Source of the DNA: an uncultured Gammaproteobacteria bacterium
GTDB taxonomy: Bacteria; Patescibacteriota; Patescibacteriia; Magasanikbacterales; UBA922
DNA: 64,000 nucleotides
NCBI GenBank assembly: GCA_964522405.1
Contig: CAZFTR010000004.1
Location: 22,349-86,348, forward strand
Direction of reading: 5' to 3'
Shown: positions 1-64,000 of the stretch, in pieces
How the letters are laid out: the number at the start of each line of letters is the position of its first letter
How positions within the stretch are numbered: position 1 is the stretch's first letter
Notes under the pieces: model-generated
What the model was told of the DNA's origin: nothing
Databases searched by the model: none
Seen by the model: the letters and a program-made list of their open reading frames with translations, nothing else
Made by a program: the position numbers and the translations under genes

Positions 1-114
1 AGAAGGTTCATCAATAACTATTCCTTTGTCCTGGGTATATAAAAGTGTGTTTGCAGTACCAAGATCTATACCAATGGCCTTATTTGTGATACTTCCAAAT
101 GAAAATTTAAACAT
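1..114 (-). CDS. mreB: Rod-shape protein MreB, N-terminal fragment (gene continues beyond window start)
   Basis: The reverse-complement of 1-114 translates to MFKFSFGSITNKAIGIDLGTANTLLYTQDKGIVIDEPS, matching the MreB/actin N-terminal phosphate-1 motif (IDLGTANTLIY...GIVLNEPS). Confidence 0.6.
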   Translation of the reverse strand, partial: MFKFSFGSITNKAIGIDLGTANTLLYTQDKGIVIDEPS

Positions 115-146
115 AAAATTTTGTTGCGACAGGCAGCAAAATTAAT

Positions 147-1397
147 CTATTTTAAGCTATCTACTATTTTTCCCAAATCCAATAGACTAGATTGATCACC
201 GGTTCGTTCTTTTATTTCTACTGAATTTTTTTCTAAAGTCTTTGGGCTAATTACAATTCGTTTACTAATTCCAATTAAGTCGCTATCAGAAAATTTCTCA
301 CCAGGCCTAACACCATCTCGATCATCATACAGTACCTCTATACCAGCCTCAAGTAAGCTATTATAGAGCTTATTGGCCTGATCAATGTCTTTTGCTTCCC
401 TGCATAGCGAAACCAAATGCACCTTAAACGGAGAGATAGACTCTGGCCAAACAATACCATTATCGTCAGCAAAAGCTTCCACCACAACACCCATCAAACG
501 TGCTACTCCAATTCCGTAAGAGCCCATCACTACAGTTTGTTTTTGACCATTCTCATCAGTAAAATCTAATCCCAAAGGCTCTGAATATTTGGTTTTCAAA
601 CTAAATATATTTCCTACTTCAGCTGCATTTACTTCTTCTAGATCTTCTTTTTTTAAATTAAGATCTGCAATTACTTCGTCTGAGTAAACTTCTTTGTTAA
701 TAGCTATCTTCTTTGCTCTGTTCAGATAGATTGTATCTTCTCCTGCTTCAACCAAAGTTTGAAATTCATGAGAATATTTTGAGAAAGGTCCACCAGATGA
801 AAAAGTAATATAAGTTAGCTCACCAAGACCAATTTTCTCAAAAATCTTTAGATATGCATCTGAACACTGCTGATAAAATTCCTCATGTTCAGTTTCTGTA
901 CGTGAAAATGAATATAAGTCTTTCATAATAAACTCACGAGTTCTCAAGATTCCACTCTTTGCTCGAGTCTCATTTCTAAGTTTAGTTTGAAATTGATAAG
1001 CGCTAAAAGGAAGATCCTTGTATGAATTTATATATTGTAGCATAGCTCGAGTCATTGGCTCTTCATGACTCCAAGCCAAACCAAGCTGGGTTTTGTTTTT
1101 TAATTCTGTCTTAAACCAAGCATCAACACTTTCCTCTGACCAACGATCAGTTAATTTCCAAATTTCTTGATCCTGAAGAGTAGTCATAAACATCTCTTGA
1201 CCACCAATAGCATTGATTTCCTGACGTATAATATTTTTTATTTTTTCTATAACCCTTAAACCGAGTGGTAGAAAACTATAAACTCCGGCCATTTCCTTGT
1301 GTATAAAACCTGCCCGAGCCAAAAGCTGGGCATTTTTACTAATCTCGTCCTTTGGAGCTTGTTTTACTGTTTTGGTTAATAGTTTGGATTGGCGCAT
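147..1397 (-). CDS. proS: Prolyl-tRNA synthetase, short form without editing domain
   Basis: 416-aa ORF with class II aaRS motifs and clear ProRS-like segments (HEEPMTRAML..., FSAYQFQTKLRNETRAKSGILRTREFIMKDLYSF). Confidence 0.9.
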   Translation of the reverse strand: MRQSKLLTKTVKQAPKDEISKNAQLLARAGFIHKEMAGVYSFLPLGLRVIEKIKNIIRQEINAIGGQEMFMTTLQDQEIWKLTDRWSEESVDAWFKTELKNKTQLGLAWSHEEPMTRAMLQYINSYKDLPFSAYQFQTKLRNETRAKSGILRTREFIMKDLYSFSRTETEHEEFYQQCSDAYLKIFEKIGLGELTYITFSSGGPFSKYSHEFQTLVEAGEDTIYLNRAKKIAINKEVYSDEVIADLNLKKEDLEEVNAAEVGNIFSLKTKYSEPLGLDFTDENGQKQTVVMGSYGIGVARLMGVVVEAFADDNGIVWPESISPFKVHLVSLCREAKDIDQANKLYNSLLEAGIEVLYDDRDGVRPGEKFSDSDLIGISKRIVISPKTLEKNSVEIKERTGDQSSLLDLGKIVDSLK

Positions 1398-1424
1398 ACA
1401 AAATCTCTAGATTTAAAAATGATT

Positions 1425-1835
1425 TTAATCATTATCGCTAAGAACAAAACTGTCCTGCTTGTTTTTAAGGGTTGCTTTAAATGATATTACTAAAATAAAA
1501 ATAAAAAATAATAGACCAAAATTCCAAATACTTAACCAATCCTTAATCTGTAAATAAAGCACAATAGTAAAAAAAATAGAAACAAAAACAGAATCTCTAA
1601 AACTCAGACTAACGTATTTGAATAAGGGCATGGCCTGTTTGGAAAAAAACTTATGAGCAAAGAAGAGTAATACTGAACTTATTCCAAGTACACTGAAAAA
1701 AACCGTTGAATAGAAAAAAGCAAAGGTTAAATTGGTTCCCTGATAAGGATCAACATTGGATATAACAAAAAACAAAGCACTTATGCAAAGCAATGTTGCC
1801 AGTCCCATTGTAAGTAAATATTGCTTTAAATTCAT
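1425..1835 (-). CDS. Hypothetical polytopic membrane protein
   Basis: 136-aa ORF with about four hydrophobic helices and host-like A+T-rich codon usage. Confidence 0.45.
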   Translation of the reverse strand: MNLKQYLLTMGLATLLCISALFFVISNVDPYQGTNLTFAFFYSTVFFSVLGISSVLLFFAHKFFSKQAMPLFKYVSLSFRDSVFVSIFFTIVLYLQIKDWLSIWNFGLLFFIFILVISFKATLKNKQDSFVLSDND

Positions 1836-1899
1836 AAAAAACAGCTTTTAGCTGTAGTGTAAGTTTACCTTGATCCTAATTATTTTGCAAGAGGATATT

Positions 1900-2232
1900 T
1901 TAGAGTAAATATCGTATTCGATCTACTTCATTTTTGCCTAATTTATCATTAACTTTTTGTACTATTGCTGACTGATTAAGACGAATCTCCTGAGCCATAC
2001 TTGAGCTGGTACAGCTTATAGTTAAAGTTCTATTTTTCAAAAAAAGCGGTTTAGCGTATATAGCTAAATCTGAACCAAACATCTCCTCCAGAACTTCTGT
2101 AGCAACCTCAATAATCTCAGCACTCTCAAGCTGTTTTTTTAATGGTGAATTTTTTCCGATTTTGTCATGCAAGGCATCACCAAGAGGAGTAAAACCCATA
2201 TGGTCTTCAAATAAATCAGTAAGAAAAATCAA
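1900..2232 (-). CDS. DciA/DUF721-like protein
   Basis: C-terminal segment TLTISCTSSSMAQEIRLNQSAIVQKVNDKLGKNEVDRIRY follows the DciA/DUF721 pattern (TLLVAVDSPVWLHQLNFMKREIL...IRFRLG). The true start may be the internal Met near 2199. Confidence 0.4.
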   Translation of the reverse strand: MIFLTDLFEDHMGFTPLGDALHDKIGKNSPLKKQLESAEIIEVATEVLEEMFGSDLAIYAKPLFLKNRTLTISCTSSSMAQEIRLNQSAIVQKVNDKLGKNEVDRIRYLL

Positions 2233-2297
2233 TTCAACAGTCTATAAAAAACTAAACTGCTCCATCCTAATATTTGAAATTTGCTGTACCAAAATTA

Positions 2298-2951
2298 TTA
2301 AACTCGATATAGATATACTTTACCATGTTTTTTTTCAAATTTCCAATTTGGAAAGGTAAAATCGTAAGAAACAACCACTGATCCCGGTTTCATTTCCTTT
2401 TTTATTTTTTTAGCTAATTTATCCATTTTGTGAGGAATAAAAAACAAAGTAGCCACATCAAACTTGGAAAAACTATATTTCCAAAAATTTTTTCTAATTA
2501 TTTTACCTTTTTTTCTACATTTGGCTGCAACTCTGGACTTGCTAAGCCAATAAAGATAAGGTTGTATTTCAATTCCAACGGCACTGGCACCTCTTGCTGC
2601 CGCAGCACAAACTATCCTACCATCCCCCGAGCCCACATCCAATACTGTCTTTGCTTCATCGACTTCTGCCAGATCTAACATCTCCTCCACGATTTCAATA
2701 GGTGTGCTGGCAAATGGAGCGCCACTGGCCGTTGCCTGAATTTTGAAAAATAAGATATAGAGCAATATCAATAGAAAAACAAAGAAAAGCAATATCAATA
2801 AAACAATAACAAGAAAAATTATAAAATCCTTGCTTTTAATATAAAAAAAGGCCATTCCCACTAGTAGTAAAATATCAACTAAGAGCAGAGTAAAAATTGC
2901 AATAGGTGCGTTGCTGGCTATTTTATTATCTGAAAAAAGTTTCTTTAGCAT
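2298..2951 (-). CDS. Membrane-anchored class I SAM-dependent methyltransferase (paralog 1)
   Basis: Two N-terminal TM helices followed by SAM-binding motif I (VLDVGSGDGRIV). The C-terminus (KKEMKPGSVVVSYDFTFPNW) is shared with the adjacent paralog. Confidence 0.6.
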   Translation of the reverse strand: MLKKLFSDNKIASNAPIAIFTLLLVDILLLVGMAFFYIKSKDFIIFLVIVLLILLFFVFLLILLYILFFKIQATASGAPFASTPIEIVEEMLDLAEVDEAKTVLDVGSGDGRIVCAAAARGASAVGIEIQPYLYWLSKSRVAAKCRKKGKIIRKNFWKYSFSKFDVATLFFIPHKMDKLAKKIKKEMKPGSVVVSYDFTFPNWKFEKKHGKVYLYRV

Positions 2952-2953
2952 AT

Positions 2954-3463
2954 TTAAACAATGTACAGCCTTATATTATCATCTTTTTGCTCAGCTTCCC
3001 AGTCTGGGAAGATAAAGCAATGCGAAACAATGCGAGATCCTGGTTTCATTTCTTTTTTAATCTTCTGCATAAGTTTATCCATTTTATTTGAAATAAAATA
3101 AATAAATAGTACATCAACCTCACTTAAATCTGTTTTCCAAAGATCCTCTCTAATTATCTGGGTATTTTTGGAGCCAATAAGTCGCAATCGACTATACCAG
3201 GATAAAATCGGATTAATTTCAACACCAATTGCTTTTTTAACAATAGCCTTAGTCTTTCTAATAACTCTACCATCTCCAGAACCAAGATCCATGAGTATAT
3301 CAGTCTTTCTCAGTTCAGCAATTTTAATCATTTTTTCAAGTTTTTTTGAAAGAGTGGGCACATATGGAGCAGCTTTCACAACAGCAAAGACAGTATATAT
3401 CATAAATACTGCAATAATTATCAATAGAATTGTACCAAAACTAAGTACTAATAAACTTTCCAT
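2954..3463 (-). CDS. Membrane-anchored class I SAM-dependent methyltransferase (paralog 2)
   Basis: One TM helix followed by motif I (ILMDLGSGDGRVI). The C-terminus (KKEMKPGSRIVSHCFIFPDW) is homologous to 2298..2951, so this is a tandem duplication. Confidence 0.6.
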   Translation of the reverse strand: MESLLVLSFGTILLIIIAVFMIYTVFAVVKAAPYVPTLSKKLEKMIKIAELRKTDILMDLGSGDGRVIRKTKAIVKKAIGVEINPILSWYSRLRLIGSKNTQIIREDLWKTDLSEVDVLFIYFISNKMDKLMQKIKKEMKPGSRIVSHCFIFPDWEAEQKDDNIRLYIV

Positions 3464-3505
3464 AAATACTAAATTAGTTGACAGTTAAATCATTAGTTGG
3501 TTAAA

Positions 3506-3533
3506 TTTACAGTATTGCATTTGCAATTTTAAT
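3506..3533 (+). promoter_or_regulatory. Candidate promoter of GC island A (TTTACA-N16-TTTAAT)
   Basis: The hexamers sit directly upstream of the purine-rich tract AAGGGGGAAGG (3542-3552) and the GTG at 3555. Confidence 0.3.
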
Positions 3534-3554
3534 CGAACGACAAGGGGGAAGGAC

Positions 3555-3935
3555 GTGCATCGCGCTTTCAGACGTGAGCATTGCTCGGCCATATACCAGG
3601 GTGATATGGAAGTCGATCTCGGTCGTCTCACCCCGAGTGAGAGATTCGGCCTAGACGTCCTGTTGCGCCTGTTTCGTGGTCGGATCAAGATGAAGGATAC
3701 GGGCATGGGAAATTCAGCATTGGTCTTCCGCCTCTCGGAACTCCGCTGCAGAATGAACTCGAGAGGGCCGGATCTACAGGATCTGACCGTGGAGACAGGT
3801 CTGAACGGTCACATCACACTCTCGACCGGTGATCCGGAATCGGCTCATCGGATGCGCGTGGACTTCAGCGAACCGCCACCGGACGGCGATCATTCGCGCC
3901 ATCGGCGCGTGTTCCCGCCTGACTGGGCCGTGTGA
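3555..3935 (+). CDS. Hypothetical protein encoded in G+C-rich island A
   Basis: 126-aa ORF with GC3-rich codons (CGC, CTC, GAC) in an A+T-rich neighbourhood. An SD-like tract lies upstream, but only 2 nt from the GTG; the internal ATG at 3606 is an alternative start. No recognisable domain. Confidence 0.35.
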   Translation: MHRAFRREHCSAIYQGDMEVDLGRLTPSERFGLDVLLRLFRGRIKMKDTGMGNSALVFRLSELRCRMNSRGPDLQDLTVETGLNGHITLSTGDPESAHRMRVDFSEPPPDGDHSRHRRVFPPDWAV

Positions 3936-3972
3936 GTTACCCACGGTTCTAGTCCTTCGCTGTCCAAGCATC

Positions 3973-4005
3973 GCCCCTGGCGCTGGATTTATCCACGCCA
4001 GGGGT
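3973..4005 (+). terminator. G+C-rich hairpin closing island A
   Basis: CCCCTGGCG-ctggatttatcca-CGCCAGGGG, a perfect 9-bp stem, followed by ttcgccatttatat. Confidence 0.5.
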
Positions 4006-4058
4006 TCGCCATTTATATGGGGTATATAGAGCAACTATGGCACTACTACCAAATACCA

Positions 4059-6998
4059 TTAGACACCAAACTCACAAATATCTCGATAATCACAATAACC
4101 ACAGGAAAATTTACTTGGAGCAGCCTTGAAATCTCGTTCATGTATATTATCAATTAAAGCAACCAATTTATCTCTTAATTTTTCTATTTGTTTATCTTCG
4201 CCAGTAAATTCTGCTTTTATATTATCATTGAGATACCAAAAAGTAAGTGTTCCAACCGGACCAATATTTCGATATTCCGGCAGACTCTGCGCTGCAATTT
4301 GATAAATTAAAAGCTGCTCCTTATCATCAGCAGTTAATTTCTCTTTTGATTTTCCGGTTTTATAATCAATTATATCCAAATTCCCTTCTGAATTCTGATC
4401 AATTCGGTCAATCTTACCACGAAGAAGATAATCCCCTACTTTGATTTTAAAACCACTTTCAATCTTTACTGGAACTGTCCAATTTCCTTCTTGAGCAGCA
4501 TAAAAAACTCGTAATATTTCTTTTCCTTTTTTAAAATAATCCTCTCTTTGTCTTTTTGATTTATACCAATCGCCTATCCAGGATTTCTCATAAATTTCAA
4601 GCAGTTCATCAAGTGATGGTACAGAAACTTGATCAGTTTTTTCTTTTTTGGGAGAGCTATCAAAAAGTGATCCTTGATTGGCACTGTTTAGCTCAACTAC
4701 TCTTTCGTAAAATTTCTGAAGCGTATTATGAATTGTGTTTCCAAAACTAAAGCTTGCACTTCCACGAGCTGGGATTTTTAAAATATGCTGTAATTTATAT
4801 TTATAAGGACAAGTATCATAAGTTTTAACCTGCGAAAAAGAAAAGGCCTTGGGAATTTCATATACAAATTCTGATTTCTCTTGATTGTTTTTGCTTGGTT
4901 CAGATATAACTCCACTCTCCTTACCAACGACTTGATTTCCACTATCTTCAACACCAGTCTCTCCTATAAATCTACTTGCTTTCTTTTTTCTAGCTCCACC
5001 ATAATCTATAGAGCTGACCATAAATAATCTCTTTTTTGCTCGAGTCATGGCAACATAGAACAATCTTCTCTCTTCCTGGATATGTGCATCACCTTCCGGA
5101 AGCTGCTCCCTTACTAATTGATCTGGAATCTGAATATCTCCCCCTCGTCTCCGACTTGGTATACGATCTTCAACCATGTTAACCACAAAAACATACTTGT
5201 ATTCAAGACCTTTGGACTTATGAATGGTCATAATATTAACACTGTCAGGCGTATCAACTGGCTGAAACATAATACCCTGATCTCCAGACTCGATAACTGC
5301 ATTGAAATATTCTACAAAATGAGAAACATTTGAGTCTCCAATTGCAGATTCATATTTATCAAGAAAACCAAAGAATTGCTGAAGCTGATAAATCTGGCGG
5401 ATTACTTTGCCATTTCCTTGATCTTCCTCGTGAGTTAGATACGTTAGATAGCCACTTTTTTCCAAAAAATTAAAAAGTGCACGACTGGTTTTCTCATATC
5501 TGGAATCTTTCATTCCAGAGTGAAGTAAATCAATTACTTTGTCACAAACAGCAATCCCCTCTTTTGAAACTCCAAATTGAGCTGCTCGTTTTAATGCTTC
5601 ATAATAAGTTACACTTTTTTTACCTTTTTGATGGGTTATTTTCTGCAAATCTGATTCTCTAAGCTCAAGAAAGGGCATTTTCAACAATCTAAATATGCCA
5701 TGCTGTTCATGATAATTATTTATAGATCGTAGAAAACTCATGCAATCAAGTACAATTGGCTGGCGATAAAGCCCGGCTGAAGCAATATATTCATAAGGAA
5801 TCTTTGCTGACTCAAGCGCATTTACAAATGGCTCAACATGACTGTTGGCTCGAACCAAAATTGCAAAATCATCCCAAACAGCTTCTTTATCCTGCTCTTT
5901 TATCTCAACAATTTTCTCAAGCACTCCTCTAGCCTCATTTTCAAGCTTATCAAAACATAGATGCTGTACTTTTTGAACTTGGTTTTTCTCGCTATTAATT
6001 TTTGAAACTAATTTTTTATCAATTTTCAATTTCTCTTCCAATCTATCTGGATTGTTGTTTTGAATAAGCTCATAAGCTGAATCAAGAATCTCCTGAGCTG
6101 AGCGATAATTTTCAGTTAAAACAATTTCTTTGGCTTTTGGATAATCATCTTTGAAACGCATGATATTACTAACACTGGCTCCACGAAAGGCATAGACACT
6201 CTGATCATCGTCACCTACCACAGTTAATTTTGAATTTTCAGCCAGTAATTTAACAAATTCGTACTGAGCATAATTAACATCTTGAAATTCATCTACCAGA
6301 ATATACTTATATTGATTTTGTAATTGCTTTTTAATATTTTCTCTATCTTGTAAGAGTTTAACTGTATAAAAAATTAGGTCACCAAAATCTAAAGCATTTT
6401 TATCTAATAATAATTGATTGTACCTGTGATAAGCGCTTGCAATTTCAGTAAGTCTGGTTTTTTCATCCATACTTGCTGAATCTTTTTCTAACTTCAATTC
6501 CTCTGCATAATCCAGATATTCTTGCGGTGTGATAAGTTCATCTTTGCATTTTGAAAAATGCTTGAGAAAACCATGAATATTTTTCATTGGATTTCCAAGA
6601 GGTCGATAATAATCCAACTCAAAATCATACAGGTGTTCGCGCATCAAGAGCCAAGCCTCTGTATCTGAAACTAATTTAAATTCATTTGGCAAACCAATAT
6701 TCAAACCATAATGTTCAAGAATTCTTTGGCAAAATCCATGAAAGGTTGAGATTTGCACGTCAGTATAGCCAGTATCAAGTAACTGATCCACTCGCTCTTG
6801 CATCTCATTAGCTGCGTTTTCATTGAAAGCCAGTGCCAAAATTTCTTCTGGTTTAGCCAGACCCCTTTTTACAATATCTGCAATTTTTTCAGTAATTACA
6901 GTGGTTTTTCCAGTTCCTGCTCCGGCAATAATAAGGAGTGGACCGTCATGGTATTCAACAGCTTGTTTTTGTGATTTGTTTAGCGATTTTTCAGCCAT
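4059..6998 (-). CDS. UvrD/PcrA-family helicase fused to a C-terminal RecB/Cas4-like nuclease domain with Cys cluster (AddA-like)
   Basis: Walker A AGAGTGKTT, the UvrD motifs and C-terminal CGYCDYRDIC. Confidence 0.85.
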   Translation of the reverse strand: MAEKSLNKSQKQAVEYHDGPLLIIAGAGTGKTTVITEKIADIVKRGLAKPEEILALAFNENAANEMQERVDQLLDTGYTDVQISTFHGFCQRILEHYGLNIGLPNEFKLVSDTEAWLLMREHLYDFELDYYRPLGNPMKNIHGFLKHFSKCKDELITPQEYLDYAEELKLEKDSASMDEKTRLTEIASAYHRYNQLLLDKNALDFGDLIFYTVKLLQDRENIKKQLQNQYKYILVDEFQDVNYAQYEFVKLLAENSKLTVVGDDDQSVYAFRGASVSNIMRFKDDYPKAKEIVLTENYRSAQEILDSAYELIQNNNPDRLEEKLKIDKKLVSKINSEKNQVQKVQHLCFDKLENEARGVLEKIVEIKEQDKEAVWDDFAILVRANSHVEPFVNALESAKIPYEYIASAGLYRQPIVLDCMSFLRSINNYHEQHGIFRLLKMPFLELRESDLQKITHQKGKKSVTYYEALKRAAQFGVSKEGIAVCDKVIDLLHSGMKDSRYEKTSRALFNFLEKSGYLTYLTHEEDQGNGKVIRQIYQLQQFFGFLDKYESAIGDSNVSHFVEYFNAVIESGDQGIMFQPVDTPDSVNIMTIHKSKGLEYKYVFVVNMVEDRIPSRRRGGDIQIPDQLVREQLPEGDAHIQEERRLFYVAMTRAKKRLFMVSSIDYGGARKKKASRFIGETGVEDSGNQVVGKESGVISEPSKNNQEKSEFVYEIPKAFSFSQVKTYDTCPYKYKLQHILKIPARGSASFSFGNTIHNTLQKFYERVVELNSANQGSLFDSSPKKEKTDQVSVPSLDELLEIYEKSWIGDWYKSKRQREDYFKKGKEILRVFYAAQEGNWTVPVKIESGFKIKVGDYLLRGKIDRIDQNSEGNLDIIDYKTGKSKEKLTADDKEQLLIYQIAAQSLPEYRNIGPVGTLTFWYLNDNIKAEFTGEDKQIEKLRDKLVALIDNIHERDFKAAPSKFSCGYCDYRDICEFGV

Positions 6999-7095
6999 AT
7001 TCTCTACTTTATATGTTTAATTGTAGCAGATAGAAGAGCAGGAATCAAAAACTGCTTTTTTATAACTTAAATTAGCCAAATTTAATTAAGAAATA

Positions 7096-7124
7096 TTGAC
7101 AAAAGCACTAAAATATGCTATACT
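7096..7124 (+). promoter_or_regulatory. Consensus sigma70-type promoter of island B (TTGACA-N17-TATACT)
   Basis: TTGACA at 7096-7101, a 17-nt spacer, then TATACT at 7119-7124. Confidence 0.5.
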
Positions 7125-7148
7125 TTTTTGTTCGTTCGTCAAAGGAAA

Positions 7149-7661
7149 ATGCTAGTGAACAGATCAGATCGCGGCTGGACTGCCGCCTTCACGGTCGGGA
7201 GCTTGCTCCTGATCGCGATGCTCGTTGTGGACTACACGGTTCATGACCTTAAAATGAGAGAGCTGCACCAGGCCGTCGTCACGGACTTCGACGAGTTGGT
7301 GCCGGGCATGTGCTACGGCATGGAGATCGAGAGCGGCAAGTTCCAGGTGGTCTGCATCCACCAGTCGCGGAACTGCCCGGACCCCAAGTCCGACGACTAC
7401 GGCGTGGTCAAGCCAAGCGAGTGCCGCCTCGAACGCCCCGAATGCATCGAGTCGGCCAAGGTCACCGAGTTCGGCGCCCTGCAGTACCCTCAGTGGGTGG
7501 TGGTTGGCGAGAGCTACGAGATCTCGGGAAGCCGCCACACCCTCGACCTCGACGACCAGGACTACTGCGTGTTCACGCCCCACAAGTGGCCTGAGCCGTC
7601 CGACGAGTGGGAGTGGCAGGACGTCATCGAGGACACCGGGGACTCCCCCGACGCGCAATAG
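7149..7661 (+). CDS. Hypothetical signal-anchored Cys-containing protein with acidic C-terminus (G+C-rich island B)
   Basis: AAAGGAAA SD at 7141-7148, then ATG 7149 or GTG 7155 (the ORF-track TTG at 7128 has no SD). Contains an N-terminal TM helix (WTAAFTVGSLLLIAMLVV) and six Cys, with GC3-rich codons. Confidence 0.45.
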   Translation: MLVNRSDRGWTAAFTVGSLLLIAMLVVDYTVHDLKMRELHQAVVTDFDELVPGMCYGMEIESGKFQVVCIHQSRNCPDPKSDDYGVVKPSECRLERPECIESAKVTEFGALQYPQWVVVGESYEISGSRHTLDLDDQDYCVFTPHKWPEPSDEWEWQDVIEDTGDSPDAQ

Positions 7662-7792
7662 CGCAATCCGGCATCCTGCCGGGGCAGCGCGAGATGTGCG
7701 AGATTTTGACGACGAACGACGCCGCCCATCCCGAACTGCTTGAGCATCTAAAATCTGGAAATTCAAGCGGAGGCGGGATGTGCCGCTTAATT

Positions 7793-7827
7793 TAAAAATC
7801 CTACTCATTGTAGGATTTTTATTTTGT
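7793..7827 (+). terminator. Rho-independent terminator of island B
   Basis: AAAATCCTAC-tcatt-GTAGGATTTT followed by TATTTT. Confidence 0.6.
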
Positions 7828-7836
7828 ATGAATTTG

Positions 7837-8601
7837 TTATCTTCTAGTATCTTCTCCGAGTAAAACTCTATCTACGAATTTCTTTATAAGTGAATTGGAG
7901 TCTGGTGTTGGCTTGGCATTTTCAGCAATTTGTCTAAGCTCTTCTGCTGCTGATTCATCAGAATAATACCTGTCTACATATCTGGTAATTCTAGCTATCA
8001 GGTCTTGATCATCCACTTCTGGATGAAACTGTGTTGCATAAAACGGCTTGTCTTTTAGCTTTATGGCATGGATCGGACATTTCTCACTCGAAGCCAGAAG
8101 TATAGCTCCATCTGGAATTGACTCTGCCCTCTCCCTATGACCTGACACTGCTTGAAAACCATCTGGAATATCATGAAAAAGTAAATCTTTGTTAGCTTCT
8201 TCTGTTTTCTTGATTGGATAGGTACCCATTTCCATATTTTCTTCATCAACAATAACTTTTTTTCCAAGAGCTTCGGTAACACACTGAAAACCAAAACAAG
8301 AAGCAAAAACCGGAATTGAATTATCTGCACAATATTTTATTAATTTTTTGGAAGACTCTACAAATGGATATTTCTCCGGTTGAATAACTGAAGCATCACT
8401 TGAGCCACCAACAAAAAGTGCATCATAACCAGCGATAATATCTGATTCAAATTCTGGAGTATCAAAAACATTCAAAATAGTGAATTGATTTTTATCTAAT
8501 TCACTATACCTAACAAATTCTTCAAATTCTTCATTCTTTGTTACTTCATCATCACGAATTTGCATGTATAGAATTTTTAAATCTCCTCTTTTTTTATTCA
8601 T
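7837..8601 (-). CDS. Class I glutamine amidotransferase-like protein
   Basis: Catalytic Cys in SCFGFQ and His in QFHPE, a GATase1 signature, with a ~60-aa C-terminal extension. Confidence 0.7.
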   Translation of the reverse strand: MNKKRGDLKILYMQIRDDEVTKNEEFEEFVRYSELDKNQFTILNVFDTPEFESDIIAGYDALFVGGSSDASVIQPEKYPFVESSKKLIKYCADNSIPVFASCFGFQCVTEALGKKVIVDEENMEMGTYPIKKTEEANKDLLFHDIPDGFQAVSGHRERAESIPDGAILLASSEKCPIHAIKLKDKPFYATQFHPEVDDQDLIARITRYVDRYYSDESAAEELRQIAENAKPTPDSNSLIKKFVDRVLLGEDTRR

Positions 8602-8616
8602 ATTTTTGACATTAAT

Positions 8617-8646
8617 AAACCCCGCTTTTTGCGGGGTCTTTTTTAT
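8617..8646. terminator. Bidirectional intrinsic terminator
   Basis: AAACCCCGC-ttttt-GCGGGGTCT with T-runs on both strands, between two minus-strand genes. Confidence 0.6.
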
Positions 8647-8791
8647 TTAGGTAGAGTTATGATTTAGACACCGCAAAATTATCATGGTTGACCACCACTA
8701 CAGTCAGGTTCAGAATAATACTATTTTTAGCTAAATTCATATTATATTCAGATTATCAGAGATTAACTTAGCTGTCAAATTATGACTAAAT

Positions 8792-10552
8792 TTAAGGAAT
8801 AAACCCACCTGCCTGCAAGTCCCAGAGCTTCTTGTAAAGCCCATTTTTGCGTTTTAAGAGTTGCTGATGCGAACCTTGTTCAACTATATCACCTTGATCA
8901 ATTAAAATGATTCTGTCCATTCTCATAATGGTTGAAAGTCGATGAGCAATTACAATAACTGTTTTATCTTTCATCAGCTTATTCAATGCATCCTGGATCA
9001 GCATCTCTGATTCTGAATCAAGACTAGATGTAGCTTCATCAAGAATAAGTATTGGAGAATTACTAAGTATTGCTCGAGCAATTGCTACTCTCTGACGCTC
9101 ACCACCAGATAATTTAACACCTCTTTCACCAACAAAGGTTTGGTACTTTTCTGGAAGAGAATCAATAAATTCATGACAATGCGCAGCTTTTGCAGCTTCT
9201 ATGACTTCTTCATCAGTGGCTTCTGGTTTTCCATATCGTATATTCTCCATCAAAGTTCTATGAAAGAGAATTGGGTCTTGTGGAACCATGCTAATTGCTC
9301 TATGAAGTGAATCCTGAGTGATTTTTCTAATATTTTGACCATCAATATTTACCTTACCTTTTGCTGGGTCAATTAATCTGAGTAGTAATTTAACAACAGT
9401 TGATTTTCCTGCCCCACTTGGACCGACTAATGCAATTCTCTCCCCTGCCTTAATTTTGAAATTAAGATTCTTGATAATTGATCTGGTTTGATGATAATTA
9501 AATCGCACTGATTCAAATTCTATCTTTCCTTTTTTAACTTCAAGTTCTTTGGCATTATAAGCATCTCGCACCTTGTGAGGAGTATCAAAAATTTCAGTCA
9601 TTTCTTCGGCATCAGCAAGTGCTTCATAGTATTTTCGGATAATTCTTCCAAAATTCCAGAGCTTCATAAATATTGCGATCAAATATGCTTGGATCAAAAC
9701 AAAATCACCAATTGTAATTATCCCCTGATTCCAGAGCTTAATTGCTATATAGAAAATGACAAACTCAAGAATAATCATCAGCAATGTCTGAACTGCTTCG
9801 AATCCTGTAGCAAGATCCCAACAAAATCTTCTTATTTTGCGTAATTCATCTGTAATTTTTTTGAATCTAAGACCTTCACGTTCATACCCAGCAAATAACT
9901 TGATAGTAGAATAATTTGTAATTGAATCTGCAAGAACACCAGTTGTTTTTGAATCCATCTCACTGCGTTGAACATCAAATTTTAACTTATACCTAGAGAA
10001 TAAAAAATTAGTAAAACAATAAATAAAAATCCAAACCAAAATAAATATTCCAAGAGCAGAATTTCTCCTCCACAGAATAATATTGATAAGACCTATTTCC
10101 ATGATGATCGGCAAAAGTTCCCAACTTATAATATCTGCAAGAGTTTCAAAGGCGCGATAAAATCTATTTACTTTCTTGACTAGTGAACCTACAAAATTTC
10201 CTTCAAAAAAACCAATAGCATGTTTGTGCATGTATGCAAAACAGGTATTTGGCAAATCAGCCATGATATGAGTCTGAAAATATGAGTTCAAAAAAGCTGC
10301 TCCACGCCAAAAAATCCAACCAATCAAATGGATAATAACTACTTTTATTAAAATTCCGATTAAGACATCTGAATTTGCTCCACTATTTAAATCATCAAAA
10401 AATTGTTTATAAAAAAGAGGCGCAATTACATTTGTAATAGAAGCTAGTATAATAAACAAGACAGTGAAAAAACCTGACTTTTTATACTTGAGCACATGTT
10501 GCCAATAAATTTTTACAGTAAGTTTTTTCCTATATTTCATAAAACTTGGCAC
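8792..10552 (-). CDS. ABC transporter, fused permease/ATP-binding exporter (MsbA-like)
   Basis: Six TM helices, then Walker A GPSGAGKST, the LSGGERQRVAIARAIL signature and a Walker B. Confidence 0.85.
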   Translation of the reverse strand: MPSFMKYRKKLTVKIYWQHVLKYKKSGFFTVLFIILASITNVIAPLFYKQFFDDLNSGANSDVLIGILIKVVIIHLIGWIFWRGAAFLNSYFQTHIMADLPNTCFAYMHKHAIGFFEGNFVGSLVKKVNRFYRAFETLADIISWELLPIIMEIGLINIILWRRNSALGIFILVWIFIYCFTNFLFSRYKLKFDVQRSEMDSKTTGVLADSITNYSTIKLFAGYEREGLRFKKITDELRKIRRFCWDLATGFEAVQTLLMIILEFVIFYIAIKLWNQGIITIGDFVLIQAYLIAIFMKLWNFGRIIRKYYEALADAEEMTEIFDTPHKVRDAYNAKELEVKKGKIEFESVRFNYHQTRSIIKNLNFKIKAGERIALVGPSGAGKSTVVKLLLRLIDPAKGKVNIDGQNIRKITQDSLHRAISMVPQDPILFHRTLMENIRYGKPEATDEEVIEAAKAAHCHEFIDSLPEKYQTFVGERGVKLSGGERQRVAIARAILSNSPILILDEATSSLDSESEMLIQDALNKLMKDKTVIVIAHRLSTIMRMDRIILIDQGDIVEQGSHQQLLKRKNGLYKKLWDLQAGGFIP

Positions 10553-10670
10553 GTTTAAACTTGAACAAAATACCCAGTTTAGGTGCTAGGTCTACTAATG
10601 AAGACGTAAAATTCGAAATTTTGTTACAAAATTAACAGAAATTACCAAATTATCCCATAAAATCTCAACC

Positions 10671-10696
10671 AAAAAACCGGCTTATGCCGGTTTTTT
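10671..10696. terminator. Bidirectional intrinsic terminator
   Basis: AAAAAACCGGC-ttat-GCCGGTTTTTT. Confidence 0.6.
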
Positions 10697-10706
10697 GGAG
10701 TCAATT

Positions 10707-10886
10707 CTATTCTGCTGGATCTACTGGAGTTTCTCCCCCACCTTCTGGCATTGGAGCTACTTGCTCTCCACCTGCTTGAGTAGACATTTCTCCGCTTCCA
10801 CATGAGCATGTGCTACAAGCTGAACATCCACCACACTCCATGCATGCTGGACCGCTACAACTTGCGCAAGTCTTTAATTCTTCCAT
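10707..10886 (-). CDS. Small Cys-rich (metallothionein-like) protein, not present in the supplied ORF track (59 aa)
   Basis: The reverse-complement translates to MEELKTCASCSGPACMECGGCSACSTCSCGSGEMSTQAGGEQVAPMPEGGGETPVDPAE, with 10 Cys in the first 30 residues. A terminator lies immediately downstream. Confidence 0.45.
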   Translation of the reverse strand: MEELKTCASCSGPACMECGGCSACSTCSCGSGEMSTQAGGEQVAPMPEGGGETPVDPAE

Positions 10887-10965
10887 AGAAAAATTAAGGT
10901 TAAAAATATGTAATAAAGTATAGATTAGAAAAAACCTTTCGTCAAATTTGGATAAATTTCCTTTG

Positions 10966-10999
10966 CTGCACCCGAATCGCCGAAGCGAGACGGGTGCAG
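10966..10999 (-). terminator. Hairpin at the 3' end of the island C gene
   Basis: CTGCACCCG-aatcgccgaagcgagac-GGGTGCAG, a 9-bp G+C-rich stem. Confidence 0.4.
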
Positions 11000-11048
11000 C
11001 GTGAATCAGTAAAAAATCCTGGTGAAAAACCCGGTAGGACCTCGAGTT

Positions 11049-11354
11049 CTAGATGAAGTCGTGCTTGCGACACTTGCGCACCATGTGCAGCGCGCCGTCG
11101 ATGCGCATTGCCGGAATGCCGAGCGCGTAACGCACAACCTTACAGCCGACTTCGCCCAACTGCTCGTAGGCGAGAGCGATCCTGCTCTCCTGACCAAAGA
11201 TCCACTTCACAGCCGAGCACTCGAGAGCAGTGACCCTCTCATTCGCCGTCCCGATGGCCATGATTCCGTCGAGCGTCAACTCTCCGATGACCACAGCGCA
11301 GTCTTGAACCACCAGCTCGCCCATGAACAGAGCACTTCCCAATACTTCTTTCAT
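11049..11354 (-). CDS. Hypothetical protein of G+C-rich island C (101 aa, begins MKEVLGSALFMGELVV...)
   Basis: ATG at 11354 is preceded by GGGGGG and by TTGACA-N16-TATTAT. The longer track start at 11369 lies upstream of the SD. GC3-rich codons. Confidence 0.45.
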   Translation of the reverse strand: MKEVLGSALFMGELVVQDCAVVIGELTLDGIMAIGTANERVTALECSAVKWIFGQESRIALAYEQLGEVGCKVVRYALGIPAMRIDGALHMVRKCRKHDFI

Positions 11355-11385
11355 TGGCCCCCCGACCAATTATTGATCCAGGGAA

Positions 11386-11413
11386 ATAATAGCTCATTTA
11401 TATTTATTGTCAA
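11386..11413 (-). promoter_or_regulatory. Consensus promoter of the island C gene (TTGACA-N16-TATTAT, read on the minus strand)
   Basis: -35 at 11408-11413 and -10 at 11386-11391 (reverse-complement). Confidence 0.45.
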
Positions 11414-11437
11414 CCCTGGCGTTCGCGAACGCCAGGG
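11414..11437. repeat. Perfect 24-bp palindrome CCCTGGCGTTCGCGAACGCCAGGG abutting the island C promoter
   Basis: It shares the CCCTGGCG/CGCCAGGG stem with the island A hairpin and the CGTTCGCG core with the island E palindrome. Confidence 0.6.
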
Positions 11438-11518
11438 TGAACCGAGCAGAAGACAGTACTGAGTCAAAATTAAAAAACTGCCCAAGTGGACAGTTTTTTA
11501 GAAGTAATTCTTCTTTAG

Positions 11519-12823
11519 CTAAATTGCTTCACCTAGGGGTTTGGGCTTTTCTCCTGTTTCTTTCATTACTCCCTTCTCAAACAAAATTGCACCAAGAACA
11601 GTCACAAGAATAACACCAAGAAGTGCAGCTGCTGCCATAGTTTCACTGAGTACATTGTTGGCAATTGCAACTGCTACGAAAACTAAACCAACTTCACCAC
11701 GAATTGACATTGCATAACCAACAAGTTTTCCTTCGTTGCGGTCCTTGAATAAATATTTAACAATATATTTTCCATAGAATCCAAGAACTGTAAATATAAT
11801 TGCATAAATCCAAGCTTTTGGAGACATAATTGCTTCACGGGTAAGCATGGTTCCAATACTTACCAGGAATCCACCAACAAAGATATGTATATATCCCTCG
11901 ATCTTTTCCCAAACTTCATGTTTGATCTCATTATCAACTTTTGAAAGTACCACACCAATACCAAAGGCACCAAGAACAGGCTCAAGACCAACCACAGCTG
12001 CAAGTGCTCCAGCAATAATCAAGGCACCAAAGAAAAATCTAGTATAAGGCCCTGTTGTAGTTTTTACGTAATGCTTATCAAGATATTTGGCAATCTTATC
12101 AGCAACACCCATACTCCACATTAGATAAGCTCCACCAAAGAAAGCAAGAACAGCAATAGCAAGCCAGATAAGACTCATAGCTTCTAGGTGACCTTGAGAT
12201 AATTTTGCAAGCACAGTTAGAACCAGCACACCAAGAATATCATCAATCACAGCAGCCCCAACAATTCTGTTTCCCATGTTTGTACTAAGTTTTCCAGCAG
12301 CTTTTAGAGCTTCTACTGAAAGACCAACTGATGTTGCTGTGAAAATACCACCCAAGAAAATAGCCGGAAGCCATTCCATACCAAGAGCATAATGTCCTAG
12401 AAGCGCAAAAGTAACCAATGGAATAAAGACACCACCAAAAGCAACCAGACTGGCAATCCCAATATTTTTCTTGAGAAGTTCCATGTCAAAATGAAGTCCA
12501 GCTTCAAATAAAATAAAAAGCACACCAGCTAGGCGAGCAATTTCAACTCCGTGAGCATATGGATCAAGAACACCCATAGCTGCAGGACCAGCAATAATAC
12601 CCATTACAATCTTACCTGCCATTGGTGCAATACCAAATACTTTGGCAAGTCTTCCACCAAAAGATGCAAAAACAGCAAGAAATGCAATATCAATCAAAAT
12701 CGGCATGATGGTATTGATCTCATGATGATGACTGTGCAACAAGGCCTCGCGCAAATAGTGCAGACCAATTGCGAATACCACCACTTCTATAGTTAGAAGT
12801 GCTAGTGTCTTCAATTTATTCAT
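11519..12823 (-). CDS. Cation:proton antiporter (CPA2 / Na+/H+ exchanger family)
   Basis: 434 aa with about 12 TM helices; architecture and motifs are Kef/NapA-like. Confidence 0.75.
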   Translation of the reverse strand: MNKLKTLALLTIEVVVFAIGLHYLREALLHSHHHEINTIMPILIDIAFLAVFASFGGRLAKVFGIAPMAGKIVMGIIAGPAAMGVLDPYAHGVEIARLAGVLFILFEAGLHFDMELLKKNIGIASLVAFGGVFIPLVTFALLGHYALGMEWLPAIFLGGIFTATSVGLSVEALKAAGKLSTNMGNRIVGAAVIDDILGVLVLTVLAKLSQGHLEAMSLIWLAIAVLAFFGGAYLMWSMGVADKIAKYLDKHYVKTTTGPYTRFFFGALIIAGALAAVVGLEPVLGAFGIGVVLSKVDNEIKHEVWEKIEGYIHIFVGGFLVSIGTMLTREAIMSPKAWIYAIIFTVLGFYGKYIVKYLFKDRNEGKLVGYAMSIRGEVGLVFVAVAIANNVLSETMAAAALLGVILVTVLGAILFEKGVMKETGEKPKPLGEAI

Positions 12824-13038
12824 AAATTTTTCCTAATTGTCATCCCGAGCGAAATGCTAGAGAGTCAAGAGATCTCCTTTTCAAAGAATATTTTCCTTAA
12901 AAGGGTGATTCCTCCACTCTATTCAAGATAACCTATAAATTATATTAAATTACGACTGCAATATTATACAGTTAAATAGCTTAAAAATCAATACAATTTG
13001 GGGATAAAGCCAAGTTACAAAATTGTGAAAAATGCTGA

Positions 13039-13067
13039 TTTACAAGTAAGTAGAAATATGCTAGGAT
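13039..13067 (+). promoter_or_regulatory. Candidate promoter of island D (TTTACA-N17-TAGGAT)
   Basis: Lies upstream of the GGGAGG SD at 13087-13092. Confidence 0.35.
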
Positions 13068-13102
13068 ATTTCAGTAATCTGGAACCGGGAGGAAAAAACC
13101 GG

Positions 13103-13849
13103 ATGTTTCTTTTGGAATTCACGAAAAAGCACCCCTACCTGGTAATCGCCAGTGTGGCTCTGACCACTCTGCTGATTGCTGCCATGGTGATGATTCAGCA
13201 GAGGATCGATACCAGCAAGGAGCGGATCGCGACTGCATGTCTCGAGAGAATCGCCAACCCCTGCACCTTCTACAAGGTCTCAGACTCGGGCTACACCTGT
13301 GAGAAGTGGCACGTCGCCGACGGCACTGATTGCAAACAGAGCGCCTGCATGACAGGCGACTGTGTCTGCAAGGACGGCAAGCCGACTTCCGACTCCTGGC
13401 GGGACTGCTCTTCGCCGAGCGATCCCTGTCGGGTCGACGTTTGTGTTCCTGACGACGCTGAAGAGCTGGGCTACAGATGCGTGCCCGGGGTGCATGAGGA
13501 CCGGAATCGCAAGATCTGGCTCGATCACAAGCCCGACTTCACCCCCTGCCTGGACGATGGCATCTGCATCGGACGTACCTGCATTGGCCCCGAAGGTCGC
13601 GTGCTGGCTCCACTACCGATCAAGTTCACCGAAACCAAGGCTCGGGACATGCCGACAGGCTTCGAGCTCAATCTCTGCGGGAACTGCCATCGCTACAGCT
13701 ACGACTGGAACTACAGCGGTCCTGTCACCTGTGGCAGCTGCCACCTGGAAGGCGCCGACATGCTCAACCGATCATCCGATAGACTGCTCTGGCATCTCGA
13801 GATCGAGGAAGGGCTGCCGGCCAAAGAGTTCCTGGGGGAGGTGATGTAA
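13103..13849 (+). CDS. Signal-anchored Cys-rich protein with two CxxCH motifs (putative dihaem c-type cytochrome), G+C-rich island D
   Basis: GGGAGG lies 10 nt before the ATG at 13103 (the ORF-track start at 12998 lies in A+T-rich DNA upstream of the SD). One TM helix, then 20+ Cys including CGNCH and CGSCH. GC3-rich codons. Confidence 0.4.
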   Translation: MFLLEFTKKHPYLVIASVALTTLLIAAMVMIQQRIDTSKERIATACLERIANPCTFYKVSDSGYTCEKWHVADGTDCKQSACMTGDCVCKDGKPTSDSWRDCSSPSDPCRVDVCVPDDAEELGYRCVPGVHEDRNRKIWLDHKPDFTPCLDDGICIGRTCIGPEGRVLAPLPIKFTETKARDMPTGFELNLCGNCHRYSYDWNYSGPVTCGSCHLEGADMLNRSSDRLLWHLEIEEGLPAKEFLGEVM

Positions 13850-13978
13850 TGCCGCAGACACGAGCACGAGGGCCACCAAGTAGAGGCGCCGGCACCAGCC
13901 CCGGCGGGAGCATGTCAACTGCTGCTCTGCACCGGCTGGCGACTCTCTTATTATTTTAATTTTAGAATGATGAGAAAG

Positions 13979-14007
13979 AAAAAACTCGCTTATTGCGAGT
14001 TTTTTTA
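13979..14007. terminator. Bidirectional intrinsic terminator (end of the atp operon)
   Basis: AAAAAACTCGC-ttat-TGCGAGTTTTTTT. Confidence 0.6.
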
Positions 14008-14046
14008 AACTATTAACTGTTGTTATCTGTAAACTATCAACAATTT

Positions 14047-14472
14047 TTACTTCCTATACTTCTTCCCCACTCTAATCCTATTCATTTCTCGATCAATAAC
14101 TGCTTGAAGTTTTGCAAAATCAACATTTGATTCTTTTCCAGCTTTTTCCAGCTGTTCTTGTGCACGTTTTCTTGCTGCTTCTGCTCTATCCAGATCAATA
14201 TCCCCTGCTCGCTCTGCGTTGTCTGCAAGAATTATAATTTCACTATTTCCCCGAACTTCCAGAAATCCACCAGCAACTGCTATTGGATGCTCACCATCCT
14301 TATCTTTTATTTTCAATTCTCCAGCTTGTAAAACCGAAATTATTGGAATATGCATTGGAAGAACTGTAATCTCGCCTTCCATTGTTGGAATTGTAACTTG
14401 AAAAATCTCATCTTCGTAAACTACTGATTCAGGTGTTACAATTTTGAATTTTAGGATTTGTTCTTTTTTCAT
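14047..14472 (-). CDS. atpC: F1 ATP synthase epsilon subunit
   Basis: 141 aa; N-terminal beta-sandwich and C-terminal helical hairpin, with conserved epsilon residues. Confidence 0.85.
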   Translation of the reverse strand: MKKEQILKFKIVTPESVVYEDEIFQVTIPTMEGEITVLPMHIPIISVLQAGELKIKDKDGEHPIAVAGGFLEVRGNSEIIILADNAERAGDIDLDRAEAARKRAQEQLEKAGKESNVDFAKLQAVIDREMNRIRVGKKYRK

Positions 14473-14594
14473 TTTTTTATTAAATTGAACTTATTACTGA
14501 ATAGGTAGGTATCTCTCGACTGCGTTTTTCTTTCAGAAAACTTCGCTCGAGATGAGAACCAAGATGTGAAATTTTGATCAATGACCACTCACAG

Positions 14595-16773
<2,179 letters not shown>

Positions 16774-16776
16774 AGA

Positions 16777-17706
16777 CTATAATGCCGCTGCACCTGCTGC
16801 AATCTCCGCAATCTCCTGCGTGATTCCAGCCTGTCTAGCTTTGTTAAAACTTAAAGTTAATTCATCAATCAATTCTCCAGCATTTTCACTGGCATTTTTC
16901 ATTGCTACCATTCTTGCTGAATGTTCTGATGCTGTTGACTCTAGAACTGCCTGCAATAATTGTGATTCAACTAATCTTGGTAAAACATTTTCTATTATTA
17001 CTTTCACATTTGGTTCAAATTCATAGGCATCAATATCTTCTTCTACTTTTTCCTCTTTAGTATTTTTTGCATCTTCACCAATTTCATCTATCATCTTATC
17101 TATATCAACCGAAGAGACTGGCAAAAGTTGTCTAACTTCTGCAACCTGTTCTAAACTCGATTTAAAATTTGTATAAAAAACTACCACTTTATCGTATTTT
17201 TTTTCTTTAAATTCACTAATCATGATCTTTGTAATTGGCAGAATATTTTCCAGGCTTGGTTTTTCACCAATTTCGTCATACATTTGTACAAGATTGTAAC
17301 CGTACCTTTTGGCAAAAATTGCTGACTTCTTACCTACTCCTATCAGATCAATTTCAAGTTCAGCATCTGCATCATCAGCTAAAATTTCTTTATTTGATAA
17401 TGTTTGATGAGCTTTTTTGTATAAGTTTGCATTGAAACTTCCGCAAAGCCCTCTATTTGAACTAACCAAAATTGCTAGGACTTTTTTCACAGGCCTCTCC
17501 TCAAGAAGTTCAACTTTATCCATTTCAATTTTACTAAGACGATCAAGAAGGCCTTTTGCTGTAACTGCATATTCACGTGTTGCAAGTGTGGCATCAACTG
17601 CTCGACGCATCTTTGCAGCAGCAACCATCTCCATTGCTTTGGTGATTTTCTTGGTATTGGTCACGGACTTGATTCGTCCTTTAATTGCTTTTGTATTGAC
17701 TGCCAT
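16777..17706 (-). CDS. atpG: F1 ATP synthase gamma subunit
   Basis: 309 aa with conserved gamma N- and C-terminal helices (...ITQEIAEIAAGAAAL). Confidence 0.9.
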   Translation of the reverse strand: MAVNTKAIKGRIKSVTNTKKITKAMEMVAAAKMRRAVDATLATREYAVTAKGLLDRLSKIEMDKVELLEERPVKKVLAILVSSNRGLCGSFNANLYKKAHQTLSNKEILADDADAELEIDLIGVGKKSAIFAKRYGYNLVQMYDEIGEKPSLENILPITKIMISEFKEKKYDKVVVFYTNFKSSLEQVAEVRQLLPVSSVDIDKMIDEIGEDAKNTKEEKVEEDIDAYEFEPNVKVIIENVLPRLVESQLLQAVLESTASEHSARMVAMKNASENAGELIDELTLSFNKARQAGITQEIAEIAAGAAAL

Positions 17707-17751
17707 ACATTATTAGTGTGTAGTTTATAGTTACTAGTTTATAGATATAAT

Positions 17752-17777
17752 CTGTTAACTGTGATCTGTTAACTGTC
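17752..17777. repeat. Two direct copies of ATCTGTTAACTGT in the atpA-atpG spacer
   Basis: Same GTTAAC-core repeat family. Confidence 0.5.
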
Positions 17778-17779
17778 AA

Positions 17780-19270
17780 CTATTTCTTAAATTCTTCACA
17801 AGCACTCTTCAACTCTCCCTCAATCTCATCACTCCACTCTCCACCTGCAATTTTTTCTAGCAATGAAGATTTTGAATTAGACATGAATTCAACAAATTTT
17901 GCTTCTGTTTCCTTAATTGAACTGATTTCAATTCCATCAAAATACCCTTTTGAAGCTGCGTAAATTACAGCAACTTGATGTTCTACTGCCATTGGTGAAA
18001 ATTGTTTTTGTTTCAAAAGCTCTACCATTAATCTACCACTTTCAATTTGCTTTTTTGTTTCCGGGTCAAGATCACTTGAAAATTGCGCAAATGCTTCTAA
18101 TTCTCTAAACTGAGCAAGTGTTAATTTCATACTTCCGGCAACTTTCTTCATTGGCTTAATCTGAGCAGATCCACCTACACGTGAAACTGATAAACCCACA
18201 TTCAACGCAGGACGAATACCCTTGAAAAATAGATCTGTTTCAAGGAAAATCTGCCCATCTGTAATTGAAATTACATTTGTTGGAATATATGCTGACACAT
18301 CTCCAGCCTGTGTTTCAATAATTGGCAACGCTGTAATTGATCCTCCACCATGTTTGTCATTTAAGTTACATGCTCTTTCAAGTAAACGTGAATGAAGATA
18401 GAAAACATCTCCAGGATAGGCTTCACGACCTGGTGGACGACGAAGAAGGAGTGAAATTTCACGATATGCCCAAGCTTGCTTGGTAAGATCATCATAAACT
18501 ACAAGTACATCTTCACCTTTGTCTGCAAAGTATTCTGCAATTGTAACTCCGGCATATGGCGCAAGATAGGCCATGGCTGCAGGGTCAGAAGCACCTGCCA
18601 AAACTATAGTTGTGTATTCCATTGCTCCTGCTTCTTCAAGTTGAGATACTATACGAGCAATTTTTGATTCTTTTTGACCAACTGCAACATAAATACATTT
18701 ACAATTTTTTCCTTTTTGATTGATAATAGTGTCGATTGCAACTGCAGTTTTTCCAGTCTGTCTGTCACCAATAATAAGCTCACGTTGTCCACGCCCGATT
18801 GGGATAAGTGCATCAACTGCTTTGATTCCTGTTTGGAGTGGAGTGTCAACTGGTTGACGTGTCATAACTCCCGGAGCAACTCTCTCCATTGGATAAAATT
18901 CCTTTGTTTTTATGTGACCTTTTCCATCAATTGGTTTTCCAAGCGCATTTACCACTCTTCCGATAAGCTCATCTGCCACAGGAACTGAAAGAATTTTCCC
19001 AGTTCTCTTCACTGTATCACCTTCTTTGATGTGCTTGTACTCGTCAAGAATAATGGCACCAACTGTTTCCTCTTCTAAATTCAGAGCAACTCCCATACTT
19101 CCGCCTGGGAACTCAAGCATTTCCTGTGCCTGACACTTATCAAGTCCACTCATGCGAGCAATTCCATCTCCAACCTCAATTACTGCTCCAATTTCTTCAG
19201 TCTTAATCTCCTTTTTAAAAGCATCAATATTTTGTTTTAGTTGTGCTACTATTTGATCTGTGTGTGACAT
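17780..19270 (-). CDS. atpA: F1 ATP synthase alpha subunit
   Basis: Walker A GDRQTGKT; 496 aa. Confidence 0.95.
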
Positions 19271-19276
19271 ACTTTT

Positions 19277-19302
19277 TAGTTAATAGTTTATAGTTAACAG
19301 TT
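19277..19302. repeat. GTTAAC-core repeats (TAGTTAATAGTT / AGTTAACAGTT) in the atpH-atpA spacer
   Basis: Same repeat family. Confidence 0.45.
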
Positions 19303-19313
19303 TGTAGTTTTTA

Positions 19314-19703
19314 TTATTTAGTTAGTTTAGTATTTAAATTTGATAACTGTGTTTTTACACTAGCGTCATAAATAACATTTCCTTTTTTTACTTTTACTCC
19401 ACCAATCAGAGACTTATCCGTATCAAGCTCAAGCTCAAAATGCTCACTAAATTTTGTTGCAATTTGCTCTGCCATTCCTTTTGAAATCTTATGAGCGCTT
19501 GTGATTTTGATGGTTTCAATTCCTTCTTGTTCTTTTGTGTACTTAAGAAAATGCTCCACTATTATGTCCACTTTTTTCAATGAATTATTTTTCTTAAGAA
19601 GTTTGAAAAATTCAAGAACTGCAGAATCTAGATCTTTTCCTGAAAGCTCTTTGGTAATTCTATATAAAACTTTTGCGTATTGTCTTGGGAATAATTTCTG
19701 CAT
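19314..19703 (-). CDS. atpH: F1 ATP synthase delta (OSCP) subunit, short form
   Basis: Position between atpF and atpA, delta-like C-terminal region; 129 aa. Confidence 0.65.
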   Translation of the reverse strand: MQKLFPRQYAKVLYRITKELSGKDLDSAVLEFFKLLKKNNSLKKVDIIVEHFLKYTKEQEGIETIKITSAHKISKGMAEQIATKFSEHFELELDTDKSLIGGVKVKKGNVIYDASVKTQLSNLNTKLTK

Positions 19704-19706
19704 ATA

Positions 19707-20300
19707 TTATTTAGCAAGCCCTTTAATAATCTCATCAATAAGTTTTTCATCCTTTTTTGGGTCAATTTTTTCTGGTAGAATTTTCCCAAGTGCTAGTACA
19801 ACTAACTCTGCTGTTTCTTTTCGAAGATCGTCTCTCATTGATTCTTTGTCTTTTTCAATTTGACCACGTGCTTTTGTAACCAGTGACTCAATTTCTGTTT
19901 TTGTCTTATCTCTTAGCTTGTCTGCTTGTTCTTCTGCATCTTCGCGAGCTTTGGCCACTATTTCATTTGATTCTTTTTTTGCTTCTGCAAGTTTTTCATC
20001 AAATTTCTGCTCACTCATTTGCAGGTTTGATTCTACTGCTTTGGCATTGTCCAGACTTTCATCAATAATCTTTTTTCTTTCTTCTAATTGCTTTGTTAAT
20101 GGTTTTAAAATTAGAAACCAAACAATAAGTGCTACAACTGCAAAGTTAATAAGCTGAAATCCAAATAATTGACCGTTTAGTCCAAGTGAGGCTAGAAGAC
20201 TCTGCTCACCTGTTGCTGCAGTCTCATGACCAACTTCTCCATATGTATCTTCTACATGAATTTCCTCCACTTCAGTTGTTTTATGTGTATTTTGTGACAT
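19707..20300 (-). CDS. atpF: Fo ATP synthase b subunit
   Basis: Single TM helix followed by a long charged coiled-coil region; position in the operon. Confidence 0.75.
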   Translation of the reverse strand: MSQNTHKTTEVEEIHVEDTYGEVGHETAATGEQSLLASLGLNGQLFGFQLINFAVVALIVWFLILKPLTKQLEERKKIIDESLDNAKAVESNLQMSEQKFDEKLAEAKKESNEIVAKAREDAEEQADKLRDKTKTEIESLVTKARGQIEKDKESMRDDLRKETAELVVLALGKILPEKIDPKKDEKLIDEIIKGLAK

Positions 20301-20310
20301 AATATTAATT

Positions 20311-20357
20311 TAGTTAACAGTTGGCAGTTTACAGTTAACAGAAATTTACTGTTAACC
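20311..20357. repeat. GTTAAC-core repeats with an 8-bp hairpin GTTAACAG-aaattta-CTGTTAAC in the atpF-atpE spacer
   Basis: Contains AGTTAACAGTT, TTTACAGTTAACAG and CTGTTAACC. It is followed by a GCCGGG-caaaa-CCCGGC hairpin at 20379-20395. Confidence 0.5.
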
Positions 20358-20402
20358 TATTAAATAAGCCGATTGGGCCGGGCAAAACCCGGCTTGATCG
20401 AT

Positions 20403-20642
<240 letters not shown>

Positions 20643-20708
20643 CTATATTTGTGTCAGAGCCGTTCGAGTTTGCTTGGATTTTTATACTCGCGGCTGACTT
20701 GAATTAAT

Positions 20709-20737
20709 TTAGTTAACAGTTTTACAGTTAACAGTTA
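20709..20737. repeat. GTTAAC-core repeats (AGTTAACAGTT, TTTACAGTTAACAGTT) in the atpE-atpB spacer
   Basis: The exact 14-mer TTTACAGTTAACAG is shared with the 20327-20341 spacer. Confidence 0.5.
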
Positions 20738-20788
20738 TAAGTTAAATAAATTCTTAACTAATAACTACTAACTATAAACTACCCACTA

Positions 20789-21568
20789 TTAATGTGCTCC
20801 ATGTGGTTTTTCTATTGCAACTGTCATGTATACAAGTGTTAACATAGCAAATACAGCAGCTTGAATCAGACCAACAAGTAGCTCAAGTAACATAAATGGT
20901 GTAGGTACCAGCAATGTAACAAGTGCAGAAATCACTGTAATAAGAACTTCTCCGGCAAAAATATTTCCAAATAAACGCAATGAAAGTGAAAGAACCTTAG
21001 CTATTTCACTAACTATCTCAATCAGACCAACTCCAAATTCAATAACAGCAGTAAGAACAGCAACCGGTCCTTTGGTAATAGCTTTAAAAACATTTTTTAT
21101 CTGAACAAATTTTCCAAGATGTGTAAAAACTCCAATACTAACAAATCCAAGTATATGAGATCCAAGCACAGCAACAAGAGCCATGGCAGCAGTAAGATTC
21201 AAATCACTATTGGCTGGTCTAAGTAGAAAATTATGTCCAACAGTAATACTTCCTGTTCCTGGTAGAAGGCCTAACCAATTTGAAAGTAAAATAAAAAAGA
21301 AGATAGATCCGACAATTGGCAGAAAGCGAATTGTCTTTTTTCTATCTCCTGTTACTTGGTCAAAGAATGGAAGTAGCATGTCTACTATATATTCACATGC
21401 GTTTTGGAATTTTCCAGGACGAAGTTTAATGTTTTTTTTGATTGTAATACCCACTGCGAGCAAAATTAATACAGCTATCCAAGCATTTATCATGGTATTA
21501 GTAATATTGATTGATCCAATATTAAATAAAACTTCTGGTGCCAATGTTGGAATATGTATTTCTGCCAT
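20789..21568 (-). CDS. atpB: Fo ATP synthase a subunit
   Basis: 259 aa with 5-6 TM helices and a conserved Arg in the penultimate helix (LSLRLFGNIFAGE). Confidence 0.85.
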   Translation of the reverse strand: MAEIHIPTLAPEVLFNIGSINITNTMINAWIAVLILLAVGITIKKNIKLRPGKFQNACEYIVDMLLPFFDQVTGDRKKTIRFLPIVGSIFFFILLSNWLGLLPGTGSITVGHNFLLRPANSDLNLTAAMALVAVLGSHILGFVSIGVFTHLGKFVQIKNVFKAITKGPVAVLTAVIEFGVGLIEIVSEIAKVLSLSLRLFGNIFAGEVLITVISALVTLLVPTPFMLLELLVGLIQAAVFAMLTLVYMTVAIEKPHGAH

Positions 21569-21577
21569 ATATAATTA

Positions 21578-21865
21578 TTACTTATCAGTGTCTGTTTTTT
21601 GTAAAATGCTTTTCTTTTCTATTGATTCGTATTCTCGTCCGTAATTTCTGGCTTTTTTCTTGATGCTCAGAGTTGATAGCACTGCCGCAACAATAAAAGC
21701 TAAAATCAGAAATTTTGGAGCTGAATCATATTTTGCATCGAGCCATTGCCCAATCAGTACTGAAATGATCAGCGGCACAGCAATAGTTGCCCCAAAATCA
21801 CTGGCAATCCTCAAACCGAGCATAATATACTTGCGATCAGTGTTATTTTTGGGCTTTTGGTCCAT
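21578..21865 (-). CDS. AtpZ/AtpI-like small membrane protein at the head of the atp operon
   Basis: 95 aa, two TM helices, position upstream of atpB. Confidence 0.5.
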   Translation of the reverse strand: MDQKPKNNTDRKYIMLGLRIASDFGATIAVPLIISVLIGQWLDAKYDSAPKFLILAFIVAAVLSTLSIKKKARNYGREYESIEKKSILQKTDTDK

Positions 21866-21954
21866 ATAAAAAAGAAAAGAACGCTCTATTTAGAGCGCCC
21901 ATATTATATACTATATATTTAGGTTAGTCAATGGTATTTTTTTGTGGATGTGGA

Positions 21955-23436
21955 TTACCTGTTTGGCTTAGGTGGGAGGCGATACTGCGCTTCTCTAAAT
22001 TCATCTGATGGACCTTTTCTGAATTGAATTTCATCTTGGAGTATTCTATCTGTTTCAATTGGAACATTTCTAGTTTCTTTTTGCCATTTTTCTGCCAATT
22101 CATCACGTGATTCTTGATCTTCTGGATATTCAAAATCATTTTTTCTGGCTAAGTGCGCATACATTGTCTGAACTTTTTGAGGTAATTTTTCTATTGCTTC
22201 GAGTACAGCCTTACTATGAACTTCGAAAACTCTTAATTCGATTCTACCGGCACCACTACCTTCAATTTCATCTGCGCCTTTTACGAAAAAAGGTGCATCC
22301 CATTCATCATCATCAAGTCTTTTTCTGGAAGACACACGGTCTTTGAGAAAAATATTTTGTAATTTCATAATCTCCTCATATTCAGAGGAGCTACTATCTA
22401 ACACATCTCGACTTCTGGTTTTTAAACCATATTGTGCCCTCTCTAACACATCAAAAAGTTCCTCAGATGGAATTTCAAGATTTAGATGCATGGTAGTCTT
22501 CCCTTCTTTTAATCCACTCTTCGGAATAAACCCGGATTCAACCAATGATTCAAGTGAAAGTGAAGCTAATTTGGCATTTTTAAATGGCCGAGATACTAAC
22601 TCGATATACTTTCCATGCTCTCTGTCCAACTGCAAATCAGACATTGAGCGTAAATTATTGTAGTCTCGTTTTGCTGGGGTATTGTCTACGTAATTTGGTA
22701 TTTCTACCTCATAACCGATCATAGGCAAATCCGGGTCAGACTCGTCGGCAAGTGCTTCTTTTATTCTTCGGACATAATCAAATATTCTGTCATGCTCAAC
22801 AACCCCATCCTGATTTTGTGATAATAACATCGGCCCGACAATTCTTAGAAATTCATTGAAGCTAATTTCTTCTTCCTTAAATTGATTTCTATCATATATT
22901 TCTCGTGCTTTATTAAAAAGCTTGCTAAGTTCTTTGAGCTCTTTTTCAAATGAATCAGGAAGTGTTAAAAAAAAATAAAACTTTGGATGCCTTAAAATTA
23001 CCGGTACGTATTCATGATTAACTCTTCCCCAAGTTTTTTCAGGAAAATCCTTAGTTATATGTAAAAGTTTGAGTAAATCAGGAGATTCAAAAATCATTAA
23101 ATGAAATTTTTCCGGTATGGTTTGCCAAACTTGTGGTGTTGCTGCTGAAATAACATTTGCAACTGTTTGAAATTCATCATCACCAGCAAAGGAAAGACCT
23201 AATACACGCTTAAGAACTACTTTTGGCATAGCCAATATGTTTTCTAAGTAATGCTTCAGCAGGTAGCTATTATCTGCCTTATCCTCTAGCAGGATTTCCA
23301 AATTATAAGGTATCTGACCATCTCCCCCCACCTGATCAGGATGATTTCTAAACAAAACATCAAGACTTAATTTCTGATCTGGATATTTATCTAGCAAATC
23401 TCTATAAGCTTTGGTATCTCTAAAAGCGTCAGTCAT
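21955..23436 (-). CDS. Hypothetical protein (493 aa)
   Basis: Long hydrophilic ORF, host-like composition, no recognisable motif. Its start abuts the tatD stop. Confidence 0.5.
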   Translation of the reverse strand: MTDAFRDTKAYRDLLDKYPDQKLSLDVLFRNHPDQVGGDGQIPYNLEILLEDKADNSYLLKHYLENILAMPKVVLKRVLGLSFAGDDEFQTVANVISAATPQVWQTIPEKFHLMIFESPDLLKLLHITKDFPEKTWGRVNHEYVPVILRHPKFYFFLTLPDSFEKELKELSKLFNKAREIYDRNQFKEEEISFNEFLRIVGPMLLSQNQDGVVEHDRIFDYVRRIKEALADESDPDLPMIGYEVEIPNYVDNTPAKRDYNNLRSMSDLQLDREHGKYIELVSRPFKNAKLASLSLESLVESGFIPKSGLKEGKTTMHLNLEIPSEELFDVLERAQYGLKTRSRDVLDSSSSEYEEIMKLQNIFLKDRVSSRKRLDDDEWDAPFFVKGADEIEGSGAGRIELRVFEVHSKAVLEAIEKLPQKVQTMYAHLARKNDFEYPEDQESRDELAEKWQKETRNVPIETDRILQDEIQFRKGPSDEFREAQYRLPPKPNR

Positions 23437-23438
23437 AT

Positions 23439-24332
23439 TTAATTTAAAATCTTTTTGAATAATCTTTTTGAATTCTCAACTAATATTTCTTTTAATTCTT
23501 TCTCCTCAACTCCACGCAAGTTTGAAATAAATTTGATCTGCTCTTCGCACATCCAAGGTTCAGATCTTTTTCCACGATATTTCTGAGGAGCAAGATAAGG
23601 CGAATCAGTTTCCACTAGAATTCTATCAAGTGGAATATTTTTTACTACTTCTAATAAATCTTCTTGCTGTTTTGGATTGGTTTTCTTTGCCGGAAAGGTA
23701 ATAATTCCTGTGAAACCCAAATAACAGCCCAGATTCAGATATTCCTGAGCTACTTGCCAATTTCCACTAAAACAATGCACTGTAGCGCGAATTTCTTCAT
23801 TCAATGATTTTAATAATTCGATCAAATGTCCATGCGCACTTGAATTGACACTTAGTTTTGCATCCGGTTTTGCGTCACGAGTATGAATAACAAGAGCAAG
23901 ATTGTTGTTTTTGGCAAATTTATAATGATCTAAAAAAACTTTTTTTTGTTTTTCAAGGACTATTTCTGTATCAATCTCATTTGGATCCGGTATATGAAAT
24001 AGATCTATTCCAGTCTCCCCTACTCCAATAATTTTGTCTGGGGCTGAATTATATAACTCTTGATAGTAATCAACATCAAAATCTTCTTCCTTACTGGTAA
24101 AACTGCTCTCTTCTTCATCTATATAAGTAGGAAATAGATGATTGGGATGGGTTCCAATGGTTGCGTACATATCTTCATGCTCTCGAGCAAGCTCTACAGC
24201 CAACTTACTGGTATTTTTTTGAGTACCTACCAGATTCACAATGGTGTTTTTCTCTCTAATTCTTTTTATTATTTCCTCTCGATCTTGATCCAAGCCCTTA
24301 AATTGTAAATGTGAATGTGTATCAATTATCAT
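23439..24332 (-). CDS. tatD: TatD-family metal-dependent hydrolase/DNase
   Basis: MIIDTHSHLQF N-terminus and conserved His/Asp/Glu metal ligands of TatD. Confidence 0.85.
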   Translation of the reverse strand: MIIDTHSHLQFKGLDQDREEIIKRIREKNTIVNLVGTQKNTSKLAVELAREHEDMYATIGTHPNHLFPTYIDEEESSFTSKEEDFDVDYYQELYNSAPDKIIGVGETGIDLFHIPDPNEIDTEIVLEKQKKVFLDHYKFAKNNNLALVIHTRDAKPDAKLSVNSSAHGHLIELLKSLNEEIRATVHCFSGNWQVAQEYLNLGCYLGFTGIITFPAKKTNPKQQEDLLEVVKNIPLDRILVETDSPYLAPQKYRGKRSEPWMCEEQIKFISNLRGVEEKELKEILVENSKRLFKKILN

Positions 24333-24459
24333 ATTAATCCTTAAATGTAATCAAATTATACAGTAAATTAAAATTTAATGAAATTTTTGACAAAATAATT
24401 AATCTTAAATACTATAAGTTATAGAGACCAAGTCGGCACCCCCGGCAAGGAAAATAGCC

Positions 24460-24588
24460 GTGAGCAAATTCAGAGATAATCCCAAACTGTCGGACAAGCC
24501 TCCTGTGTTCACCATCGAGTGCAATCACTGCTTCGTCCGGATCATGATCTGGGCCAATAGGTGTTGGTACTGCGGCCGCGCTCGATGA
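24460..24588 (+). CDS. Small zinc-ribbon protein (42 aa) in G+C-rich island E
   Basis: AGGAAA lies 7 nt before the GTG. Product is MSKFRDNPKLSDKPPVFTIECNHCFVRIMIWANRCWYCGRAR, with CxxC...CxxC. The overlapping minus-strand track ORF 24412..24603 lacks an SD. Confidence 0.3.
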   Translation: MSKFRDNPKLSDKPPVFTIECNHCFVRIMIWANRCWYCGRAR

Positions 24589-24632
24589 GTACCTGTGAAC
24601 CAAGCAAGAACATCAACCGCTCACCGGCGACC

Positions 24633-24707
24633 AAGCTCGTTCGCGTCGCCAACAATATTTTAAATTCAAATTTTAAAATATTGTTGGAGGAATACGCGAA
24701 CGAGCTT
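24633..24707. repeat. 75-nt nested palindrome at the edge of island E
   Basis: A 13-bp G+C-rich outer stem (AAGCTCGTTCGCG / CGCGAACGAGCTT) encloses a 14-bp A+T-rich inner stem (AACAATATTTTAAA-ttcaaat-TTTAAAATATTGTT). Confidence 0.6.
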
Positions 24708-24715
24708 TTGGTTAC

Positions 24716-24743
24716 AAAAAAAGCACCATGAAATGCTTTTTTT
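24716..24743. terminator. Bidirectional intrinsic terminator
   Basis: AAAGCA-ccatgaaa-TGCTTT flanked by A- and T-runs. Confidence 0.55.
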
Positions 24744-24759
24744 GTCTAAAATATAGATT

Positions 24760-25296
24760 TTATAAAAGTATCCCTTCAGTATAATCTACAGTTGATTTCA
24801 ATAACTGAAAAGCATCTGGCAAAAGAGGAACCAGTAAATTAGCAATATTACTAAAAAAAGCTGCCATATCTGACTGAGCAAGCTTTTGCATAAGAGCTTC
24901 TGAAATTGGAAACCTCTCTATGAAATATACAATTGCTGCCAGCGTCAGAGTTCCTTCGAGCGCACCAAACACAGCGCCAAGAAGTCTATTTACAGTTCCA
25001 ACAAGCGGTAAATGAGTGAAAACAGACAAAATTTTTCTAAAAAACCAAAAAGCTATTCCTACTAACCTGACAATCAACAAAAATCCGACCACAAACAAAA
25101 CGATTTTCGCTGTATTACTTTCCCATCCAAGAAAACCTGCTAACCATGATGCAGCAAGATCATAGTATCTACTAGCTAAAAAAATTCCCAAAACCACACC
25201 CAGTAGTGATCCAAGAGCATGGATAAGACCAAAGCGCAAACCTGCTATTGCAAATATGGCGATTACTGCTATAAAGATAATATCAAGCGAAGGCAT
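24760..25296 (-). CDS. cvpA: CvpA-family membrane protein
   Basis: 178 aa, four TM helices, CvpA-like layout and motifs. Confidence 0.65.
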   Translation of the reverse strand: MPSLDIIFIAVIAIFAIAGLRFGLIHALGSLLGVVLGIFLASRYYDLAASWLAGFLGWESNTAKIVLFVVGFLLIVRLVGIAFWFFRKILSVFTHLPLVGTVNRLLGAVFGALEGTLTLAAIVYFIERFPISEALMQKLAQSDMAAFFSNIANLLVPLLPDAFQLLKSTVDYTEGILL

Positions 25297-25373
25297 ATTA
25301 ATCTATTGCTTTAATATTTAAAATGTGATATTTTTAGCGCTGTAATCCAGACTCGAGACAGGAGAAAGCCATC

Positions 25374-25706
25374 ATGGCAAAAGGAGACAAGAATCGCGGT
25401 CTGCGGCGCCGACGGCGGCGGCAGGAGGCCAAGAAGCAACGTCAGCTGCGGCAGGCGATCGCCACCATGGAGGAGCGACGCGGCGAAGAGCCTCAGTGGA
25501 CCTGCGGTGCCAACATCGGTACCCATCGAGAGCCCAAGCCCTGCGGCACCAAGGTGCTGATGACGAAGGGCAGCTGCCCCAAAGGCCACACCTGGCCGAA
25601 GATGACGGGCGGCAAGGCTCGCGAGCAGGCCGGCGTGGATCACGGCCGCGGCCACGGCTACCGACCCTACACACCGCCCCGCGACGACTACGACTACCCC
25701 TGGTAG
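25374..25706 (+). CDS. Hypothetical highly basic protein with a Cys/His cluster (G+C-rich island F)
   Basis: AGGAGA lies 8 nt before the ATG. N-terminal RRRRRRQEAKKQRQLRQ, then C-x6-H...C...C-x3-H. GC3-rich codons. Confidence 0.4.
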   Translation: MAKGDKNRGLRRRRRRQEAKKQRQLRQAIATMEERRGEEPQWTCGANIGTHREPKPCGTKVLMTKGSCPKGHTWPKMTGGKAREQAGVDHGRGHGYRPYTPPRDDYDYPW

Positions 25707-25744
25707 GCAGAAGGAGGCTTCAGAACCTACGATCGCACCCCCAC

Positions 25745-25776
25745 CCCCGTGTCTGTTCTCGAGAAGACGCGGGGGC
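25745..25776 (+). terminator. G+C-rich hairpin closing island F
   Basis: CCCCCGTGTCT-gttctcgag-AAGACGCGGGGG (one mismatch), followed by cagacagacttttctt. Confidence 0.45.
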
Positions 25777-25818
25777 AGACAGACTTTTCTTAAATTTGAG
25801 TTTTAAAAAACTCTTTTT

Positions 25819-27327
25819 TTATTTTTCTAATCTTTTAAATAATATTTCTCCTTTTTTTATTATAGCATCTTTTTGCAATCTTCCCCACTCTTTTTCCAAC
25901 TCCAGCGCTTCTAATTTTTCTGAATCAATTCCAAGCTGAGATAAAATCTTTTTTGCTGATTCCGGGATTACTGGAAGAAGTGCAATTGCAATATGACGAA
26001 GTGCTTCTGCAAGCTGATATAGTAGCTCTGAAATATCTTCACCATTTTTTGCCTTTTCCCATGGTTTTTGATTTGAAATCTTTTCATCACATTTTGAGAC
26101 TAAGCTATTTATGTGATTTATCAAATCATCGAATTTGTATTGATTAACTAAGTCAGTGTAGTATTTCCAAAACTTATCTAAATCGAAAATATCTTGAGCT
26201 ACTTCTGGCACACTACCATCACTATACTTCTCAAGCATAGTCAAAATCCTCGAAGTCAAATTCCCAACTCCATTTACCAAGTGCGCTGTATAAAATTCCT
26301 CAAATCTGGAAATACTAAAATCACCATCATCATGAGCCGGAATTGCCCCAAGAAGATAATACCTTACTGCATCTATCCCGTATTTCTGGACAGTTTCATA
26401 AGGATCAACTACATTTCCAACGCTTTTACTCATTTTTTGACCTTCTGAAGTTATAAATCCATGAATAAATACTTGTTTTGAAGGTTCTACACCTGCTGAA
26501 AGCAGCATAGCTTGCCACATAGCGGTCTGCTGGCGAAGGTTGTCTTTTCCGGCAACCTGAACTCCCGGCCAAAAATCTGCAAAATCGCCCTTTTCATTCG
26601 GCCAACCCAGTGTTGAGATATAGTTAATAAGCGCGTCAAACCAAACATACATAACATGATCAGGATCTCCAGGAACATCCACTCCCCAAGGCATTTTCTC
26701 TCGCAATCTGGAAATACTAAAATCCCTTAAACCTGATTTAACAAATGTTTTTATTTCATTGAAACGATAATCTGGAATTACAAAATCTGGCTGATTTTCA
26801 TAAAGCTCAAGTAATTTATCCTGGTATTTACTAAATAGGAAAAAATAATTTTCTTCATCAATTAATTCAATTTCATAGGTGGGATGAATTGAACATTTTC
26901 CATCAACCAGTTCTGAATCTGTTTTCTCTAGTTCACAACCCACACAATACTTTACTTGGTATTTTCTTTTTTCAATATCTCCATTTTTATTGCATAGTTC
27001 CCAAAAATGTTGTGCTGCTTTTTTGTGATCTGGATTAGTTGTTTGAATAAATGTCAAACCATTCCAAAGCCCAAGAAGATTTTTCAGATCTCTAAACTTA
27101 TCAGCATATTCATCTACATATTTCTGTGTTTCCACTCCTGCCTCCTCGGCATTTCGGTAAATCTTAAGTCCATGCTCATCTGTTCCAGTATTAAAAAAGA
27201 CTCTCTCTCCTAAAAGTTCATGATAGCGCGCAATGACATCTGCCTGAATAATTTCTAAAGCAAAACCGATATGAGGCTTGGCGTTCACATATGGAAGTGT
27301 TGTTGTGATGTAGAAGTTTTTTGGCAT
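25819..27327 (-). CDS. metG: Methionyl-tRNA synthetase
   Basis: HIGH-type motif PHIGFALE, KMSKS, and a Zn knuckle CVGCELEKTDSELVDGKCSIHP. Confidence 0.9.
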   Translation of the reverse strand: MPKNFYITTTLPYVNAKPHIGFALEIIQADVIARYHELLGERVFFNTGTDEHGLKIYRNAEEAGVETQKYVDEYADKFRDLKNLLGLWNGLTFIQTTNPDHKKAAQHFWELCNKNGDIEKRKYQVKYCVGCELEKTDSELVDGKCSIHPTYEIELIDEENYFFLFSKYQDKLLELYENQPDFVIPDYRFNEIKTFVKSGLRDFSISRLREKMPWGVDVPGDPDHVMYVWFDALINYISTLGWPNEKGDFADFWPGVQVAGKDNLRQQTAMWQAMLLSAGVEPSKQVFIHGFITSEGQKMSKSVGNVVDPYETVQKYGIDAVRYYLLGAIPAHDDGDFSISRFEEFYTAHLVNGVGNLTSRILTMLEKYSDGSVPEVAQDIFDLDKFWKYYTDLVNQYKFDDLINHINSLVSKCDEKISNQKPWEKAKNGEDISELLYQLAEALRHIAIALLPVIPESAKKILSQLGIDSEKLEALELEKEWGRLQKDAIIKKGEILFKRLEK

Positions 27328-27332
27328 AATTA

Positions 27333-27361
27333 TTGTTTAGTGTGTTTTTTTATGATATAAT
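27333..27361 (+). promoter_or_regulatory. Plus-strand promoter-like element TTGTTT-N17-TATAAT pointing into G+C-rich element G
   Basis: The hexamers overlap the region just upstream of the metG start codon, on the opposite strand. Confidence 0.3.
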
Positions 27362-27374
27362 CTTTGTTGCGATG

Positions 27375-27600
27375 TGCATCAATTGATGTGGGCGATTGTC
27401 GGTTACTCCAGTTTTCATAATTGTTGGTTCTGCCAACTTCCGATCGGGTTGAAGCCTGGACCGTCCTGGAAGGATCCCGAAACAAGCTCCGTCGCTGTCA
27501 GGGGACAAAAACCGCAAGCTCCTCACGCTTGCCGACCATGAATTCAGAACATCTACGTCGGATCGCCGGTAGAGAGTAGGTTGCGTCCCCTGGCATCCAA
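27375..27600. other. G+C-rich ~225-bp element G between rsmI and metG with nested stems; candidate structured RNA, no convincing ORF
   Basis: Stems: CAGGGGAC (27499-27506) with GTCCCCTG (27586-27593), enclosing GCAAGC-tcctcac-GCTTGC and CCGAC...GTCGG; also GTTGG-ttctg-CCAAC. The only ORFs lack an SD. Confidence 0.3.
27505..27532 (-). terminator. Minus-strand intrinsic terminator inside element G (candidate rsmI terminator)
   Basis: On the minus strand: GCAAGC-gtgagga-GCTTGC followed by GGTTTTTG. Confidence 0.4.
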
Positions 27601-27602
27601 CT

Positions 27603-28271
27603 CTACTTGCCAACCACTACAACAAACTCGCCTTTTTCTTTAATTTTTAAATTACCGATCTCACTAATTTTTCCGCGATAAACTGTTTCAAATTTCTTGG
27701 TTAATTCTCGACAAATACAAATTTTTATTTCTGGATCAAGCACTTTTGATAAATTATCAAGTGTTTTTTTAATTCTATGACTTGACTCATATAGCGCAAC
27801 AGTATATTTCTGATTAGACAACTCTTCAAAATATTTATTTCTTGCTTTTTTGTGGGGTGGAAATCCCAAAAAAACAAACTTATCTGTTGGAAATCCTGAA
27901 ATACTCAAGGCTGTAGTCACTGCAGAAACTCCCGGAATAGGGATTATTTGCAAATCTTCAACATTATTTAACAGATCTTCAATTAATTTATTTCCCGGAT
28001 CGCTTATCCCCGGAGTTCCAGCATCAGTAACAAGAGCTAGATTCAAACCCTGATTTAATAATTCTGAAATCTCTTTTATTCTCTTAGTAGAACTATGCTG
28101 ATGATAAGTTTTTACCTTAGTATCTATCTGATAATGGTTTAAGAGCTTTCTAGTTACTCGAGTATCTTCACATAAAATAAAATCTACGCTTTTAAGAGTA
28201 GCAATGGCTCGAAGAGTGATATCTGCCAAATTACCAATTGGCGTAGAAACTATGTATAAAATGGGATTCAT
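27603..28271 (-). CDS. rsmI: 16S rRNA (cytidine1402-2'-O)-methyltransferase RsmI
   Basis: Tetrapyrrole-methylase fold and N-terminus LYIVSTPIGNLADITLRAIATLKSVDFILCEDTR. Confidence 0.85.
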   Translation of the reverse strand: MNPILYIVSTPIGNLADITLRAIATLKSVDFILCEDTRVTRKLLNHYQIDTKVKTYHQHSSTKRIKEISELLNQGLNLALVTDAGTPGISDPGNKLIEDLLNNVEDLQIIPIPGVSAVTTALSISGFPTDKFVFLGFPPHKKARNKYFEELSNQKYTVALYESSHRIKKTLDNLSKVLDPEIKICICRELTKKFETVYRGKISEIGNLKIKEKGEFVVVVGK

Positions 28272-28371
28272 AGTGCTTAGTTTAGCAAAGAAAAGCTAAA
28301 TTTGCAAACAAATTTATTTCGATTATAGGCTGATAGTTTTTTAATATAAATTATGATATAATAATCTCAAT

Positions 28372-30654
28372 ATGAAAATATCAAATAAAAAGTTATTGTT
28401 TTTTGTCATTACAGTTGGCCTTTTTTTGCCAATTTCAAAAGTATTTACAGCAGAATTCAATCCCAACCACATAATCAGTGATCAGGATATGCAGGATTGG
28501 AAAAGTATGGGTCGTGGAGAAATCCAGGCTTTTTTGAAAAACCGAGGTCCATTTTTGGCCAAATTTATTACCAAAAATCTAGAAGGCAAGAAGAGAAGAG
28601 CAGCTGACATTATCTACGAAGTTGCCAAGGAATATAAAATAAGTCCGAAATATATTCTGGTAAAGCTCCAAAAAGAACAAAGTCTAATCACAGCAAAAAA
28701 CCCAACCAATTACCAACTAAACTATGCTACAGGTTATGGAGTATGTGATGATTGTGATACTGATGATCCAAATGTTTCAAAACATTCAGGATTTGCCAAG
28801 CAAGTAGACTCAGCAGCAGGAATTATACGCTGGTACTATGAAAATTTTGAAAAAGAAAATTGGATCAAGAGAGATAACACCGAATACCAGATCGATGATC
28901 AGCTTGTTACTCCGGCAAATTTGGCAACTGCTTTTCTGTATACCTACACTCCTCATCTTCATGGAAATAAAAATTTTTGGAAACTATGGCAACAATGGTT
29001 TGATCAGGTCTATCCAGATGGAAGTATTTTAAAAGGTGAAAATGAATCTAATATTTATGTTATCAAAGATGGCAAGAAAAGCGCTATCAAAAGCATGTCT
29101 GTACTGATCTCAAGATATGATCCAAAATCCATAATTACTGTACCGGTTAGCGAGCTAGCTAGGTATGAAAATGGACCTGAGATAAAATTTGCTAACTTTT
29201 CTTTGTTAAAAATTTCTAATAAATACTATTTAATAAATTTTGATGAATTGCGACCTTTTAAGGACTATGATGTTATTCGGAAATTAGGTTATCATCCAGA
29301 TGAGATAATCGAGGCCACTGGAGAAGACAAAGAAAATTTCAAAATCGGGGCCACAATCGAAGAAAGTGAACAATATCCTTTTGGAAGAATCATAAAAACA
29401 GATTCAGGACAAATTTATTATATAAACCAAGGACAGTATCATGTAATTGCAGATAAATTAATTGCCCAAAAGAAATATCCACAACTAATGATTGAAAAAG
29501 GATCTGCAAAATTACTCAAGGGACTTACTCGTGGCAATTCTGTTTTATTTCCTGATGGAGTTTTAATAGGAAATGATCTTACTAAGATGATTTATGTTAT
29601 AGAAAATGGATCGAAACGTCATATCACTTCAGAAAAGGTATTTAATGGACTAGGTTATAAATGGTCAAATGTAATTTGGGCAAGTGATTTTGTTTTAAAT
29701 CTTCATAAATTTGCAGAACCTGTCTACTTAAAAGAATCTGCCAGTCCAGCTGTTAAAGATGATTTTGTACTAACCTCAGCAAAATATCAACCAGTAGATT
29801 ATGATGCACCCAAGCAAACTGTTCCTATTGAAATAAATAGCAGAGGAAAAGTTCTCGCCACCTCAAAGGAAGATACAAAATATATTGGCGAAAAAACCTT
29901 TAATACTGGAATTTATACTTATATAGCAGCAGATTTTGAAACCGGGGAAATACTTGCCGGCAAGAACATAGATGTTATTCGACCAATGGCATCCTTTACA
30001 AAAGCAATGACGGCTCAGGTTTTGTTTGACGCTGGAATTGATATAGAAGCTAGCTCAACATATGATGCCTACACTCAAAAATCAGGTCATCACCGATATA
30101 GAATTGCGCACGGAGAATCAGTCAAAAATGACGATCTATTAAAAGTATTTTTAGCAATTTCACATAATACTCCTGGAAATATTCTGGCAAGCAATGTCGG
30201 TGGGGCTGAAAATTGTGTAAAAAAAATGAATGCCAAACTAAAGGAATGGGGTCTGGTTAATACTTATTTTGAGGATACTCATGGTCTTGGACTCAAAAAC
30301 CAGACAACTGCTCGAGATTACTTGTATATATTTAAAAATGTACTACAAGACCAGAGAATTCTGGATTATATGGGTGAAAAAAGATTTTCATATGTAGAAA
30401 CCGTTGATAAAGACTGGCAACCAAACCATAGTGGAGCACATAGTAATACACTTATCTTGCAAAATCATGCTAATTTTGAAATACTTTCTAGTAAGACCGG
30501 TTATCTATATGAATCTGGCTTTAATCTGGCAAACCTAATAGAGAGAAAAAGTGATGGCAAAAAATTTATTGTCATTACTATGGGTGAACCAGACTATAAC
30601 AATCGTCTTTATAATGCCAAAAGATTTGCTAACTGGGTTGTCAAAAATTTCTAA
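28372..30654 (+). CDS. Secreted multidomain protein with a C-terminal D-Ala-D-Ala carboxypeptidase (peptidase S11/PBP5-like) domain
   Basis: Signal peptide; SxxK motif in ASFTKAMTAQVLF; SxN- and KTG-like elements (SKTGYL). Confidence 0.65.
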   Translation: MKISNKKLLFFVITVGLFLPISKVFTAEFNPNHIISDQDMQDWKSMGRGEIQAFLKNRGPFLAKFITKNLEGKKRRAADIIYEVAKEYKISPKYILVKLQKEQSLITAKNPTNYQLNYATGYGVCDDCDTDDPNVSKHSGFAKQVDSAAGIIRWYYENFEKENWIKRDNTEYQIDDQLVTPANLATAFLYTYTPHLHGNKNFWKLWQQWFDQVYPDGSILKGENESNIYVIKDGKKSAIKSMSVLISRYDPKSIITVPVSELARYENGPEIKFANFSLLKISNKYYLINFDELRPFKDYDVIRKLGYHPDEIIEATGEDKENFKIGATIEESEQYPFGRIIKTDSGQIYYINQGQYHVIADKLIAQKKYPQLMIEKGSAKLLKGLTRGNSVLFPDGVLIGNDLTKMIYVIENGSKRHITSEKVFNGLGYKWSNVIWASDFVLNLHKFAEPVYLKESASPAVKDDFVLTSAKYQPVDYDAPKQTVPIEINSRGKVLATSKEDTKYIGEKTFNTGIYTYIAADFETGEILAGKNIDVIRPMASFTKAMTAQVLFDAGIDIEASSTYDAYTQKSGHHRYRIAHGESVKNDDLLKVFLAISHNTPGNILASNVGGAENCVKKMNAKLKEWGLVNTYFEDTHGLGLKNQTTARDYLYIFKNVLQDQRILDYMGEKRFSYVETVDKDWQPNHSGAHSNTLILQNHANFEILSSKTGYLYESGFNLANLIERKSDGKKFIVITMGEPDYNNRLYNAKRFANWVVKNF

Positions 30655-30664
30655 ATTAAAACCT

Positions 30665-31432
30665 ATGTCACTAGTATTTGCTGGAATAACACCTCATCCC
30701 CCGCTTCTAATTCCAAATATTGGCAAAGAAAAAACTGATCTGGTCAAAGAAACAAGACAGGCACTGGATACTCTTGAGCAAAAGCTCTACACTTCGAGAC
30801 CTGACATTATTATGATCATTTCTCCTCATACTGGTCTTTTTGAAAATGCCTTTTCTGTGAATGCTCACAATCAATTTACTTCTGATTTTGGAGAATTTGG
30901 TGACCTTGTTACCAAAAAAACATGGATAGGCTCTCCTGGATTAGCTGCCAAGATTGCTCACGCAGGAAATACTCATGGAATTAATATTAGACTAATAAGT
31001 GATGAAACAATTGACCATGGCGCTGCAGTACCGCTTTATTTTCTAACTGATCATCTTGAAGAGGTCAAAATATTACCTCTTGGGTATAGTGGATTTAATA
31101 GAGAAACCCATATTAATTATGGAGTACTGCTCAAGGAGCTGATAATGAAATCAGAAAAACGTATTGCTGTTATTGCTTCTGGAGATCTGTCTCATAATAG
31201 CAACAAAAGTAGTAGTGAGCTTGATCAGACACTTATTGAATTGTTTGAAAAGAGGGAATTAGAAGAAATTATGAATCTAGATCAAGACCTGATTGAGCAA
31301 GCAAATGAATGTGGATATAGATCGATTTTGATCTTGCTTGGAATAGTCAAAAATATGAATTTTAAATTTGAAAAACTTTGCTACCAAGCTCCTCTGGGTG
31401 TTGGATATTTAACGGCAAATTTTGATATATAG
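30665..31432 (+). CDS. LigB-family (class III extradiol dioxygenase-like) protein
   Basis: GITPHPPLLIP, IDHGAAVPLYF and SGDLSH resemble the LigB metal-binding segments. The real start is at 30665, not 30551 as in the ORF track. Confidence 0.5.
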   Translation: MSLVFAGITPHPPLLIPNIGKEKTDLVKETRQALDTLEQKLYTSRPDIIMIISPHTGLFENAFSVNAHNQFTSDFGEFGDLVTKKTWIGSPGLAAKIAHAGNTHGINIRLISDETIDHGAAVPLYFLTDHLEEVKILPLGYSGFNRETHINYGVLLKELIMKSEKRIAVIASGDLSHNSNKSSSELDQTLIELFEKRELEEIMNLDQDLIEQANECGYRSILILLGIVKNMNFKFEKLCYQAPLGVGYLTANFDI

Positions 31433-33311
31433 AATGTTAGCGAAAATAATTCCGCTTAAGCGCTTACCAAAGGGACTTGATCTGTTTGATTATCAAGTAC
31501 CAAAATCACTGGAAGCAGATATTAAGCCAGGACAATTAGTTACTATCCCCTTTCGCAAGTCCGATCTATATGGACTTGTTTTTGACTTGAAAAATGATCA
31601 GTTAGGAAATAGCAACACAAAAGAAATTAAATCAATTGTAAATAAAATCCCTTTTTTATCAAAAAAGCAACTCTCTTTTCTTGAATTAGCAAAAAATATT
31701 TATGGAATATCTTTTGGCAGTATGACAAAAATTGCCATGATTCCCCTTCAAAAAAGAAAATTAAAAAAAATAGAATTAGTGGAAATAGTATCAGACCAAA
31801 AAAATATTAATAAAACTAAATATCTTAATTATCAAGATGAGACAGAGCATATAGAAAAACTAAATAATCAAATTGAAGACAATACTTTGATCTTAGTTCC
31901 GGAACTACAAATGATTGATCAGATTTTGGAACAGCTTGATCCAAAAATAAAATCTAAAATACTGGTCTGGCATGGTAGTTTATCCACAAAAGAAAAATTT
32001 GATAACTGGCTAGATATTAGAAACTCCAAAAAAACTATTGTTCTTGGAACTAGAGGGGCTTTGTTTCTTCCCTTTCAAAAACTAAAGAAAATTATTATTG
32101 ATTTTGAACAAGATGAAAATCACAAGCACTGGGATCAGTCTCCCAGATTTCACACTCATGATTTATCAAAAATTCTCAGTGATATTTATGGGTCTGAAAT
32201 TATTAAAATGAGCTATTCAATCAGTTCAGATACTTATCATGCAATTTTCAAAGGTGATACAGAATTTGCTGAAAAGAAAGGAATAGGACCAGTATTCAAA
32301 AAAAGAAATCTGCAAACTCTGAGCATAATTGATATGACTCGACAATCCTCAACAAAAGAATATTCAAATTTATCTGTCAGCAGCAAAAGAGAAATCCAAA
32401 AATCAATATCAGAGAAAAAGGATATATTTATTCTTCTAAACAGAAAGGGATACGCAACATCACTTAATTGCTTGGATTGTGGATATCGCAAACTTTGCAC
32501 AGATTGTTCTCTTCCAATGGTATTTCACTCAAATGACAAATTATACTGTCATTGGTGCAGAAAACAAGAAAATCTAAGCATCAGATGTCAAAAATGCAAT
32601 TCAGAAAAATTAAAACTTTATGGATCTGGAATTGAAACTATCAAAAAAGAACTGAACAAAGAATTAGACATTGGTTCTGACTATGAAATAATTTGCCTTG
32701 ATAGTGAGAAAGAACAACCGCCCAGCAGCAGTCATAATAAAATTATTATTGGAACAACTCATGCCTTCAATTATATTAATTGGCAAAAAACAGGTTTTAT
32801 ATGTATGCTTGATTTTGATAGACAGATATCAATTCCTGAATTCAGTGCCCATGAAAATGCCTGGCATTTAATAAATAAAATGCTTTATTTAAAAAACCCT
32901 CTGGCCAATTTCTTCATACAGAGCTATAATATAGAAAATTACCTTCTTAAATCATTGGCAGAACCTGATAAATTCTACAGGCTTGATCTTAATCATAGAA
33001 AAAAACTGGAAAATCCTCCCTATTCATACTTGGTAAGATATTTTATTGGCGATTTTAATCAGGAAAAAGCGCTAAAGCAAGCCAAAAAATTAGATAGCAA
33101 AATAGCCCAGCAATTGACAAAAGACCAAAAAAATATTAAACTTGTTGGTCCACTGGAGATGCATCCCAAATTCTATAGAGAAAGGCACTGGTTTATGATT
33201 ATAGCTAAATTTGATGCTAGATCATGGATTGATAACCTTATTTATTTAAATTCTTTTATACCACATAATTGGAAAATAGATCCTAACCCTATTTCAATAC
33301 TTAGACCATAA
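31422..33311 (+). CDS. priA: PriA-like primosomal protein N' with degenerate ATPase motifs
   Basis: PriA N-terminal 3'-DNA-binding pattern (LDLFDYQVPKSL...GQLVTIPFRKSDLYGLV) and two Cys4 fingers. Walker A is absent and the DEEH motif is replaced by DFEQDENH. Confidence 0.55.
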   Translation: MIYRMLAKIIPLKRLPKGLDLFDYQVPKSLEADIKPGQLVTIPFRKSDLYGLVFDLKNDQLGNSNTKEIKSIVNKIPFLSKKQLSFLELAKNIYGISFGSMTKIAMIPLQKRKLKKIELVEIVSDQKNINKTKYLNYQDETEHIEKLNNQIEDNTLILVPELQMIDQILEQLDPKIKSKILVWHGSLSTKEKFDNWLDIRNSKKTIVLGTRGALFLPFQKLKKIIIDFEQDENHKHWDQSPRFHTHDLSKILSDIYGSEIIKMSYSISSDTYHAIFKGDTEFAEKKGIGPVFKKRNLQTLSIIDMTRQSSTKEYSNLSVSSKREIQKSISEKKDIFILLNRKGYATSLNCLDCGYRKLCTDCSLPMVFHSNDKLYCHWCRKQENLSIRCQKCNSEKLKLYGSGIETIKKELNKELDIGSDYEIICLDSEKEQPPSSSHNKIIIGTTHAFNYINWQKTGFICMLDFDRQISIPEFSAHENAWHLINKMLYLKNPLANFFIQSYNIENYLLKSLAEPDKFYRLDLNHRKKLENPPYSYLVRYFIGDFNQEKALKQAKKLDSKIAQQLTKDQKNIKLVGPLEMHPKFYRERHWFMIIAKFDARSWIDNLIYLNSFIPHNWKIDPNPISILRP

Positions 33312-33314
33312 AAT

Positions 33315-33842
33315 ATGTTTGAAATTGTAACTCTACCCTCAAAAAATCTAAGAAAAAGATCAGAAGATATTGATCCAGATATCTTGTCTTTGGATGAAAC
33401 CAAACAATATATTGAAGAGCTTATTGAGACCATGTATGCCAGTGACGGCATTGGTATTGCCTCTCCCCAAGTAGGTAAAAATATCAGAATCTGCATAATT
33501 GGCAAGGCAGCAATACAAAAAAATCATCAGCTTTTCGGCAAAGACTTGGTACTAGTAAATCCCAACTTTCAAAAAACCAGTAAAAAAACAGGTATTGAAA
33601 CCGAGGGCTGTTTGTCTGTCCCAGGAATTTTCGGAAATGTAAAAAGAAATAAAGATATTTTAGTTTCAGCAATTGACAGAGATGGTAAACCACTTGAATT
33701 CAATGCCAAAGGTTTTTTTGCAAGAGTAGTTCAGCATGAAATAGATCACCTCGACGGAATATTATTTATTGATAAGGCAACCAATATCCAAAAAGCTGAT
33801 CAACTTGAATCAGAACTTAGAGAAACTAAATTGGCAATATAA
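33315..33842 (+). CDS. def: Peptide deformylase
   Basis: GIGIASPQVG, EGCLSVPG and HEIDHLDG motifs. Confidence 0.9.
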   Translation: MFEIVTLPSKNLRKRSEDIDPDILSLDETKQYIEELIETMYASDGIGIASPQVGKNIRICIIGKAAIQKNHQLFGKDLVLVNPNFQKTSKKTGIETEGCLSVPGIFGNVKRNKDILVSAIDRDGKPLEFNAKGFFARVVQHEIDHLDGILFIDKATNIQKADQLESELRETKLAI

Positions 33843-34745
33843 ATGAAAATAGCTTTTTTTGGCACACATCAATTTGCAGCAAATATACTAAAAGGTCTAA
33901 CAGCAAACCCTGAATTTGAGGTTGATTTAGTAATTACTCAACCGGATAGACCTGTCGGTAGAAAGCAGGAACTTCAAAAAAGCCCGGTAAAAATTGAAGC
34001 TGAAAAGAGTGGTTTAGAAATTGATCAACCAAACTCCTTGAAAAATTGCCAATTTAAGACAGATTTTGACATTTTTATTGTTGCCCAATATGGGTTAATT
34101 ATTCCTGAAGTAGTTATAAAAACTCCAAAATTTGAAACAGTAAATGTACACACTTCCCTACTCCCAAAATATCGAGGTGCCTCCCCTATTCAGTCAGCAC
34201 TAAGAAATGGTGAAAAAGAAACTGGAATTACTATAATGAAAATGGATAAGGGGATGGATACAGGACCAATTTTAACTCAGCAAAAGATTACTATTGATCC
34301 GGATGATACCTATCTAGAGCTGGATCAAAAAATGTCTGAAATTGCTATTCAACTCTTGATCAAAATTCTTCCCAAATATATTTTAGGTGAAATCAAACCT
34401 GAAAACCAAGATGATTCACAAGCAACTTATTGCAAAAAATTGACCAGAGAAGACGGTAAAATAGATTTTTCAAAAGACTACACTGCAGTTTACGATTTAT
34501 ATCGTGGATTAACCCCCTGGCCCGGTGTTTGGACTACTTTTGAAGACAAAAGATTAAAATTATTAAAAATAAAACCATCTGAGAAATCAGTTAGCATTAG
34601 CCAACTTGCAACAGAAGATGATAAACTATATATAGGATGTGCCAGTGGATCAATTGAAATCCTAGAACTTCAACCTGAAGGTAAGAAGAAAATGACAGCC
34701 AGCCAATTTTTGAATGGACACCAAGAAAAAATAAAAAAGCTCTGA
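33843..34745 (+). CDS. fmt: Methionyl-tRNA formyltransferase
   Basis: N-terminal formyltransferase fold with HTSLLPKYRGASPIQ and a C-terminal Fmt domain. Confidence 0.9.
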   Translation: MKIAFFGTHQFAANILKGLTANPEFEVDLVITQPDRPVGRKQELQKSPVKIEAEKSGLEIDQPNSLKNCQFKTDFDIFIVAQYGLIIPEVVIKTPKFETVNVHTSLLPKYRGASPIQSALRNGEKETGITIMKMDKGMDTGPILTQQKITIDPDDTYLELDQKMSEIAIQLLIKILPKYILGEIKPENQDDSQATYCKKLTREDGKIDFSKDYTAVYDLYRGLTPWPGVWTTFEDKRLKLLKIKPSEKSVSISQLATEDDKLYIGCASGSIEILELQPEGKKKMTASQFLNGHQEKIKKL

Positions 34746-34784
34746 TAATTTTTTTACTAGGAGATATTACTGCTCATTGAGATT

Positions 34785-36266
34785 ATGCAGAATAGACTTA
34801 CAACTAAGGCGATTTTCTTTGATAAACAAACCTGGCTTTTATTTGCAGGGTTTTTCTTGGCTAGAATTGTCTCCTTTGCATTGCATGGGCATCAGATAAT
34901 ACAAGCACTACTTGTATTTTTTATTTTAATGCTACTGGGCATTTTATATTATAAAAATGAATACTATGGCTGGGCCATTGTACTCACAGAACTATTCTTG
35001 GGCGGCTCTGGGCATTTTATAGAATTTTTTGGATTGTCACTACGAACTTGTATAGTCCTAACTTTTATAACACTTTGGGCGCTTTTTAATATTCTTGATC
35101 CCGGTCGCAAACATCGATTAAAAATTCCTCATGGTCTGTTCTGGATTTTTATACCTTTGATCATTTTTGCTGCTATTTCAGCAGTAATAGGCTTGTTCAA
35201 TGGACACTCAGTTGCACGTGTGATCCAAGATTTTATGCCTTTTAGTTTTTTGGTACTTCTTCTCCCGGCTTATCATATGTTTGAAAATGAGAAGATACGT
35301 CATCATTTTATACGACTTGTAATGGTATTTATAATTGGATCAGCCCTCTTTGCTCTTTTTACCTTTGTTTTATACAGACTTGGCCTAAGTGAGTTGCAAG
35401 ATCCATTTTATAAATGGATGAGAGATGTTGCTATGGCAAAAATAACTCAAGTTACCCCATTTTTCTATCGAGTGGTCTTGCCAGAGCATTTACTAAGTGT
35501 TCCTGTGATTCTGATAACCATGTCTCTACTAATGAGAGACGAGAAACACCATACTATGTGGAGAATCTTACTCTTTTTTGGATTGTTCTTATTAGCTATA
35601 AATTTTTCACGAGCTTATCTATTGGGTTTTGCTGTTGGAATTTTAGTTCTCAAGTACAGACACAGCTTTAAGCAATGGTTCAAAGAATCAGCTGTTGCTG
35701 TCCTATTATTTCTGTTTATTTTTTCATCTATGTCTGTCATATCAAGCATAGGAAAAAGTACTGGCCTGGAAATACTAGGATTAAGAATTGGGAGCATTGT
35801 AAGCCCTCAAACTGAAGTAAGTACCAATGCTAGAATGGAAAAACTTGCTCCCATCATATCCTTGATAAGAAAGCATCCTTTTGTTGGAAATGGACTGGGA
35901 GCCAGTATTTTATACTATGACAAAACTATTGGCGCAGTAACCCCAAGTATTCACTTTGATTGGGGCTACTTAGAAATGTGGGCTGAACTTGGTATCTTGG
36001 GTAGTGTTTGGCTCTTACTCATAGCGTTATTTATTGTTTTTGAGATAATTAAAAAAATCAGAACTGTTGCTGATTTTCATGATTTCAAAGTTGGACTTTT
36101 GGCAGCAATTGTATCAATGTTAATTATTAATATTACCACACCTGCACTGTTTCATACTCTAAGTATCTTTGCTTTAACATTTGTTATTGCCTTTATTACC
36201 AGACCTGTGGAAGTATTTGATTATTTTATTACTATGATTTACAGAATATTTAATAGATTAGATTAA
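34785..36266 (+). CDS. Polytopic membrane protein (O-antigen ligase/Wzy-like topology)
   Basis: 493 aa, 10 or more TM helices and a large loop near the C-terminal third. Confidence 0.45.
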   Translation: MQNRLTTKAIFFDKQTWLLFAGFFLARIVSFALHGHQIIQALLVFFILMLLGILYYKNEYYGWAIVLTELFLGGSGHFIEFFGLSLRTCIVLTFITLWALFNILDPGRKHRLKIPHGLFWIFIPLIIFAAISAVIGLFNGHSVARVIQDFMPFSFLVLLLPAYHMFENEKIRHHFIRLVMVFIIGSALFALFTFVLYRLGLSELQDPFYKWMRDVAMAKITQVTPFFYRVVLPEHLLSVPVILITMSLLMRDEKHHTMWRILLFFGLFLLAINFSRAYLLGFAVGILVLKYRHSFKQWFKESAVAVLLFLFIFSSMSVISSIGKSTGLEILGLRIGSIVSPQTEVSTNARMEKLAPIISLIRKHPFVGNGLGASILYYDKTIGAVTPSIHFDWGYLEMWAELGILGSVWLLLIALFIVFEIIKKIRTVADFHDFKVGLLAAIVSMLIINITTPALFHTLSIFALTFVIAFITRPVEVFDYFITMIYRIFNRLD

Positions 36267-36291
36267 GCTTAATCTAATCTATTAAATACTT

Positions 36292-37002
36292 TTAATCAAA
36301 GCCGTGCTTTTTCTTAATAATACTTCTTGCCTCTTCATACTTTTTAACTTTTTTACTTACCATGGGAAAATACTTCCATGGTTTTTTATATGCAAAACTT
36401 GGCAGCCATGAACTTATTGTTCCGCCCTGAGGCGTTTTGTATAGATATTGATCCAACCATATGCCTTTTTTACCCTGCTTTGCTATTCTTAACCACAAAT
36501 CCCAATCCTGAAACCTTTTGAGAGATTGATCAAAACCTAGAAAATCTTCTCGTCTCATCAAACTAGTACTTGGAATATAGTTCATTTTCTTTAATTCTTG
36601 ATAATTATATTTCTTTGCTGGAAATTTTTTTCTTCCAAGAACATGATTAGAATAAACAAAACTTGCATTTGCATTATTCAAAGTTTGATACATTTTTTCA
36701 ATCATATCAGGCTGCGCAAAAATATCTGCATCAAAAAAGATCACGAATTGACCTGTTGATAACTTGAATCCCCTATTTCTGGCTGCCGGCGCTCCACGAT
36801 TTTCCTGTTTTTTAAATTTAATTTTATCCTTATCAAAATTTCCTAGATCTAACTCATCAAACCGGAGTGCTGGATCACTTCCATCATCAATTATAACTAT
36901 TTCCAAATTTTTATAAGATTGAGAAATAACTGAAGCAAGACTTTTTTTGAAAATATCAATCCTGTTAAAAACAGGAATTATAACACTAATTAGCGGTTGC
37001 AT
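36292..37002 (-). CDS. Family 2 glycosyltransferase
   Basis: ISVIIPVFNR and the DDGSD/DAD motifs of the GT-A fold. Confidence 0.8.
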   Translation of the reverse strand: MQPLISVIIPVFNRIDIFKKSLASVISQSYKNLEIVIIDDGSDPALRFDELDLGNFDKDKIKFKKQENRGAPAARNRGFKLSTGQFVIFFDADIFAQPDMIEKMYQTLNNANASFVYSNHVLGRKKFPAKKYNYQELKKMNYIPSTSLMRREDFLGFDQSLKRFQDWDLWLRIAKQGKKGIWLDQYLYKTPQGGTISSWLPSFAYKKPWKYFPMVSKKVKKYEEARSIIKKKHGFD

Positions 37003-37005
37003 ACT

Positions 37006-38382
37006 CTAGTTAATTGTCTTTAGAGAAGTTCTGGCAATTTCTCGATCATCCCAAGGAATCATTTTACCACCAGCAACACACATTCTTTGTTCACTTCCTT
37101 TTCCGGTTATCAAAATCATATCGCCCTTTTTTGCCAGCTCTATTGCTTTTTTGATTGCTTGTTTTCGATCAAGCACTTTGAATAAGGTCTCATCTTCAAC
37201 TTTTCCTGCTTCAAGAGCAGCACGAGCTACATCATCTATTATTTCCATAGGATCATCATCGTAAGGATCTTCATCTGTAACTATACAAATATCTGCTTTT
37301 TCTCCTACAAATTCACCCACTGTAAATCTCCTCTTAATATCACGGCCTCCACCTGTTGAACCAAAGACATGGATAATTCTCTCTGGCTCAAGCAATTCTA
37401 CAACCTGATAAAGTGCTTTCATAGCTCCCGGCTCAAAAGCATAGTCAACAATCACACTAAATCCATGCTCTTCTGCTTCCTCTATAAATTCATTTCTTCC
37501 TGGAGCATTTTTTAACCGATTTACTGCTTTTTTAGTGATTTCAGGATCAATATTCAAAATTTTTGCAATAGATACTGCTACTGCACAATTCCAGGCATTA
37601 TGCTCTCCATAAATCACCGGATCAAAACTCTGATCATCTATTTTAAAATGAAGACCTTTTTTGTCTACTGAAATTTCTGAAAGTTTGAATTGACCATCTA
37701 TACTCTCCAAATTAGATTTTTTTGTTCCAAAAGTATAAATTGTATCAAAAACAGCCCCCTCAATAAATTCCTGAGCATACTTAGAATCACCATTTAATAA
37801 AGCTACTTTAGGTAATTCAGAACAACATCCTTTTTGTAAATTTTTAAATCCAATCTTTTCTATGGTTTTACCACCATGAAAATAAGTACTTGCGTCTACA
37901 AAAATATCAATTTTAGCTTTTTTATAATTTTCAAAACTTCCATGAGACTCGATATGCTCTGGATAAAGATTGGTCAAGACCATCAGATCATATGCAATAA
38001 ACTTATGCCTATACTGAACACGCCCCTCTGAAGTGGTCTCTACAATAGCAATGTCGCATCCGGCATCAACCATTTCTCGTAAGTATTTCTGGGTTTGCAT
38101 TTTTCCGAGCATAGTCATCTTCTGGTCATTGAGCTTGTTTTCTCCGGCAATATAAAAGTCAATTGTTGAAAGTGAACCAACTTTGTATCCAGCTGATTCA
38201 AGAACCTGTCTCAAAAACAAAACAGAAGTAGATTTTCCACTGGTCCCAGTAATTCCAATTACAAATAGTTCTTTTGAAGGGTGAGAGTACTTGTGAGCGC
38301 CATACCAAGCATAGAAAAAATGGCGAAGATTAAAAACCTTCTTAGGAAATATTTTTTTTAATATTTTTATAAAAAAATTCAT
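37006..38382 (-). CDS. Mur ligase family protein (MurE-like)
   Basis: P-loop GITGTSGKSTS and a Mur ligase central/C-terminal layout. The start is MNFFIKIL at 38382; the 107-aa N-terminal extension in the ORF track runs through G+C-rich island H and is not credible. Confidence 0.75.
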   Translation of the reverse strand: MNFFIKILKKIFPKKVFNLRHFFYAWYGAHKYSHPSKELFVIGITGTSGKSTSVLFLRQVLESAGYKVGSLSTIDFYIAGENKLNDQKMTMLGKMQTQKYLREMVDAGCDIAIVETTSEGRVQYRHKFIAYDLMVLTNLYPEHIESHGSFENYKKAKIDIFVDASTYFHGGKTIEKIGFKNLQKGCCSELPKVALLNGDSKYAQEFIEGAVFDTIYTFGTKKSNLESIDGQFKLSEISVDKKGLHFKIDDQSFDPVIYGEHNAWNCAVAVSIAKILNIDPEITKKAVNRLKNAPGRNEFIEEAEEHGFSVIVDYAFEPGAMKALYQVVELLEPERIIHVFGSTGGGRDIKRRFTVGEFVGEKADICIVTDEDPYDDDPMEIIDDVARAALEAGKVEDETLFKVLDRKQAIKKAIELAKKGDMILITGKGSEQRMCVAGGKMIPWDDREIARTSLKTIN

Positions 38383-38390
38383 GATTTCTA

Positions 38391-38419
38391 TTGACAAACT
38401 GATTTTTTTGAGTATACTT
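38391..38419 (+). promoter_or_regulatory. Consensus promoter TTGACA-N17-TATACT of island H, immediately divergent from the Mur ligase start codon
   Basis: Same hexamers as the island B promoter; 38391-38396 and 38414-38419. Confidence 0.45.
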
Positions 38420-38424
38420 TTGGC

Positions 38425-38634
38425 ATGCGGTCTATGAAGTACGCACTCCCGATTAAGTTCGGGGATCTGCCAATGTGGTCGCGGTTCCAGTTCAGCGGAA
38501 CCTCGCGCTGGATCAAGACTGGTCACAAGTCCGCTGCGACGCTGACACCGGCGCCTCGTAGCTCCACCTTCTCCAACTCCTGTGGCGCGCCGCGCCGAGT
38601 GGATAGGTGCACGACCGTCTTCCCCTGCATCTAG
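38425..38634 (+). CDS. Questionable small ORF (69 aa) in G+C-rich island H
   Basis: It follows the consensus promoter but has no SD, and the product is low-complexity and S/R/T-rich. The island may instead be noncoding. Confidence 0.2.
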   Translation: MRSMKYALPIKFGDLPMWSRFQFSGTSRWIKTGHKSAATLTPAPRSSTFSNSCGAPRRVDRCTTVFPCI

Positions 38635-38676
38635 GGACACCTGATCCGTCTCTCGAAGCATCAATGATCGCCGCTG

Positions 38677-38700
38677 CCGGGGGTTCTTCGGAACCCCTGG
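38677..38700. other. Very stable hairpin with a UUCG tetraloop at the distal edge of island H
   Basis: CCGGGGGTTC-ttcg-GAACCCCTGG, 10 bp with one G·U pair, and no flanking T-run. Confidence 0.5.
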
Positions 38701-38777
38701 CAAAACTCATAATTGAACTAATCTCTAGATAAAATCTAGAGATTTTTTATCACAATTTAGCTAAATTTGCAATAGAT

Positions 38778-39356
38778 CTACTTATCGCTTCGCAAACTAA
38801 GATCATAGACAATCCCTTCTATTTTTCTACTAGCTTGCTTTGCTTGATCAAATTTCGTTCTTAGATATCTGGTTAAATCAAATTCTATGAGCTCGCCAAT
38901 AATTTTCTCTGCCATTTCTGCACATTTTTGTACTGTTTGATGGTCTTTTACAGTTGCTGCTCTTACAGCGTATCTCTGCAGCTCTCCAGGCACGTCACAA
39001 AGCCCAGCCAGATATAACTCTGGAACAATTTCAAAATCTTTTATAGTTCCGATTTTACCTGTTTTAACAAACTGCATCATAAGTACCGCCTCAACATACT
39101 CCTCTACTCCAGCCTTGTATGCACCCTCTTGGGTGATCTCTGGATTTTTCTGATATTTTTTATGAAGTGCTTTGAAAATTCCCAAAGCTTCTTTTATTTT
39201 TAACTCAGCTTCTTTTAGATTTCCCCGATGGATAGCAAAAATCGCTCTTTTGGAGTGATGAAGCGCGTCACCTGATAACTTAATTATATCTCTCCTGATA
39301 AGGGCGTATTGGTGAAGTCCTTTTTTGATTGAACGTAGGTTTTTCTTATCTAGCAT
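38778..39356 (-). CDS. Hypothetical protein (possibly translin-like)
   Basis: 192-aa helical ORF; YLAGLCDVPGELQRYAVRA is reminiscent of translin, but the similarity is weak. Confidence 0.4.
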   Translation of the reverse strand: MLDKKNLRSIKKGLHQYALIRRDIIKLSGDALHHSKRAIFAIHRGNLKEAELKIKEALGIFKALHKKYQKNPEITQEGAYKAGVEEYVEAVLMMQFVKTGKIGTIKDFEIVPELYLAGLCDVPGELQRYAVRAATVKDHQTVQKCAEMAEKIIGELIEFDLTRYLRTKFDQAKQASRKIEGIVYDLSLRSDK

Positions 39357-39379
39357 AGATTCTTAATAATAATTTTAAA

Positions 39380-42076
39380 TTAAACTATTTTGCGCTCTTT
39401 GACAATAAAAATACCCTTTACAATTTCTATCAAGGTGATATTTAAAAGACCAAACAGCAATAGGACTAACCAATAATTAATTGACAATGGCACAGTTCGC
39501 AGCAAAGTCTGTAAAATAGGTAAATGCACAGCACCTATAAGCAGAAGCCACCCAAATAATAATGAATAGTTAAGATACTTATTTCCAAACAGATTCATTT
39601 GCCAAATATGATACCTCATACTTCTAACTGAGTAGATGTAGAGTAATGAATCAATACCAAGTCCCACAAAAATAATTGTTCTAGTTAACTCAATATTGCC
39701 GGTTGTCTTGTAAAAATAAATAAATAATCCCAGCAAAACAATATTTGAAACTATGGTGATAATTGCAATCATATACTTCATTTCTTTATCAATAATCGGC
39801 TCGTTTTTCTTTCTTGGGTTTTTTTTCATATTTTCTTTTTCACTCTCATCAAATGCTAGCGCCATATTTGGAAAAGCATCTTCAACAATATTTACCCATA
39901 AAATTTGAGCCGGTAAAACTGCCAGTGGCATGCCCAGTACAAGACTTGCAGCAATCAGTATAACCTCTGCAAAACTCCCTGAAAGCAGATACAAAACAAC
40001 CTTTTTGATATTTTGATAAATTCCCCTACCCTCTTCTACTGAAGAAACAATAGTACTATAGGCATTGTTCATAAGAACTATATCAGCTGACTCCTTGGCA
40101 ACATCTGTTCCAGAACCAAGAGCAACGCCAATATCTGCGGCCTTGATAGCTGGAGCATCGTTTACTCCATCTCCTGTCATGGCCACCACATCACCATTTG
40201 CCTGAAAAGCCCTAACAATACGAATTTTATGAACCGGATCAACCCGAGCAAAAATACTTACATTCTTAACAGCAGAACGCAATTCAACATCGCTCATATG
40301 TTCAAGCTGCTGCCCATCAAAAATATTGTTAATATTATGAGATAAACCAATCTGCTTGGCAATTGATTGAGCTGTTTTGACATGATCTCCAGTAATCATT
40401 ACTGTCTTGATTCCAGCAGTATGAGCAAGAGAAATAGTTTGACTAACCTCAGCGCGAATTGGATCAGAAAGAGCAGCCAAACCAACAAAAACCAAATTTT
40501 CTATTTGATTATCACTTAATTTATCCTGTTTTTTGGCAGACTGTTTATAAGCAAGAGCAATAACCCGAAGTCCTTTTTCAGTTAATTTCCTGTGCTTTTC
40601 TTCAAAAAAACCAATTTGCTTAGCTGTCATTTTCTGAGCTTTTCCATCTTTCTCAAAAAAACCAGATTTGGAAAGCAAAATTTCAGGTGCACCCTTTATA
40701 TAAGTTATATATTCATGATCTATATTTTCAAGTTTAGCAATGTACTTTCTTTCACTGGAAAAAGGAATTTCATCAATTTTTTTCATTGAAGACTCAAGTG
40801 ATTCCTTGGTGTAGCCAATATTCAATCCAGCATAGAGAAATGCACTATCAGTACTGTCTCCGACAAATTCAATATGGGCGCGTTGATCATTTGCTGGCAA
40901 ACTAACAGCATCATTTGCTATGACACCGATTTTAATAGCAAAAACTGCATCTTCATGCTTTCCAGGCTTTTCAGCACTTAAGCTCTTAATTTTATCAAAG
41001 TCCAAATGATCATTTTCAGTAATTATCTGGGTAACTCTCATTTTTCCTTCGGTAATAGTCCCGGTTTTGTCTGTACAAATAACATTTACTGATCCAAGAG
41101 TTTCAGCTGCTACCAACCTACGCACAAGTGCCTTTCGTTTGAGAATATTTCTCATACCAACAGCCAAAATAACAGTCAAAGTAATTGCCATACCCTCAGG
41201 AATAGCAGCAACAGCAAGAACAACAGCAATTTCAAACATTTCTACGACACTATGATGAATTTTGGTTGTAAAAATTCCAAATAAAAAAATAAGGGAAGAA
41301 ATAGAAACAACAATAATTGCAATATACTTACTCAATCTTCCCAGTTGAATCTGCAAAGGCGTCTTATCTTCTTTGGTTTCTTTTACAAGAGAGGCAATTT
41401 TGCCAATTTGAGTTTTACTACCAGTTTCAGTTACCACAATTACTGCTCGTCCATTTAGGATTATAGTTCCTCGGTGGAGCATATTTTTGCGATCAGCCAT
41501 GTTAGTTTTCTCAGCAATCTTGTTTTTGTGCTTTGAAACCGGCTCAGACTCACCAGTTAGTGAAGACTCATCCACCTCACAATCAACAGCCTCAATAATT
41601 CGTCCATCAGCCTGTATTTTATCCCCTGCCTCAAGAATTAGAATATCTCCTTGGACAACAAGCTTACTACTTATATATTCTTTTTTTCCGGCTCGAAGCA
41701 CCAGAGCCTTACTCTCAATCATCTGATGTAATTTTTTTAGAGATTCATTTGCCTTGTCTTCTTGTATAAACCCGACAACCGTATTCATAGCAACAGTTAT
41801 GAAAATAACTGTCATATCCAAAACCTCTCCCACTAAACCGCTAACAACTCCGGCAATCAGAAGAATAAGAATAAGCGGACTGGTAAATTGGTCAAAGAAA
41901 ATCTTGACTCTACTACTTATTTCTCCAGAGCTGGGCAGAGTATTGGGTCCAAAAAAATTAAGCCTTTTTTCAGCGGCTTTGTCAGAAAGTCCATCCTTGG
42001 AACTATTTACCTCCTCGAGAACCTGTGATATACTTTTTGAGTAAAAATCCATAAAATATGTACAAAATCTTGACAT
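39380..42076 (-). CDS. Cation-transporting P-type ATPase (P2A, Ca2+/Mg2+ type)
   Basis: DKTGTIT phosphorylation site, MITGDHVKTAQ and GDGVNDAPAIK. Confidence 0.9.
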   Translation of the reverse strand: MSRFCTYFMDFYSKSISQVLEEVNSSKDGLSDKAAEKRLNFFGPNTLPSSGEISSRVKIFFDQFTSPLILILLIAGVVSGLVGEVLDMTVIFITVAMNTVVGFIQEDKANESLKKLHQMIESKALVLRAGKKEYISSKLVVQGDILILEAGDKIQADGRIIEAVDCEVDESSLTGESEPVSKHKNKIAEKTNMADRKNMLHRGTIILNGRAVIVVTETGSKTQIGKIASLVKETKEDKTPLQIQLGRLSKYIAIIVVSISSLIFLFGIFTTKIHHSVVEMFEIAVVLAVAAIPEGMAITLTVILAVGMRNILKRKALVRRLVAAETLGSVNVICTDKTGTITEGKMRVTQIITENDHLDFDKIKSLSAEKPGKHEDAVFAIKIGVIANDAVSLPANDQRAHIEFVGDSTDSAFLYAGLNIGYTKESLESSMKKIDEIPFSSERKYIAKLENIDHEYITYIKGAPEILLSKSGFFEKDGKAQKMTAKQIGFFEEKHRKLTEKGLRVIALAYKQSAKKQDKLSDNQIENLVFVGLAALSDPIRAEVSQTISLAHTAGIKTVMITGDHVKTAQSIAKQIGLSHNINNIFDGQQLEHMSDVELRSAVKNVSIFARVDPVHKIRIVRAFQANGDVVAMTGDGVNDAPAIKAADIGVALGSGTDVAKESADIVLMNNAYSTIVSSVEEGRGIYQNIKKVVLYLLSGSFAEVILIAASLVLGMPLAVLPAQILWVNIVEDAFPNMALAFDESEKENMKKNPRKKNEPIIDKEMKYMIAIITIVSNIVLLGLFIYFYKTTGNIELTRTIIFVGLGIDSLLYIYSVRSMRYHIWQMNLFGNKYLNYSLLFGWLLLIGAVHLPILQTLLRTVPLSINYWLVLLLFGLLNITLIEIVKGIFIVKERKIV

Positions 42077-42121
42077 TTAATGGATTATAGTATATCATAT
42101 TGCTTACTTACTATAAACAGC

Positions 42122-42194
42122 GGTCCGGTAGCTCAGCTGGTAGAGCAGCAGCCTTTTAAGCTGATGGTCGTGGGTTCGAGCCCCACCCGGATCA
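42122..42194 (+). tRNA. tRNA-Lys (anticodon UUU)
   Basis: 73-nt cloverleaf with acceptor GGTCCGG/CCGGATC, GTTCGAGCC T-arm and anticodon loop CTTTTAA. Followed by an AAAACTCTGCAT-tatg-CAGAGTTTT terminator. Confidence 0.85.
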
Positions 42195-42731
42195 CATTTT
42201 AAAACTCTGCATTATGCAGAGTTTTAGATTTTACCATTTAGAGTCGTCAGGCGCCTTTTTGAAATTAACTGCTTATATTTGCTTATCTAGACCCTCTCCA
42301 AGGTCGTTCATTTTTTGGATTTGCATTAAATACAATCTCCTCTATCTCTCGCAACTTTTGAGCCACTGCATCATTAGCTTCGGTAGGAAGATTTGCAGAT
42401 GCTTTCATCTTCAATTCAACATAAGCATTCATTACACCTTCGAAATCCCCACCACCTTCTTGAATGGCAGCGACCCTCTCATGATGTGCTTATAATCCTT
42501 CTGACATATTTTCAGTTTAAAAATTATAAATAAACCATATCAGATTATGAGTATCATTGCAATAATATTTGATTTTCTACCAATTAGGCAAATTAAGATA
42601 TAAGGCATACGTTGTTTTACTAATATCAAGCTGTTAATACATCCAATCAGTTTTTTATCATGCTCTAAAGTGTTCCAGCCTAATCCCAAATAAATCAGAT
42701 ATCATCGCCCTGCGGGCTACGTCATGGGAGC

Positions 42732-42768
42732 AAAACAAAAATGCACCTAGGGGGCGCATTTTTGTTTT
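42732..42768. terminator. Bidirectional terminator with a 13-bp stem
   Basis: AAAACAAAAATGC-acctagggggc-GCATTTTTGTTTT. Confidence 0.6.
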
Positions 42769-42782
42769 AGAATATATATTTA

Positions 42783-43880
42783 CTACCTCAACTCAGTCTC
42801 AATATTAATCTCTCCATGCATATCTTCAAGCATCTTTTGTTTAATATCTTCATATTTTGTCTTTTGAGCAAGTAACCAGGCCATTTTCACAGTCATGGAT
42901 TCAATACTCATATCATGCGCTGGAATTGCCAGGTCATGTTCTCTTAGATATGGACCAGTTACATTTACCTGAAAATTGGAAATACCATTTGGCGCTTGAG
43001 TGGTAACAACAATTGGAATTTTCTTTTTCTTAAGATATTCAAAGGCTGGAAATAAATGCTCACTTGGATCCCCAGCACCAAAAGACCGAAAAATAAAAGC
43101 TTTTATTCCATTGTTTTCCACTAATGACTGAAATAAATCAACTTTCATGCCAGGAAATTCAGTCAAGGAAGCAATACTTTTTGTATCAAAATCTTTTTTC
43201 ACACTTAGTACTCTAGATTGGATTGCCAAAGGCATATATTTTGACAGGTATTCAGTATGTTTTTTGAGTGCTGGCTCATTTATCCTCATAAATCTGCCAA
43301 TATTTCCAAGTGATCCTGTTTGAAAAGCTTTGAAAGGATCATAATCAAAATCTGTCCCCTTCTTTACTCTAGATCCAGTAATAATCTTACTTCCAAACAC
43401 AGCCATTACTCCTTTTATATCATGGTAACCCCAAACAGCCATTCTCAGAGAATTTACAAGATTGGTAACAGAATCAGTTCCAAGATACCCAAGAGGAACT
43501 TGCGCGCCGGTTAAAATTACAGGTTTGTTTATATTCTCAAGAGCAAAAGTAAGAGCTGCAGCAGTGTATCCCATTGTATTTGTTCCGTGCAATACAACAA
43601 AAGAGTCAAATTCATCATACTTACTTTGTATTTCTTCTATCAAAGTAGTCCAATTTTCTGGTTGCATATTTGAGCTGTCAATATTGAGAAGCTCAGAAAT
43701 AGATGCCTCAATTTCAATATTCCAATTTTTCTTAACAATATCTATTGAATTTTCAAGAACAGCCATAAAACTATTTGGATCATGTTTTACATTTTCAGAA
43801 ACATCGCTATGCGCTACATTCCCCGCCACTGTTCCACCTGTGAAAATAACTAGTATTCTCTTCTTAGTGTAAGTTGCCAT
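42783..43880 (-). CDS. Type I L-asparaginase
   Basis: N-terminal VIFTGGTVAG Thr-motif and asparaginase fold; 365 aa. Confidence 0.8.
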   Translation of the reverse strand: MATYTKKRILVIFTGGTVAGNVAHSDVSENVKHDPNSFMAVLENSIDIVKKNWNIEIEASISELLNIDSSNMQPENWTTLIEEIQSKYDEFDSFVVLHGTNTMGYTAAALTFALENINKPVILTGAQVPLGYLGTDSVTNLVNSLRMAVWGYHDIKGVMAVFGSKIITGSRVKKGTDFDYDPFKAFQTGSLGNIGRFMRINEPALKKHTEYLSKYMPLAIQSRVLSVKKDFDTKSIASLTEFPGMKVDLFQSLVENNGIKAFIFRSFGAGDPSEHLFPAFEYLKKKKIPIVVTTQAPNGISNFQVNVTGPYLREHDLAIPAHDMSIESMTVKMAWLLAQKTKYEDIKQKMLEDMHGEINIETELR

Positions 43881-44016
43881 AAATTTATATTATTTTATAA
43901 AATTTCAATATTCACACTTACAAACAGTATGAAGCATTGCAATAATTCAGTCAAATCTACCCAAAAAAATACAAATAAGCTATACTTAATACTGTTATTA
44001 AACAAACTAAATTATC

Positions 44017-44973
44017 ATGCTAGTAATCCTCCAATCCTCGCTTTCAATATTTGTATTGATCCTAATCGGGATTATCGCCCAAATAGTCGTCAACAAGAAA
44101 AAAACCAAAACCGAAATAATTCTTTGTAAAATAGGAATTAATTGTCATACCTGGACAGAAGTGCTCAACAAATTTGTACTCTATCTAGCTTTACCTGCTC
44201 TTATCTTCATGAGCCTGTCCAGCATTTCAACAGGCCAATTAATCAGCACAAAAATAATTTTGATAAACGCTGTTATTCTTGCTATTTTTATTCCTGTTCT
44301 GATTCTTGCGAGTAAATTTTTCAAAGCAAAAAAAGATATTGCTAATGCCTATATTTTTGGTGCTTTTTTTGGAAATGTAGCTTATATTGGCTTTCCTTTT
44401 GTAGGGTCGGTAATTCCTGGCTCTGAACCTGAAATCAGTATACTTGTTGCTATTCACGTACTTATTGCCTTTACTATTGGACTTTTTTATCTAGAGCACT
44501 CCAAGAGCTCTCATCATGGTTTTAAGAGTATAATTAAAAAAATAATCATGAATCCGCTTATTGGCGCGGTTCTCTTTGGTCTAATTGCCTTGTTCTTAAA
44601 TATAAATCTTCCACAAATACTTAGTAATGCCTTATCTATGCTAGCGGCTAGCGCCTCCCCTGTTGTTCTCATTGCTCTTGGCATGTTTATTGCTGATAAA
44701 ATCAAATTTGATAAAGAACTTTGGCATGCTGTTGCCATCAGTTCTATGAAATTGATTTTAATGCCGCTTATCTTTATTGTAGTTGCAATTACCCTCAAAC
44801 TAAAAGCTGAGTTTGATATATCAATCCTAGAAGCTGCCATGCCGGTTGCTTTGACCAACTTTGCACTTGCTGAAATTTACCCGATTGATAAAAAAATAAT
44901 TGCTAATTCGATAATAATAAGTACGGTTTTATCCTTGATTACTCTAACAGCTCTTTCTGTTATTCTTATCTAA
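44017..44973 (+). CDS. AEC-family (auxin efflux carrier-like) membrane transporter
   Basis: 318 aa, about 10 TM helices in two inverted repeats. Confidence 0.55.
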   Translation: MLVILQSSLSIFVLILIGIIAQIVVNKKKTKTEIILCKIGINCHTWTEVLNKFVLYLALPALIFMSLSSISTGQLISTKIILINAVILAIFIPVLILASKFFKAKKDIANAYIFGAFFGNVAYIGFPFVGSVIPGSEPEISILVAIHVLIAFTIGLFYLEHSKSSHHGFKSIIKKIIMNPLIGAVLFGLIALFLNINLPQILSNALSMLAASASPVVLIALGMFIADKIKFDKELWHAVAISSMKLILMPLIFIVVAITLKLKAEFDISILEAAMPVALTNFALAEIYPIDKKIIANSIIISTVLSLITLTALSVILI

Positions 44974-44976
44974 AAT

Positions 44977-45195
44977 ATGAATAATCTCAAACCAGGCATT
45001 TATGAGCATTACAAAGGAAAGCACTATCTGGTAATCTGTATTGCTAACCACAAAGAAACACTTGAGGAACTTGTCATTTATAAGCCGCTATATGAGTGTG
45101 AATTTGAATATTTTGCCCGCCCCCTATCTGAATTTACCGGTCTTGTTGAAATAGACGGAATTGAAAGAAAAAGATTTATCTTTGTTGAAAAATAA
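44977..45195 (+). CDS. DUF1653 protein
   Basis: GIYEHYKGKHYLVI...PLSEF pattern. Confidence 0.55.
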   Translation: MNNLKPGIYEHYKGKHYLVICIANHKETLEELVIYKPLYECEFEYFARPLSEFTGLVEIDGIERKRFIFVEK

Positions 45196-45198
45196 TAC

Positions 45199-45864
45199 CT
45201 AGACTTGCAGTTTATAACCTTTTTTGGGAACAGTGTGAATAAGCTTTTTATTGGATTTCTCATCTATCTTCTTTCGCAAATGGCGAATATGGACATCTAC
45301 AGTATTGGTGAAAGGATCAACATGCATATCCCAAACTTTTTCTAATATCATTTCTCTAGAGAGAACAGAACCAACATTTCGCATAAAATATTCAAGCAGT
45401 GCAAATTCCTTGTTTCGAAGTTTGATTTCTATACCATTTCTGGTTACTTTGCATGAACTTGTATCTAGTTTAAGATCTGCTACTTCTAAAATATTGTTAT
45501 AAAGAGGCAAACCTCGCCTATTCAAAGCTTTTAATCTAGCAGCCAACTCAGCAACATCAAAAGGCTTAGTAATATAGTCATCACAAAGCTTGAGAACTTC
45601 CAATTTGTTGTCTATATTGCCTTCAACTGTAGACATAATAATTGGCATAGATTTTTTGTGTACTCTAATTTTCTTAACAACCTCAAGACCTGTCATGCCA
45701 GGCATGTACATATCTACTATTACAGCGTCATATACCCCAATCAGAGCCTGTTTAAGGCCTTTTCCAGGATCTGCGATACTGTCTACTATCATTGACTCTG
45801 CTTCAAGCCCCTTTTTAACAAAATTTCTAATTTCTGCCTGGTCATCGATTATTAATACCTTCAT
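45199..45864 (-). CDS. OmpR-family response regulator (no adjacent histidine kinase)
   Basis: Receiver domain (DD...D...K) plus a winged-helix C-terminus. Confidence 0.85.
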   Translation of the reverse strand: MKVLIIDDQAEIRNFVKKGLEAESMIVDSIADPGKGLKQALIGVYDAVIVDMYMPGMTGLEVVKKIRVHKKSMPIIMSTVEGNIDNKLEVLKLCDDYITKPFDVAELAARLKALNRRGLPLYNNILEVADLKLDTSSCKVTRNGIEIKLRNKEFALLEYFMRNVGSVLSREMILEKVWDMHVDPFTNTVDVHIRHLRKKIDEKSNKKLIHTVPKKGYKLQV

Positions 45865-45993
45865 AAATTCCTTTTTTATTGAATAAATAGTATACTCTAG
45901 CTATACTATTATACATAAAGTATTTTTCAGCTACAATCAAAATATTAAATTTTTCTAAACTCTTGTCTCACAAGCGTTTAAACTTTAAAAAAT

Positions 45994-47499
45994 ATGAATA
46001 AAAATAAACTTCTTCTACTGGCTTCCACTATATTAACCATCTCTTTGCTCTTTGGAACTTCAAATCAAGCGCAGGCTGACAGTAAATATAATGGACTAAT
46101 TTTAAAAGGAGATATTGGTTCAGAAATATATTATGTTGCAACTGATGGTAAAAAATACGTTTTTCCAAATGAGCAGGTTTATTTTTCCTGGTTTCATAGC
46201 TTTTCTGTAGTAAAAACAGTGCCACAAATTGTTGTTGCTGAAATGCTTAATGGTGCAACTCAAGTAACCTTGTTTCCAGGAAACCAATTAGTTCAGTTTG
46301 GAAACAATCCAGAAGTTTATATGGTTAGAAGAAAAGCAACCCTAAGGTGGATACCAGATGAAAAAACTGCAGAAAAATTATCTGGAAAAAACTGGACCAA
46401 GCATATTATCAGGCTACCTGAAAATAATCTTAAATCATACAATATTGGTGAAGTGATTACAGACCCAGCTGAAATAGTTGGTCCATATGTCCTAAGACGA
46501 GCCCAATCAATAAATGATGAACTATCTTCAATGGGTTTTATCAAAAAAACTAAAAAGACTGGAGCTTCAAAATTAATTTTTACGGATAAACCAACTCTTG
46601 AGAGCATAAGTGAAAATCTTTCAGCAAATCTCAACCCATCTTTTTCAAAAGGTATTACCAGCTATACACTTACTGCAAAAAACACTGAAGAATCAATTGA
46701 ATTACTATCAAAAGCAACAAATGAAAATGCAACTATAAAAGTCAACGGAATAAAAGTCCCAAATGTTGCCATAAAATATAAACTAAATGAAGGAAGTAAC
46801 AAATTTACCATCAATGTAACTCTGGATAACGGAGAATCACTTAACTATATAATAAATGTAACCAGATTAAAGGTGGGCGCAATAGACAAATCAACACCTT
46901 CCTTAAGTTCCTTAAAGGAAAACCTAAAAGGAAATTTTTCTCCAGGATTTGCCTCAAATAAATACGAATACTCACTGCAAGCAGCATACAACGAAAGTAT
47001 AGTAGAAATAACTCCTGAGACAGAAGATGATGCTGTAATAACTATAGGCTCATACCAAAACCAAGCCAGATCTATTTATACCTCTCAAAAAGTAGTATCT
47101 GGAAAATCTCTACCAGTAGTAATATATCAGGGAGAAAATAAAATTAGAGTTGATGTAAAAAAAGCCAATGGAAGATCAAGAAATTATGTCATAAATGTCA
47201 ACAAAGTAGAATATGCAACTGCTGAGTATTCTCAGTTAAACTCAATAACGATCACTAATATCAAATCAATGATCCCATCCTTTGACCGAGTATTAACAGA
47301 TTATGAAGTCATAGCCCAAGGATCAGCCACCTCAGTAACTATAAAAGCTGTACCAAGAGATGGTCAATCAAAAGTTACCATAAACGGATCTCTGGGCCAA
47401 GAGAAAACAATCAATATAAAAGACGCAGCCCTAGTCACAATTGAGGTTGAATCAGTAGATGGTTTGAAAAAAATATACTATCTCAATATTTCCAAATAA
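45994..47499 (+). CDS. Secreted protein with repeated cadherin-like beta-sandwich domains
   Basis: Signal peptide, then three or more ~90-aa repeats (F.PGF....Y.L.V......V.V.....D.A...V.G). Confidence 0.55.
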   Translation: MNKNKLLLLASTILTISLLFGTSNQAQADSKYNGLILKGDIGSEIYYVATDGKKYVFPNEQVYFSWFHSFSVVKTVPQIVVAEMLNGATQVTLFPGNQLVQFGNNPEVYMVRRKATLRWIPDEKTAEKLSGKNWTKHIIRLPENNLKSYNIGEVITDPAEIVGPYVLRRAQSINDELSSMGFIKKTKKTGASKLIFTDKPTLESISENLSANLNPSFSKGITSYTLTAKNTEESIELLSKATNENATIKVNGIKVPNVAIKYKLNEGSNKFTINVTLDNGESLNYIINVTRLKVGAIDKSTPSLSSLKENLKGNFSPGFASNKYEYSLQAAYNESIVEITPETEDDAVITIGSYQNQARSIYTSQKVVSGKSLPVVIYQGENKIRVDVKKANGRSRNYVINVNKVEYATAEYSQLNSITITNIKSMIPSFDRVLTDYEVIAQGSATSVTIKAVPRDGQSKVTINGSLGQEKTINIKDAALVTIEVESVDGLKKIYYLNISK

Positions 47500-47551
47500 A
47501 TATTCTTTAACAAAAAATCAGCCTGGTCGGCTGATTTTTATTTTCTTAAAT

Positions 47552-48298
47552 TTATTCAAGTAACAAAAGCGCCAGCATGGCAACAATTCCCAGGATAAAA
47601 GAAATTAGTTGAATAGTAGATCTTGAAACTTTAAGTTCTTTGTGCAATTCCGGAATAAGATCAGCGCTAGCAATATAAATAAAAACACCTGCAGCAAAAG
47701 GAATAAAATAAAATACAAATTTATCAGTCTGATTTGCCAAAATAAAAGCAATCACGACACCTAAAAATGAAGTTAGAGCAGTAATGAAATTCAAAAAAAT
47801 AGCCTTTCTTCTGGAATATCCACCATGGACCAGTACTGCAAAATCACTAATCTCTTGAGGAATCTCATGCATGATAACCGCAAAAGTAGTGGCAATTCCT
47901 ACCGGAATACTTACCATATAGCTAGCTGCTATTATCAAACCATCAATAAAATTATGCACCCCATCCCCAATTAGATTTGTAATAGCAAAAGGATGGACAT
48001 GATGATTACCATGTTCTGAATGATGACAATGATGCCAATGTATAACTTTTTCCACCAGAAACATGACAATAATACCAAGAAGTACAGCAAGGGAAATTTG
48101 CAATGTAAAACCGGATTCTTCTACTGCTTCTGGTAAAAGATGAATAAAACTATCACCAATAAGGGTTCCGGCAGCAAAGCTAACTAGAAAAAAAATGAGA
48201 AGTTTAATTCTTTCTAATTTTAAACTCAAGAGAATTACTCCAGCCAATGAAATAAGACTGACCAGTAAAACACTTAATAATGAATATGTTAATATCAT
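47552..48298 (-). CDS. ZIP-family metal transporter (ZupT-like)
   Basis: His-rich loop HHCHHSEHGNHHVHP and the HEIPQE/HGG ZIP signature. Confidence 0.8.
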   Translation of the reverse strand: MILTYSLLSVLLVSLISLAGVILLSLKLERIKLLIFFLVSFAAGTLIGDSFIHLLPEAVEESGFTLQISLAVLLGIIVMFLVEKVIHWHHCHHSEHGNHHVHPFAITNLIGDGVHNFIDGLIIAASYMVSIPVGIATTFAVIMHEIPQEISDFAVLVHGGYSRRKAIFLNFITALTSFLGVVIAFILANQTDKFVFYFIPFAAGVFIYIASADLIPELHKELKVSRSTIQLISFILGIVAMLALLLLE

Positions 48299-48358
48299 AA
48301 TTCTTATATTTTATTTATTATGTTAAACATCTTAGCAGATTTAGCTCAAATAAGCAAA

Positions 48359-49177
48359 TTATTTTTTACAAACTGCCAGTAAATCCAGATACATACTTTC
48401 TCTGTACCCTACACTGAAATCATCTAGGCTGTACTTATCCAAAATAGATTTATCAAAATTTTCTGCCTGCAAAGTATTTACCGGACCATGCATTTCTTTA
48501 ATTTTTTTTAATTTAGAAATAAAAACATCAGGAGTAGCTTTTCTGATTTGATTTTTGATATAAATATCAAAAGGCCTCTGATGTACTCGATTTTTTTCAA
48601 TTTTATTGATTTCTTTGCTTCCATAAACACCCATAATGTCAATATCTGAAAATACTTTTTTTAAATCTTTTTTTAATTGTCTAACACTGTACTCCCTGAG
48701 ATGCTCAGGATGCCAAGGCTTTTGCATGGGCAGTAAACGATATTTTCTATTTGGAGTAGTTATCATTAGGATTCCACCAGGTTTTAAAACTCTTTTCAAT
48801 TCGGACAAATAGGCCTTAGTATCTTTGATATGCTCTATAACCTGAAATGAAGTAATAAGATCAAATGATCCACTTTCAAATCTAAGTTTAAAATCCGGAG
48901 TCACCAACTCAAAAGATAAATTTGCTGATTTGAAAGTCTCACTACAATATGCTATTGCATCTTTATTCACATCAACACCAATAACTGATTTTGCTTGTTC
49001 AGAAAGCAAATCAGAACCATAACCACTTCCACAACCAAAATCCAAGACATTCTTTCCTTCTGCCTGCCCGGTTGCATATTGATAAGCTTTTTTTTGTTTT
49101 AGAAAAAGTATATATTCCTCAAGATTCCTCCATTGGTCTTTTTCAGATATCAAACGATTTTGCACTATATTTGCCAT
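48359..49177 (-). CDS. Class I SAM-dependent methyltransferase
   Basis: VLDFGCGSGYGS motif I. Confidence 0.7.
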   Translation of the reverse strand: MANIVQNRLISEKDQWRNLEEYILFLKQKKAYQYATGQAEGKNVLDFGCGSGYGSDLLSEQAKSVIGVDVNKDAIAYCSETFKSANLSFELVTPDFKLRFESGSFDLITSFQVIEHIKDTKAYLSELKRVLKPGGILMITTPNRKYRLLPMQKPWHPEHLREYSVRQLKKDLKKVFSDIDIMGVYGSKEINKIEKNRVHQRPFDIYIKNQIRKATPDVFISKLKKIKEMHGPVNTLQAENFDKSILDKYSLDDFSVGYRESMYLDLLAVCKK

Positions 49178-49284
49178 AAAATCTTTATATTTAATTCAAC
49201 TGTATTATATCTAAATTAACCAAATTATAAAAGTAAAAAAACCCAGCCCCTAAATAGGAGCTGGGATATTGATAGTAAAATCAA

Positions 49285-49563
49285 TTATCTGTCACGTCGT
49301 GCATTCATGCACTCGCGGCAGTAAACTGGCTTGTCATTTGACGGTTGAAATGGAAGTTGGGTAATTTTTGTACCACATTCTCCACAATCAATATCTACGT
49401 CATATAGTCTGCGCTGTGGTCTGTTCTCACGACTTTGTCTAAATTCGCGATTACAATCAGCACAGTAAACAGGTCTGTCGCCAGATGGTTGAAATGGAAG
49501 TTGTGAAATGTGAGTATTACACTTAGCACAGCTTAGATCCACATCATACATTTGTCTGTCCAT
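49285..49563 (-). CDS. Tandem zinc-ribbon protein
   Basis: Two repeats of YDVD.xC.xC...QLPFQPS.D.PVYC..C. Confidence 0.55.
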   Translation of the reverse strand: MDRQMYDVDLSCAKCNTHISQLPFQPSGDRPVYCADCNREFRQSRENRPQRRLYDVDIDCGECGTKITQLPFQPSNDKPVYCRECMNARRDR

Positions 49564-49732
49564 AGTATGTTTTTTGTGTGTTTCTCAAATGAAGTTTGAG
49601 AAAATTTATAAATCGACCTTGTCGATTGGAAACGTCCTATGTCGAAGACAAATTCTCGTTGCCAATTGGTCTCTATAGTAGCATAAAATGAAGAAAAATG
49701 CAAGGGTGGCTGTTAATAAGAAATTAAATTCT

Positions 49733-49760
49733 TGACAAACCTCGTTTTTTATGCTATTTT
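49733..49760 (+). promoter_or_regulatory. Promoter of island I (TTGACA-N16-TATTTT)
   Basis: Lies upstream of the AGAGGAGAA SD at 49827-49835. Confidence 0.4.
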
Positions 49761-49840
49761 CAGATATCAATGATCCGAAACTCTAATGTTTTCGCTGTGC
49801 ACAAAAATTGCTCATAACGAGAACCTTAGAGGAGAACCTG

Positions 49841-50059
49841 ATGGTTGTCACCATCATCCAAGTAGTAATGGTTGTTCTCATGTTTCTGGCCGGCCTCTGT
49901 CTGATCATTGATGGCGCGCTCCGGGTTTTCAAGCCCAGCCTCAGCCACAGGCAGATGATTCCTCGAGCCGACTACTGGAAGCAGCGCATGGCAGGACTGA
50001 TCGAGATGGCTGTTGGCTCTGCCCTGCTCGCCATCCTGCTGACCATTGCACTGGTCTGA
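49841..50059 (+). CDS. Small two-TM membrane protein (72 aa) in G+C-rich island I
   Basis: GAGGAG lies about 6 nt before the ATG at 49841 (the ORF-track start at 49808 lies upstream of the SD). Product is MVVTIIQVVMVVLMFLAGL...LLAILLTIALV. GC3-rich codons. G+C-rich hairpins GGCTGCG/CGCAGCC follow at 50080-50101. Confidence 0.45.
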   Translation: MVVTIIQVVMVVLMFLAGLCLIIDGALRVFKPSLSHRQMIPRADYWKQRMAGLIEMAVGSALLAILLTIALV

Positions 50060-50210
50060 AACATGAAACAACTGATTCGGCTGCGCCGCAGACGCAGCCT
50101 CGCTCATTCTGGGGCTTTCTCCCCACCAACCACAACAAGGAGGTGAGGACGAACTCTGCACTCGTCCCTCCGAATATTTTCAGTAGTTATAATGCAAATT
50201 GAGGAGTATT

Positions 50211-50237
50211 AAAAAACAGCCGATTTGGCTGTTTTTT
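50211..50237. terminator. Bidirectional terminator
   Basis: AACAGCC-gattt-GGCTGTT flanked by A- and T-runs. Confidence 0.55.
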
Positions 50238-50255
50238 AGATCTCAACTTTAACTT

Positions 50256-50981
50256 TTATTCAGCTAAAATAAAATTCAAATCAAGATTAAAGCTAATATC
50301 ATCCTTGATAGCCTTGTCACCCAACTCTTTAAATATTGAACCTGATTTAAAATTAATACCCCAACGAGTACGATCAATATCAAAATCAGCCTTAACATTG
50401 AAAACACCTCCCTCATCTATAGTCTTTGCCTGAAAACTGATTTCTTTAGTCTTATCAAGAATTGTTAAATTACCTTCTACTTCATAAAGTTCTAGCTCTA
50501 TCTGCTTAAGAAAGGTTAAGACAAATTTAGTCTCAGGAAAATTTTCTACATTAAAAAAATCTTCTGAGCGAATATGTTTTAAAAATAATTCACTTTCCTT
50601 ATCATCATCAATACTTTGCATATCTATTATAAACTCTCCAGAATCAAAAAATCCCTTTTCTTTCATAAGCAAACCACTCTTCAAATCAACACTACCAGTA
50701 TGCCCACCCCCCGCTACATGCGATGCTGACCAGTTTAATTGAGAATTAGTAGTATCCAAAGTATATTTTTGAGAAGGCATTATTTCCTGATTTTCTTCTT
50801 GTAGCTCTTCTTTTTCCTCAGCAGGCACTACTTCTTCTACTGCCACATCTTCATTTAACTGTTCTGTCTCAAGAGCAGGCACGACTTGCTCCACCGGCAC
50901 TTGTTCAACCCCTTTTGAACAACCCGCGCCAATCAATAAAAACAATACCAAAAATCCTCCTATTTTCAAATATTTTTGCAT
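50256..50981 (-). CDS. YceI-like lipoprotein, distal gene of the copper/redox operon
   Basis: Lipobox LIGAGCSK and a YceI-like core (TGSVDLKSG...ENFPETKFVLT). Confidence 0.6.
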   Translation of the reverse strand: MQKYLKIGGFLVLFLLIGAGCSKGVEQVPVEQVVPALETEQLNEDVAVEEVVPAEEKEELQEENQEIMPSQKYTLDTTNSQLNWSASHVAGGGHTGSVDLKSGLLMKEKGFFDSGEFIIDMQSIDDDKESELFLKHIRSEDFFNVENFPETKFVLTFLKQIELELYEVEGNLTILDKTKEISFQAKTIDEGGVFNVKADFDIDRTRWGINFKSGSIFKELGDKAIKDDISFNLDLNFILAE

Positions 50982-51064
50982 AGATAAAAATAATAATAAC
51001 TAATTAAGTTTACATTATTAAGAAATAATTTCAATTGTGTATAATTGAGAGCAAAATTATACTA

Positions 51065-53218
51065 CTATAATTTCTTTCTCCTGATCCTCAAGCTATTTCC
51101 CACAACTGAAACACTACTCATACTCATAGCTGCAGCAGCTATAATAGGGCTGAGTACTCCAAACATGGCAAGTGGTATTGCCACTACATTGTAGATAAAA
51201 GCAAAGAATAGATTTTGCTTAATAGAAGAAAATGTTTGACGAGAAAGTCTGATAGCTTCTACAACTTTTTGAGGATTACTCTGCATCAGCACTATACTTC
51301 CGGCTTCTATTGCCACATCTGTTCCACTACCCACCGCAATACCAAGATCTGCTTGTGCAAGAGCCGGAGCATCGTTTATTCCGTCCCCTACAAATGCCAC
51401 CACTTCTCCCTTTTTTTGCAGTTTTTGAACTTCTTCTGCCTTATGATCAGGCATTATATTTGCCACTACGTGCTCAATATCAAGTTGCTTTGCTATTGCT
51501 TGCGCTGTTTTCTCGTGATCCCCAGTAATCATATAGACATCTATATTCTGAGAACCAAGCTGCTGCACTGCTTTTTTTGCAGTGTCACGCACCACATCTG
51601 CCACAGCTACGATAGCAATTATTTTTTTATCTTCTACTACATACATTGGTGTTTTTCCATCATTTGCCAATCTCTCAAAAACTTCACTATACTTTTTGTT
51701 TTGTTCAACACCAACCTCTTCAACTAATTTAGAGTTACCAAGCTTAATACTTCTTGATTCAATCACACCCTCTACACCTTTACCAGATATTGCTCGAACA
51801 TCAGTTACTTTTTTAAGATCAAACTTATTGTTTTTTGCATATTTAGCAAATGCAGAAGCTAACACATGCTCGCTTTGAGATTCAATAGAACAAGCAAGAA
51901 CCATGATGTCTTTTTCATCTGTGTCTTTAGCAAATATCTCTATATCTGTAACAACCGGCTCGGCTTTTGTCAGAGTACCTGTCTTATCAAACATTACAGA
52001 TGTAATTTTGTGAGCAATTTCAAGACTTTGAGATTCCTTGATAAGTATTCCGTTTTCTGCACCTTTTCCGCTTCCAACCATAATAGCTGTTGGGGTTGCA
52101 AGACCAAGAGCGCACGGACAAGCAATTACAAGCACGGCAACCGCATGAATAATACTTGCCTCAAGTCCTGCTGACACCATAAACATCCAGACTAGAAATG
52201 TAGCAAGCGCTAGCAACATAACAATCGGAACAAAAACCCCAGCCACTTTGTCTGCAAGTTTTTGAATTGGAGCTTTTGAACTCTGTGCTTGTTCAACCAG
52301 CTTTATAATTTGTGAAAGCACAGTATCTTCCCCAACCTTTGTTACTTTTACTTCAATTACACCGGAACCATTGATAGTTGCTCCATAGACAAGATCGCCT
52401 ACATTTTTTTCTACCGGAATACTTTCACCTGTAAGCATTGATTCGTTTACAGAAGTTGATCCTTTTAGCACTTCAGAATCAAGTGGAATTTTCTCTCCAG
52501 GCTTTACCAGTAACAGATCTCCAACACGGATTTTCTCTACATCCATTTCTTGCTCCTCTCCATCTACAAGTACTCGTGCTTTTTTAACACCAAGCGCTAA
52601 TAGTTTTTGTATAGCACTTGAAGCCCTACCTTTACTCTTCTCTTCCAGATATTTACCAAGAAGTATAAGCGTAATAATAACTGCAGCAGTTTCAAAATAT
52701 ACATGACCATCAAAGAGCATTGCATAAACCGAGTATGCAAAGGCTGCAATCGTACCAACAGATACCAGTGTATCCATATTTGCCCGAAATCTCTTTAGCT
52801 GAATTAACATCCCTTTGTGAAACTGCCAACCAACGACAAAAACTACCCAAGCTGTCAATATAGCCATTATCATCATGACTGTTTGATTTTTCATGAGAAC
52901 AGGAACAAACATGGTCAAAAGCAGTGGCAATGTCAGAACAAAGGCAGTTATAAATTTTTTTCTTGCTTTTTGAGTAGCAGTATCATGTTGAGGCTTCTTG
53001 GCACCCTCACGCTCTACTTGGTAATCTCCTGCTTTTGAAATTGCCTCATCAATCGCCCCTTCACTCACCATATTTTCATCATACTCAACATAAGCCTTGC
53101 TCATACCATAATTAACTGATGCTTTTTTTATTCCATCAATTTTACCTAATTGTTTTTCAATATTAAGAGCGCAACTTGTACAGTGCATCCCTTGAATTTT
53201 TAAGCTATCTTTTTTCAT
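51065..53218 (-). CDS. copA: Copper-translocating P1B-type ATPase
   Basis: N-terminal HMA (GMHCTSCA), TM CPC motif, DKTGTLT and GDGINDAP. Confidence 0.9.
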
Positions 53219-53219
53219 A

Positions 53220-54557
53220 TTATTCTATTACATTAAATGAACCGCGGATCATCCCCATCCAGCAGCTAAATGAGACTGTACCTGCGCTTGTAGGAGTAAA
53301 TTCTACAATATTTTGACCAGGTGTAAGCTTTTTACTGATTCCATATTTTGGAACAATAACCTCATTTGAACAACCTGTAATTTGCTTACCATTTATAATC
53401 CATTTTACTGGTACGCCTTTTTTAATTTCAAATCTATTTGGTGTAAATCCGTAATAGTCTACATCCATTTCTATAACTTGTACTCCATTCTCAACAGCAA
53501 TACCTGAATTGTTGGATTCCCTTACTTCTCCTCCCCCAAGAACTATACCATTGGCTGCAAGTCCTGACGAGAGGGTATACCAGGCAAAAGCAAGAATAAC
53601 AAATCCAATTACTTTTTTGAGTACAATACGATCTAGGTTTTGACTTTTTGTACTCATCACACCCACCCCAAGCAAAACCGGCATAGTTCCAAAAGCAAAA
53701 AGCGCAAGTGTCATACCACCTACAAAGAAACTACCGGAAGCTACAGCAAAAAGTTGCATACTTTGTGTAAATCCGCAGGGCAAGAAAAAGGTAAATGCGC
53801 CAAGCACAACCGGAGCCATAGCATGTTCAGATTTTTTTATCTTATTCCAGTACTTAATGACTCCTTTTGGCATATGAAATCCGGTACTAGTGATAGATGG
53901 CAGAACCCCAAGAATATTTAATCCCATCCAAGCAAGAACAACAGCAATAAACACAGTAAACCAACCCATTGCGGAAATTGAAAGCTCAAAGAAATTTCCA
54001 ACTGTCGCCAACAATCCACCCAAGATAAAGAAGGCACCAATGCGACCTACGTGAAACAGTAAATGTGGTTTGGTATTTCTCTCAAACTTCGAACCTTTTG
54101 ACTGGTATTTTGCACCAAACGAGATGACAACCGCACCAACTACTGCCAAACATGTAGAAAGTGAGGCTACTATACCGACTAGAATCGCTGCGCCATAGCC
54201 AATATTTACAGTCTCAATCTCCAGAAAACTCAATATTCCTATCCATTTAAAGTATCTATATACCCAATACAGACAAAACACGACAAATAGAGACCAATAC
54301 CACTGCGCTTTGGTTGCTTTTTTCTTTGGCTGAACCTTAGAGTCAGATGTTTCAGATACCGCATATCCGAGCTTTTTAAGTTTATGCATTATCTTTCCCA
54401 TGTTCAGTGAATTTCCAGAAAATTGTATCTCGGCAATCTGTTTTTTATGACAAACAACCACTTCTTCTATATTTTCAATTCCATTGAGTTCGTCTGAAAT
54501 AATGGTCTCACAAGAGACGCAGGTCATGCCCACTATTTTAAATTGTTTTTTTCCCAT
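53220..54557 (-). CDS. Fusion protein: HMA metal-binding domain, CcdA/DsbD-type thiol-transfer membrane domain and a C-terminal cupredoxin-like domain
   Basis: HMA motif GMTCVSCE; two TM cysteines ([17 protein letters not shown]); C-terminal beta domain with GCSNEV...FSCWMGM. Confidence 0.55.
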
Positions 54558-54605
54558 ATAAATATGAATTGTCTATTTACTAACTATATTGCTTATCCCA
54601 CTAAA

Positions 54606-54989
54606 TCAAACTTCATCAATCACTTTTTTTAATTTCTCTTCTACCAGCATACCGACTTCTTCTAACTCAGGATTACCTATCATACCCATAGCAGCTGAAG
54701 GTAACATGGCAGATACATAAACCTTTCCATCACGCTCATAGACAATAACATTGCAGGGCAAAAATAGTCCAATTTCTCTTTCTACTTGCAAGACCTGGTA
54801 TGCAGATTCAGGATTGCAAACACCAAGAATTAGATAATTATCAAAATCCACATCAAGTTTTTTCTTAAGAGTTGCCTTTACATCTATTTCAGTCATAATG
54901 CCAAAACCTTCCAAATCTAATTGTTTTTTAGTCTTTTCAATTGCCTCGACAAATGATATATCTAATTGTTTAGTGTATCCGTATTTCAT
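54606..54989 (-). CDS. DUF302 protein
   Basis: ILGVCNP motif and a DUF302 layout. Confidence 0.7.
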   Translation of the reverse strand: MKYGYTKQLDISFVEAIEKTKKQLDLEGFGIMTEIDVKATLKKKLDVDFDNYLILGVCNPESAYQVLQVEREIGLFLPCNVIVYERDGKVYVSAMLPSAAMGMIGNPELEEVGMLVEEKLKKVIDEV

Positions 54990-55054
54990 ATTATTAAAGT
55001 TAATTTAGACAGATCACAGAATCCTGTGACCTGTCTAACTAATTTAGCGGTTTT

Positions 55055-55933
55055 TTATTCTGCCTTTGGTTTTACTATTTTACCTGTACTTAAATCCTTG
55101 TATGGTTGTCCAAGAGCTGTCATTTCTCTAAAAACAAACATACCGTCAGGCTCTACTGTTCCAACCTGATTCCAAAGTTGAGTTAGAGCTGGATAATTCT
55201 TTGTTTCACTTGAAAGAATAATAGTCGGCAATCCCTTTATTTGATATTTTTCTATCAATTCTTTTCCAATATTTTCAGAAATATCAAAACTCTCGATATT
55301 AGAGAAACCTAACCCAAAACGTTGTAAAATAGGTTGCTGAACAGCCACCACATCATAACAATCAGTACAAGTTTTATCGGTTATATAAATCAAATTAACC
55401 AAACCCATAGTCTGATTTTGGGCTAAATTGAAATATGGAACAATCTCTGACTCCCAAACAATAACCTTATTATTAACTTTCCGAGAACCTTTTTCAAGAG
55501 CTTGTGCTAATTTACTATTTATTTCTTCTTCAGCAACAAATATCAAAGCTGGTAATTTCTTTAATTCAAACCGCTCAATAACTTCTTTTGCTTTTTCAGT
55601 GCCAAATGTATAAATTTTATCATCACTTAATTCTACATTTTGACTACTAAGAACCTTCTTCTCAGCTGCCATATCACCACATTGCGGACAACTCTCTGGT
55701 AAAACCAATAATAACTCCCCTTCTTGTGGCTTTGTTATTTCAATTGCTTGATTTAATTTATTATTTACTGTAAATGTAAAAAATCCCATTACAATAATAT
55801 TTAGAACCACAACAATACCAAGTATTATTGCTAATATCTCAATAGTATTTTTTCTTTGTGGCCTTTTTTTCTCTTCTTTACTTTGACAACAACCCTTTTC
55901 AGGATTAAGATCTTTTTTTATTTCTTCAGTCAT
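55055..55933 (-). CDS. Membrane-anchored thioredoxin-like protein with two CxxC motifs
   Basis: N-terminal TM helix, then CPQCGD and CTDCYD in Trx-like contexts. Confidence 0.6.
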   Translation of the reverse strand: MTEEIKKDLNPEKGCCQSKEEKKRPQRKNTIEILAIILGIVVVLNIIVMGFFTFTVNNKLNQAIEITKPQEGELLLVLPESCPQCGDMAAEKKVLSSQNVELSDDKIYTFGTEKAKEVIERFELKKLPALIFVAEEEINSKLAQALEKGSRKVNNKVIVWESEIVPYFNLAQNQTMGLVNLIYITDKTCTDCYDVVAVQQPILQRFGLGFSNIESFDISENIGKELIEKYQIKGLPTIILSSETKNYPALTQLWNQVGTVEPDGMFVFREMTALGQPYKDLSTGKIVKPKAE

Positions 55934-56043
55934 AATTTATTATTTATTAATGAATAACCACCCCCTAGCCCCCCCTTGAAAAGAGGGGGAATGAATTTGT
56001 TTTCAATCACTTGTTAATTACGAGTTGTTAATTGTCAATTAAT

Positions 56044-56229
56044 TTAGCATCCCCCTACCATTTGTGGCGCAGAACCATCATCACTGAAACTTACTGCTGA
56101 TGGAGAAGATCCTAAACCGACTTCTGCTTCTACTAATTTTTTATTTACACTGGCCAGAGCCGCTGTCTGAAATGATAGAGCAATCACTGCTGCCGCAAGC
56201 ATAATTGTTAGATTTTTTTTACTGAACAT
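56044..56229 (-). CDS. Small secreted peptide ending in ...PQMVGGC
   Basis: Signal peptide (...ALASV) and a ~35-aa mature part. Its C-terminal MVGGC is identical to that of the upstream gene. Confidence 0.45.
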   Translation of the reverse strand: MFSKKNLTIMLAAAVIALSFQTAALASVNKKLVEAEVGLGSSPSAVSFSDDGSAPQMVGGC

Positions 56230-56263
56230 ATTCTATTTATTAGTTATTAATTCTTAAATAAAT

Positions 56264-57433
56264 TTAACATCCCCCAACCATACCCGGAGCTTTGGTATCA
56301 GGAACAAAACCGGATTTTTTTGCCTTTTCGCTTAAATCTTTTATCTCCTCTTCAGTTAAATTCATTGTTAGATACTTAATATCCGGAAGATAATCCTTTT
56401 TTTCACCGGAAAGTGACTCTGCCATGCGTTTTTGCATTTGCGATGGAAAATATAAACCTTTTTGTCGCATAAGCTCATAAGAAATATCTGCATTTGTAAG
56501 TTCTGGATAATTTCGAATAAGGTATGCAGCGGTTCCACGCATAGCTATTGAGTGAGCGCAACCACAAGTAGGTGTGCCATCTTCACGAACCAAGGTTTTT
56601 ACTCCACAACAAAATTCACAGGTAATGTATGGCTCTGTTCCTATGGCAACATATCTTTTCATTTCTTCATCAGTCAACTCTATTGGATTTGATCCTTGTT
56701 TGGGCGCCATTTTTGATAATTTTGCAATTGAAGCATTTATAGCATTCAAATTAGACATATCTAACCCAAGTTCCGGACCATAGAATGGTAATTGAGCGGG
56801 AGTAACCAAAGAAGCTATATCCTTTGCAAAATCACCTGAAAGAGCGATTTCACCATTCATATCATGACCAATCATAGTGTTTCCAATTTGCATGGCATAA
56901 GCCTGATTTGTTATGAAAAGTACTGCAACAAAGACAACTGCAAATTTTTGAAACAATATATGCAGATCAGCCTTTGGCAATTTCCTTGGCTGGAAATTTT
57001 TTACTAATAAAAATATTCCAATACCAAGCAAGACAATGGAAAGCAATCTAATCCACCAGAAATATGGCGCAAGAGCCAAAACTGTTGTTGAAAGTCCAAA
57101 ATATGCCAGGAAAAATACCGGGCAGACCGGACAAAGCATTGTAAACAATGCTAATATTCCTGATCCTGAACCAATTGAACATGATGCCGCATTGAACTTT
57201 CTAGCTATGGCAAATAAAGCAGTTCCAAATCCAAACAAAATTGCAAATAATCCTGCGAAAGCCAGATCAAATCCGCTCACCTCTGACATAAATGGAATTC
57301 GATACTGAATTACCGGTAATTTCCACAGCCCGAGAAACAGGGTTTGGATTCCAAAAACCGCTATTGACGATCCCAGAAACCACAACCAAAATTGCTCAAG
57401 CCAGACTATAGATATTATTTTCTTTTTTAACAT
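56264..57433 (-). CDS. Membrane protein with a TM CPVCP motif, a Cys-rich soluble domain (CEFCCG...CGC) and a C-terminal ...PGMVGGC
   Basis: 389 aa: an N-terminal polytopic domain and a C-terminal soluble domain. The last 18 nt are nearly identical to the 3' end of the 56044..56229 gene. Confidence 0.5.
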   Translation of the reverse strand: MLKKKIISIVWLEQFWLWFLGSSIAVFGIQTLFLGLWKLPVIQYRIPFMSEVSGFDLAFAGLFAILFGFGTALFAIARKFNAASCSIGSGSGILALFTMLCPVCPVFFLAYFGLSTTVLALAPYFWWIRLLSIVLLGIGIFLLVKNFQPRKLPKADLHILFQKFAVVFVAVLFITNQAYAMQIGNTMIGHDMNGEIALSGDFAKDIASLVTPAQLPFYGPELGLDMSNLNAINASIAKLSKMAPKQGSNPIELTDEEMKRYVAIGTEPYITCEFCCGVKTLVREDGTPTCGCAHSIAMRGTAAYLIRNYPELTNADISYELMRQKGLYFPSQMQKRMAESLSGEKKDYLPDIKYLTMNLTEEEIKDLSEKAKKSGFVPDTKAPGMVGGC

Positions 57434-57466
57434 AGAGCTTTTTTCTTAATTAATTCTTATTTTTTA

Positions 57467-57919
57467 TCATGTCTTTGTGCAAGACATATTCTTTTGTTTT
57501 TTAACCCTTAACCACATGTACCAAATACCAAATATATTTACTACAGCGCCAATCGCAAGAAATAAATCTTGATACTTACTCATAGTTGTGGCAATACCCA
57601 TAAATCCCAGAACCGGAAAAAGATCTGCAAGATGATGGGCGCAACATGCGACCATAGCCACTCCTCCAGCACTGGCAGAAGCACCTGCCATGGCCAGCTT
57701 ATTTTCGTGAACAATAAAACGCAATTTTTGAAATAAATACATTTGTATTCCAAATCCAATCATTATGGGAGCTAAAAAATACCATCTTTCCAGAAAAAAT
57801 AAAAATGGATGCAATGGATCTTTTGTAGTTAGTAGGAGCAACAAGTAATAGAATACTATCATTATCAAGAAACCAATAGAACCAATCAGATATGGATTTA
57901 GTTTTGGCTTATTCATCAT
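57467..57919 (-). CDS. Small membrane protein with an intramembrane CC pair (ACCAHH)
   Basis: Start ATGATG at 57919/57916 overlaps the upstream stop (the ORF-track start at 57955 is an extension). About four TM helices. Confidence 0.45.
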   Translation of the reverse strand: MMNKPKLNPYLIGSIGFLIMIVFYYLLLLLTTKDPLHPFLFFLERWYFLAPIMIGFGIQMYLFQKLRFIVHENKLAMAGASASAGGVAMVACCAHHLADLFPVLGFMGIATTMSKYQDLFLAIGAVVNIFGIWYMWLRVKKQKNMSCTKT

Positions 57920-58451
57920 ACCTAAGATTATTAAACTCAAGCAATACTTCTCCAACCGGCATATCTGCTATTCTGAGAATAAGGGGCTCGTCAACATATT
58001 CAAAACTTAAAATACCAGCTATGTGATGTCCACCAATAGCGTCTGAAAAGGCATTCCAAGCTATAGCTTTTTCTCCATTTAACTCTGAAATTGATTTGTA
58101 ATCAAATTCAGCAAGATTAATTCTGTGATTATCTAGATTTAGCAGAATATTTGTATTTTTCAAATCAATATCTTCAGATAGAAATTCACTGCCAAATTCT
58201 TTTTCTAACTTCTCAATATTTTCCTCTGTTATCACTTCTGCGTCAAACTGTATAAAACCAACTTGTGAATTTGCTTTTTGTACTTTTATCTCTTCTTTTT
58301 CATTTGACTGAAGATGATTTTCCAAATCTTCCATACTGCTTTCCACTACAGAATTTATATTTGACGCAGCATAGAGATCCTTACCAACTTTCACCACCAC
58401 AATCAGCACAAATCCAATTAAAAGAGCAAGCAATATCTTTTTCATAGGCAT
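57909..58451 (-). CDS. Signal-anchored hypothetical protein
   Basis: N-terminal TM helix then an acidic soluble domain; part of the same operon. Confidence 0.45.
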   Translation of the reverse strand: MPMKKILLALLIGFVLIVVVKVGKDLYAASNINSVVESSMEDLENHLQSNEKEEIKVQKANSQVGFIQFDAEVITEENIEKLEKEFGSEFLSEDIDLKNTNILLNLDNHRINLAEFDYKSISELNGEKAIAWNAFSDAIGGHHIAGILSFEYVDEPLILRIADMPVGEVLLEFNNLRYDE

Positions 58452-58463
58452 AAATTAATTGAT

Positions 58464-58904
58464 TTACCAATTTTTACAACATTCAATTATACGTTTTACA
58501 ATTCCACTAAGTCTTGAATTTGATCTATAAAAATATGCAAATCCAAACAATGTCCAAAGCGCCAGCAACAAGGCAATGGATTTTCCAATATTTTCAGTGT
58601 GTCCAAGAACTACAAACACCAGAAAAGTGGCTGTTAACAAAAAAGGCAAGCGGAAAATTAAAAAATCCTTTTTTACCTTCTTCTCAAGTAGATAATACAA
58701 CCCAACCACGCTCTGTCCCATAAGCGCTGCTATAATTATTGGATATTCAAATTTTCCTAACCAGTATAACATAAGTAAAATAATCCAAGTTATACTAACA
58801 CTGGCGCAAATCGCGCAAATTTCAAGCTTTGTGAGTCTTTTGAATATCAAAAATACTGGAAACAGAGCTGAAATGCTGACTAACACTAGAAATACAGGAC
58901 TCAT
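58464..58904 (-). CDS. Small polytopic membrane protein with a TM CxxC (CAIC)
   Basis: 146 aa, four TM helices, overlaps the upstream gene by 4 nt (ATGA). Confidence 0.45.
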   Translation of the reverse strand: MSPVFLVLVSISALFPVFLIFKRLTKLEICAICASVSITWIILLMLYWLGKFEYPIIIAALMGQSVVGLYYLLEKKVKKDFLIFRLPFLLTATFLVFVVLGHTENIGKSIALLLALWTLFGFAYFYRSNSRLSGIVKRIIECCKNW

Positions 58905-59425
58905 AGAGCAAATTGCATAATAAGAGAAGTTATGAATAGTAAAACAAAGGTGATGGCAATACCTTGATAAGGAATTATTTTGCCATTTCTTAATTTTGAC
59001 AACTCTCTACTCAAGTAAGGAGAAACAAACATGATTAATGTACCTATGATCACACCAATCAAAAAACGATTGAACATATAAGTACGATTAAACATGGCTC
59101 CATACTCACCAAACCAATATATATTTACAGATGTATAATGTCGCATCATGGGCATAAGCGGGAGAATGGTTGAAAGAAAAACCAGAGCTGCCAAAATTGG
59201 TTTTTGGTGCTTTATATATTTCTTTTTTACCAATTTTACTATCCACAAAGACAATGCTAGAGCAAAAGCACCAATCAGAATTCCCACAACATAGGTACTA
59301 ACACCGATATATGCCGCGCCAACAGCCAGAGCTCCTGCTCCCGCAGTACACAATGGGCAATGAGCTTTGGCAACACCCGGAATAAGAGCAAAAACCACTA
59401 ATAAACCAAAGAATTTTTTCTTCAT
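58901..59425 (-). CDS. Membrane protein with an N-terminal CPLC motif
   Basis: Signal/TM helix, then HCPLCTAGAG and four TM helices. Confidence 0.45.
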   Translation of the reverse strand: MKKKFFGLLVVFALIPGVAKAHCPLCTAGAGALAVGAAYIGVSTYVVGILIGAFALALSLWIVKLVKKKYIKHQKPILAALVFLSTILPLMPMMRHYTSVNIYWFGEYGAMFNRTYMFNRFLIGVIIGTLIMFVSPYLSRELSKLRNGKIIPYQGIAITFVLLFITSLIMQFAL

Positions 59426-59434
59426 ATTTACAAA

Positions 59435-59902
59435 TTAAAGTTCTGTAAATAATGAAGTGTTTCCCTCTGCGTCAACGCGATGAATTTTAAACACAGCCTT
59501 TGGTCCCGGCATTCCAGGAGAACCGGATGGCATTCCCGGCATGGCGATCATATGCTCGTCTGAATCCATCATCATTTCAATTCCCTTCACTGGAATATGC
59601 CCTTCTACAACTTTTCCATCTTCAAAAACAGAAGTGTGACAACTTTCCATATGAGCTGGAACACTGTGCTCTGCTTTTATAGCTGCCATATTTTCTGTTT
59701 CAATTACCTCCACATCATAACCCTCGCGACGAAGATAAGTAGCATAATTAGCACAACATCCGCAAGTTGGTGACTTATACACTTTTACAGATTGAGCTGA
59801 AGCAATCCCGGCATTTTCTGAAGTATTAAACAATCTGGGAGCAAAGAGCGCAGCTCCAACCAGAAGCACCACAATCGCAATTACTTTTTTTTGTTTTTTC
59901 AT
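59435..59902 (-). CDS. DUF411/CopG-like periplasmic metal-binding protein with a Met/Pro-rich tail
   Basis: CGCC, SCHT and EGHIP motifs of DUF411; C-terminal MMMDSDEHMIAMPGMPSGSPGMPGP. Confidence 0.65.
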   Translation of the reverse strand: MKKQKKVIAIVVLLVGAALFAPRLFNTSENAGIASAQSVKVYKSPTCGCCANYATYLRREGYDVEVIETENMAAIKAEHSVPAHMESCHTSVFEDGKVVEGHIPVKGIEMMMDSDEHMIAMPGMPSGSPGMPGPKAVFKIHRVDAEGNTSLFTEL

Positions 59903-59971
59903 ATAAGTAGATAAAAATTAAATATTAAAAAACCACATCAAAAAAATCAATGTGGAAAATTTAAAATCTAT

Positions 59972-60397
59972 TTACCAAGTTTTGGGATGAAGAATTCCAA
60001 TTCTAAAAAGTTGCCTGAAATGATCTAATATTTGCCAACTTCCGTACCTATGCCGGAGATGAACCATGTACTGATGAAAATCTTGTTTGAGTGCATAAAT
60101 TCTCTGTTTATTCAAAGCAACAGTCAATAAAATAAGAGAAAAACCAGCCAAACTAAGCAAAATTGCTTTTAAAATTTCTTCTAAACTAGTCAACATTGGT
60201 AAGTAATCATGATTCATTTGACTAGCCGGAACCTCCATAGCGCAACAAGGCATCATTTCCATATCTGCACTTGCTCCGGGCATAATATGGCCCGGCATTG
60301 CAAATACTCCAAGACGTAGACCCCCACAAAAAAAGGCAAAGCTGGTAATAGTGATTGCAATCACCAATGTTTTTATATGCTTTTTACTAAAATTCAT
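59972..60397 (-). CDS. Met-rich membrane-anchored protein, first gene of the operon
   Basis: MPGHIMPGASADMEMMPCCAMEV followed by one TM helix. Confidence 0.45.
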   Translation of the reverse strand: MNFSKKHIKTLVIAITITSFAFFCGGLRLGVFAMPGHIMPGASADMEMMPCCAMEVPASQMNHDYLPMLTSLEEILKAILLSLAGFSLILLTVALNKQRIYALKQDFHQYMVHLRHRYGSWQILDHFRQLFRIGILHPKTW

Positions 60398-60497
60398 ACC
60401 TGATTATGATAGCAAAAATATTATTAAATGTAAATATGTTAATTATTTTGCCTACAAAAAAGAGGCTTCAAACCTCTTTTTCTTATTTCTATAAATT

Positions 60498-62285
60498 TTA
60501 CTTTTTCCTCGAAGCCCTAACCCTATCCACTTCTTTTAATTGCTGTTTGCGCAATCGTACACTACTCGGTGTAATTTCCAGATATTCGTCTTCTGACATT
60601 ATTTCCATTCCTCGCTCAAGTGTTAAATCCATTGGTGGAACAAGCTGGGTAGCTATATCTGCTCCGGAAGCGCGCATATTTGTAAGTTGTTTTCCTTTTA
60701 TTGGATTTACTGTCATATCCATTCCTTTTGCTGTATTCCCTATTACCTGACCTTCATAGACATCTACATTTGGCTCAACATACATAACTCCTCGCTGTTG
60801 CAAGTTTGCCAGAGAATAAGAAAGTACTTTTCCGGTTTCTCCGGAGATCATAGAACCAACATCGCGTTTTTCAATCTCACCAACGTATTTTTCAAACCCA
60901 ATAACTTCACTACATAAAATTCCCTCCCCACGAGTGTCTACAATAAACTCACTTCTGTATCCAAGTAATCCTCTGGTTGGAATTTTATAAATCATACGTG
61001 TGTGACTTTGCTCTGGAGCCATTGATAGCATTTGCCCTTTGCGCTTTGCCATTTTTTCGATCACTACTCCTGAAGCTTCTTCTGGAATATCAAGAGTTAC
61101 TTCTTCAAATGGCTCATGCTTAACTCCATCTATTTCTTTGATAATAACTTGAGGTTGAGAAACCTGAACTTCGAAATTTTCACGACGCATATTCTCAAGC
61201 AAAATTGCAATATGCAATTCCCCTCTTCCATACACTTTGAAATAATCTGCTGAAGAAAAATCTATTTTTAAACCAACATTTACTTCCAGTTCTTTTTCCA
61301 GTCTTTTCTTGATTTGCTGACTGGTTACATATTTTCCTTCTTTTCCGGCAAATGGAGAATTATTTACCAAAAAATTCAAGCAAATTGTTGGTTCATCAAT
61401 TTTAATTACCGGCAAAAGCTCTTGATTTTCATCTGAACAAATGGTATCACCAATATATATTTCAGGAAGACCGGAAACCATAACAATGTCCCCTGCACCT
61501 GCTTCAGCAACTTCTTTTCGATTCATTCCTTCAAAAGTAAAAAGTTTTAAAATATTTCCTGATGTAGTTTTTCCATCATGTTTTTTTACAAAAACCTTGT
61601 CACCTGTCTTGATCTTTCCTTGATACACTCGTCCGATTCCAAGACGACCCAGATAATTATCATAAGCCAAATTAAATGGCTGAAAAGCAAAAGGCGCTTC
61701 TGTTGTTACTTGCGCTGCTGGAACTTTTTCTAGAATTGTATCAAGAAGTGGAACTAGATTGTCTGGCTCATCAGATAAGTCCATCTTTGCAAGACCATCT
61801 TTGGCATTTGCATAAACTGTAGTGAAATCGAGCTGCTCGTCATTTGCACCAAGATCCATAAACAGTTCGAGAACTTTATCATGAGCCCAATCAGGTCGAG
61901 CTGCCGGTTTGTCGATTTTATTGAGAACTACAATTGGTTTTAAACCTAGTTCTAATGATTTTTTCAAAACAAACTTAGTTTGAGGCATTGGACCTTCTTG
62001 CGCATCTACAATTAGCAAGACAGAATCAATAGAACGCAAAACCCGCTCCACTTCAGAACCAAAATCCGCATGACCCGGAGTGTCCACAATATTAATCTTC
62101 GTATCTTTATAAAAAACCGAAGTATTTTTTGAATAAATAGTAATTCCACGCTCACGCTCCAGATCATTTGAATCCATACTGGCGCTTTCATCAGTAATCA
62201 TCCCGGTTTGATGCATCAGAGCATCAGTCAGGCGGGTTTTACCGTGATCTACATGGGCTATAATTGCAATGTTTCTAATTTCCAT
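60498..62285 (-). CDS. typA: Translational GTPase TypA/BipA
   Basis: AHVDHGKT, DTPGH and NKID GTPase motifs with EF-G-like domains. The start is at 62285 (MEIRNIAIIAHV); the track's upstream extension is ignored. Confidence 0.9.
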   Translation of the reverse strand: MEIRNIAIIAHVDHGKTRLTDALMHQTGMITDESASMDSNDLERERGITIYSKNTSVFYKDTKINIVDTPGHADFGSEVERVLRSIDSVLLIVDAQEGPMPQTKFVLKKSLELGLKPIVVLNKIDKPAARPDWAHDKVLELFMDLGANDEQLDFTTVYANAKDGLAKMDLSDEPDNLVPLLDTILEKVPAAQVTTEAPFAFQPFNLAYDNYLGRLGIGRVYQGKIKTGDKVFVKKHDGKTTSGNILKLFTFEGMNRKEVAEAGAGDIVMVSGLPEIYIGDTICSDENQELLPVIKIDEPTICLNFLVNNSPFAGKEGKYVTSQQIKKRLEKELEVNVGLKIDFSSADYFKVYGRGELHIAILLENMRRENFEVQVSQPQVIIKEIDGVKHEPFEEVTLDIPEEASGVVIEKMAKRKGQMLSMAPEQSHTRMIYKIPTRGLLGYRSEFIVDTRGEGILCSEVIGFEKYVGEIEKRDVGSMISGETGKVLSYSLANLQQRGVMYVEPNVDVYEGQVIGNTAKGMDMTVNPIKGKQLTNMRASGADIATQLVPPMDLTLERGMEIMSEDEYLEITPSSVRLRKQQLKEVDRVRASRKK

Positions 62286-62452
62286 AATGTTATATAAAAA
62301 AACCTCTGGAATGGAGCTGTCGCCAAATACGCTTTTGGCAATACTACCATTAACGAGGCTTGAATCTGAGAATACAGTATTATATACTAAAAGCCTTAAA
62401 AAGTCAATTCTATATGCAAATCCCAAAACGCAAACTAGGAAAATATGCCCAA

Positions 62453-62896
62453 ATGCCCACAGATCATGTCATGAGCAAGGCAAAATATCAAGAGCTGGAA
62501 CTTGAGCTCCAAAAACTAAAAAAGAAACGACCTCAGGCAGCACAAGAAGTAGTCAGACTGGCAGAACTGGGAGATTTTTCAGAGAATGTGGAGTATCAGC
62601 TAGCCAAAAGACGACTTCGAGGAATAAATGGCGCCATGCTCAAACTAGAATACAGAATTAACAATGCTGAGATTGTAGAAGCGAGTAACGGCGAGGTAGT
62701 AGAACTTGGTAGTACAGTGGAGCTCAAAACCCCTAAAGGAAGGCGAAAATACACGATTTTAGGCGCTTCTGAGGCAGATCCGGCAAAAGGTGTGATATCT
62801 CATCAGTCGCCTCTAGGAGAAGAGCTGATGGGGAGGAGAGTTGGTGATAAGTTTAGTGCGAGGATTGGAGAGTGTGAGGTGGTGGGTGTAAATTAA
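62453..62896 (+). CDS. greA: Transcription elongation factor GreA
   Basis: GDFSENVEY acidic finger-tip motif and an FKBP-like C-terminus. The start is MPTDHVMSKAK at 62453 (or 62471), not the track's 62360. Confidence 0.8.
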   Translation: MPTDHVMSKAKYQELELELQKLKKKRPQAAQEVVRLAELGDFSENVEYQLAKRRLRGINGAMLKLEYRINNAEIVEASNGEVVELGSTVELKTPKGRRKYTILGASEADPAKGVISHQSPLGEELMGRRVGDKFSARIGECEVVGVN

Positions 62897-62967
62897 GTAA
62901 AGTTTAATTTTATTTAATGAAATTGACTAATAGAGATTGAAGGTAGTAATAATAAATGTTATAGTAT

Positions 62968-62996
62968 TGACAGATGAATATTTTTATGCTATAAAG
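62968..62996 (+). promoter_or_regulatory. Consensus promoter TTGACA-N17-TATAAA upstream of hicB
   Basis: Perfect -35 and near-perfect -10, 17-nt spacer. Confidence 0.45.
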
Positions 62997-63018
62997 ATAA
63001 CTGCTTAATTTTCATATT

Positions 63019-63444
63019 ATGAGTAATCTATCTCCTATACAATATAGATTTTCTGTCTTATTTTCTCAGATTAAGGCTTTTTTATTCAAAAAAACTGAAA
63101 TAATTCCTGAAGCCTATAATTGTTACAGAGATAAATTACCTAAAATAGTAAAGGTTGATTGGGAAAGATTTGAGGACGGATTTATTGTTGGAAAAGTTAG
63201 TGCTGATGACTTTAATTTTGTAACTCAAGGTAAAAATGCTAAGGAATTTGTTAGAATGGTAAATGATGCTATTTATACAGCTTATGAAATACCGCCAAAA
63301 TATTTTTATGCATTAGGTGGTTTTACAACTTTTTCACCACCAGAAGAAGAACTACTAAAACTAAAAAATAAAAAAATAAAAAAAGCTTCATTTGGTAATA
63401 AAATATCTTTAATGCCTAAAAAAGAATTAGTGATTGCAAAATAA
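63019..63444 (+). CDS. hicB: HicB-like antitoxin (RNase H-like fold)
   Basis: DGFIVGKVSADDFNFVTQGKNAKEFVRMVNDAIYTAYE resembles the HicB core (DGGYVV..PDLPGC.TQGDT.EEAL.NA.EAI). Confidence 0.45.
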   Translation: MSNLSPIQYRFSVLFSQIKAFLFKKTEIIPEAYNCYRDKLPKIVKVDWERFEDGFIVGKVSADDFNFVTQGKNAKEFVRMVNDAIYTAYEIPPKYFYALGGFTTFSPPEEELLKLKNKKIKKASFGNKISLMPKKELVIAK

Positions 63445-63450
63445 AAAAAT

Positions 63451-63699
63451 ATGGGAGAATTTGCTGATATCAAACGAAAGAAATTTTTGCAATTATTGAA
63501 GAAAATATCAAAAAATAAAAATTTTGACATAAACTGTGGTGGTAATCACCAGTGGAAAATATCTCATCAAACCTTTAAGCGACCATATCCTATCCCCTTT
63601 AAAAGAAATAAGGTCAAAGGAGTTTATCTTAAAGAGATTATAAAACTTATAGCCAAAACTGGCGAATTCACAGAAGATGAACTTAAAGAGATGATTTAA
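63451..63699 (+). CDS. hicA: HicA-like mRNA interferase toxin
   Basis: KKFLQLLKK...GGNHQWKISH....RPYPIPF.RNKVKGVYLKEIIKLI fits the HicA pattern (K.LIK.L...GW.....GSHH.F.H...........P.H...L..GTL..I.K). Confidence 0.55.
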   Translation: MGEFADIKRKKFLQLLKKISKNKNFDINCGGNHQWKISHQTFKRPYPIPFKRNKVKGVYLKEIIKLIAKTGEFTEDELKEMI

Positions 63700-63718
63700 T
63701 AAGCCACATGTCGATATG

Positions 63719-63746
63719 ATAAAAAAAACCGCTCAATCAAGCGGTT
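63719..63746 (+). terminator. Intrinsic terminator after hicA
   Basis: AAACCGC-tcaatca-AGCGGTTTT. Confidence 0.55.
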
Positions 63747-63798
63747 TTAAGTTTAAATTAATAACTGGTCCTTCACTCACACTTTCTTCTTTCTACTC

Positions 63799-64000
63799 TT
63801 AACTTTCTACCACTACTTGCTCCGGCTTAGTTCTATAGATGAAAAGTATGGCTATTAAAAGTACTACAAGTGTCAATACTGTGGTTTGTAAATTAAATAC
63901 ATTAAAGACTTGCACCCAAAAATTTGTATCTACTTTAAAAAGTTTGATATTGCTTGGTTTGGTTCTAACTTTTGCTTTTTTATCAACGGAAACTGAAAAT
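63799..64000 (-). CDS. Partial ORF, C-terminal end of a membrane-anchored hypothetical protein (continues beyond the window end)
   Basis: The minus-strand frame is open from the window edge to a TAA at 63801-63799 and ends ...LTLVVLLIAILFIYRTKPEQVVVES. Confidence 0.25.
   Translation of the reverse strand, partial: FSVSVDKKAKVRTKPSNIKLFKVDTNFWVQVFNVFNLQTTVLTLVVLLIAILFIYRTKPEQVVVES

Follow-up and report, generated by a model that had tools for sequence, protein, structure and literature searches.

The window, that is, the whole 64-kb stretch of DNA analyzed, has an overall GC content of 36% and encodes an F-type ATP synthase operon, a class II aaRS, MetRS, TatD, CvpA, PriA, def-fmt, a Mur ligase, P-type ATPases, and BipA. 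No integrase, transposase, or reverse transcriptase was found among the window ORFs scanned, nor was a Y1 transposase/RAYT, TnpA, or recombinase seen among them. This housekeeping gene content marks the window as core chromosome, and the host is read as a member of Candidatus Magasanikbacteria (CPR). The 979-aa ORF adjoining the GC-rich segment designated island A is a UvrD/PD-(D/E)XK AddA-like helicase-nuclease, the nearest relatives of which (53-63% identity) all come from MAGs of Candidatus Magasanikbacteria (CPR/Patescibacteria). The synteny around AddA is conserved in Magasanikbacteria relatives, and the gene order in about 40 of them is atpD, atpC, (Na+/H+ exchanger/ABC), AddA, (DOT1-like methyltransferase), and DciA. 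The host genes have GC3 values of 0.21-0.25, and the host terminators are bidirectional, with AT-rich stems between A-runs and T-runs.

Composition profiling revealed at least eight GC-rich islets (54-64% GC) in the window, all of them intergenic. Their positions and main features are listed in Table 1. A possible ninth GC-rich block lies at 27418-27600.

Table 1. Positions of the GC-rich islands, their predicted elements, and the adjoining host features in the 64-kb window.
Feature	Position	Strand	Description
DOT1-like methyltransferase gene	2954-3463	-	host gene
Promoter-like site of ORF A	3478-3507	+	sigma-70-type, TTGACA-N18-TAAATT; consensus match 10/12
Island A	3528-4034	+	57% GC (composition); between the DOT1-like methyltransferase and AddA-like genes
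Shine-Dalgarno-like site of ORF A	3542-3552	+	purine-rich AAGGGGGAAGG, 2 nt ahead of GTG (direct reading)
ORF A	3555-3935	+	orphan; 126 aa from GTG
Island A stem-loop	3973-4005	both	GC-rich; 9 bp + bulged C + 4 bp, UUUA loop
AddA-like helicase-nuclease gene	4059-6998	-	host gene
Island B	7096-7788	+	GC-rich block 7133-7787; promoter 7096-7124 (11/12, with TG); ORF 7128-7661, GC3 0.82
Island B, 3' end		+	GC-rich 3' UTR hairpins, then host terminator 7793-7821
Island C	~10950-11465		GC-rich block
Island C 3' hairpin	10965-11000	-	own hairpin, cUUCGg tetraloop; z = -4.6
Island C ORF	11049-11369	-	orphan; listed as 106 aa from TTG, likely start ATG 11354 (101 aa)
Island C promoter	11386-11413	-	TTGACA-N16-TATTAT; 11/12 matches, joint best in 1-15000
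Island C palindrome	11413-11438		perfect, 26 bp, ACCCTGGCGTTCG/CGAACGCCAGGGT; upstream edge of island C
Island D	13039-13945	+	GC-rich block 13113-13961; promoter 13039-13067; ORF 13103-13849, GC3 0.73
Island D, 3' end		+	GC-rich 3' UTR, then host terminator 13979-14005
Island H	24387-24713	+	GC-rich block ~24420-24710; promoter TTGACA-N17-TACTAT; 42-aa CxxC...CxxC ORF 24460-24588
Island H, 3' end		+	composite hairpin (-57.6 kcal/mol, z = -10.5), then host terminator 24714-24745
Island E	25346-25790	+	GC-rich block 25346-25801; ORF 25374-25706, GC3 0.80; 11-bp GC hairpin 25744-25775
Island F	38391-38702	+	GC-rich block 38421-38729; promoter TTGACA-N16-TATACT; short ORF 38425-38634
Island F hairpin	38675-38702	+	12 bp, cUUCGg loop, CCCCTGGC in 3' arm
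Island G	49841-50172	+	GC-rich block 49864-50182; 72-aa two-TM ORF 49841-50059; GC-rich 3' UTR hairpins
Host terminator after island G	50210-50238

Each islet contains one small ORF with a GC3 of 0.62-0.82, and the GC content by codon position is of the kind that genuine genes of GC-rich genomes show (GC1/2/3 of 0.57/0.38/0.82 in B, 0.61/0.40/0.75 in C, 0.55/0.45/0.73 in D, and 0.65/0.55/0.80 in E). A leave-one-out codon model chose the proposed frame in every island; for B, C, D, E, and G, the coding nature is clear. Each island ORF is preceded by an AT-rich promoter-like site, TTGACA-N16-18-TAnnnT; within the first 15 kb, islands C and B have the two highest-scoring promoter matches (11/12 each), while the sites of A and D scored 10/12 and 9/12 (with TG), respectively. 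The 3' UTR of each unit is GC-rich, 70-130 nt long, and holds one or more stable hairpins; these lie 4-37 nt away from the AT-rich bidirectional terminator that serves the convergent host gene. The cUUCGg tetraloop, a feature of stable RNA hairpins, occurs in the hairpins of two islands. Of the eight island genes that were defined, seven run antisense to the neighboring host genes and converge on the host bidirectional terminator. The GC-rich tract sets in close to the start codon, anywhere between about 20 nt ahead of it and about 14 codons inside the ORF, and runs 70-130 nt beyond the stop.

The ORFs of islands B and D both encode a TM anchor and a Cys-rich domain. At island B, gene callers placed an antisense ORF (7164-7808, P0004), and the database holds the antisense call only. 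No similarity between islands beyond chance 11-mers was detected by blastn and tblastx, each island being unique. Protein searches against billions of proteins gave no real homologues of A, B, and D, and no Pfam, PHROG, or PADLOC families were found in the islands. The donor search, covering proteins A, D, and B, viral loci for C and E, plasmids, and phages, was empty throughout; the plasmid and phage searches for the islands returned no match. No phage genes or phage matches were found at the flanks of the islands, which consist of core housekeeping genes. Six relatives (L004, L016, L024, L026, L029, and L003) contain GC-rich single-gene units of the same architecture and unrelated sequences, at a much lower density of roughly one per 75-100 kb. 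One of these, at 3695-4270 in L004 (GC3 0.86), lies between atpC and the Na+/H+ exchanger gene, where island D also sits, so this slot carries unrelated islets in the window and in L004.

Island A separates the AddA and DOT1-like methyltransferase genes by 595 nt, compared with 3-77 nt in five relatives (L015, L041, L028, L024, and L040), and is therefore considered an insertion. An assembly chimera was ruled out, since three independent Logan single-run assemblies matched the window at 100% identity across 1207-8736, 6079-12781, and 12361-13861, spans that take in islands A-D and their junctions. No exact empty site was found in the relatives scanned; the best relative across the genome and metagenome scans had only 63-67% amino acid identity, so that the island boundaries given here are approximate. 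Neither terminal inverted repeats nor target duplications were detected at any island, and no 5' hairpin was found in island A. Structured RNA as the identity of the islands was rejected because Rfam gave no family at the gathering or E <= 1 thresholds. From its base composition and position, island A appears to be a compositionally foreign unit placed antisense within an AddA-methyltransferase pair that is tight in relatives, and composition and synteny together suggest that the islands were acquired horizontally.

The sequence-only reading of this region had described island A as a 126-aa orphan ORF (GTG start, Shine-Dalgarno site) with a closing hairpin. All these elements are present as described, the island is a compositionally distinct unit, and the hairpin is very stable. 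The public annotation of ORF A begins at ATG 3606 and gives 109 aa (P0001). The statement that the ORF has no recognizable motif was borne out: Pfam, PHROG, PADLOC, PDB, and the plasmid search yielded no matches, a word-indexed search of 5.8 billion proteins returned only the ORF itself, and an exhaustive HMMER search of 1.84 billion representatives added only two repeat-protein artefacts.

The hairpin of island A folds stably on either strand. Its arms CCCCTGGCG/CGCCAGGGG (3974-3982/3996-4004), together with a further helix of 4 bp inside them and a single bulged C, form a 14-bp hairpin with an energy of -31 kcal/mol in a 66-nt context (z = -3.5 on the plus strand and -4.4 on the minus strand). 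It lies 38 nt past the ORF A stop and 54 nt past the AddA stop (4059), and it is the sole structure between these two convergent genes, with no other terminator present. A canonical U-tract is absent on both strands, UUCGCCAUUUAUAU (+) and CGAUGCUUGG (-) being found in its place; the hairpin was not flagged by a consensus terminator scan, and the missing U-tract places it outside the strict definition of an intrinsic terminator. No GC-rich hairpin occurs 3' of AddA in 20 relatives. Compared with intrinsic terminators, the element shares a stable GC-rich stem-loop 38-54 nt past two convergent stops and differs in having no U-tract on either side; the host terminators, AT-rich with A- and T-runs, are also unlike it. 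Judging from its position and fold, the hairpin is probably a bidirectional RNA 3'-end or terminator-insulator between ORF A and AddA, and it may be a U-poor terminator of the donor that was brought along with the gene.

The palindrome that the same reading had placed beside island C exists as well, with an 11-bp stem and a CGCG loop (z of about -4.5), and both elements, A and C, fold into strong hairpins on both strands, but it is not a terminator of the island C gene. On the minus strand, the exchanger stop is followed by the host Na+/H+ exchanger terminator (11500-11471), 32 nt of spacer, the palindrome (11438-11413), and the -35 box TTGACA (11413-11408), which the palindrome abuts with an overlap of 1 nt. 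Then come TATTAT, the SD, the ORF (~11354-11052), the cUUCGg hairpin of the island itself (11000-10965), and the promoter of the next gene. It follows from this order that the palindrome, 81 nt from the stop of the minus-strand host gene, stands upstream of a promoter and is not a terminator; if it acts at all, it would act as an upstream insulator between the host terminator and the island C promoter. The codon model favored the minus strand for the island C ORF (LLR of +27 bits versus -1.6 on the plus strand). No family or viral relatives were found in Pfam, PHROG, and viral loci, and AlphaFold2 models of the A and C proteins (pLDDT 45 for A, in the range 45-46 for the two) were unusable.

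The two hairpins had been taken for members of one G+C-rich inverted-repeat family because of their common stem. The same 8-bp stem does recur at island A and at the edge of island C: the pattern CCCTGGCG-N(0-30)-CGCCAGGG occurs exactly twice in the 64-kb window and not at all in 100 shuffles. This null is lenient, as the window has 36% GC and both sites lie in islands of 50-57% GC. A fairer null was built from 361 GC-rich perfect hairpins from unrelated high-GC DNA (the viral-contig stem matches listed), in which 0.14% of pairs had an 8-mer common to the 5' arms. The resulting chance estimates are p ~0.004-0.008 for the three or four perfect island hairpins and up to ~0.06 if about 10 imperfect island hairpins are counted, both being post hoc. 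At these values, a chance match is not something to be taken for granted. The alignment retained only the 8 bp of the stem; stem lengths and flanks are unrelated, the loops measure 13 nt in A versus 4-8 nt in C, and the A hairpin is situated 3' of its ORF whereas the C palindrome is situated 5' of the promoter of its gene. The search of the own genome covered the 64-kb window and about 3 kb through L261; no further copies of the stem were found in the window, in 71 loci of relatives, or in 40 more from metagenomes (~1.5 Mb). In viral contigs the pattern was present at no fewer than 120 loci, mostly in unrelated DNA of 55-76% GC among the matches listed. As a positive control, a REP-like palindrome of this lineage, CCTGCCTGCCGGCAGGCAGG, was recovered with identical stem and loop in six copies in four genomes, tandem copies included; none lies within the window.

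Several further candidates were considered and set aside. The island F hairpin did not qualify as a third member, since its CCCCTGGC is in the opposite arm and the common 11-mer GCCAGGGGTTC is at chance expectation. The island H hairpin has CGTTCGCG in common with the C palindrome, where the match spans arm and loop and is thus a plain 8-mer match. An AT-rich phage family with a conserved CCCCTGGCGCTAACGCGCCAGGGG hairpin shows otherwise no homology to the window and was treated as unrelated. The idea of a DNA-uptake sequence was dropped, as the host genome shows no enrichment of the motif.

The identity of the two stems thus does not support a shared inverted-repeat family, given the 8-bp extent, the differing positions, the lack of copies in relatives, and the frequency of the stem in GC-rich DNA. 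It is most probably a coincidence, at most a trace of a common GC-rich donor pool, and is no sign of a dispersed repeat or of the end of a mobile element. For the shared-family claim, the value of the comparison is mostly negative: an 8-bp coincidence, not a repeat family. Of the origins proposed for the common stem, the REP/MITE-like element and the terminator module are unsupported, while donor ancestry is kept at low weight. According to this last explanation, the A and C hairpins would belong to one family of common origin, either a REP-like or terminator palindrome of one GC-rich donor or the remains of related islands. It draws on the identical 8-bp stem, with its arms oriented alike, in two of just three or four perfect GC-rich island hairpins, the low empirical chance per hairpin pair, the rarity of GC-rich perfect hairpins in the lineage (36 in 1.13 Mb), and the location of both elements at the edge of their island that is closest to the 3' end of a host gene on the minus strand. 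With unrelated loops, stem extensions, and flanks, two copies only and none in relatives, a stem common in unrelated GC-rich DNA, a post hoc comparison, and no donor found, we consider a common origin unlikely.

The explanation that we regard as probable is that island A represents a self-contained, moron-like, single-gene expression unit, one of the at least eight islets of the window, with a bidirectional hairpin whose stem identity with island C is coincidental. The AT-rich sigma-70-type promoter would drive a short mRNA carrying the SD and the small orphan ORF (from 3555 or 3606 to 3935), which is tentatively coding. The transcript would end in the stem-loop or be stabilized by it. The most likely role of the stem-loop is to halt transcription arriving from either side, or to insulate against it, as a substitute for an AT-rich terminator of the host type; it would block read-through from AddA into the antisense of ORF A and vice versa.

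Island A could alternatively be non-coding, being inert foreign DNA or a non-coding or antisense RNA, with the 126-aa ORF as a by-product of high GC. The ORF has the weakest coding signal among all islands: its length is not significant, as dinucleotide shuffling of island A yields a stop-free run of such length in 20% of cases (P = 0.20), it has no homologues, and its predicted structure is of low confidence. With a codon model for which the other islands served as training set, the frame nevertheless ranked first of six, at an LLR of +4.9 bits, although the antisense frame is nearly equal at -3.7 bits. Against the non-coding explanation, the GC-phase chi-square for the ORF A frame is significant (p = 0.003), GC1/2/3 amount to 0.58/0.46/0.62 and follow the order GC3 > GC1 > GC2 expected for a gene of ~57% GC, the SD and promoter-like site are correctly placed, coding is clear in its siblings (islands B, C, D, E, and G), and Rfam gave no match. 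We therefore regard ORF A as probably, not certainly, protein-coding, and a non-coding island A as improbable.

A more far-reaching and quite doubtful interpretation is that the islets record a systematic capture of foreign small genes in this CPR lineage, installed beside host terminators and behind host-type promoters. What was captured would perhaps be complete foreign transcripts, start codon through terminator hairpin, that had entered by competence, and hairpins such as CCCTGGCG...CGCCAGGG would be a structural signal or scar of the process, which would make it a chromosomal, array-free counterpart of cassette acquisition. The convergence on terminators, the hairpin spacing, the limits of the GC tracts, and the slot filled by different islets fit such a capture and are no proof of it.

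It is also very unlikely that the hairpins are recognition structures of the host, either cassette ends (REP/RAYT, IS200/IS605-PATE, MITE, or attC-like) or operators of a common regulator: both elements are found at the edge of an island, the perfect 26-bp palindrome of C is self-complementary at its center and abuts a -35 box, and in the relative L007 another GC-rich palindrome abuts a TTGACA promoter, but the islands have no TIR or TSD, no Y1 transposase, integrase, or recombinase was present among the window ORFs scanned, the core sites GTTRRRY/RYYYAAC are absent on direct reading, the half-site spacings of 13 nt versus 8 nt do not fit one dimeric binder, and the other six islands carry unrelated hairpins.

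The individual element classes differ from the islands as follows. REP/BIME elements are present in tens to hundreds of dispersed copies per genome with a conserved sequence. The A hairpin resembles them as a GC-rich imperfect palindrome just 3' of a gene and a potential 3'-end stabilizer or terminator; the A/C stem, however, is limited to two copies in 64 kb with 8 bp in common, has neither a conserved head nor clusters, and no RAYT gene was seen among the scanned window ORFs, and the real REP-like palindrome of the lineage, CCTGCCTGCCGGCAGGCAGG, behaves quite unlike it. From MITEs, the islands differ in being mutually dissimilar and devoid of TIR/TSD. In PATEs, either end carries a subterminal hairpin, several identical copies exist, and a TnpA gene is present. 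Unlike such IS200/IS605-derived elements, island A lacks a 5' hairpin, each island is unique, and no TnpA was seen. Integron cassettes form arrays with an IntI integrase, and their attC core sites R''/R' read RYYYAAC/GTTRRRY. In both, a small ORF, often an orphan, precedes an imperfect palindrome that has an extrahelical base, but the islands are single and dispersed, form no array, and have their own promoters; they lack R''/R' core sites, the flanks reading GTTCGCC and GTTGACA, and no integrase is found in the window.

The closest concept for the islands is the phage moron, an independent promoter-gene-terminator unit inserted between conserved genes (PMC3594210). Like morons, the islands each consist of one small gene that has a sigma-70-type promoter of its own and a hairpin at its end (as read from sequence), lie between genes that are adjacent in relatives and deviate in base composition, and vary in content among related genomes. 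They differ from morons in their residence in a CPR core chromosome, in the surroundings of ATP synthase, aaRS, and AddA genes and not in a phage or prophage, in an unusually high density (at least eight in 64 kb), in the orphan status of all products tested, and in hairpins without U-tracts. The islands thus have three defining features of morons, phage residence not being among them.

CPR/Patescibacteria genomes are regarded as small and streamlined. No description of dense GC-rich orphan mini-genes in CPR chromosomes was found in the part of the literature covered, and the window contains at least eight such mini-genes, of foreign composition and individually promoted, within the housekeeping surroundings of a CPR chromosome. 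The differing islets at similar slots in relatives imply a rapid turnover of very small acquired genes. As the public call at island B is the antisense frame, such genes are invisible to protein-based surveys and present an annotation hazard. Several islands encode tiny membrane proteins or membrane-anchored Cys-rich ones, and such products could plausibly serve an episymbiont at its surface or in the interaction with its host.

Codon statistics at island B, one of the small GC-rich single-gene units lying between host genes, favored a plus-strand frame at 7128-7661 (GC content at third codon positions, GC3, 0.82; codon-model log-likelihood ratio +61 bits), whose product was not found in the protein database. 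The public protein call P0004 (214 aa, 7164-7808, minus strand) is antisense to this frame. Likewise, the mechanical ORF 37006-38703 carries a Mur-ligase gene on through island F. In islands B, C, D, E, and G, the first 7-14 codons of the ORFs are AT-rich and host-like, with GC-rich usage only downstream; in the island C ORF, an internal ATG is located at the switch. These AT-rich starts could reflect selection against mRNA structure in the start region or fusion to host-derived 5' ends.

An extra islet, H (24387-24745), lies outside the original finding. It contains a strong promoter, a 42-aa zinc-ribbon-like ORF (CxxC...CxxC), and an exceptional composite hairpin (-57.6 kcal/mol, z = -10.5), in which a 16-bp AT-rich stem is enclosed by a GC-rich outer stem, directly followed by a host terminator. 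Another GC-rich intergenic block (27418-27600, 54% G+C), flanked by the MetRS and TP_methylase genes, includes CCCCTGGCA at 27587-27595. Neither a convincing ORF nor an Rfam match was found in this block, which may represent a further islet, the ninth, or an unrecognized RNA.

A distinct small unit adjoins island C on the minus strand (10669-10945). Its ORF has a host-like GC3 of 0.33 and had no match in the Pfam search; the product may be a peptide resembling metallothionein, or the precursor of a RiPP. The components of this unit are listed below, together with the copies of a lineage-wide repeat.

Features of the small unit adjoining island C and copies of the palindromic repeat in loci of related Magasanikbacteria genomes
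Feature	Location	Position	Strand
Promoter TTGACG-N17-TATACT	Window, small unit adjoining island C	10945-10917	-
59-aa ORF, very Cys-rich (MEELKTCASCSGPACMECGGCSACSTCSCGSGEM...)	Window, small unit adjoining island C	10707-10886	-
Terminator	Window, small unit adjoining island C	10669-10698	-
CCTGCCTGCCGGCAGGCAGG	L001	20799	
CCTGCCTGCCGGCAGGCAGG	L004	4314	
CCTGCCTGCCGGCAGGCAGG	L007	9295	
CCTGCCTGCCGGCAGGCAGG	L040	2714, 2879, 3045	

The sequence CCTGCCTGCCGGCAGGCAGG is a genuine palindromic repeat occurring across the lineage. The single L004 copy is positioned at the 3' end of a GC-rich islet, the single L007 copy abuts a TTGACA-N17-TATACT promoter within an AT-rich hairpin loop, and the three L040 copies are part of GC-rich tandem repeats of 166 bp. 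In the window, a 42-bp AT-rich perfect palindrome (36247-36288; 21+21, no spacer) was observed where two genes converge, between 34785-36266 (+) and 36292-37002 (-).

A conserved hairpin, CCCCTGGCG-CTAACG-CGCCAGGGG, is common to a family of AT-rich (34-39% G+C) tailed-phage contigs, represented among the IMG/VR matches listed by L075-L079, L088, L110, L118, L131, L135, L146, L151, L158, L181, and L184. It is preceded by a conserved small gene and followed by GTCCCGAACC...GGGGTCCCA. Its 9-bp stem is identical to that of the island A hairpin; beyond the stem, no homology was found between these contigs and the window.

In L011, a locus from a relative, GC-rich segments of about 250 bp (8060-8336 and 10811-11064) form in-frame insertions within conserved genes, including the AddA orthologue. 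The encoded motifs include SLRAPKGRGNPP and SFRPEPQRGEVEKSL, and the segments look like a coding-tolerated repeat element. In two genomes, a single-gene GC-rich islet occupies the intergenic region that separates atpC from the Na+/H+ exchanger gene (window, 13113-13961; L004, 3695-4270). The two islets are unrelated and have opposite orientations. Their presence at one site suggests an insertion hot spot.

Follow-up and report, generated by a model that had tools for sequence, protein, structure and literature searches.

Nine G+C-rich islands (I1–I9) interrupt the 64,000-nt stretch of DNA analysed here (the window), which comes from an uncultivated, ultra-small CPR/Patescibacteria bacterium, Candidatus Magasanikbacteria. 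Judging from their sequence, eight of them look like independently transcribed small orphan genes of foreign-looking composition. The explanation that we favour, and to which we give about an even chance of being right, is that the islands are autonomous, moron-like single-gene units that came from G+C-rich sources and now lie in the intergenic gaps of this host.

Base composition and codon usage

The window has a GC content of 36.3% and carries host genes that include the ATP synthase operon, MetG (at most 73% identical to the nearest relative found), a Mur ligase and tRNA-Lys. The nine islands, at a density of nine units per ~47 kb, total 4,117 nt (6.4% of the window) and have a GC content of 58.3% vs 34.8% for the remainder. 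Non-island 300-nt windows have a mean GC of 0.350 (sd 0.038, maximum 0.467); the islands lie 3.9–7.9 sd above this mean. GC steps up from 0.14–0.38 outside to 0.43–0.63 inside the boundaries (100 nt across each edge). The abrupt compositional switch described in the initial annotation is thus borne out, since among 300-nt windows only the islands exceed 47% GC, and its nine sets of coordinates agree with ours within ~50 nt. All islands are intergenic, as it had claimed: the 565-aa ORF that overlaps I8 (37006–38703) is a read-through extension of the Mur ligase, whose plausible start lies at ~38382.

Codon choice in the islands is that of the host inverted, with a preference for TAC (100% vs 22% in the host), TTC (87% vs 16%), ATC (80% vs 14%) and AAG (80% vs 25%). 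GC3 ranges from 0.65 to 0.89 in island ORFs vs 0.12–0.36 in host ORFs, which upholds the earlier remark that the islands use GC3-rich codons seldom chosen by housekeeping genes. Host-rare codons, defined as those with <10% share of their synonymous family in the host, make up 19–34% of island codons vs 5.6% in host genes. The GC-rich segment is asymmetric, beginning at most ~30 nt 5' of the start codon and running 70–140 nt beyond the stop, and GC-richness extends beyond the codons to the 3' UTRs. The opening 6–13 codons of most island ORFs, as read from the sequence, are host-like and A+T-rich.

Organization and predicted products of the islands

The island layout runs from an A+T-rich sigma70-type promoter-like site, usually through a short leader with a Shine–Dalgarno (SD) tract, to one ORF of 42–248 aa and a GC-rich stem-loop 3' UTR. 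The SD and start codon lie at the 5' compositional edge, and hairpins or terminators on the 3' side. Six sigma70 sites score at least 11/12 in the window (both strands), and half of these lie on the correct strand 7–32 nt 5' of an island ORF; at a score of at least 10/12 there are 57 sites, six of them upstream of islands vs ~0.5 expected.

On the plus strand, the I1 promoter-like site (TTGACA-N18-TAAATT, 3478..3507, 10/12) lies 48 nt before the start of a 126-aa orphan ORF (3555..3935; GTG start behind the SD GGGGGAAGGA; GC at codon positions 1/2/3 0.65/0.47/0.65), for which a family match was looked for and none found; a GC-rich hairpin follows (3974..4004, CCCCTGGCG-N13-CGCCAGGGG). I2, also on the plus strand, combines the site TTGACA-N17-TATACT with TG (7096..7124, 11/12), a 170-aa ORF (7149..7661; 0.62/0.38/0.89) and a GC-rich 3' UTR (7668..7793) with small hairpins at 7668–7682 and 7760–7793. 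An A+T-rich bidirectional intrinsic terminator (7793..7821) is common to I2 and the host's convergent GATase gene (7837–8601, minus strand). The I2 protein has a hydrophobic N-terminal segment (maximum KD19 2.03) and six Cys. I3 lies on the minus strand, with the site TTGACA-N16-TATTAT (11386..11413, 11/12; GC hairpin upstream at 11413–11438), a 101-aa ORF (11049..11354; 0.60/0.39/0.75) and a 3' GC-rich hairpin (10965..11000). I4, on the plus strand, has a weaker site, TTTACA-N17-TAGGAT with TG (13039..13067, 9/12), before an ORF of 248 aa from the ATG chosen here (13103..13849; 0.55/0.46/0.75), gene callers placing alternative starts at 13058 or 12998. In its product, a single TM helix precedes an 18-Cys domain, and a bidirectional terminator (13979..14005) is common to I4 and atpC (14047–14472, minus strand).

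The remaining islands are all on the plus strand. I5 encodes 42 aa (24460..24588; GTG start behind AAGGA; GC3 0.71) with a zinc-ribbon-like CxxC-N11-CxxC pattern, downstream of TTGACA-N17-TACTAT (24387..24415, 10/12) and upstream of a long nested hairpin (24633..24707; arms 24633–46/24694–707 and 24649–64/24672–87) and a terminator (24714–24745). I6 encodes 110 aa with a basic N-terminus (25374..25706; AGGAGA SD; 0.66/0.55/0.82) and ends in a GC-rich hairpin (25744..25775), then a T-rich tract; its sole upstream candidate, found by eye, is the weak site TTGCTT-N17-TGaTATTTT (25306–25334). I7 is a GC-rich segment (53%; 27375..27615) downstream of TTGTTT-N17-TGaTATAAT (27333–27361, by eye). Neither codon periodicity nor excess fold stability was present when computed for I7, which may be what is left of a decayed island or may yield a non-coding transcript. 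The I8 site TTGACA-N16-TATACT (38391..38418, 11/12) is separated by 9 nt from the opposite-strand codon at which the Mur ligase likely starts, and the ATG of the 69-aa ORF (38425..38634; 0.43/0.62/0.78) is 7 nt past the -10 element, so the ORF is possibly leaderless; its S/T/P/R-rich reading frame is followed by a GC-rich hairpin (38675..38702) and a shared terminator (38720–38744). I9 carries TTGACA-N17-TATTTT with TG (49732..49760, 10/12), a 72-aa ORF (49841..50059; AGGAGA SD; 0.62/0.35/0.71), a GC-rich 3' UTR (50079..50172) that contains two hairpins, and a shared bidirectional terminator (50210–50238). The N-terminal segment of its product is strongly hydrophobic (KD19 3.00), with a second hydrophobic segment, seen by eye, at the C-terminus. 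A rescan recovered all four promoters reported earlier, unchanged at 7096, on the minus strand at 11386–11413 (read 11413–11386), with a spacer of 16 rather than 17 nt at 38391, and at 49732 rather than 49733 with a spacer of 17 rather than 16 nt. The reported series of SD-like tract, short ORF and GC-rich hairpin also stands, apart from I8, which lacks a clear SD.

The predicted products suggest single-pass membrane-anchored, Cys-rich proteins for I2 and I4, a zinc-ribbon-like CxxC...CxxC peptide for I5, small soluble proteins for I1, I3, I6 and I8, and for I9 a small hydrophobic membrane protein, probably with two TM segments. Jointly, they probably make up a rapidly evolving set of accessory proteins, many of them at the cell envelope. 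AlphaFold single-sequence models had low confidence (pLDDT 43–46).

Eight of the nine units are antiparallel to the surrounding co-directional host genes (6:1 among scoreable cases in the window), I3 being the sole island gene that shares a strand with its neighbours. When other CPR loci are added (6:1, a count that includes one homologous pair), island genes oppose their co-directional neighbours in 12 of 14 scoreable cases. An opposite-strand unit lies tail-to-tail with the terminator of the upstream gene and head-to-head with the promoter of the downstream gene, and an A+T-rich intrinsic terminator hairpin separates I2, I4, I5, I8 and I9 from the convergent host gene. Placed in this way, a unit with strong transcription would be insulated from the genes on either side. 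I5, I6 and I7 occupy the TP_methylase–metG, metG–cvpA and cvpA–tatD gaps, respectively, which are usually <200 nt across CPR genomes; in one of these (locus L003), the cvpA–tatD gap holds a different GC-rich ORF on the opposite strand.

Origin of the islands

Searches for homologues, Pfam domains (in any frame) and Rfam families gave nothing for any island, barring one marginal relative of I4. That relative emerged from an exhaustive search of 1.84 billion representatives, run for I4 only, which returned I4 itself and a Cys-rich repeat protein (E = 3e-4). The relative is encoded on a 66% GC soil contig, which we counted for the favoured explanation. A word-index search found no homologues of I2, a weak negative, as are all negatives of that search, because it missed a known self-hit. 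Horizontal acquisition, as proposed in the initial annotation, is plausible but unproven, a donor having been found for no island in searches that were exhaustive for I4 only.

Possible, though on balance doubtful, is that the islands are native: vertically inherited, fast-evolving small genes of this lineage whose G+C-richness is actively maintained and does not date from a recent import. It could be kept up by biased gene conversion, by a deliberate choice of rare codons or by selection for mRNA that is stable or resists RNases. Three related Magasanikbacteria (L013, L097 and L102) lend weight to this reading, as they keep two comparable GC-rich minigenes at syntenic positions, which are vertically inherited. 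Conservation of the homologous minigene runs in the order codon position 2 > 1 > 3, a coding signature, and it evolves faster than its flanks; we counted both for the favoured explanation. Its GC3 is 0.75–0.86 although third-position identity is only 0.45–0.55 (0.5–0.7 in host genes of the trio), and promoters, start regions and 3' UTR hairpins are conserved better than the ORF body. By a rough, hand-made two-state estimate, the minigene GC exceeds that expected from neutral decay toward host composition, which points to maintained, not merely imported, GC-richness. The GC-rich 3' UTRs and host-like opening codons described above also suit native genes, as does the frequency of GC-rich islands in other A+T-rich CPR loci (~1 per 19 kb). 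Most island genes of other CPR loci have no promoter matches of comparable strength, which counts against the favoured explanation. However, no counterpart of the nine islands was found in any related locus, and the corresponding gaps are empty in most relatives. A crude substitution count in the trio gives a net GC-to-AT flux in the island (79 vs 58) and the reverse direction in the flanks, which fits slow amelioration, and the GC3 spread across the islands of the window resembles an age series. We know of no mechanism that holds 60% GC in selected 300–900-nt patches of a 35% GC genome. Islands at syntenic positions in relatives, which the initial annotation took to argue against recent acquisition, were found by analogy only, in the trio; since these analogous minigenes are inherited vertically, GC-richness alone is no proof of recent acquisition.

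The asymmetric GC-rich segment with its stem-loop is shaped like an integron cassette or a transcript, each unit holds a single ORF, and the islands adjoin terminator hairpins. They could be cassettes that a dedicated mechanism has moved, such as hairpin-ended elements of the IS200/605 type, integron-like cassettes lodged at secondary sites or cDNA made from the monocistronic mRNAs of a G+C-rich partner, but we consider this unlikely. The islands are scattered, not arrayed, and have their own promoters; neither attC R''/R' consensus pairs in or near them nor terminal inverted or direct repeats or target duplications at them were found. Neither integrase, transposase nor reverse transcriptase occurs among ~20 host genes scanned, a subset of the genes, and Rfam gave no group II intron. 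No sequence or k-mer motif is common to the islands and none is repeated, which, with the lack of terminal repeats and attC-type ends, speaks against the family of small mobile modules suggested earlier.

Quite unlikely, too, is that the islands are structured non-coding RNAs, GC-rich as in other A+T-rich genomes, with incidental ORFs. GC-rich DNA yields long chance frames, and ORF length is unremarkable for such DNA in seven islands (exceptions I4, p = 0.008, and I2, p = 0.05). Fold z-scores on the ORF strand reach -2.9 to -4.2 for I1, I2, I3 and I8, the 3' UTR elements of the trio are highly conserved, and I7 lacks a coding signal. Yet codon-position periodicity of GC is significant in eight of the nine ORFs (I1, p = 0.009; I5, p = 0.023; exception I7, p = 1.0), SD tracts and start codons are correctly positioned behind promoters, and the predicted products have TM helices and Cys patterns. 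The position-wise conservation in the trio also argues for coding, z-scores are near 0 for I4, I5, I6, I7 and I9, and no island matches Rfam even at E = 1.

Independent assemblies bear on whether the islands are real. Logan contigs 100% identical to the window fully cover I5, I6 (contained in contig L002), I8 and I9 in SRR8146440, and I1 and I4 in SRR8146441; that from SRR31802803, of a differently numbered accession series, covers no more of I9 than its last 18 nt. No second assembly was found among Logan contigs for I2, I3 and I7. We conclude that I1, I4, I5, I6, I8 and I9 are not artefacts of this one assembly. Although the source is a metagenome-assembled genome and the inserts are alien in composition, contamination by a G+C-rich organism or chimeric assembly is extremely improbable, as both junctions of these six islands are spanned, in one run each, and all nine inserts lie exactly between terminator and promoter with a start codon at the 5' edge. 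The suggestion of engineering finds no support, the host being an uncultivated CPR bacterium and the sequence of six of the nine islands recurring unchanged in environmental sequencing runs.

If the islands are imported single-gene units, they would derive from G+C-rich sources beyond the well-sampled gene pool and would have persisted where transcription was strong and insulated. After arrival, the units would have been quick to diverge and slow to decay, and I7 may represent a relic of this process.

Comparison with known systems

GC-rich non-coding RNA islands are known from AT-rich hyperthermophiles. They resemble the present islands in being intergenic, GC-rich, sharply delimited and equipped with a promoter and a terminator of their own, but eight of our nine show coding periodicity along with signals for translation, none has a match in Rfam and most fold no better than shuffled controls. 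Integron cassettes, including those at secondary attG sites, likewise consist of one small ORF, in most cases an orphan, with a very short leader on the 5' side and a stem-loop region on the 3' side, whereas the islands have their own promoters and neither attC R''/R' consensus nor array, no integrase having been seen. Horizontally acquired lineage-specific ORFans or genomic islets share short homologue-less ORFs, atypical composition and absence from the gaps of relatives; the islands differ in lying 20–25 GC points above the genome, with GC3 higher by 0.4–0.6, and in bearing near-consensus promoters. Species-specific prokaryotic orphans normally have the GC of their own genome, and virus-derived ones a lower GC (PMC11293555), so the islands are atypical among orphans.

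Phage morons also resemble the islands, whose architecture fits the published definition of morons as autonomous promoter–ORF–terminator units inserted between adjacent phage genes (PMC4378225). Like the islands, morons are without recombinase target sequences, and the mechanism of their acquisition is unknown (PMC4378225). Both comprise one ORF that has a sigma70-type promoter and a terminator of its own and is inserted where relatives have two genes side by side, and both have a nucleotide composition unlike that of their neighbours. The islands differ from morons in being carried by the chromosome of a CPR cell rather than by a phage or prophage, and in being densely spaced, far GC-richer than their surroundings and mostly antiparallel to the flanking genes.

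Composition and coding signal of the G+C-rich islands

The initial annotation described nine G+C-rich cassettes in an A+T-rich background, and a 100-nt GC scan recovered the same nine islands (I1–I9, numbered by position between 3535 and 50170) and no more; beyond them, the scan flagged a borderline patch at 10676-10890 and small bumps within genes and at the tRNA. The abrupt switch in composition is borne out: the islands, 4,117 nt in all, have 58.3% GC and the remainder of the window 34.8% (36.3% for the window as a whole), and over 100 nt at each island boundary GC steps from 0.14–0.38 outside to 0.43–0.63 inside. In 300-nt windows outside the islands, GC averaged 0.350 (sd 0.038) and peaked at 46.7%. 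The claim of GC3-rich codons holds as well, with the best ORF of each island at a GC3 of 0.65–0.89 versus 0.12–0.36 for host ORFs (the surrounding A+T-rich housekeeping genes). Synonymous choice is reversed between islands and host (TAC, 100% vs 22%; TTC, 87% vs 16%; ATC, 80% vs 14%; AAG, 80% vs 25%), and cysteine is seven-fold enriched in island proteins (4.3% vs 0.6%). Bacterial orphan genes usually share the GC content of their own genome (PMC11293555), and the composition of the islands is unusual among them.

Open-frame length is weak evidence in G+C-rich DNA, and it sets apart only I4 (p = 0.008) and I2 (p = 0.05). Codon-position GC periodicity was significant in I1–I6, I8 and I9 (p ≤ 0.023), and for six of these eight islands none of 1,000 shuffles reached the observed periodicity; tested in I7, it was absent. 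We conclude that eight islands, all but I7, are protein-coding. Among the products, a single N-terminal TM helix followed by a Cys-rich domain is present in I2 (170 aa, 6 Cys) and I4 (248 aa, 18 Cys). The I9 protein (72 aa) is strongly hydrophobic, with two TM segments recognized by eye; that of I5 (42 aa) has a CxxC-N11-CxxC pattern, that of I6 is basic and contains Cys, and those of I1, I3 and I8 are small and soluble. AlphaFold2 single-sequence models were of low confidence (pLDDT 46 for I3, 43 for I2).

The longest ORF in G+C-rich islands is often an antisense shadow (25311-25655, 7164-7808 and 49826-50161, all on the (-) strand). Gene callers sometimes chose such (-)-strand ORFs, as in the Logan call at 25311-25655, which is GC1-rich and rich in L, V, R, A and G, as in antisense shadows; the Logan gene calls for both I6 and I9 are (-)-strand ORFs. 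Protein databases probably hold wrong-strand products for such islands, in which gene callers frequently choose the wrong strand.

Expression signals and genomic setting

Over both strands of the window, six sigma70-type sites reach 11 or more matches to the 12 consensus positions. Three of them, each at 11/12, lie 7–32 nt upstream of the I2, I3 and I8 ORFs on the correct strand, confirming that islands can carry near-consensus promoter-like sites of their own, and a fourth 11/12 site (TTGACA-N17-TATCAT) precedes tRNA-Lys(UUU) in the segment 42070-42195. The tRNA-Lys match shows that, in this genome, near-consensus promoters like those of the islands are found at genuine genes with strong expression. 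Promoter-like sites of I1, I5 and I9 match at 10/12, so that six of the nine islands reach 10/12 or better where about 0.5 would be expected; for I4, I6 and I7 the candidates are weaker or of the extended -10 type, two of them (I6 and I7) read by eye.

The SD-like tract attributed to the cassettes lies 5–11 nt ahead of the start codon in all islands but I8, where no clear one is seen; the I8 mRNA may be leaderless, its ATG falling 7 nt past the -10 element. The G+C-rich segment begins no further than about 30 nt from the start codon and extends 70–140 nt beyond the stop, and this 3' stretch contains the G+C-rich hairpin that had been described, a stem-loop mostly without a clean U-tract. I2, I4, I5, I8 and I9 are each separated from a convergent host gene by an intrinsic terminator hairpin that is A+T-rich. 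All but one of the nine units lie on the (+) strand, inside (-)-strand gene arrays. Overall, where the flanks are co-directional, 12 of 14 island genes run against them (p ~0.01 by our own binomial calculation), at 6:1 both inside the window and outside it; the outside count includes the homologous L097/L102 pair of related loci.

A separate small unit adjoins I3 at 10676-10945 (-). In it, a promoter-like TTGACG-N17-TATACT (10945-10917) precedes an ORF (10886-10710) for a very Cys-rich 58-aa peptide (MEELKTCASCSGPACMECGGCSACSTCSCGSG...), and by eye a terminator-like hairpin is seen at about 10674-10697. Its GC is 50% but its GC3 (0.33) is host-like; it could encode a metallothionein-like or RiPP-like peptide, or be an old, ameliorated cassette.

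The neighbours of the islands are cellular housekeeping genes (among others the F1F0 ATP synthase operon, MetG, a Mur ligase, TypA, P-type ATPases and a PcrA/UvrD-type helicase). The best MetG relatives are 69–73% identical and come from Candidatus Magasanikbacteria and other Patescibacteria MAGs; a metG search of GTDB genomes and JGI metagenomes returned nothing closer. Across CPR genomes the gene order TP_methylase-metG-cvpA-tatD is conserved and its gaps are usually below 200 nt; in the window all three gaps (275, 523 and 427 nt) are occupied, by I7, I6 and I5. In a related CPR locus (L003, MetG 69% identical), a different orphan ORF, G+C-rich and on the opposite strand, occupies the cvpA-tatD gap. 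Across 1.5 Mb of A+T-rich CPR loci, window included, we counted 85 G+C-rich islands, among them no doubt some ordinary G+C-rich features such as RNA genes, at a density of about 1 per 19 kb outside the window vs 1 per 7 kb inside.

Among the host genes, the helicase gene (4059-6998 (-)) encodes a 979-aa PcrA/UvrD-type protein with a C-terminal Cas4/PD-(D/E)XK-like nuclease domain, an AddA-like architecture. A Translin-family protein (38778-39356 (-), E = 4.5e-23) and a protein with a DOT1-like methyltransferase domain (2954-3463 (-), E = 3e-8) belong to families that are, as far as known, chiefly eukaryotic or archaeal. Within the ATP synthase operon, a 257-aa ORF (16000-16773 (-)) between the gamma (16777-17706) and beta (14619-15998) subunit genes has host-like codon usage and no credible Pfam match; it is also present in the Logan contig L001.

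Relatives, inheritance and origin

Island proteins had no credible match in Pfam, NCBIfam, PHROGs or PADLOC, nor did 63 six-frame island segments of at least 45 aa in Pfam; I2 and I4 had no match in a PDB sequence search. Nothing was found by IMG/VR scans with I1, I2, I3, I4 and I6, by a JGI metagenome scan with I4, or by comparing I2 DNA with plasmids. Exhaustive phmmer of I4 against 1.84 billion representatives returned I4 itself and one marginal relative with conserved Cys spacing (P0002; library-wide E = 3e-4, 35% identity over 120 aa), from a soil contig of 66% GC. A word index of 5.8 billion proteins returned nothing for the joined island proteins, a result of little weight as it missed I4's own entry, and nothing for I2 alone. 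This index misses known positives: given a minigene of the related locus L097, it returned only the query itself, not its 52%-identical homologue in L102.

Three related, syntenic Magasanikbacteria loci (L013, L097 and L102; 68–90% nucleotide identity over aligned segments, 74–90% in host-gene segments) have two G+C-rich, opposite-strand minigenes in common, located at matching sites. One of them codes for a small membrane protein, 44–51% identical across species versus 73–91% for the flanks. Its conservation by codon position (2 > 1 > 3) is a coding signature, its GC3 is 0.75–0.86 despite a third-position identity of 0.45–0.55, and its ORF body is less conserved than the promoter, start region and 3' UTR hairpins. 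These features show that such units are functional and vertically inherited across considerable divergence. Downstream of this gene lies a highly conserved, structured 3' UTR element on the (-) strand (L013 17520-17660, L097 18590-18730, L102 10420-10550), a CCTCCC...GGGAGG hairpin followed by a TCACCCG...CGGGTGA stem with a T-run; it is conserved above the ORF and has no Rfam match. Another locus, L006, carries a 1,611-bp unit in tandem duplicate (23-3342), in which a G+C-rich gene for a 69-aa Gly/Ser/Asn-rich basic peptide accompanies one for a 365-aa protein that bears an insulinase-type HxxEH motif, possibly a RiPP-like pairing of peptide and peptidase.

The best-supported reading is that the islands are moron-like accessory minigenes, foreign in composition to the genome and set between housekeeping genes. 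They would be autonomous promoter–ORF–terminator units, oriented so that a neighbour's terminator can insulate them, and their products would be fast-evolving orphan proteins, several probably located at the envelope. The horizontal acquisition proposed in the initial annotation is plausible. Atypical composition and absence from relatives, two classical criteria of transfer, are seen; the donor was not found, I4 alone having been searched exhaustively, and the syntenic minigenes of the three loci are inherited vertically.

A serious rival is that these are native genes whose G+C-richness is maintained. The high GC3 of the syntenic membrane-protein minigene argues for it, as the G+C-richness of such units outlasts the two-state amelioration expectation in a rough estimate made by hand. 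Against it, a crude parsimony count of GC flux gave a net GC loss in the island of the three loci, unlike their flanks; the count is qualitative only, its flank equilibria being implausible. A broader proposal, which we consider unlikely, is that Magasanikbacteria, and perhaps other CPR bacteria, possess a class of strongly transcribed, opposite-strand, G+C-rich orphan minigenes whose composition, rather than being a transient sign of import, is maintained by nucleotide-level selection or biased conversion, or which arise by dedicated capture from a G+C-rich partner. If captured from a partner, the islands would record, at the molecular level, which host these episymbionts have.

CPR bacteria, with their tiny genomes and dependence on other cells, are almost wholly uncultivated; to our knowledge, their gene gain and host-contact proteins are poorly known. 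In the 64-kb housekeeping region studied here, about 6% of the sequence consists of orphan minigenes with strong promoter-like sites and a composition opposite to that of the genome, several of them predicted to encode membrane-anchored, Cys-rich proteins. If the minigenes are imported, their composition and codon usage would indicate the kind of DNA-exchange partner; if their G+C-richness is maintained, they would reveal an unusual gene-specific compositional selection in a bacterium. Either way, their proteins are candidate surface or interaction factors.

Other explanations and likeness to known systems

A repeated mobile family, non-coding RNA, assembly chimera and engineering are each contradicted by specific tests. 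The family of small mobile modules suggested by the initial annotation finds no counterpart in the data: the islands have no sequence in common with one another or with 160 related loci, and no terminal inverted repeats or target duplications. K-mers common to islands do not exceed shuffled controls, even counting a CCCTGG-containing hairpin that recurs in I1, I3, I7 and I8. A MITE/IS-type family was rejected on these grounds. A regex scan of both strands for attC R'' (RYYYAAC)/R' (GTTRRRY) pairs 40–150 nt apart found four in the whole window and none in or within 60 nt of the islands. Integron gene cassettes were likewise rejected, given this result and units that are single, scattered and equipped with their own promoters; no integrase occurs among the scanned neighbour genes. 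An N-terminal 'MAKG(D/E)' common to I6 and an L013 island ORF is too short to indicate homology. With no common sequence, terminal repeats, target duplications, attC pairs or excess k-mers, a dedicated, sequence-specific mobilisation system is therefore unlikely.

Structured non-coding RNA would be expected to fold well beyond shuffled controls, and the GC cores of I1, I2, I3 and I8 do fold on the ORF strand with z-scores of -2.9 to -4.2, much of which appears to come from the terminal hairpins. The other five islands fold about as shuffled (z ~0 to -1.4), and this explanation was rejected given the coding periodicity in eight of nine islands and the result from Rfam, which at the gathering threshold and at E = 1 returned nothing on the islands and, outside them, only tRNA-Lys and two chance matches.

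Exact-sequence look-up of host proteins adjoining the islands led to Logan contigs from three runs (SRR8146440, SRR8146441 and SRR31802803) with 100% identity to the window. They cover I5 and I6 (L002), I8 (L164) and I9 (L165) in SRR8146440, and I1 (L167) and I4 (L083) in SRR8146441; the SRR31802803 contig, L166, stops at 50158, within the final 18 nt of I9. Second assemblies thus exist for I1, I4, I5, I6, I8 and I9, and none was found for I2, I3 and I7. For the covered islands, this identity across independent contigs rules out a single-assembly chimera and contradicts the engineered origin that had been raised.

Type I toxin-antitoxin systems pair a hydrophobic peptide of less than about 60 aa with an overlapping antisense RNA. 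Only I9 resembles such a small membrane peptide, yet at 72 aa it is above the usual size, and the remaining products are either larger or soluble. The architecture of the islands fits phage morons as defined in the literature (PMC4378225). The carrier differs, being a cellular chromosome rather than a phage or prophage, and the proteins have no PHROG matches. As in morons, the island ORFs are single with their own promoter-like site directly upstream, I5–I7 lie between genes that are adjacent in relatives, and composition is unlike that of the neighbours. Where a moron would have its own factor-independent terminator, I2, I4, I5, I8 and I9 run into an A+T-rich terminator hairpin adjoining the convergent host gene, and the G+C-rich 3' stem-loops mostly lack a clean U-tract.

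Follow-up and report, generated by a model that had tools for sequence, protein, structure and literature searches.

A putative GC-rich, single-gene transcription unit between housekeeping genes of a Candidatus Magasanikbacteria genome

Organization of the locus

In a Candidatus Magasanikbacteria (CPR/Patescibacteria) genome, which is metagenome-assembled and has a G+C content of 36 %, the GATase gene and the PcrA/UvrD-type helicase gene are separated by what reads as a rightward, self-contained transcription unit, here called island B. It occupies positions 7096-7830 of the window, the 64-kb stretch of DNA that was analysed. The spacing between the two genes is 838 bp with island B in between, and the flanks (atp operon, ABC transporter, PcrA-type helicase and DciA) are part of the chromosomal housekeeping backbone. 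The locus has the following features.

7096-7124, plus strand: near-consensus sigma-70 promoter (-35 TTGACA at 7096-7101, 17-nt spacer, -10 TATACT at 7119-7124)
7141-7148, plus strand: Shine-Dalgarno-like AAAGGAAA, an AAGGA ribosome-binding site of native AT-rich composition
7149 or 7155-7661, plus strand: protein-coding ORF of 170 aa (ATG 7149) or 168 aa (GTG 7155), stop codon TAG at 7659-7661
7170-7786, no strand: compositional island of 617 bp, 63 % GC inside and 32 % in the neighbourhood
7173-7250, plus strand: sequence for the one hydrophobic helix near the N-terminus, at about residues 9-34 as numbered on the 170-aa form
7662-7792, plus strand: GC-rich 3′ untranslated tail (about 125 nt) containing two hairpins, a short one (7667-7683) and a long, imperfect one (7721-7786)
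7694-7795, plus strand: 33-aa ORF overlapping the 7721-7786 hairpin and entering the terminator stem
7793-7830, both strands: symmetric intrinsic terminator (stem 7793-7804/7810-7821, 12 bp, 12/12 complementary; 5-nt loop; T-run to about 7830)
7164-7808, minus strand: antisense shadow ORF of 214 aa, called by the NCBI and Logan annotations (P0005, 100 % identical)

The original prediction of a TTGACA-N17-TATACT promoter is borne out. With a score of 11/12 it is the best match in the window as well as in positions 1-20000, and it has in addition an extended -10 element, with TG at 7116-7117 (TTGACA-N17-TGcTATACT), which no other top match in positions 1-20000 carries; transcription is predicted to start near 7131. 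The 64 kb contain six 11/12 matches as against 2.4 ± 1.6 in dinucleotide shuffles. Of these six, three immediately precede GC-rich islands (B, C, and H), compared to an expectation of about 0.015 for the corresponding upstream windows, and one precedes tRNA-Lys. Across the Magasanikbacteria loci, an 11/12 promoter is found within 200 nt of about 10 of 19 GC-rich ORFs versus 16 of 507 native ORFs. The top score, the position of half of these matches upstream of GC-rich islands, and the Magasanikbacteria-wide enrichment argue that the island B promoter is not a chance match. The hexamer pair TTGACA/TATACT is present twice in the window (0.06 expected). Its proposed recurrence at island H holds for the hexamers, but the spacer there is 16 nt and the element ends at 38418 instead of 38419.

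As also proposed, a Shine-Dalgarno sequence precedes the ORF, namely the AAGGA-containing AAAGGAAA, which is separated by 2-3 nt from ATG 7149 and by 8 nt from the in-frame GTG 7155. The AAGGAAAAT-N4-GTG arrangement of island B is repeated in island E (about 24447-24460). The 8-nt spacing and this matching arrangement make GTG 7155 the likelier start. Thus, the ORF that had been described as encoding ~170 aa is present at 7149-7661, but initiation probably occurs at GTG 7155, giving 168 aa, rather than at ATG 7149, giving 170 aa.

Past the stop codon, the GC content of the three phases in 7662-7790 is 0.49/0.67/0.58, and coding periodicity is absent. The predicted structure of the tail is not significant when the terminator is left out (z = -1.75) and reaches z = -4.9 when it is included; Rfam has no match at the gathering score, and relaxing the E value up to 1 yields chance-level matches alone. 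The 33-aa ORF that had been noted between the stop codon and the terminator does exist, but nothing supports it as a gene: it lacks periodicity, overlaps the 3′ hairpins, and is probably not a gene. The terminator is flanked by an A-run before and a T-run after, and it lies 16 nt past the stop codon of the convergent GATase gene (7837-7839, minus strand). Based on its symmetry and this short distance, we infer that the terminator is bidirectional and common to island B and GATase. The clean rho-independent terminator of the original description is present, at 7793-7821, but it is not private to island B, and because it also ends the convergent GATase gene, it probably predates the insert.

Coding signal and predicted product

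The GC content by codon position in the island B ORF is 0.615/0.385/0.893 compared to 0.518/0.330/0.234 in native genes, and this three-base periodicity runs over 169 codons and is absent in the adjoining 3′ tail. These observations strongly support that the plus-strand ORF is a genuine coding sequence. It had been suggested that the product would be doubtful if neither a fold nor a homologue were found; neither a homologue nor a confident fold was found, but given such periodicity across codon positions, the ORF is nonetheless very unlikely to be spurious.

The protein is predicted to be an N-in/C-out signal anchor (type II, Sec-dependent). The Kyte-Doolittle maximum over 19 residues is 2.03, and every window above 1.6 starts at residues 9-16, which places the hydrophobic helix at about residues 9-34. 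R5 and R8 precede the hydrophobic stretch WTAAFTVGSLLLIAMLVV, and reading through the sequence revealed neither an AxA nor an L-x-x-C motif. All six cysteines (positions 55, 69, 76, 92, 99, and 140) are C-terminal to the helix. The pI is 4.35, and the last 25 residues include nine acidic residues and one basic residue. The single N-terminal TM helix, the six Cys beyond it, and the acidic tail thus agree with the original prediction. The FYMINK fraction is 0.18 as against 0.31 in native proteins. AlphaFold2, run without an alignment on the full protein and on the ectodomain, gave no confident fold (pLDDT 43 for the full protein and likewise for the ectodomain); a helix at residues 8-45 is the only part of the model that reaches pLDDT 70-80.

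Island B protein is a complete orphan across all databases and family libraries searched. The best matches in Pfam and among PDB sequences have E = 0.19 and E = 0.39, respectively, and PHROGs, NCBIfam, and PADLOC gave no match. Neither a word-seeded search of 5.8 billion clusters nor full HMMER against 1.84 billion representatives returned a match. Scanning the DNA of GTDB species genomes, IMG/VR, and JGI metagenomes with the back-translated protein found nothing, nor did tblastn in phages and plasmids, and tblastn detected no relative in 1.2 Mb of related Magasanikbacteria loci; the proposed search for homologues in G+C-rich taxa was among those run and found none. The 214-aa antisense ORF, searched in case relatives had been annotated on the wrong strand, and the neighbouring island D, searched as a proxy for the class of islands, each retrieved itself alone.

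Altogether, the claim of a promoter-ORF-terminator unit inside a compositional island is upheld with small corrections, as coding signal, promoter, RBS, and the TM/Cys/acidic tail architecture are all present. Our best reading of these sequence features is that island B is a genuine transcription unit of one gene, autonomous and built on a block of DNA of foreign composition.

Related loci and other GC-rich islands

In agreement with the compositional anomaly originally noted, a maximum-likelihood two-change-point fit places the island boundaries at 7170 and 7786, with 63 % GC inside as opposed to 32 % outside. AT content is higher in the first five codons than in the remainder of the ORF, which makes the exact left junction ambiguous. 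The GC-rich tract nearly coincides with the predicted transcribed region, extending from about +40 to the base of the terminator. About 45 Magasanikbacteria loci share the backbone order AtpD-AtpC-ABC-helicase-DciA. In a relative (L030), the GATase orthologue (50 % identity) stops 4 nt ahead of the helicase ATG, leaving an empty site. In L010, L015, and L036, the gene next to the helicase, with nothing in between, is that of the ABC transporter. By this comparison of gene order, island B is shown to be an insertion relative to its relatives. Because the genome is not a GTDB species representative, the closest comparators have 62 % helicase identity, a distance at which intergenic DNA is not alignable and the insertion junction not datable.

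The 64-kb window has about eight similar GC-rich islands besides island B, i.e. a density of about nine per 64 kb. Other loci (L006, L018, L020, L026, L028, and L031) fill the same slots with different GC-rich genes. In related genomes, such cargo is usually preceded by a consensus promoter. No paralogy or shared sequence was found among the islands, hairpins included, and the window has no second copy of any segment of island B, so that a template/variable repeat pair, as looked for in a diversity-generating retroelement target, was not found. Some other islands likewise bear a GC-rich hairpin after the stop codon, and island G (27391-27630) has no coding signal. Our literature search found nothing on GC-rich islands in Magasanikbacteria or CPR, nor on the SRA runs considered below.

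One group of GC-rich minigenes is conserved between loci. This family encodes a 42-aa TM peptide, has a conserved leader, and is syntenic in L018, L020, L023, and L039. Its nucleotide identity of 72 % is about equal to that of the backbone (70-78 %), yet its GC3 is 0.74-0.83 in genomes with a native GC3 of about 0.30, suggesting that GC-richness is maintained, at least in this family, and is not a fading remnant of transfer. A scan of metagenomes with an exact pattern for the leader that L018, L020, and L023 have in common gave no match.

Origin of island B and relation to known systems

We lean, with modest confidence, towards a model whereby island B is a phage-moron-like, horizontally acquired gene for a surface protein. 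About 617 bp of 63 % GC DNA, consisting of a complete ORF with high-GC codons and about 125 nt of downstream non-coding DNA, would have been inserted in the GATase-helicase gap, presumably through horizontal transfer out of a GC-rich donor that has not been sampled. Rightward transcription would initiate at the extended -10 sigma-70 promoter in native AT-rich DNA, translation would start at GTG 7155 or ATG 7149 behind the native AAGGA RBS, and transcription would end at the bidirectional terminator that the convergent GATase gene already had. The product would be inserted by Sec as a single-pass N-in/C-out protein, and an acidic six-Cys ectodomain of about 135 residues with a Trp/Asp/Glu-rich tail would be displayed on the cell surface. 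By analogy to morons and considering the episymbiotic lifestyle of CPR bacteria, we speculate that the protein might be a strain-specific accessory surface protein, for which host-cell contact, phage exclusion, and competition with other cells are candidate roles.

Morons are defined as having their own promoter and terminator and a deviant GC content, and as being "more DNA" than is found in relatives (PMC3594210). Similarly, island B is extra DNA between genes that are adjacent in relatives (the GATase and helicase genes of L030), appears to be a single gene with its own sigma-70 promoter, deviates in GC content (63 % vs 32 %) and in GC3 (0.89 vs 0.23), and has cargo that is non-homologous between related genomes. 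Morons carry a factor-independent terminator, and island B is followed by one (7793-7821), which serves GATase as well and is probably not part of the insert. The product of HK97 gene 15, gp15, is an inner-membrane superinfection-exclusion protein, and the island B product is likewise predicted to be a small membrane protein. Unlike morons, island B lies in the housekeeping backbone of a cellular CPR genome rather than in a phage or prophage and has no PHROG, viral, or phage match; moreover, its promoter, RBS, and terminator are native in composition, and only the ORF and the 3′ tail look imported.

Horizontally transferred DNA accounts for up to 13 % of the genome length in Patescibacteria (PMC12455944). 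A GC3 of 0.89 without amelioration implies that transfer of island B would be very recent, and it speaks against import that no donor or homologue was found despite very deep searches. Also, eight or nine recent, independent, and all-orphan acquisitions per 64 kb are many for random uptake, and the L018/L020/L023/L039 family keeps a high GC3 at backbone-like divergence. The lack of a confident AlphaFold fold (pLDDT 43) also counts against the model.

Alternatively, although we consider this rather unlikely, island B may be a lineage-specific Magasanikbacteria minigene in which GC-richness is actively maintained and which is not a recent import. Maintenance could involve selection, for instance for a stable, structured, and RNase-resistant mRNA or for deliberately rare codons, or a local GC-biased mutation or repair process limited to strongly transcribed units. 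The 42-aa TM-peptide family provides the precedent, and the nearly exact filling of the transcribed region by the GC-rich tract, the tight association of the islands with consensus promoters, and the failure to find a donor for either island B or island D all fit this scenario, in which island B would be a fast-evolving member of a class, explaining its orphan status. However, island B has no relative in Magasanikbacteria loci or databases, so persistence is not showable for island B itself, and its FYMINK fraction is shifted in the manner of genomes with a long history of GC-richness. Third positions remain AT-rich in native genes that are highly expressed, e.g. atpD, and the conserved example has just 42 codons and may be under RNA-structure constraint. 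Also, we know of no mechanism for a local GC bias of this kind.

It is a tentative suggestion, and in our estimation an unlikely one, that AT-rich Magasanikbacteria, and perhaps other CPR, contain a class of strongly promoted, monocistronic, and persistently GC-rich minigenes. Most members would code for small orphan proteins that are membrane-bound, secreted, or rich in Cys, with island B as a rapidly evolving member. Rather than fading after gene transfer, their high GC content may be preserved across speciation events, either under selection or owing to a GC-biased process that acts locally. This could serve mRNA stability or deliberately rare codons, or the products and transcripts could be matched to a partner organism that is itself GC-rich.

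A GC-rich stretch between the genes of an AT-rich genome is a classic hallmark of an ncRNA, and island B, as a GC-rich intergenic block behind a strong promoter, resembles such ncRNA islands. A structured GC-rich ncRNA, whose frames are open since GC-rich DNA lacks stop codons, would be in keeping with the openness of both strands, with the absence of a homologue and a fold, and with at least one other island (island G) in which coding signal is missing. Nevertheless, we find a structured RNA improbable, as the strong periodicity (0.62/0.39/0.89), which an RNA gene would not be expected to show, is confined to the 169 codons and lost in the adjacent 3′ tail, RBS and start codon sit where they should, a protein-like TM helix is present at the N-terminus of a plausible protein, no Rfam family matches, and the structure of the tail is not significant.

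The annotated 214-aa minus-strand ORF could also be the true gene and the plus-strand ORF its shadow. It is the longer of the two and was picked by the NCBI and Logan gene callers. However, its codon phases (0.89/0.39/0.62) are the mirror image of the sense frame and invert the universal GC3 > GC1 > GC2 pattern of GC-rich genes, and its ATG lies within the terminator stem. Neither a promoter nor an RBS was found ahead of it, while the plus strand has the 11/12 promoter and AAGGA, and its one database match is itself, with no family match. We judge this ORF spurious and its being the gene very improbable.

To a similarly small degree, we give credence to island B being a mobile gene cassette that became stuck at a secondary site, either of the integron type or as a cargo-carrying miniature element. 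In support of a cassette, a small orphan ORF is followed by a 66-nt imperfect palindrome (7721-7786), post-stop GC-rich hairpins recur in other islands, and cassette ORFs often encode secreted or membrane proteins. In contrast to integron cassettes, island B has its own promoter, attC core sites (GTTRRRY/RYYYAAC) are absent on both strands of 7090-7840, and no integrase or array is seen at the locus. The islands are scattered singly, their hairpins have no common sequence, and terminal inverted or direct repeats are limited to chance AT-rich 10-mers.

Finally, the extreme and abrupt change in composition in a metagenome-assembled genome might suggest that GC-rich DNA was stitched into a CPR contig by chimeric assembly or binning contamination, but this is hardly credible given that contigs 100 % identical across both junctions occur in independent Logan assemblies of two runs (SRR8146441, L001; SRR8146440, L071), that island D is present in a third, unrelated run (SRR31802802, L002), that junctions fall at nine places exactly between native promoter/RBS and native terminator in intergenic gaps, and that MAGs from many unrelated studies hold similar islands.

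If true, placing foreign-composition genes in such units implies that ultra-small CPR bacteria add many tiny, independently expressed genes to a conserved and streamlined chromosome. Most of these genes would encode surface or membrane proteins without detectable relatives and would be an inexpensive way of gaining novelty on the cell surface, the place where the episymbiont meets its host and phages. Island B also points to a blind spot in annotation: gene callers trained on AT-rich DNA choose the wrong strand here, with the consequence that the true proteins are missing from protein databases and that the orphan status and frequency of such genes are under-reported. The persistence of a GC3 near 0.8 in one conserved family where native GC3 is near 0.3 challenges the usual picture of amelioration and raises the question of what holds these genes GC-rich.

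Horizontally acquired ORFan genes and genomic islets, including those described for HGT in Patescibacteria (PMC12455944), share with island B an atypical composition, orphan status, strain specificity, and a variable intergenic slot. Island B differs from ORFan islets in the extreme contrast of GC3 (0.89 vs 0.23), and in at least one related family high GC has outlasted speciation, an outcome not predicted by ordinary amelioration. It is also very small, with one gene in 617 bp, and islands of this kind occur at a density of about nine per 64 kb and are systematically tied to near-consensus promoters.

A misannotated plus-strand gene in island B

The sequence-level observation is confirmed, and our results support, with refinements, the original prediction that island B is a promoter–ORF–terminator unit for a signal-anchored cysteine protein. 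We conclude that this CPR chromosome carries a moron-like, GC-rich orphan gene for a predicted surface protein. The GC-rich block, delimited by a two-change-point likelihood fit, has sharp edges at 7170 and 7786 and 63 % GC, compared with 32 % around the island and 36 % overall.

Features of the island B unit
7096-7124, +: sigma-70 promoter TTGACA-N17-TATACT, TG at 7116-7117, in native-composition DNA upstream of the GC-rich block
7141-7148, +: putative ribosome-binding site AAAGGAAA, read from the sequence
7659-7661, +: stop codon TAG, end of the sense ORF
7793-7830, both directions: predicted terminator with perfect 12-bp stem, 5-nt loop and T-run

The promoter is present as claimed, scores 11/12, carries an additional TG upstream of the -10 hexamer and is the top-scoring sigma-70 match within 1-20000; the whole window contains six 11/12 matches, this one included, against 2.4 +/- 1.6 in dinucleotide shuffles. 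The spacing from AAAGGAAA is 2-3 nt to ATG 7149 and 8 nt to the in-frame GTG 7155, and the latter is the likelier start because of the 8-nt spacing and because island E, another GC-rich block of the window, has an identical AAGGAAAAT-N4-GTG arrangement. The stop codon is followed by a GC-rich 3' tail of 125 nt with two hairpins, a short one and an imperfect one of 66 nt. The predicted stem-loop and T-run do exist but appear not to be private to island B: the terminator is symmetric (A-run 5', T-run 3') and lies 16 nt past the convergent GATase gene's stop codon. The likeliest reading is thus a bidirectional terminator that was already in place for the GATase gene and into which island B reads from the other side.

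Since many frames stay open in GC-rich DNA, the ORF by itself is no proof of a gene. What decides for real coding on the sense (+) strand is the codon-position signature. GC1, GC2 and GC3 are 0.615, 0.385 and 0.893 in the sense frame, a signature universal in genes of GC-rich genomes, and 0.518, 0.330 and 0.234 in seven native genes of the window; the periodicity is absent from the 3' tail (7662-7790; phases 0.49, 0.67, 0.58). The 214-aa antisense ORF (7164-7808, -) has the mirror-image pattern, its start lies within the terminator stem, and no promoter precedes it; with the wrong periodicity and without expression signals, it is rejected as a gene. Exactly this antisense sequence is annotated by NCBI (94,553-bp contig) and Logan at 7164-7808 (-), as database protein P0005, and the sense protein was not found in a 15-billion-protein collection. 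The public annotation is thus an error, and because of such wrong-strand annotation proteins like that of island B are systematically missing from protein databases. The NCBI gene call for island D (283 aa) starts 35 codons too early; in both islands, B and D, gene callers have mishandled the GC-rich DNA. Two further readings are rejected: a gene at the 33-aa ORF (7694-7795), which lacks a coding signal and overlaps the hairpins, and a non-coding RNA in island B (strong periodicity, no Rfam match, tail folding z = -1.75).

The protein has 168-170 aa and a pI of 4.35. In agreement with the features first proposed from the sequence, composition and Kyte-Doolittle analysis reveal a single hydrophobic helix at about residues 9-34 (maximum 2.03) preceded by R5 and R8, six cysteines (55, 69, 76, 92, 99, 140) that all lie in the remaining ~135 residues and include two C-x6-C pairs, and a tail, KWPEPSDEWEWQDVIEDTGDSPDAQ, with nine acidic residues and one basic residue; AlphaFold places the helix at residues 8-45. 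Because the N-terminus is charged, the helix is single and no signal-peptidase or lipobox motif was found, the natural prediction is an N-in/C-out signal anchor with an acidic, disulfide-capable ectodomain. No relatives were detected in any family, protein, genome, metagenome, phage or plasmid search, and AlphaFold2 without an alignment gave no confident fold (pLDDT 43 for whole protein and ectodomain alike).

Genomic setting and the other islands of the window

Assembly chimerism is rejected, as independent assemblies agree: islands A and/or B are reproduced with both junctions at 100 % identity in Logan assemblies of SRR8146441 (L001, 7.5 kb) and SRR8146440 (L071), and island D with its left junction in the unrelated run SRR31802802 (L002). 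The adjacent helicase (979 aa, PcrA/UvrD-type, C-terminal PD-(D/E)xK nuclease domain) has its closest relatives, with up to 62 % identity, in Candidatus Magasanikbacteria MAGs (CPR/Patescibacteria), and the order AtpD-AtpC-(variable)-ABC transporter-(variable)-helicase-(methyltransferases)-DciA is kept across ~45 loci. In the related locus L030 the GATase orthologue (50 % identity) stops 4 nt short of the helicase start codon, and in L010, L015 and L036 the ABC transporter directly adjoins the helicase; compared with these four, island B is an addition to a variable slot within a conserved backbone. It lacks attC cores, repeats or a second copy, and we reject an integron cassette or mobile element; without a template repeat, a DGR target is rejected as well.

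Some eight further GC-rich islands lie in the window, nearly all intergenic, with a TTGACA-type promoter before and mostly an AT-rich terminator after.

Other GC-rich islands (approximate block; unit with flanks)
A: 3555-3935; 3470-4058
C, -: 11049-11369; 10950-11500
D, +: 13103-13849; 13030-14010
E: 24460-24588; 24380-24760
F: 25374-25706; 25310-25830
G: 27391-27630
H: 38425-38634; 38385-38760
I: 49841-50059; 49725-50260

Islands A, C, D, E, F, H and I have 53-68 % GC and one gene each for a small, unrelated orphan protein; we found no paralogy among the window's islands and no Pfam or PHROG family for their proteins. Of the window's six best promoters, three immediately precede islands B, C and H and another precedes tRNA-Lys; dinucleotide shuffles predict ~0.015 chance matches in the islands' upstream windows. 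Island G (53 % GC, between methionyl-tRNA-synthetase-like and methyltransferase-like genes) has no convincing ORF, Rfam match or significant folding (z = -0.5). The island D protein (248 aa, signal-anchored) has 18 cysteines, two CxxCH motifs (LCGNCH, CGSCH) and a weak Pfam match to Cytochrome_C7 (E = 0.0084); in this CPR genome it may be a c-type-cytochrome-like orphan anchored in the membrane, and databases hold only copies of itself. A small native-context gene at 10707-10883 (-), with the promoter TTGACG-N17-TATACT at 10945-10917 (-), encodes a very Cys-rich peptide (MEELKTCASCSGPACMECGGCSACSTCSCGSGEM...) that may be metal-binding or RiPP-precursor-like.

Origin of island B and GC-rich genes in related genomes

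Phage morons are defined as DNA beyond what relatives carry, with a promoter and terminator of their own and a GC content whose deviation points to horizontal transfer (PMC3594210). The organisation of island B resembles this definition, with a terminator that probably predates the insertion; however, it lies in a cellular chromosome rather than a phage, and its expression signals are of native composition. We therefore propose that a fragment of a GC-rich donor, comprising the ORF and downstream hairpin, was inserted beside the GATase terminator, that the AT-rich flank gained a strong promoter and a ribosome-binding site, by recruitment or by evolution, and that the gene now would yield a strain-specific, surface-anchored protein. 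By its architecture and the moron analogy, this protein could function in host contact, phage exclusion or competition. Horizontal transfer has been reported to account for up to 13 % of genome length in Patescibacteria (PMC12455944). A GC3 of 0.89, still unameliorated, would mean that the gene arrived very recently.

Against recent import, no donor was detected for island B or D in very deep databases despite this GC3, and nine recent, independent, all-orphan acquisitions within 64 kb would be a lot. Island B has counterparts elsewhere: in related Magasanikbacteria loci the same backbone slots hold different GC-rich single genes, and an 11/12 promoter lies within 200 nt of ~10/19 of their GC-rich ORFs vs 16/507 native ORFs (150 aa or more).

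GC-rich genes in related loci
L006, 3701-4273: between AtpC and the g11519 orthologue, the slot of island D
L018, 7333-7461 and 7806-8348: in backbone slots
L031, 8480-8833: in a backbone slot
L026, L028, L020: in backbone slots
L018 7330-7600, L020 8668-8938, L023 8173-8443, L039 ~380-760, all -: 42-aa peptide unit

The last of these is a syntenic family encoding a 42-aa TM peptide (MKKYLI...VRVV...EAPV.PER), with the promoter TTGACA-N17-TGCTATACT and a ~110-nt leader containing two conserved hairpins with some compensatory changes. Its divergence equals that of the backbone (72 % vs 70-78 % nt identity), and it keeps a GC3 of 0.74-0.83 where native GC3 is ~0.30; GC-richness has thus outlived speciation in this family. 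The missing donors, the number of islands and this persistent family keep alive the alternative that island B belongs to a maintained class of GC-rich minigenes instead of being a recent import, which we regard as rather unlikely. We place less weight on the island B protein than on its misannotation, its complete orphan status and its membership in a dense, partly persistent class of GC-rich minigenes, of which we found no published description in the literature searched.

The 42-aa unit, which has no Rfam match, is a candidate new cis-regulatory leader and small membrane peptide family; the peptide gene is followed by another tiny hydrophobic ORF in L018 and L039. In L042, 2641-3180 is a tandem array of ~230-bp units, each combining a terminator-like hairpin with a GC-rich tRNA-like sequence; the upstream units contain an insert with the palindrome CCTGCCTGCCGGCAGGCAGG, which recurs in another genome in the 3' tail of a GC-rich island (L006 4310-4330). 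A ~360-nt GC-rich element is shared by three Magasanikbacteria genomes (L011 551-910, L027 8181-8960, L037 8011-8480) at 84-95 % nt identity, far above that of the backbone; the L011 copy has no Rfam match at gathering score. Finally, a second GC-rich island gene of L020 (8017-8517, +) encodes a 150-166-aa protein (...VAVAGDYSFDFGVMCEMAYRSDVPIVLI...) that, judged by sequence alone, may have a fold of the nucleoside 2-deoxyribosyltransferase type or a TIR-like one.

Follow-up and report, generated by a model that had tools for sequence, protein, structure and literature searches.

Island C, a GC-rich single-gene islet with its own putative promoter and terminal hairpin in the core chromosome of a Candidatus Magasanikbacteria bacterium

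What kind of genetic unit is a short, GC-rich, single-gene segment that lies by itself between two host genes, with a stable hairpin at one end and a perfect palindrome at the other? The question is raised by a locus, here called island C, in the AT-rich genome (36% GC) of a member of Candidatus Magasanikbacteria (CPR/Patescibacteria). The 64-kb window, i.e. the whole stretch of DNA analysed, otherwise holds core functions (an ATP synthase operon, aminoacyl-tRNA synthetases, PriA, def/fmt, a Mur ligase, and P-type ATPases). An earlier note on this DNA had pointed out that paired structured ends are what a transposable or cassette-like unit would have, and that the palindrome could equally be an operator.

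Here, we examine the gene, its predicted signals, its counterparts in the window, and the corresponding slots of relatives. We consider it probable, on balance, that island C came in by lateral transfer and is a moron-like islet, an autonomous transcription unit with a single gene, occupying a variable intergenic slot.

Anatomy and coding content of island C

Island C is surrounded by housekeeping chromosome (ATP synthase, transporters, and aminoacyl-tRNA synthetases) and sits in a slot between the terminator of a Na+/H+ exchanger gene (11519..12823; Pfam Na_H_Exchanger, E = 3e-48) and the promoter of a gene for a small Cys-rich peptide. The upstream host boundary of the slot is the exchanger gene's intrinsic terminator (11471..11500, minus strand), which a terminator scan resolves into an AT-rich, 13-bp stem followed by a T run. 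The downstream host boundary is a host-type promoter, TTGACG-N17-TATACT (10917..10945, minus strand; consensus scan), predicted to serve the 59-aa Cys-rich peptide gene (10707..10886); Cys-rich peptides are found repeatedly in this slot among relatives. Three independent Logan assemblies (SRR8146440, SRR8146441, and SRR31802803) are 100% identical across island C, which establishes that it is real DNA and neither an assembly artefact nor a chimera.

The single gene of island C is a minus-strand open reading frame (ORF) of 101 codons (11049..11354; MKEVLGSALFMGELVV...), specifying a protein with a pI of 6.1, a GRAVY of +0.45, and four Cys residues. Its description in the earlier note as an orphan is borne out by every search made. 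A word search of 5.8 billion clusters and a full HMMER search of 1.84 billion representatives each recovered nothing but the protein itself; it has zero matches in Pfam, NCBIfam, PHROGs, PADLOC, and PDB sequences; phage and plasmid sequences gave no tblastn match; and IMG/VR contains no match to peptide patterns of the protein or to the exact palindrome discussed below. An AlphaFold2 single-sequence model attained a pLDDT of 45.8, too poor for a fold search. The protein has no convincing transmembrane segment, and the product is predicted to be a soluble orphan protein.

GC content at the three codon positions of the ORF (GC1/2/3) is 0.60/0.38/0.75 (chi-square p = 4e-7), and the GC3 of 0.75 compares with 0.21-0.25 in host genes. 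This three-base periodicity, combined with the high GC3, indicates that the ORF is a true coding sequence shaped by a GC-rich mutational regime.

The signals that flank the gene form an orderly series. A sigma-70-type promoter (11386..11413, minus strand) consists of TTGACA (11413..11408), a 16-nt spacer, and TATTAT (11391..11386), and agrees with the consensus at 11 of 12 positions (consensus scan); the earlier note had already recognised it, along with the run of six G residues downstream, and both assignments stand. Six matches of this quality occur in the window against 2.6 in simulation, so the match alone is not rare; this promoter is credible because it is sited 32 nt upstream of an ATG with a Shine-Dalgarno (SD) sequence. 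The 5' untranslated region (UTR; 11355..11385, minus strand) contains that G6 SD (11363..11358), 3 nt before the ATG, and folds at -14.2 kcal/mol (z = -2.4), with CCCUG pairing with the G run in a small hairpin that may partly sequester the SD.

Downstream of the stop codon, the 3' UTR (11001..11048, minus strand) includes two T runs and folds at -9 kcal/mol; the T runs were considered as an intrinsic terminator and rejected, the hairpin being insignificant (z = -0.12). The 3' UTR leads into a terminal, 36-nt, GC-rich hairpin (GCTGCACCCG...; 10965..11000, minus strand), composed of two 16-nt arms (10965-10980 and 10985-11000) and a UUCG loop, without a U-tract. This structure, which the earlier note had placed within 1 nt of these borders (10966-10999), folds at -29.4 kcal/mol (z = -6.3). 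The foreign GC-rich block stops exactly at its last base, and the -35 hexamer of the next promoter is found 19 nt farther on. The hairpin is likely to be a 3'-end-forming, stabilising, or insulating element; here, as for the promoter and the SD, the proposed role is read from consensus matches and folding.

Taken as a working unit, island C would operate as follows. The near-consensus, host-type sigma-70 promoter would fire ~25 nt upstream of the G6 SD, and the resulting mRNA would encode the 101-aa protein. The transcript would end at, or be protected by, the very stable, UUCG-capped hairpin that closes the foreign GC-rich DNA, and the same hairpin would shield the next promoter, 19 nt away. 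The palindrome at the other end would be a second GC hairpin of the same class, acting as a back-up insulator that blocks read-through out of the exchanger gene, or remaining as the terminal hairpin of an earlier islet in this slot.

GC-rich islets in the window and in relatives

Island C has close structural counterparts. Two-state GC segmentation, from which all islet borders were taken, delimits its GC block at 10965-11367 (58% GC versus 39% in the 300-nt flanks) and reveals at least seven GC-rich islets in the 64-kb window, each 280-820 bp long, 58-69% GC, and located in an intergenic region. The architecture of island C is repeated in the six others. The GC block begins between -21 and +45 nt from a start codon in all seven islets and ends, also in all seven, at a GC hairpin that lacks a U-tract, 67-125 nt past the stop codon; in six, the end of the block is the 3' base of the hairpin, and in islet A it lies 6 nt beyond. 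The hairpins themselves lie 40-125 nt after the stop codon, and two have UUCG loops. Upstream, AT-rich promoters with a perfect TTGACA -35 hexamer precede five of the seven islets (A, B, C, F, and G), and the six best promoters of the window (11/12 matches) include three that drive islets and one that drives tRNA-Lys.

This repetition changes how the two ends of island C are to be read. Its 3' hairpin is the ordinary end module of the islet class, whereas the 5' palindrome is an extra feature that island C alone possesses among the seven islets of the window, and the two structures have no sequence in common (compare ACCCTGGCGTTCG... with GCTGCACCCG...). The paired ends of the earlier note are, therefore, not truly a pair.

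The terminal hairpins of the seven islets have no common sequence family, and an all-versus-all comparison of 27 islet ORFs uncovered no protein families. One pair of proteins from relatives (L009 and L020) had appeared similar (E = 0.003), but the similarity was lost after multiple testing. Likewise, an apparent enrichment of CTCGAG in the islets (12 observed versus 2.7 expected) was discarded, as five-mer/codon bias predicts 11.7 occurrences. In database searches, the sister islet proteins B170 and D248 proved to be orphans, too, and neither D248 nor a 190-aa islet protein of a relative (L009) matched phages or plasmids. Several sister islets encode membrane-anchored or Cys-rich proteins; because of these, one may guess, by analogy, that the 101-aa protein is a strain-specific accessory or host-interaction factor.

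The islet proteins of B, C, and D are thus all without a homologue. Had they been transferred recently from a GC-rich lineage that has been sequenced, this would be odd, and it speaks against the islet reading.

Full-text literature searches returned no account of GC-rich islets in CPR bacteria, Magasanikbacteria included, nor any prior description of a dense population of uniform GC-rich orphan islets.

The same chromosomal neighbourhood could be compared across 54 related loci (25 from genomes and 29 from metagenomes), with 64-83% protein identity in the Na+/H+ exchanger (NaH). These loci belong to Magasanikbacteria metagenome-assembled genomes and have the conserved order atpD-atpC-NaH-ABC-GATase; it is the exchanger next to island C that assigns the organism to Candidatus Magasanikbacteria. 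Island C DNA is absent from all 54. The NaH-ABC gap measures 967 bp in the window, 288 bp in L026, and 178 bp in L014, in which the slot is empty. Elsewhere, the NaH-ABC and atpC-NaH slots are filled with other, unrelated GC-rich ORFs (L005, L009, L011, L020, L026, and L004), for instance one of 76 aa in L005 (11441-11671) and one of 190 aa in L009 (3701-4273; GC3 0.86); slots of the same relatives also hold AT-rich genes for small Cys-rich peptides.

A search of GTDB genomes and JGI metagenomes for more closely related strains without the island yielded a nearest neighbour protein that is ~83% identical. A comparison with island-free relatives, as the earlier note had suggested, is informative in part: it supplies the empty slot of L014, but the empty-site junction is not alignable because the nearest neighbour protein is only ~83% identical. 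A sister islet in the same slot permits a finer view. L005 is filled and L006 and L031 are empty, at an NaH nucleotide identity to L005 of 85-89%, and the extra DNA of L005 is a whole unit—an AT-rich promoter, an AAGGAGG SD, a GC-rich ORF, a GC hairpin, and a T-tract terminator—placed between the NaH terminator and the conserved TTTTTTGTTGGACAAAA. From this sister islet and from the composition of island C, we infer that island C was inserted recently.

The most economical account of such islets would be illegitimate acquisition of foreign genes, followed by deletion that trims the inserts to their functional parts in a streamlined genome. Random illegitimate insertion would not explain the strict shape of the islets, from start codon to terminal hairpin, unless deletion trimmed them later.

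Rival readings of the palindrome and of the unit

The palindrome is the feature on which opinion may differ most. The earlier note had described a perfect 24-bp palindrome (CCCTGGCGTTCGCGAACGCCAGGG, 11414-11437) beside the -35 box; this is correct, and the symmetry extends by a further base pair to 26 bp (11413..11438), with arms ACCCTGGCGTTCG and CGAACGCCAGGGT, 69% GC, and no loop. The first T of the -35 hexamer doubles as the last base of the palindrome, so that the two elements share 1 nt. Perfect palindromes of at least 18 bp number two in the 64 kb, and ~0.001 would be expected at the length of this one (by our own arithmetic). Folded as an RNA hairpin, it reaches -25 kcal/mol (z = -3.9).

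Mobile DNA often encodes small proteins that bring their own palindromic operators with them. The palindrome could, accordingly, be an operator for a dimeric regulator—possibly the 101-aa protein itself, as an autoregulator—that controls the island C promoter. The dyad is perfect, is fused to the -35 hexamer, and is centred ~46 nt upstream of the predicted start site; it has islet-type composition, is contiguous with the islet's own promoter, and seems to travel with the gene; and a T-tract terminator already lies 33 nt upstream, which would make a second terminator redundant. Set against these points, no DNA-binding domain was detected in the 101-aa protein (Pfam/profile and PDB sequence searches), and a loop-free, 69% GC, 26-bp dyad is atypical of operators.

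Furthermore, the 8-bp stem of the palindrome (CCCTGGCG/CGCCAGGG) has one other occurrence in the window, in islet A's 3' hairpin (3974-4004), which is in terminator position between convergent genes. There, the stem encloses a 13-nt loop, compared with an 8-nt gap in island C, a shift that a folded structure can absorb but a dimer site of fixed geometry cannot, and the flanks do not align; a related arm, CCCTGGC, is present in the 3' hairpin of islet F. Because the stem is reused with variable spacing, we favour a structural hairpin over an operator of fixed geometry.

The palindrome motif is absent from all 54 related loci. Of the suggestion that the palindrome could equally be an operator, the position of the dyad at the -35 box holds, but the parity does not: a hairpin of insulating or terminator type is the probable reading, an operator role is less likely, and we regard the latter as possible though doubtful. 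It would in any case be compatible with the islet reading of the unit as a whole. As an alternative to an insulator, the palindrome could be the terminal hairpin left by a lost neighbouring islet. A host terminator already precedes the palindrome, and an insulator at that place looks redundant.

A second set of alternatives concerns the origin of the unit. The shape of the islets invites the wider proposal that Magasanikbacteria chromosomes are peppered with transcript-shaped foreign units, GC-rich orphan ORFs that mostly stand behind a near-consensus, native-type promoter. They might be installed by an unrecognised form of gene capture, in which recombination or priming would take place at the terminal hairpin and the palindrome of island C would have belonged to a neighbouring unit since deleted; alternatively, their GC-richness might be actively maintained and not a sign of recent import. 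We think this improbable. In its specific form, capture would mean that foreign mRNAs, or segments comprising an ORF and its terminator, were copied or recombined by an unrecognised mechanism into intergenic slots behind native-type promoters, the hairpin being the priming or recombination end. The foreign block does run from about the start codon to the terminal hairpin in all seven islets (exactly so in six, with 6 nt more in islet A), and an AT-rich, host-like character is common to the promoters and to the distal terminator of L005.

However, the 48 larger ORFs scanned in the window include no reverse transcriptase or dedicated recombinase, the islet junctions bear no poly(A) or primer remnants, and a streamlined genome biased towards deletion could reduce whatever is inserted to the parts that function. 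The L005 indel, moreover, includes promoter and terminator, which may simply be part of the transferred unit. Capture of this kind is, in our judgement, very unlikely.

Equally improbable is the reading that island C is a non-autonomous element or cassette, with its hairpins as recombination sites of the IS200/IS605 type (PATE), the REP/RAYT type, or the integron attC type. Lack of both target-site duplications (TSDs) and terminal inverted repeats (TIRs) fits single-strand Y1 transposons, and island C lacks both. The TSD search, for which the earlier note had called at the island boundaries, was negative: the two borders share no direct match longer than 7 nt (AAAAAAC), a length equalled by 23% of random window pairs. 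No TIRs were found either, the best candidate being 10 nt at 90% (11002-11011/11457-11466), off the compositional borders. The reading can also draw on the stable hairpins close to both ends of island C, on the resemblance of an ORF with a 3' hairpin to an integron cassette, on the fact that the islets all end at a hairpin, and on the stem common to islets A and C.

Against this, the hairpins of island C are unrelated, and one recombinase could, therefore, not recognise both. Island C is single-copy, with no second copy in the window or in the 54 related loci, and the terminal hairpins of the seven islets are not a sequence family. A scan of the 48 larger ORFs of the window detected no TnpA, TnpB, RAYT, or IntI in the 64 kb, nor any integrase, transposase, reverse transcriptase, or phage gene; there were no PHROG matches, and island C is not in phage or prophage surroundings.

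As for cassettes, the hairpins do not have attC R''/R' ends (RYYYAAC...GTTRRRY) or extrahelical bases, attC-type AAC...GTT arms are missing from the seven islet junctions, none of which carries G|TTRRRY, and island C has perfectly or near-perfectly paired hairpins of 26 and 36 nt, compared with 57-141 nt for attC. Island C is equipped with a promoter of its own, and the islets occur one at a time across the window, with no IntI, attI, or cassette array. Two narrower candidates were rejected: a DNA transposon or MITE (no TIR, no TSD, single copy, and no transposase in 64 kb) and a REP element (the exact CCCTGGCG stem is confined to two hairpins in 64 kb, and relatives lack it). What survives of the proposal of a transposable or cassette-like unit is that island C is a foreign, self-contained gene unit that is absent from relatives; transposability does not, as TSD, TIR, second copy, and recombinase are all wanting.

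Finally, a GC-rich block between the genes of an AT-rich genome is classically taken as a signal of noncoding RNA, but the reading of the segment as a structured noncoding RNA or junk with an accidental ORF, to which a 146-aa ORF open on the opposite (plus) strand and the zero homologues available for testing selection might also lend weight, is scarcely credible given the periodicity in the minus frame (p = 4e-7, GC3 > GC1 > GC2), a promoter and SD correctly placed for the 101-aa frame, the lack of any Rfam match within 10950-11440 at the gathering score or even at E <= 1, and the fact that the plus-strand ORF is a mirror frame running through the promoter and palindrome.

Relation to known systems and significance

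The islet reading of island C finds its nearest parallel in phage morons (Juhala/Hendrix 2000, as summarised in PMC4378225). A moron is a single gene with a promoter and a terminator, situated between genes that are adjacent in related genomes, deviant in composition, and of unknown acquisition mechanism (PMC4378225). Island C resembles morons in having a single ORF, its own sigma-70 promoter, and a 3' stem-loop; in being placed between two genes that adjoin each other in relatives; and in its sharply deviant composition. Additionally, as with morons, different units occupy one slot in related genomes, and neither a recombinase target nor repeats are evident. The differences are that island C is in a CPR core chromosome and not in a phage or prophage, which places it outside the strict definition of a moron, and that the islets are GC-rich in an AT-rich host, have 3' hairpins without U-tracts, and encode, in all cases tested, orphan proteins.

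Morons are defined in phages, and there is no prophage here, which speaks against the islet reading.

Islands of horizontal gene transfer (HGT) are common in Patescibacteria, and HGT accounts for up to ~13% of genomes (PMC12455944). Like known genomic islets and ORFan HGT insertions, island C is small, strain-specific, compositionally deviant, and encodes a hypothetical protein. The islets differ from these in their density (at least seven in 64 kb), in their uniform architecture from start codon to hairpin, in their mostly near-consensus promoters, and in having no donor or homologue detected in 15 billion proteins.

Other systems offer more partial likenesses. Integron cassettes also are small, contain a mostly orphan ORF of foreign composition, and have an imperfect palindrome at the end of the unit; island C, in contrast, has no attC consensus, extrahelical bases, IntI, attI, or array, possesses its own promoter, and belongs to a set of islets that are scattered singly. 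IS200/IS605-derived PATE and REP/RAYT elements share with island C GC-rich subterminal or extragenic hairpins and the lack of target duplication and TIR, but the hairpins of island C are unrelated, the element is single-copy, there is no Y1 transposase or TnpB, and the repeated stem occurs just twice in 64 kb.

The closest match for the islet hairpins as such is with the U-tract-less ('I-shaped') terminators and 3' stabilisers of GC-rich bacteria, which likewise are very stable GC stems without a T run. The CPR host, however, has canonical T-tract terminators, and the islet hairpins may be RNA-stability or insulator elements only.

Considered alone, island C is a modest result: it is an orphan accessory gene whose regulatory signals are neatly arranged, and no new mobile element. 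The broader picture is that, within 64 kb of its core chromosome, a streamlined CPR genome accommodates at least seven foreign genes that have strong predicted promoters and no homologues and that the corresponding slots of relatives are filled differently. If expressed, the islets would constitute a fast-turnover accessory proteome, and the membrane-anchored or Cys-rich proteins among their products could underlie strain-specific host or surface interactions of these episymbiotic bacteria. Their uniform shape, from ORF to terminal hairpin, provides a testable handle on how foreign genes are acquired and trimmed in streamlined genomes.

Sister islets in the window

Besides island C, an islet with its GC-rich block at 10965-11367, the window carries six more GC-rich, single-ORF islets with 59-69% GC, designated in order A, B, D, E, F, and G (3534-4010, 7170-7786, 13129-13947, 25395-25776, 38422-38701, and 49886-50172). 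All six share an anatomy with island C: the block starts near a start codon and ends at a GC hairpin without a U-tract. A perfect TTGACA -35 hexamer is found upstream of islets A, B, F, and G. Comparison of the islet proteins among themselves revealed no relationship, and those of islets B and D are, like that of island C, complete orphans.

The sequence CCCTGGC(G) occurs within hairpin stems of islets A, C, and F (3974-4004, 11413-11438, and 38676-38702, respectively), with differing loops, and in none of the 54 loci from related genomes and metagenomes; the three islets may share a donor, or the sequence may be a recognition motif. Apart from that of island C, the only long perfect palindrome in the window is an AT-rich one of 42 bp at 36247-36288 (TATTTAATAGATTAGATTAAG followed directly by CTTAATCTAATCTATTAAATA), which is flanked by convergent genes for Wzy_C-like and GT2 glycosyltransferase proteins.

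The same slots in related Magasanikbacteria

In related Magasanikbacteria, the gaps between the Na+/H+ exchanger and ABC exporter genes and between atpC and the exchanger gene hold GC-rich orphan ORFs other than those of the window (L005 11401-11757; L009 3701-4393; L011 9305-9890; L020 5701-6537; L026 5673-6009; L004 6435-7120). For the L005 islet, L006 and L031 supply an empty-site comparison.

Small Cys-rich peptides of host-like composition are encoded repeatedly between exchanger and exporter, both in the window (10707-10886, minus strand) and in relatives (L007 ~3047-3175; L008 ~7467-7620; L012 ~1697-1850 and ~1970-2060). None reached threshold against NCBIfam; these peptides adjoining the exporter may be metal-binding or RiPP-like precursors. 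Conserved 5' of the exporter gene, in all relatives, is the non-coding motif TGTAACA ... TTTACGTCT(T/A)C ... TAT.TAGA with a hairpin after it (window ~10560-10640, minus strand; equivalent positions in L007, L008, L012, L014, and L026). This conserved element probably serves as a promoter, operator, or leader.

Expression, annotation, and products of individual islets

Only 6 nt separate the end of the -10 box (TATACT) of islet F from its ATG (38391-38427), with no SD sequence, and its mRNA is probably leaderless. In the public contig, automatic gene calling chose for islet B an antisense 214-aa ORF (7164-7808, minus strand; L001 4974-5618) over the sense ORF (7149-7661, plus strand), which has a GC3 of 0.89, a promoter, and an SD sequence; GC-rich islets within AT-rich genomes are likely mis-annotated in databases.

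The islet D protein (13103-13849; 248 aa) has an N-terminal transmembrane helix and 18 cysteines, includes two CxxCH motifs, and matches Cytochrome_C7 weakly (E = 0.011). If this product is a heme-binding surface protein, it would be unusual for a CPR bacterium.
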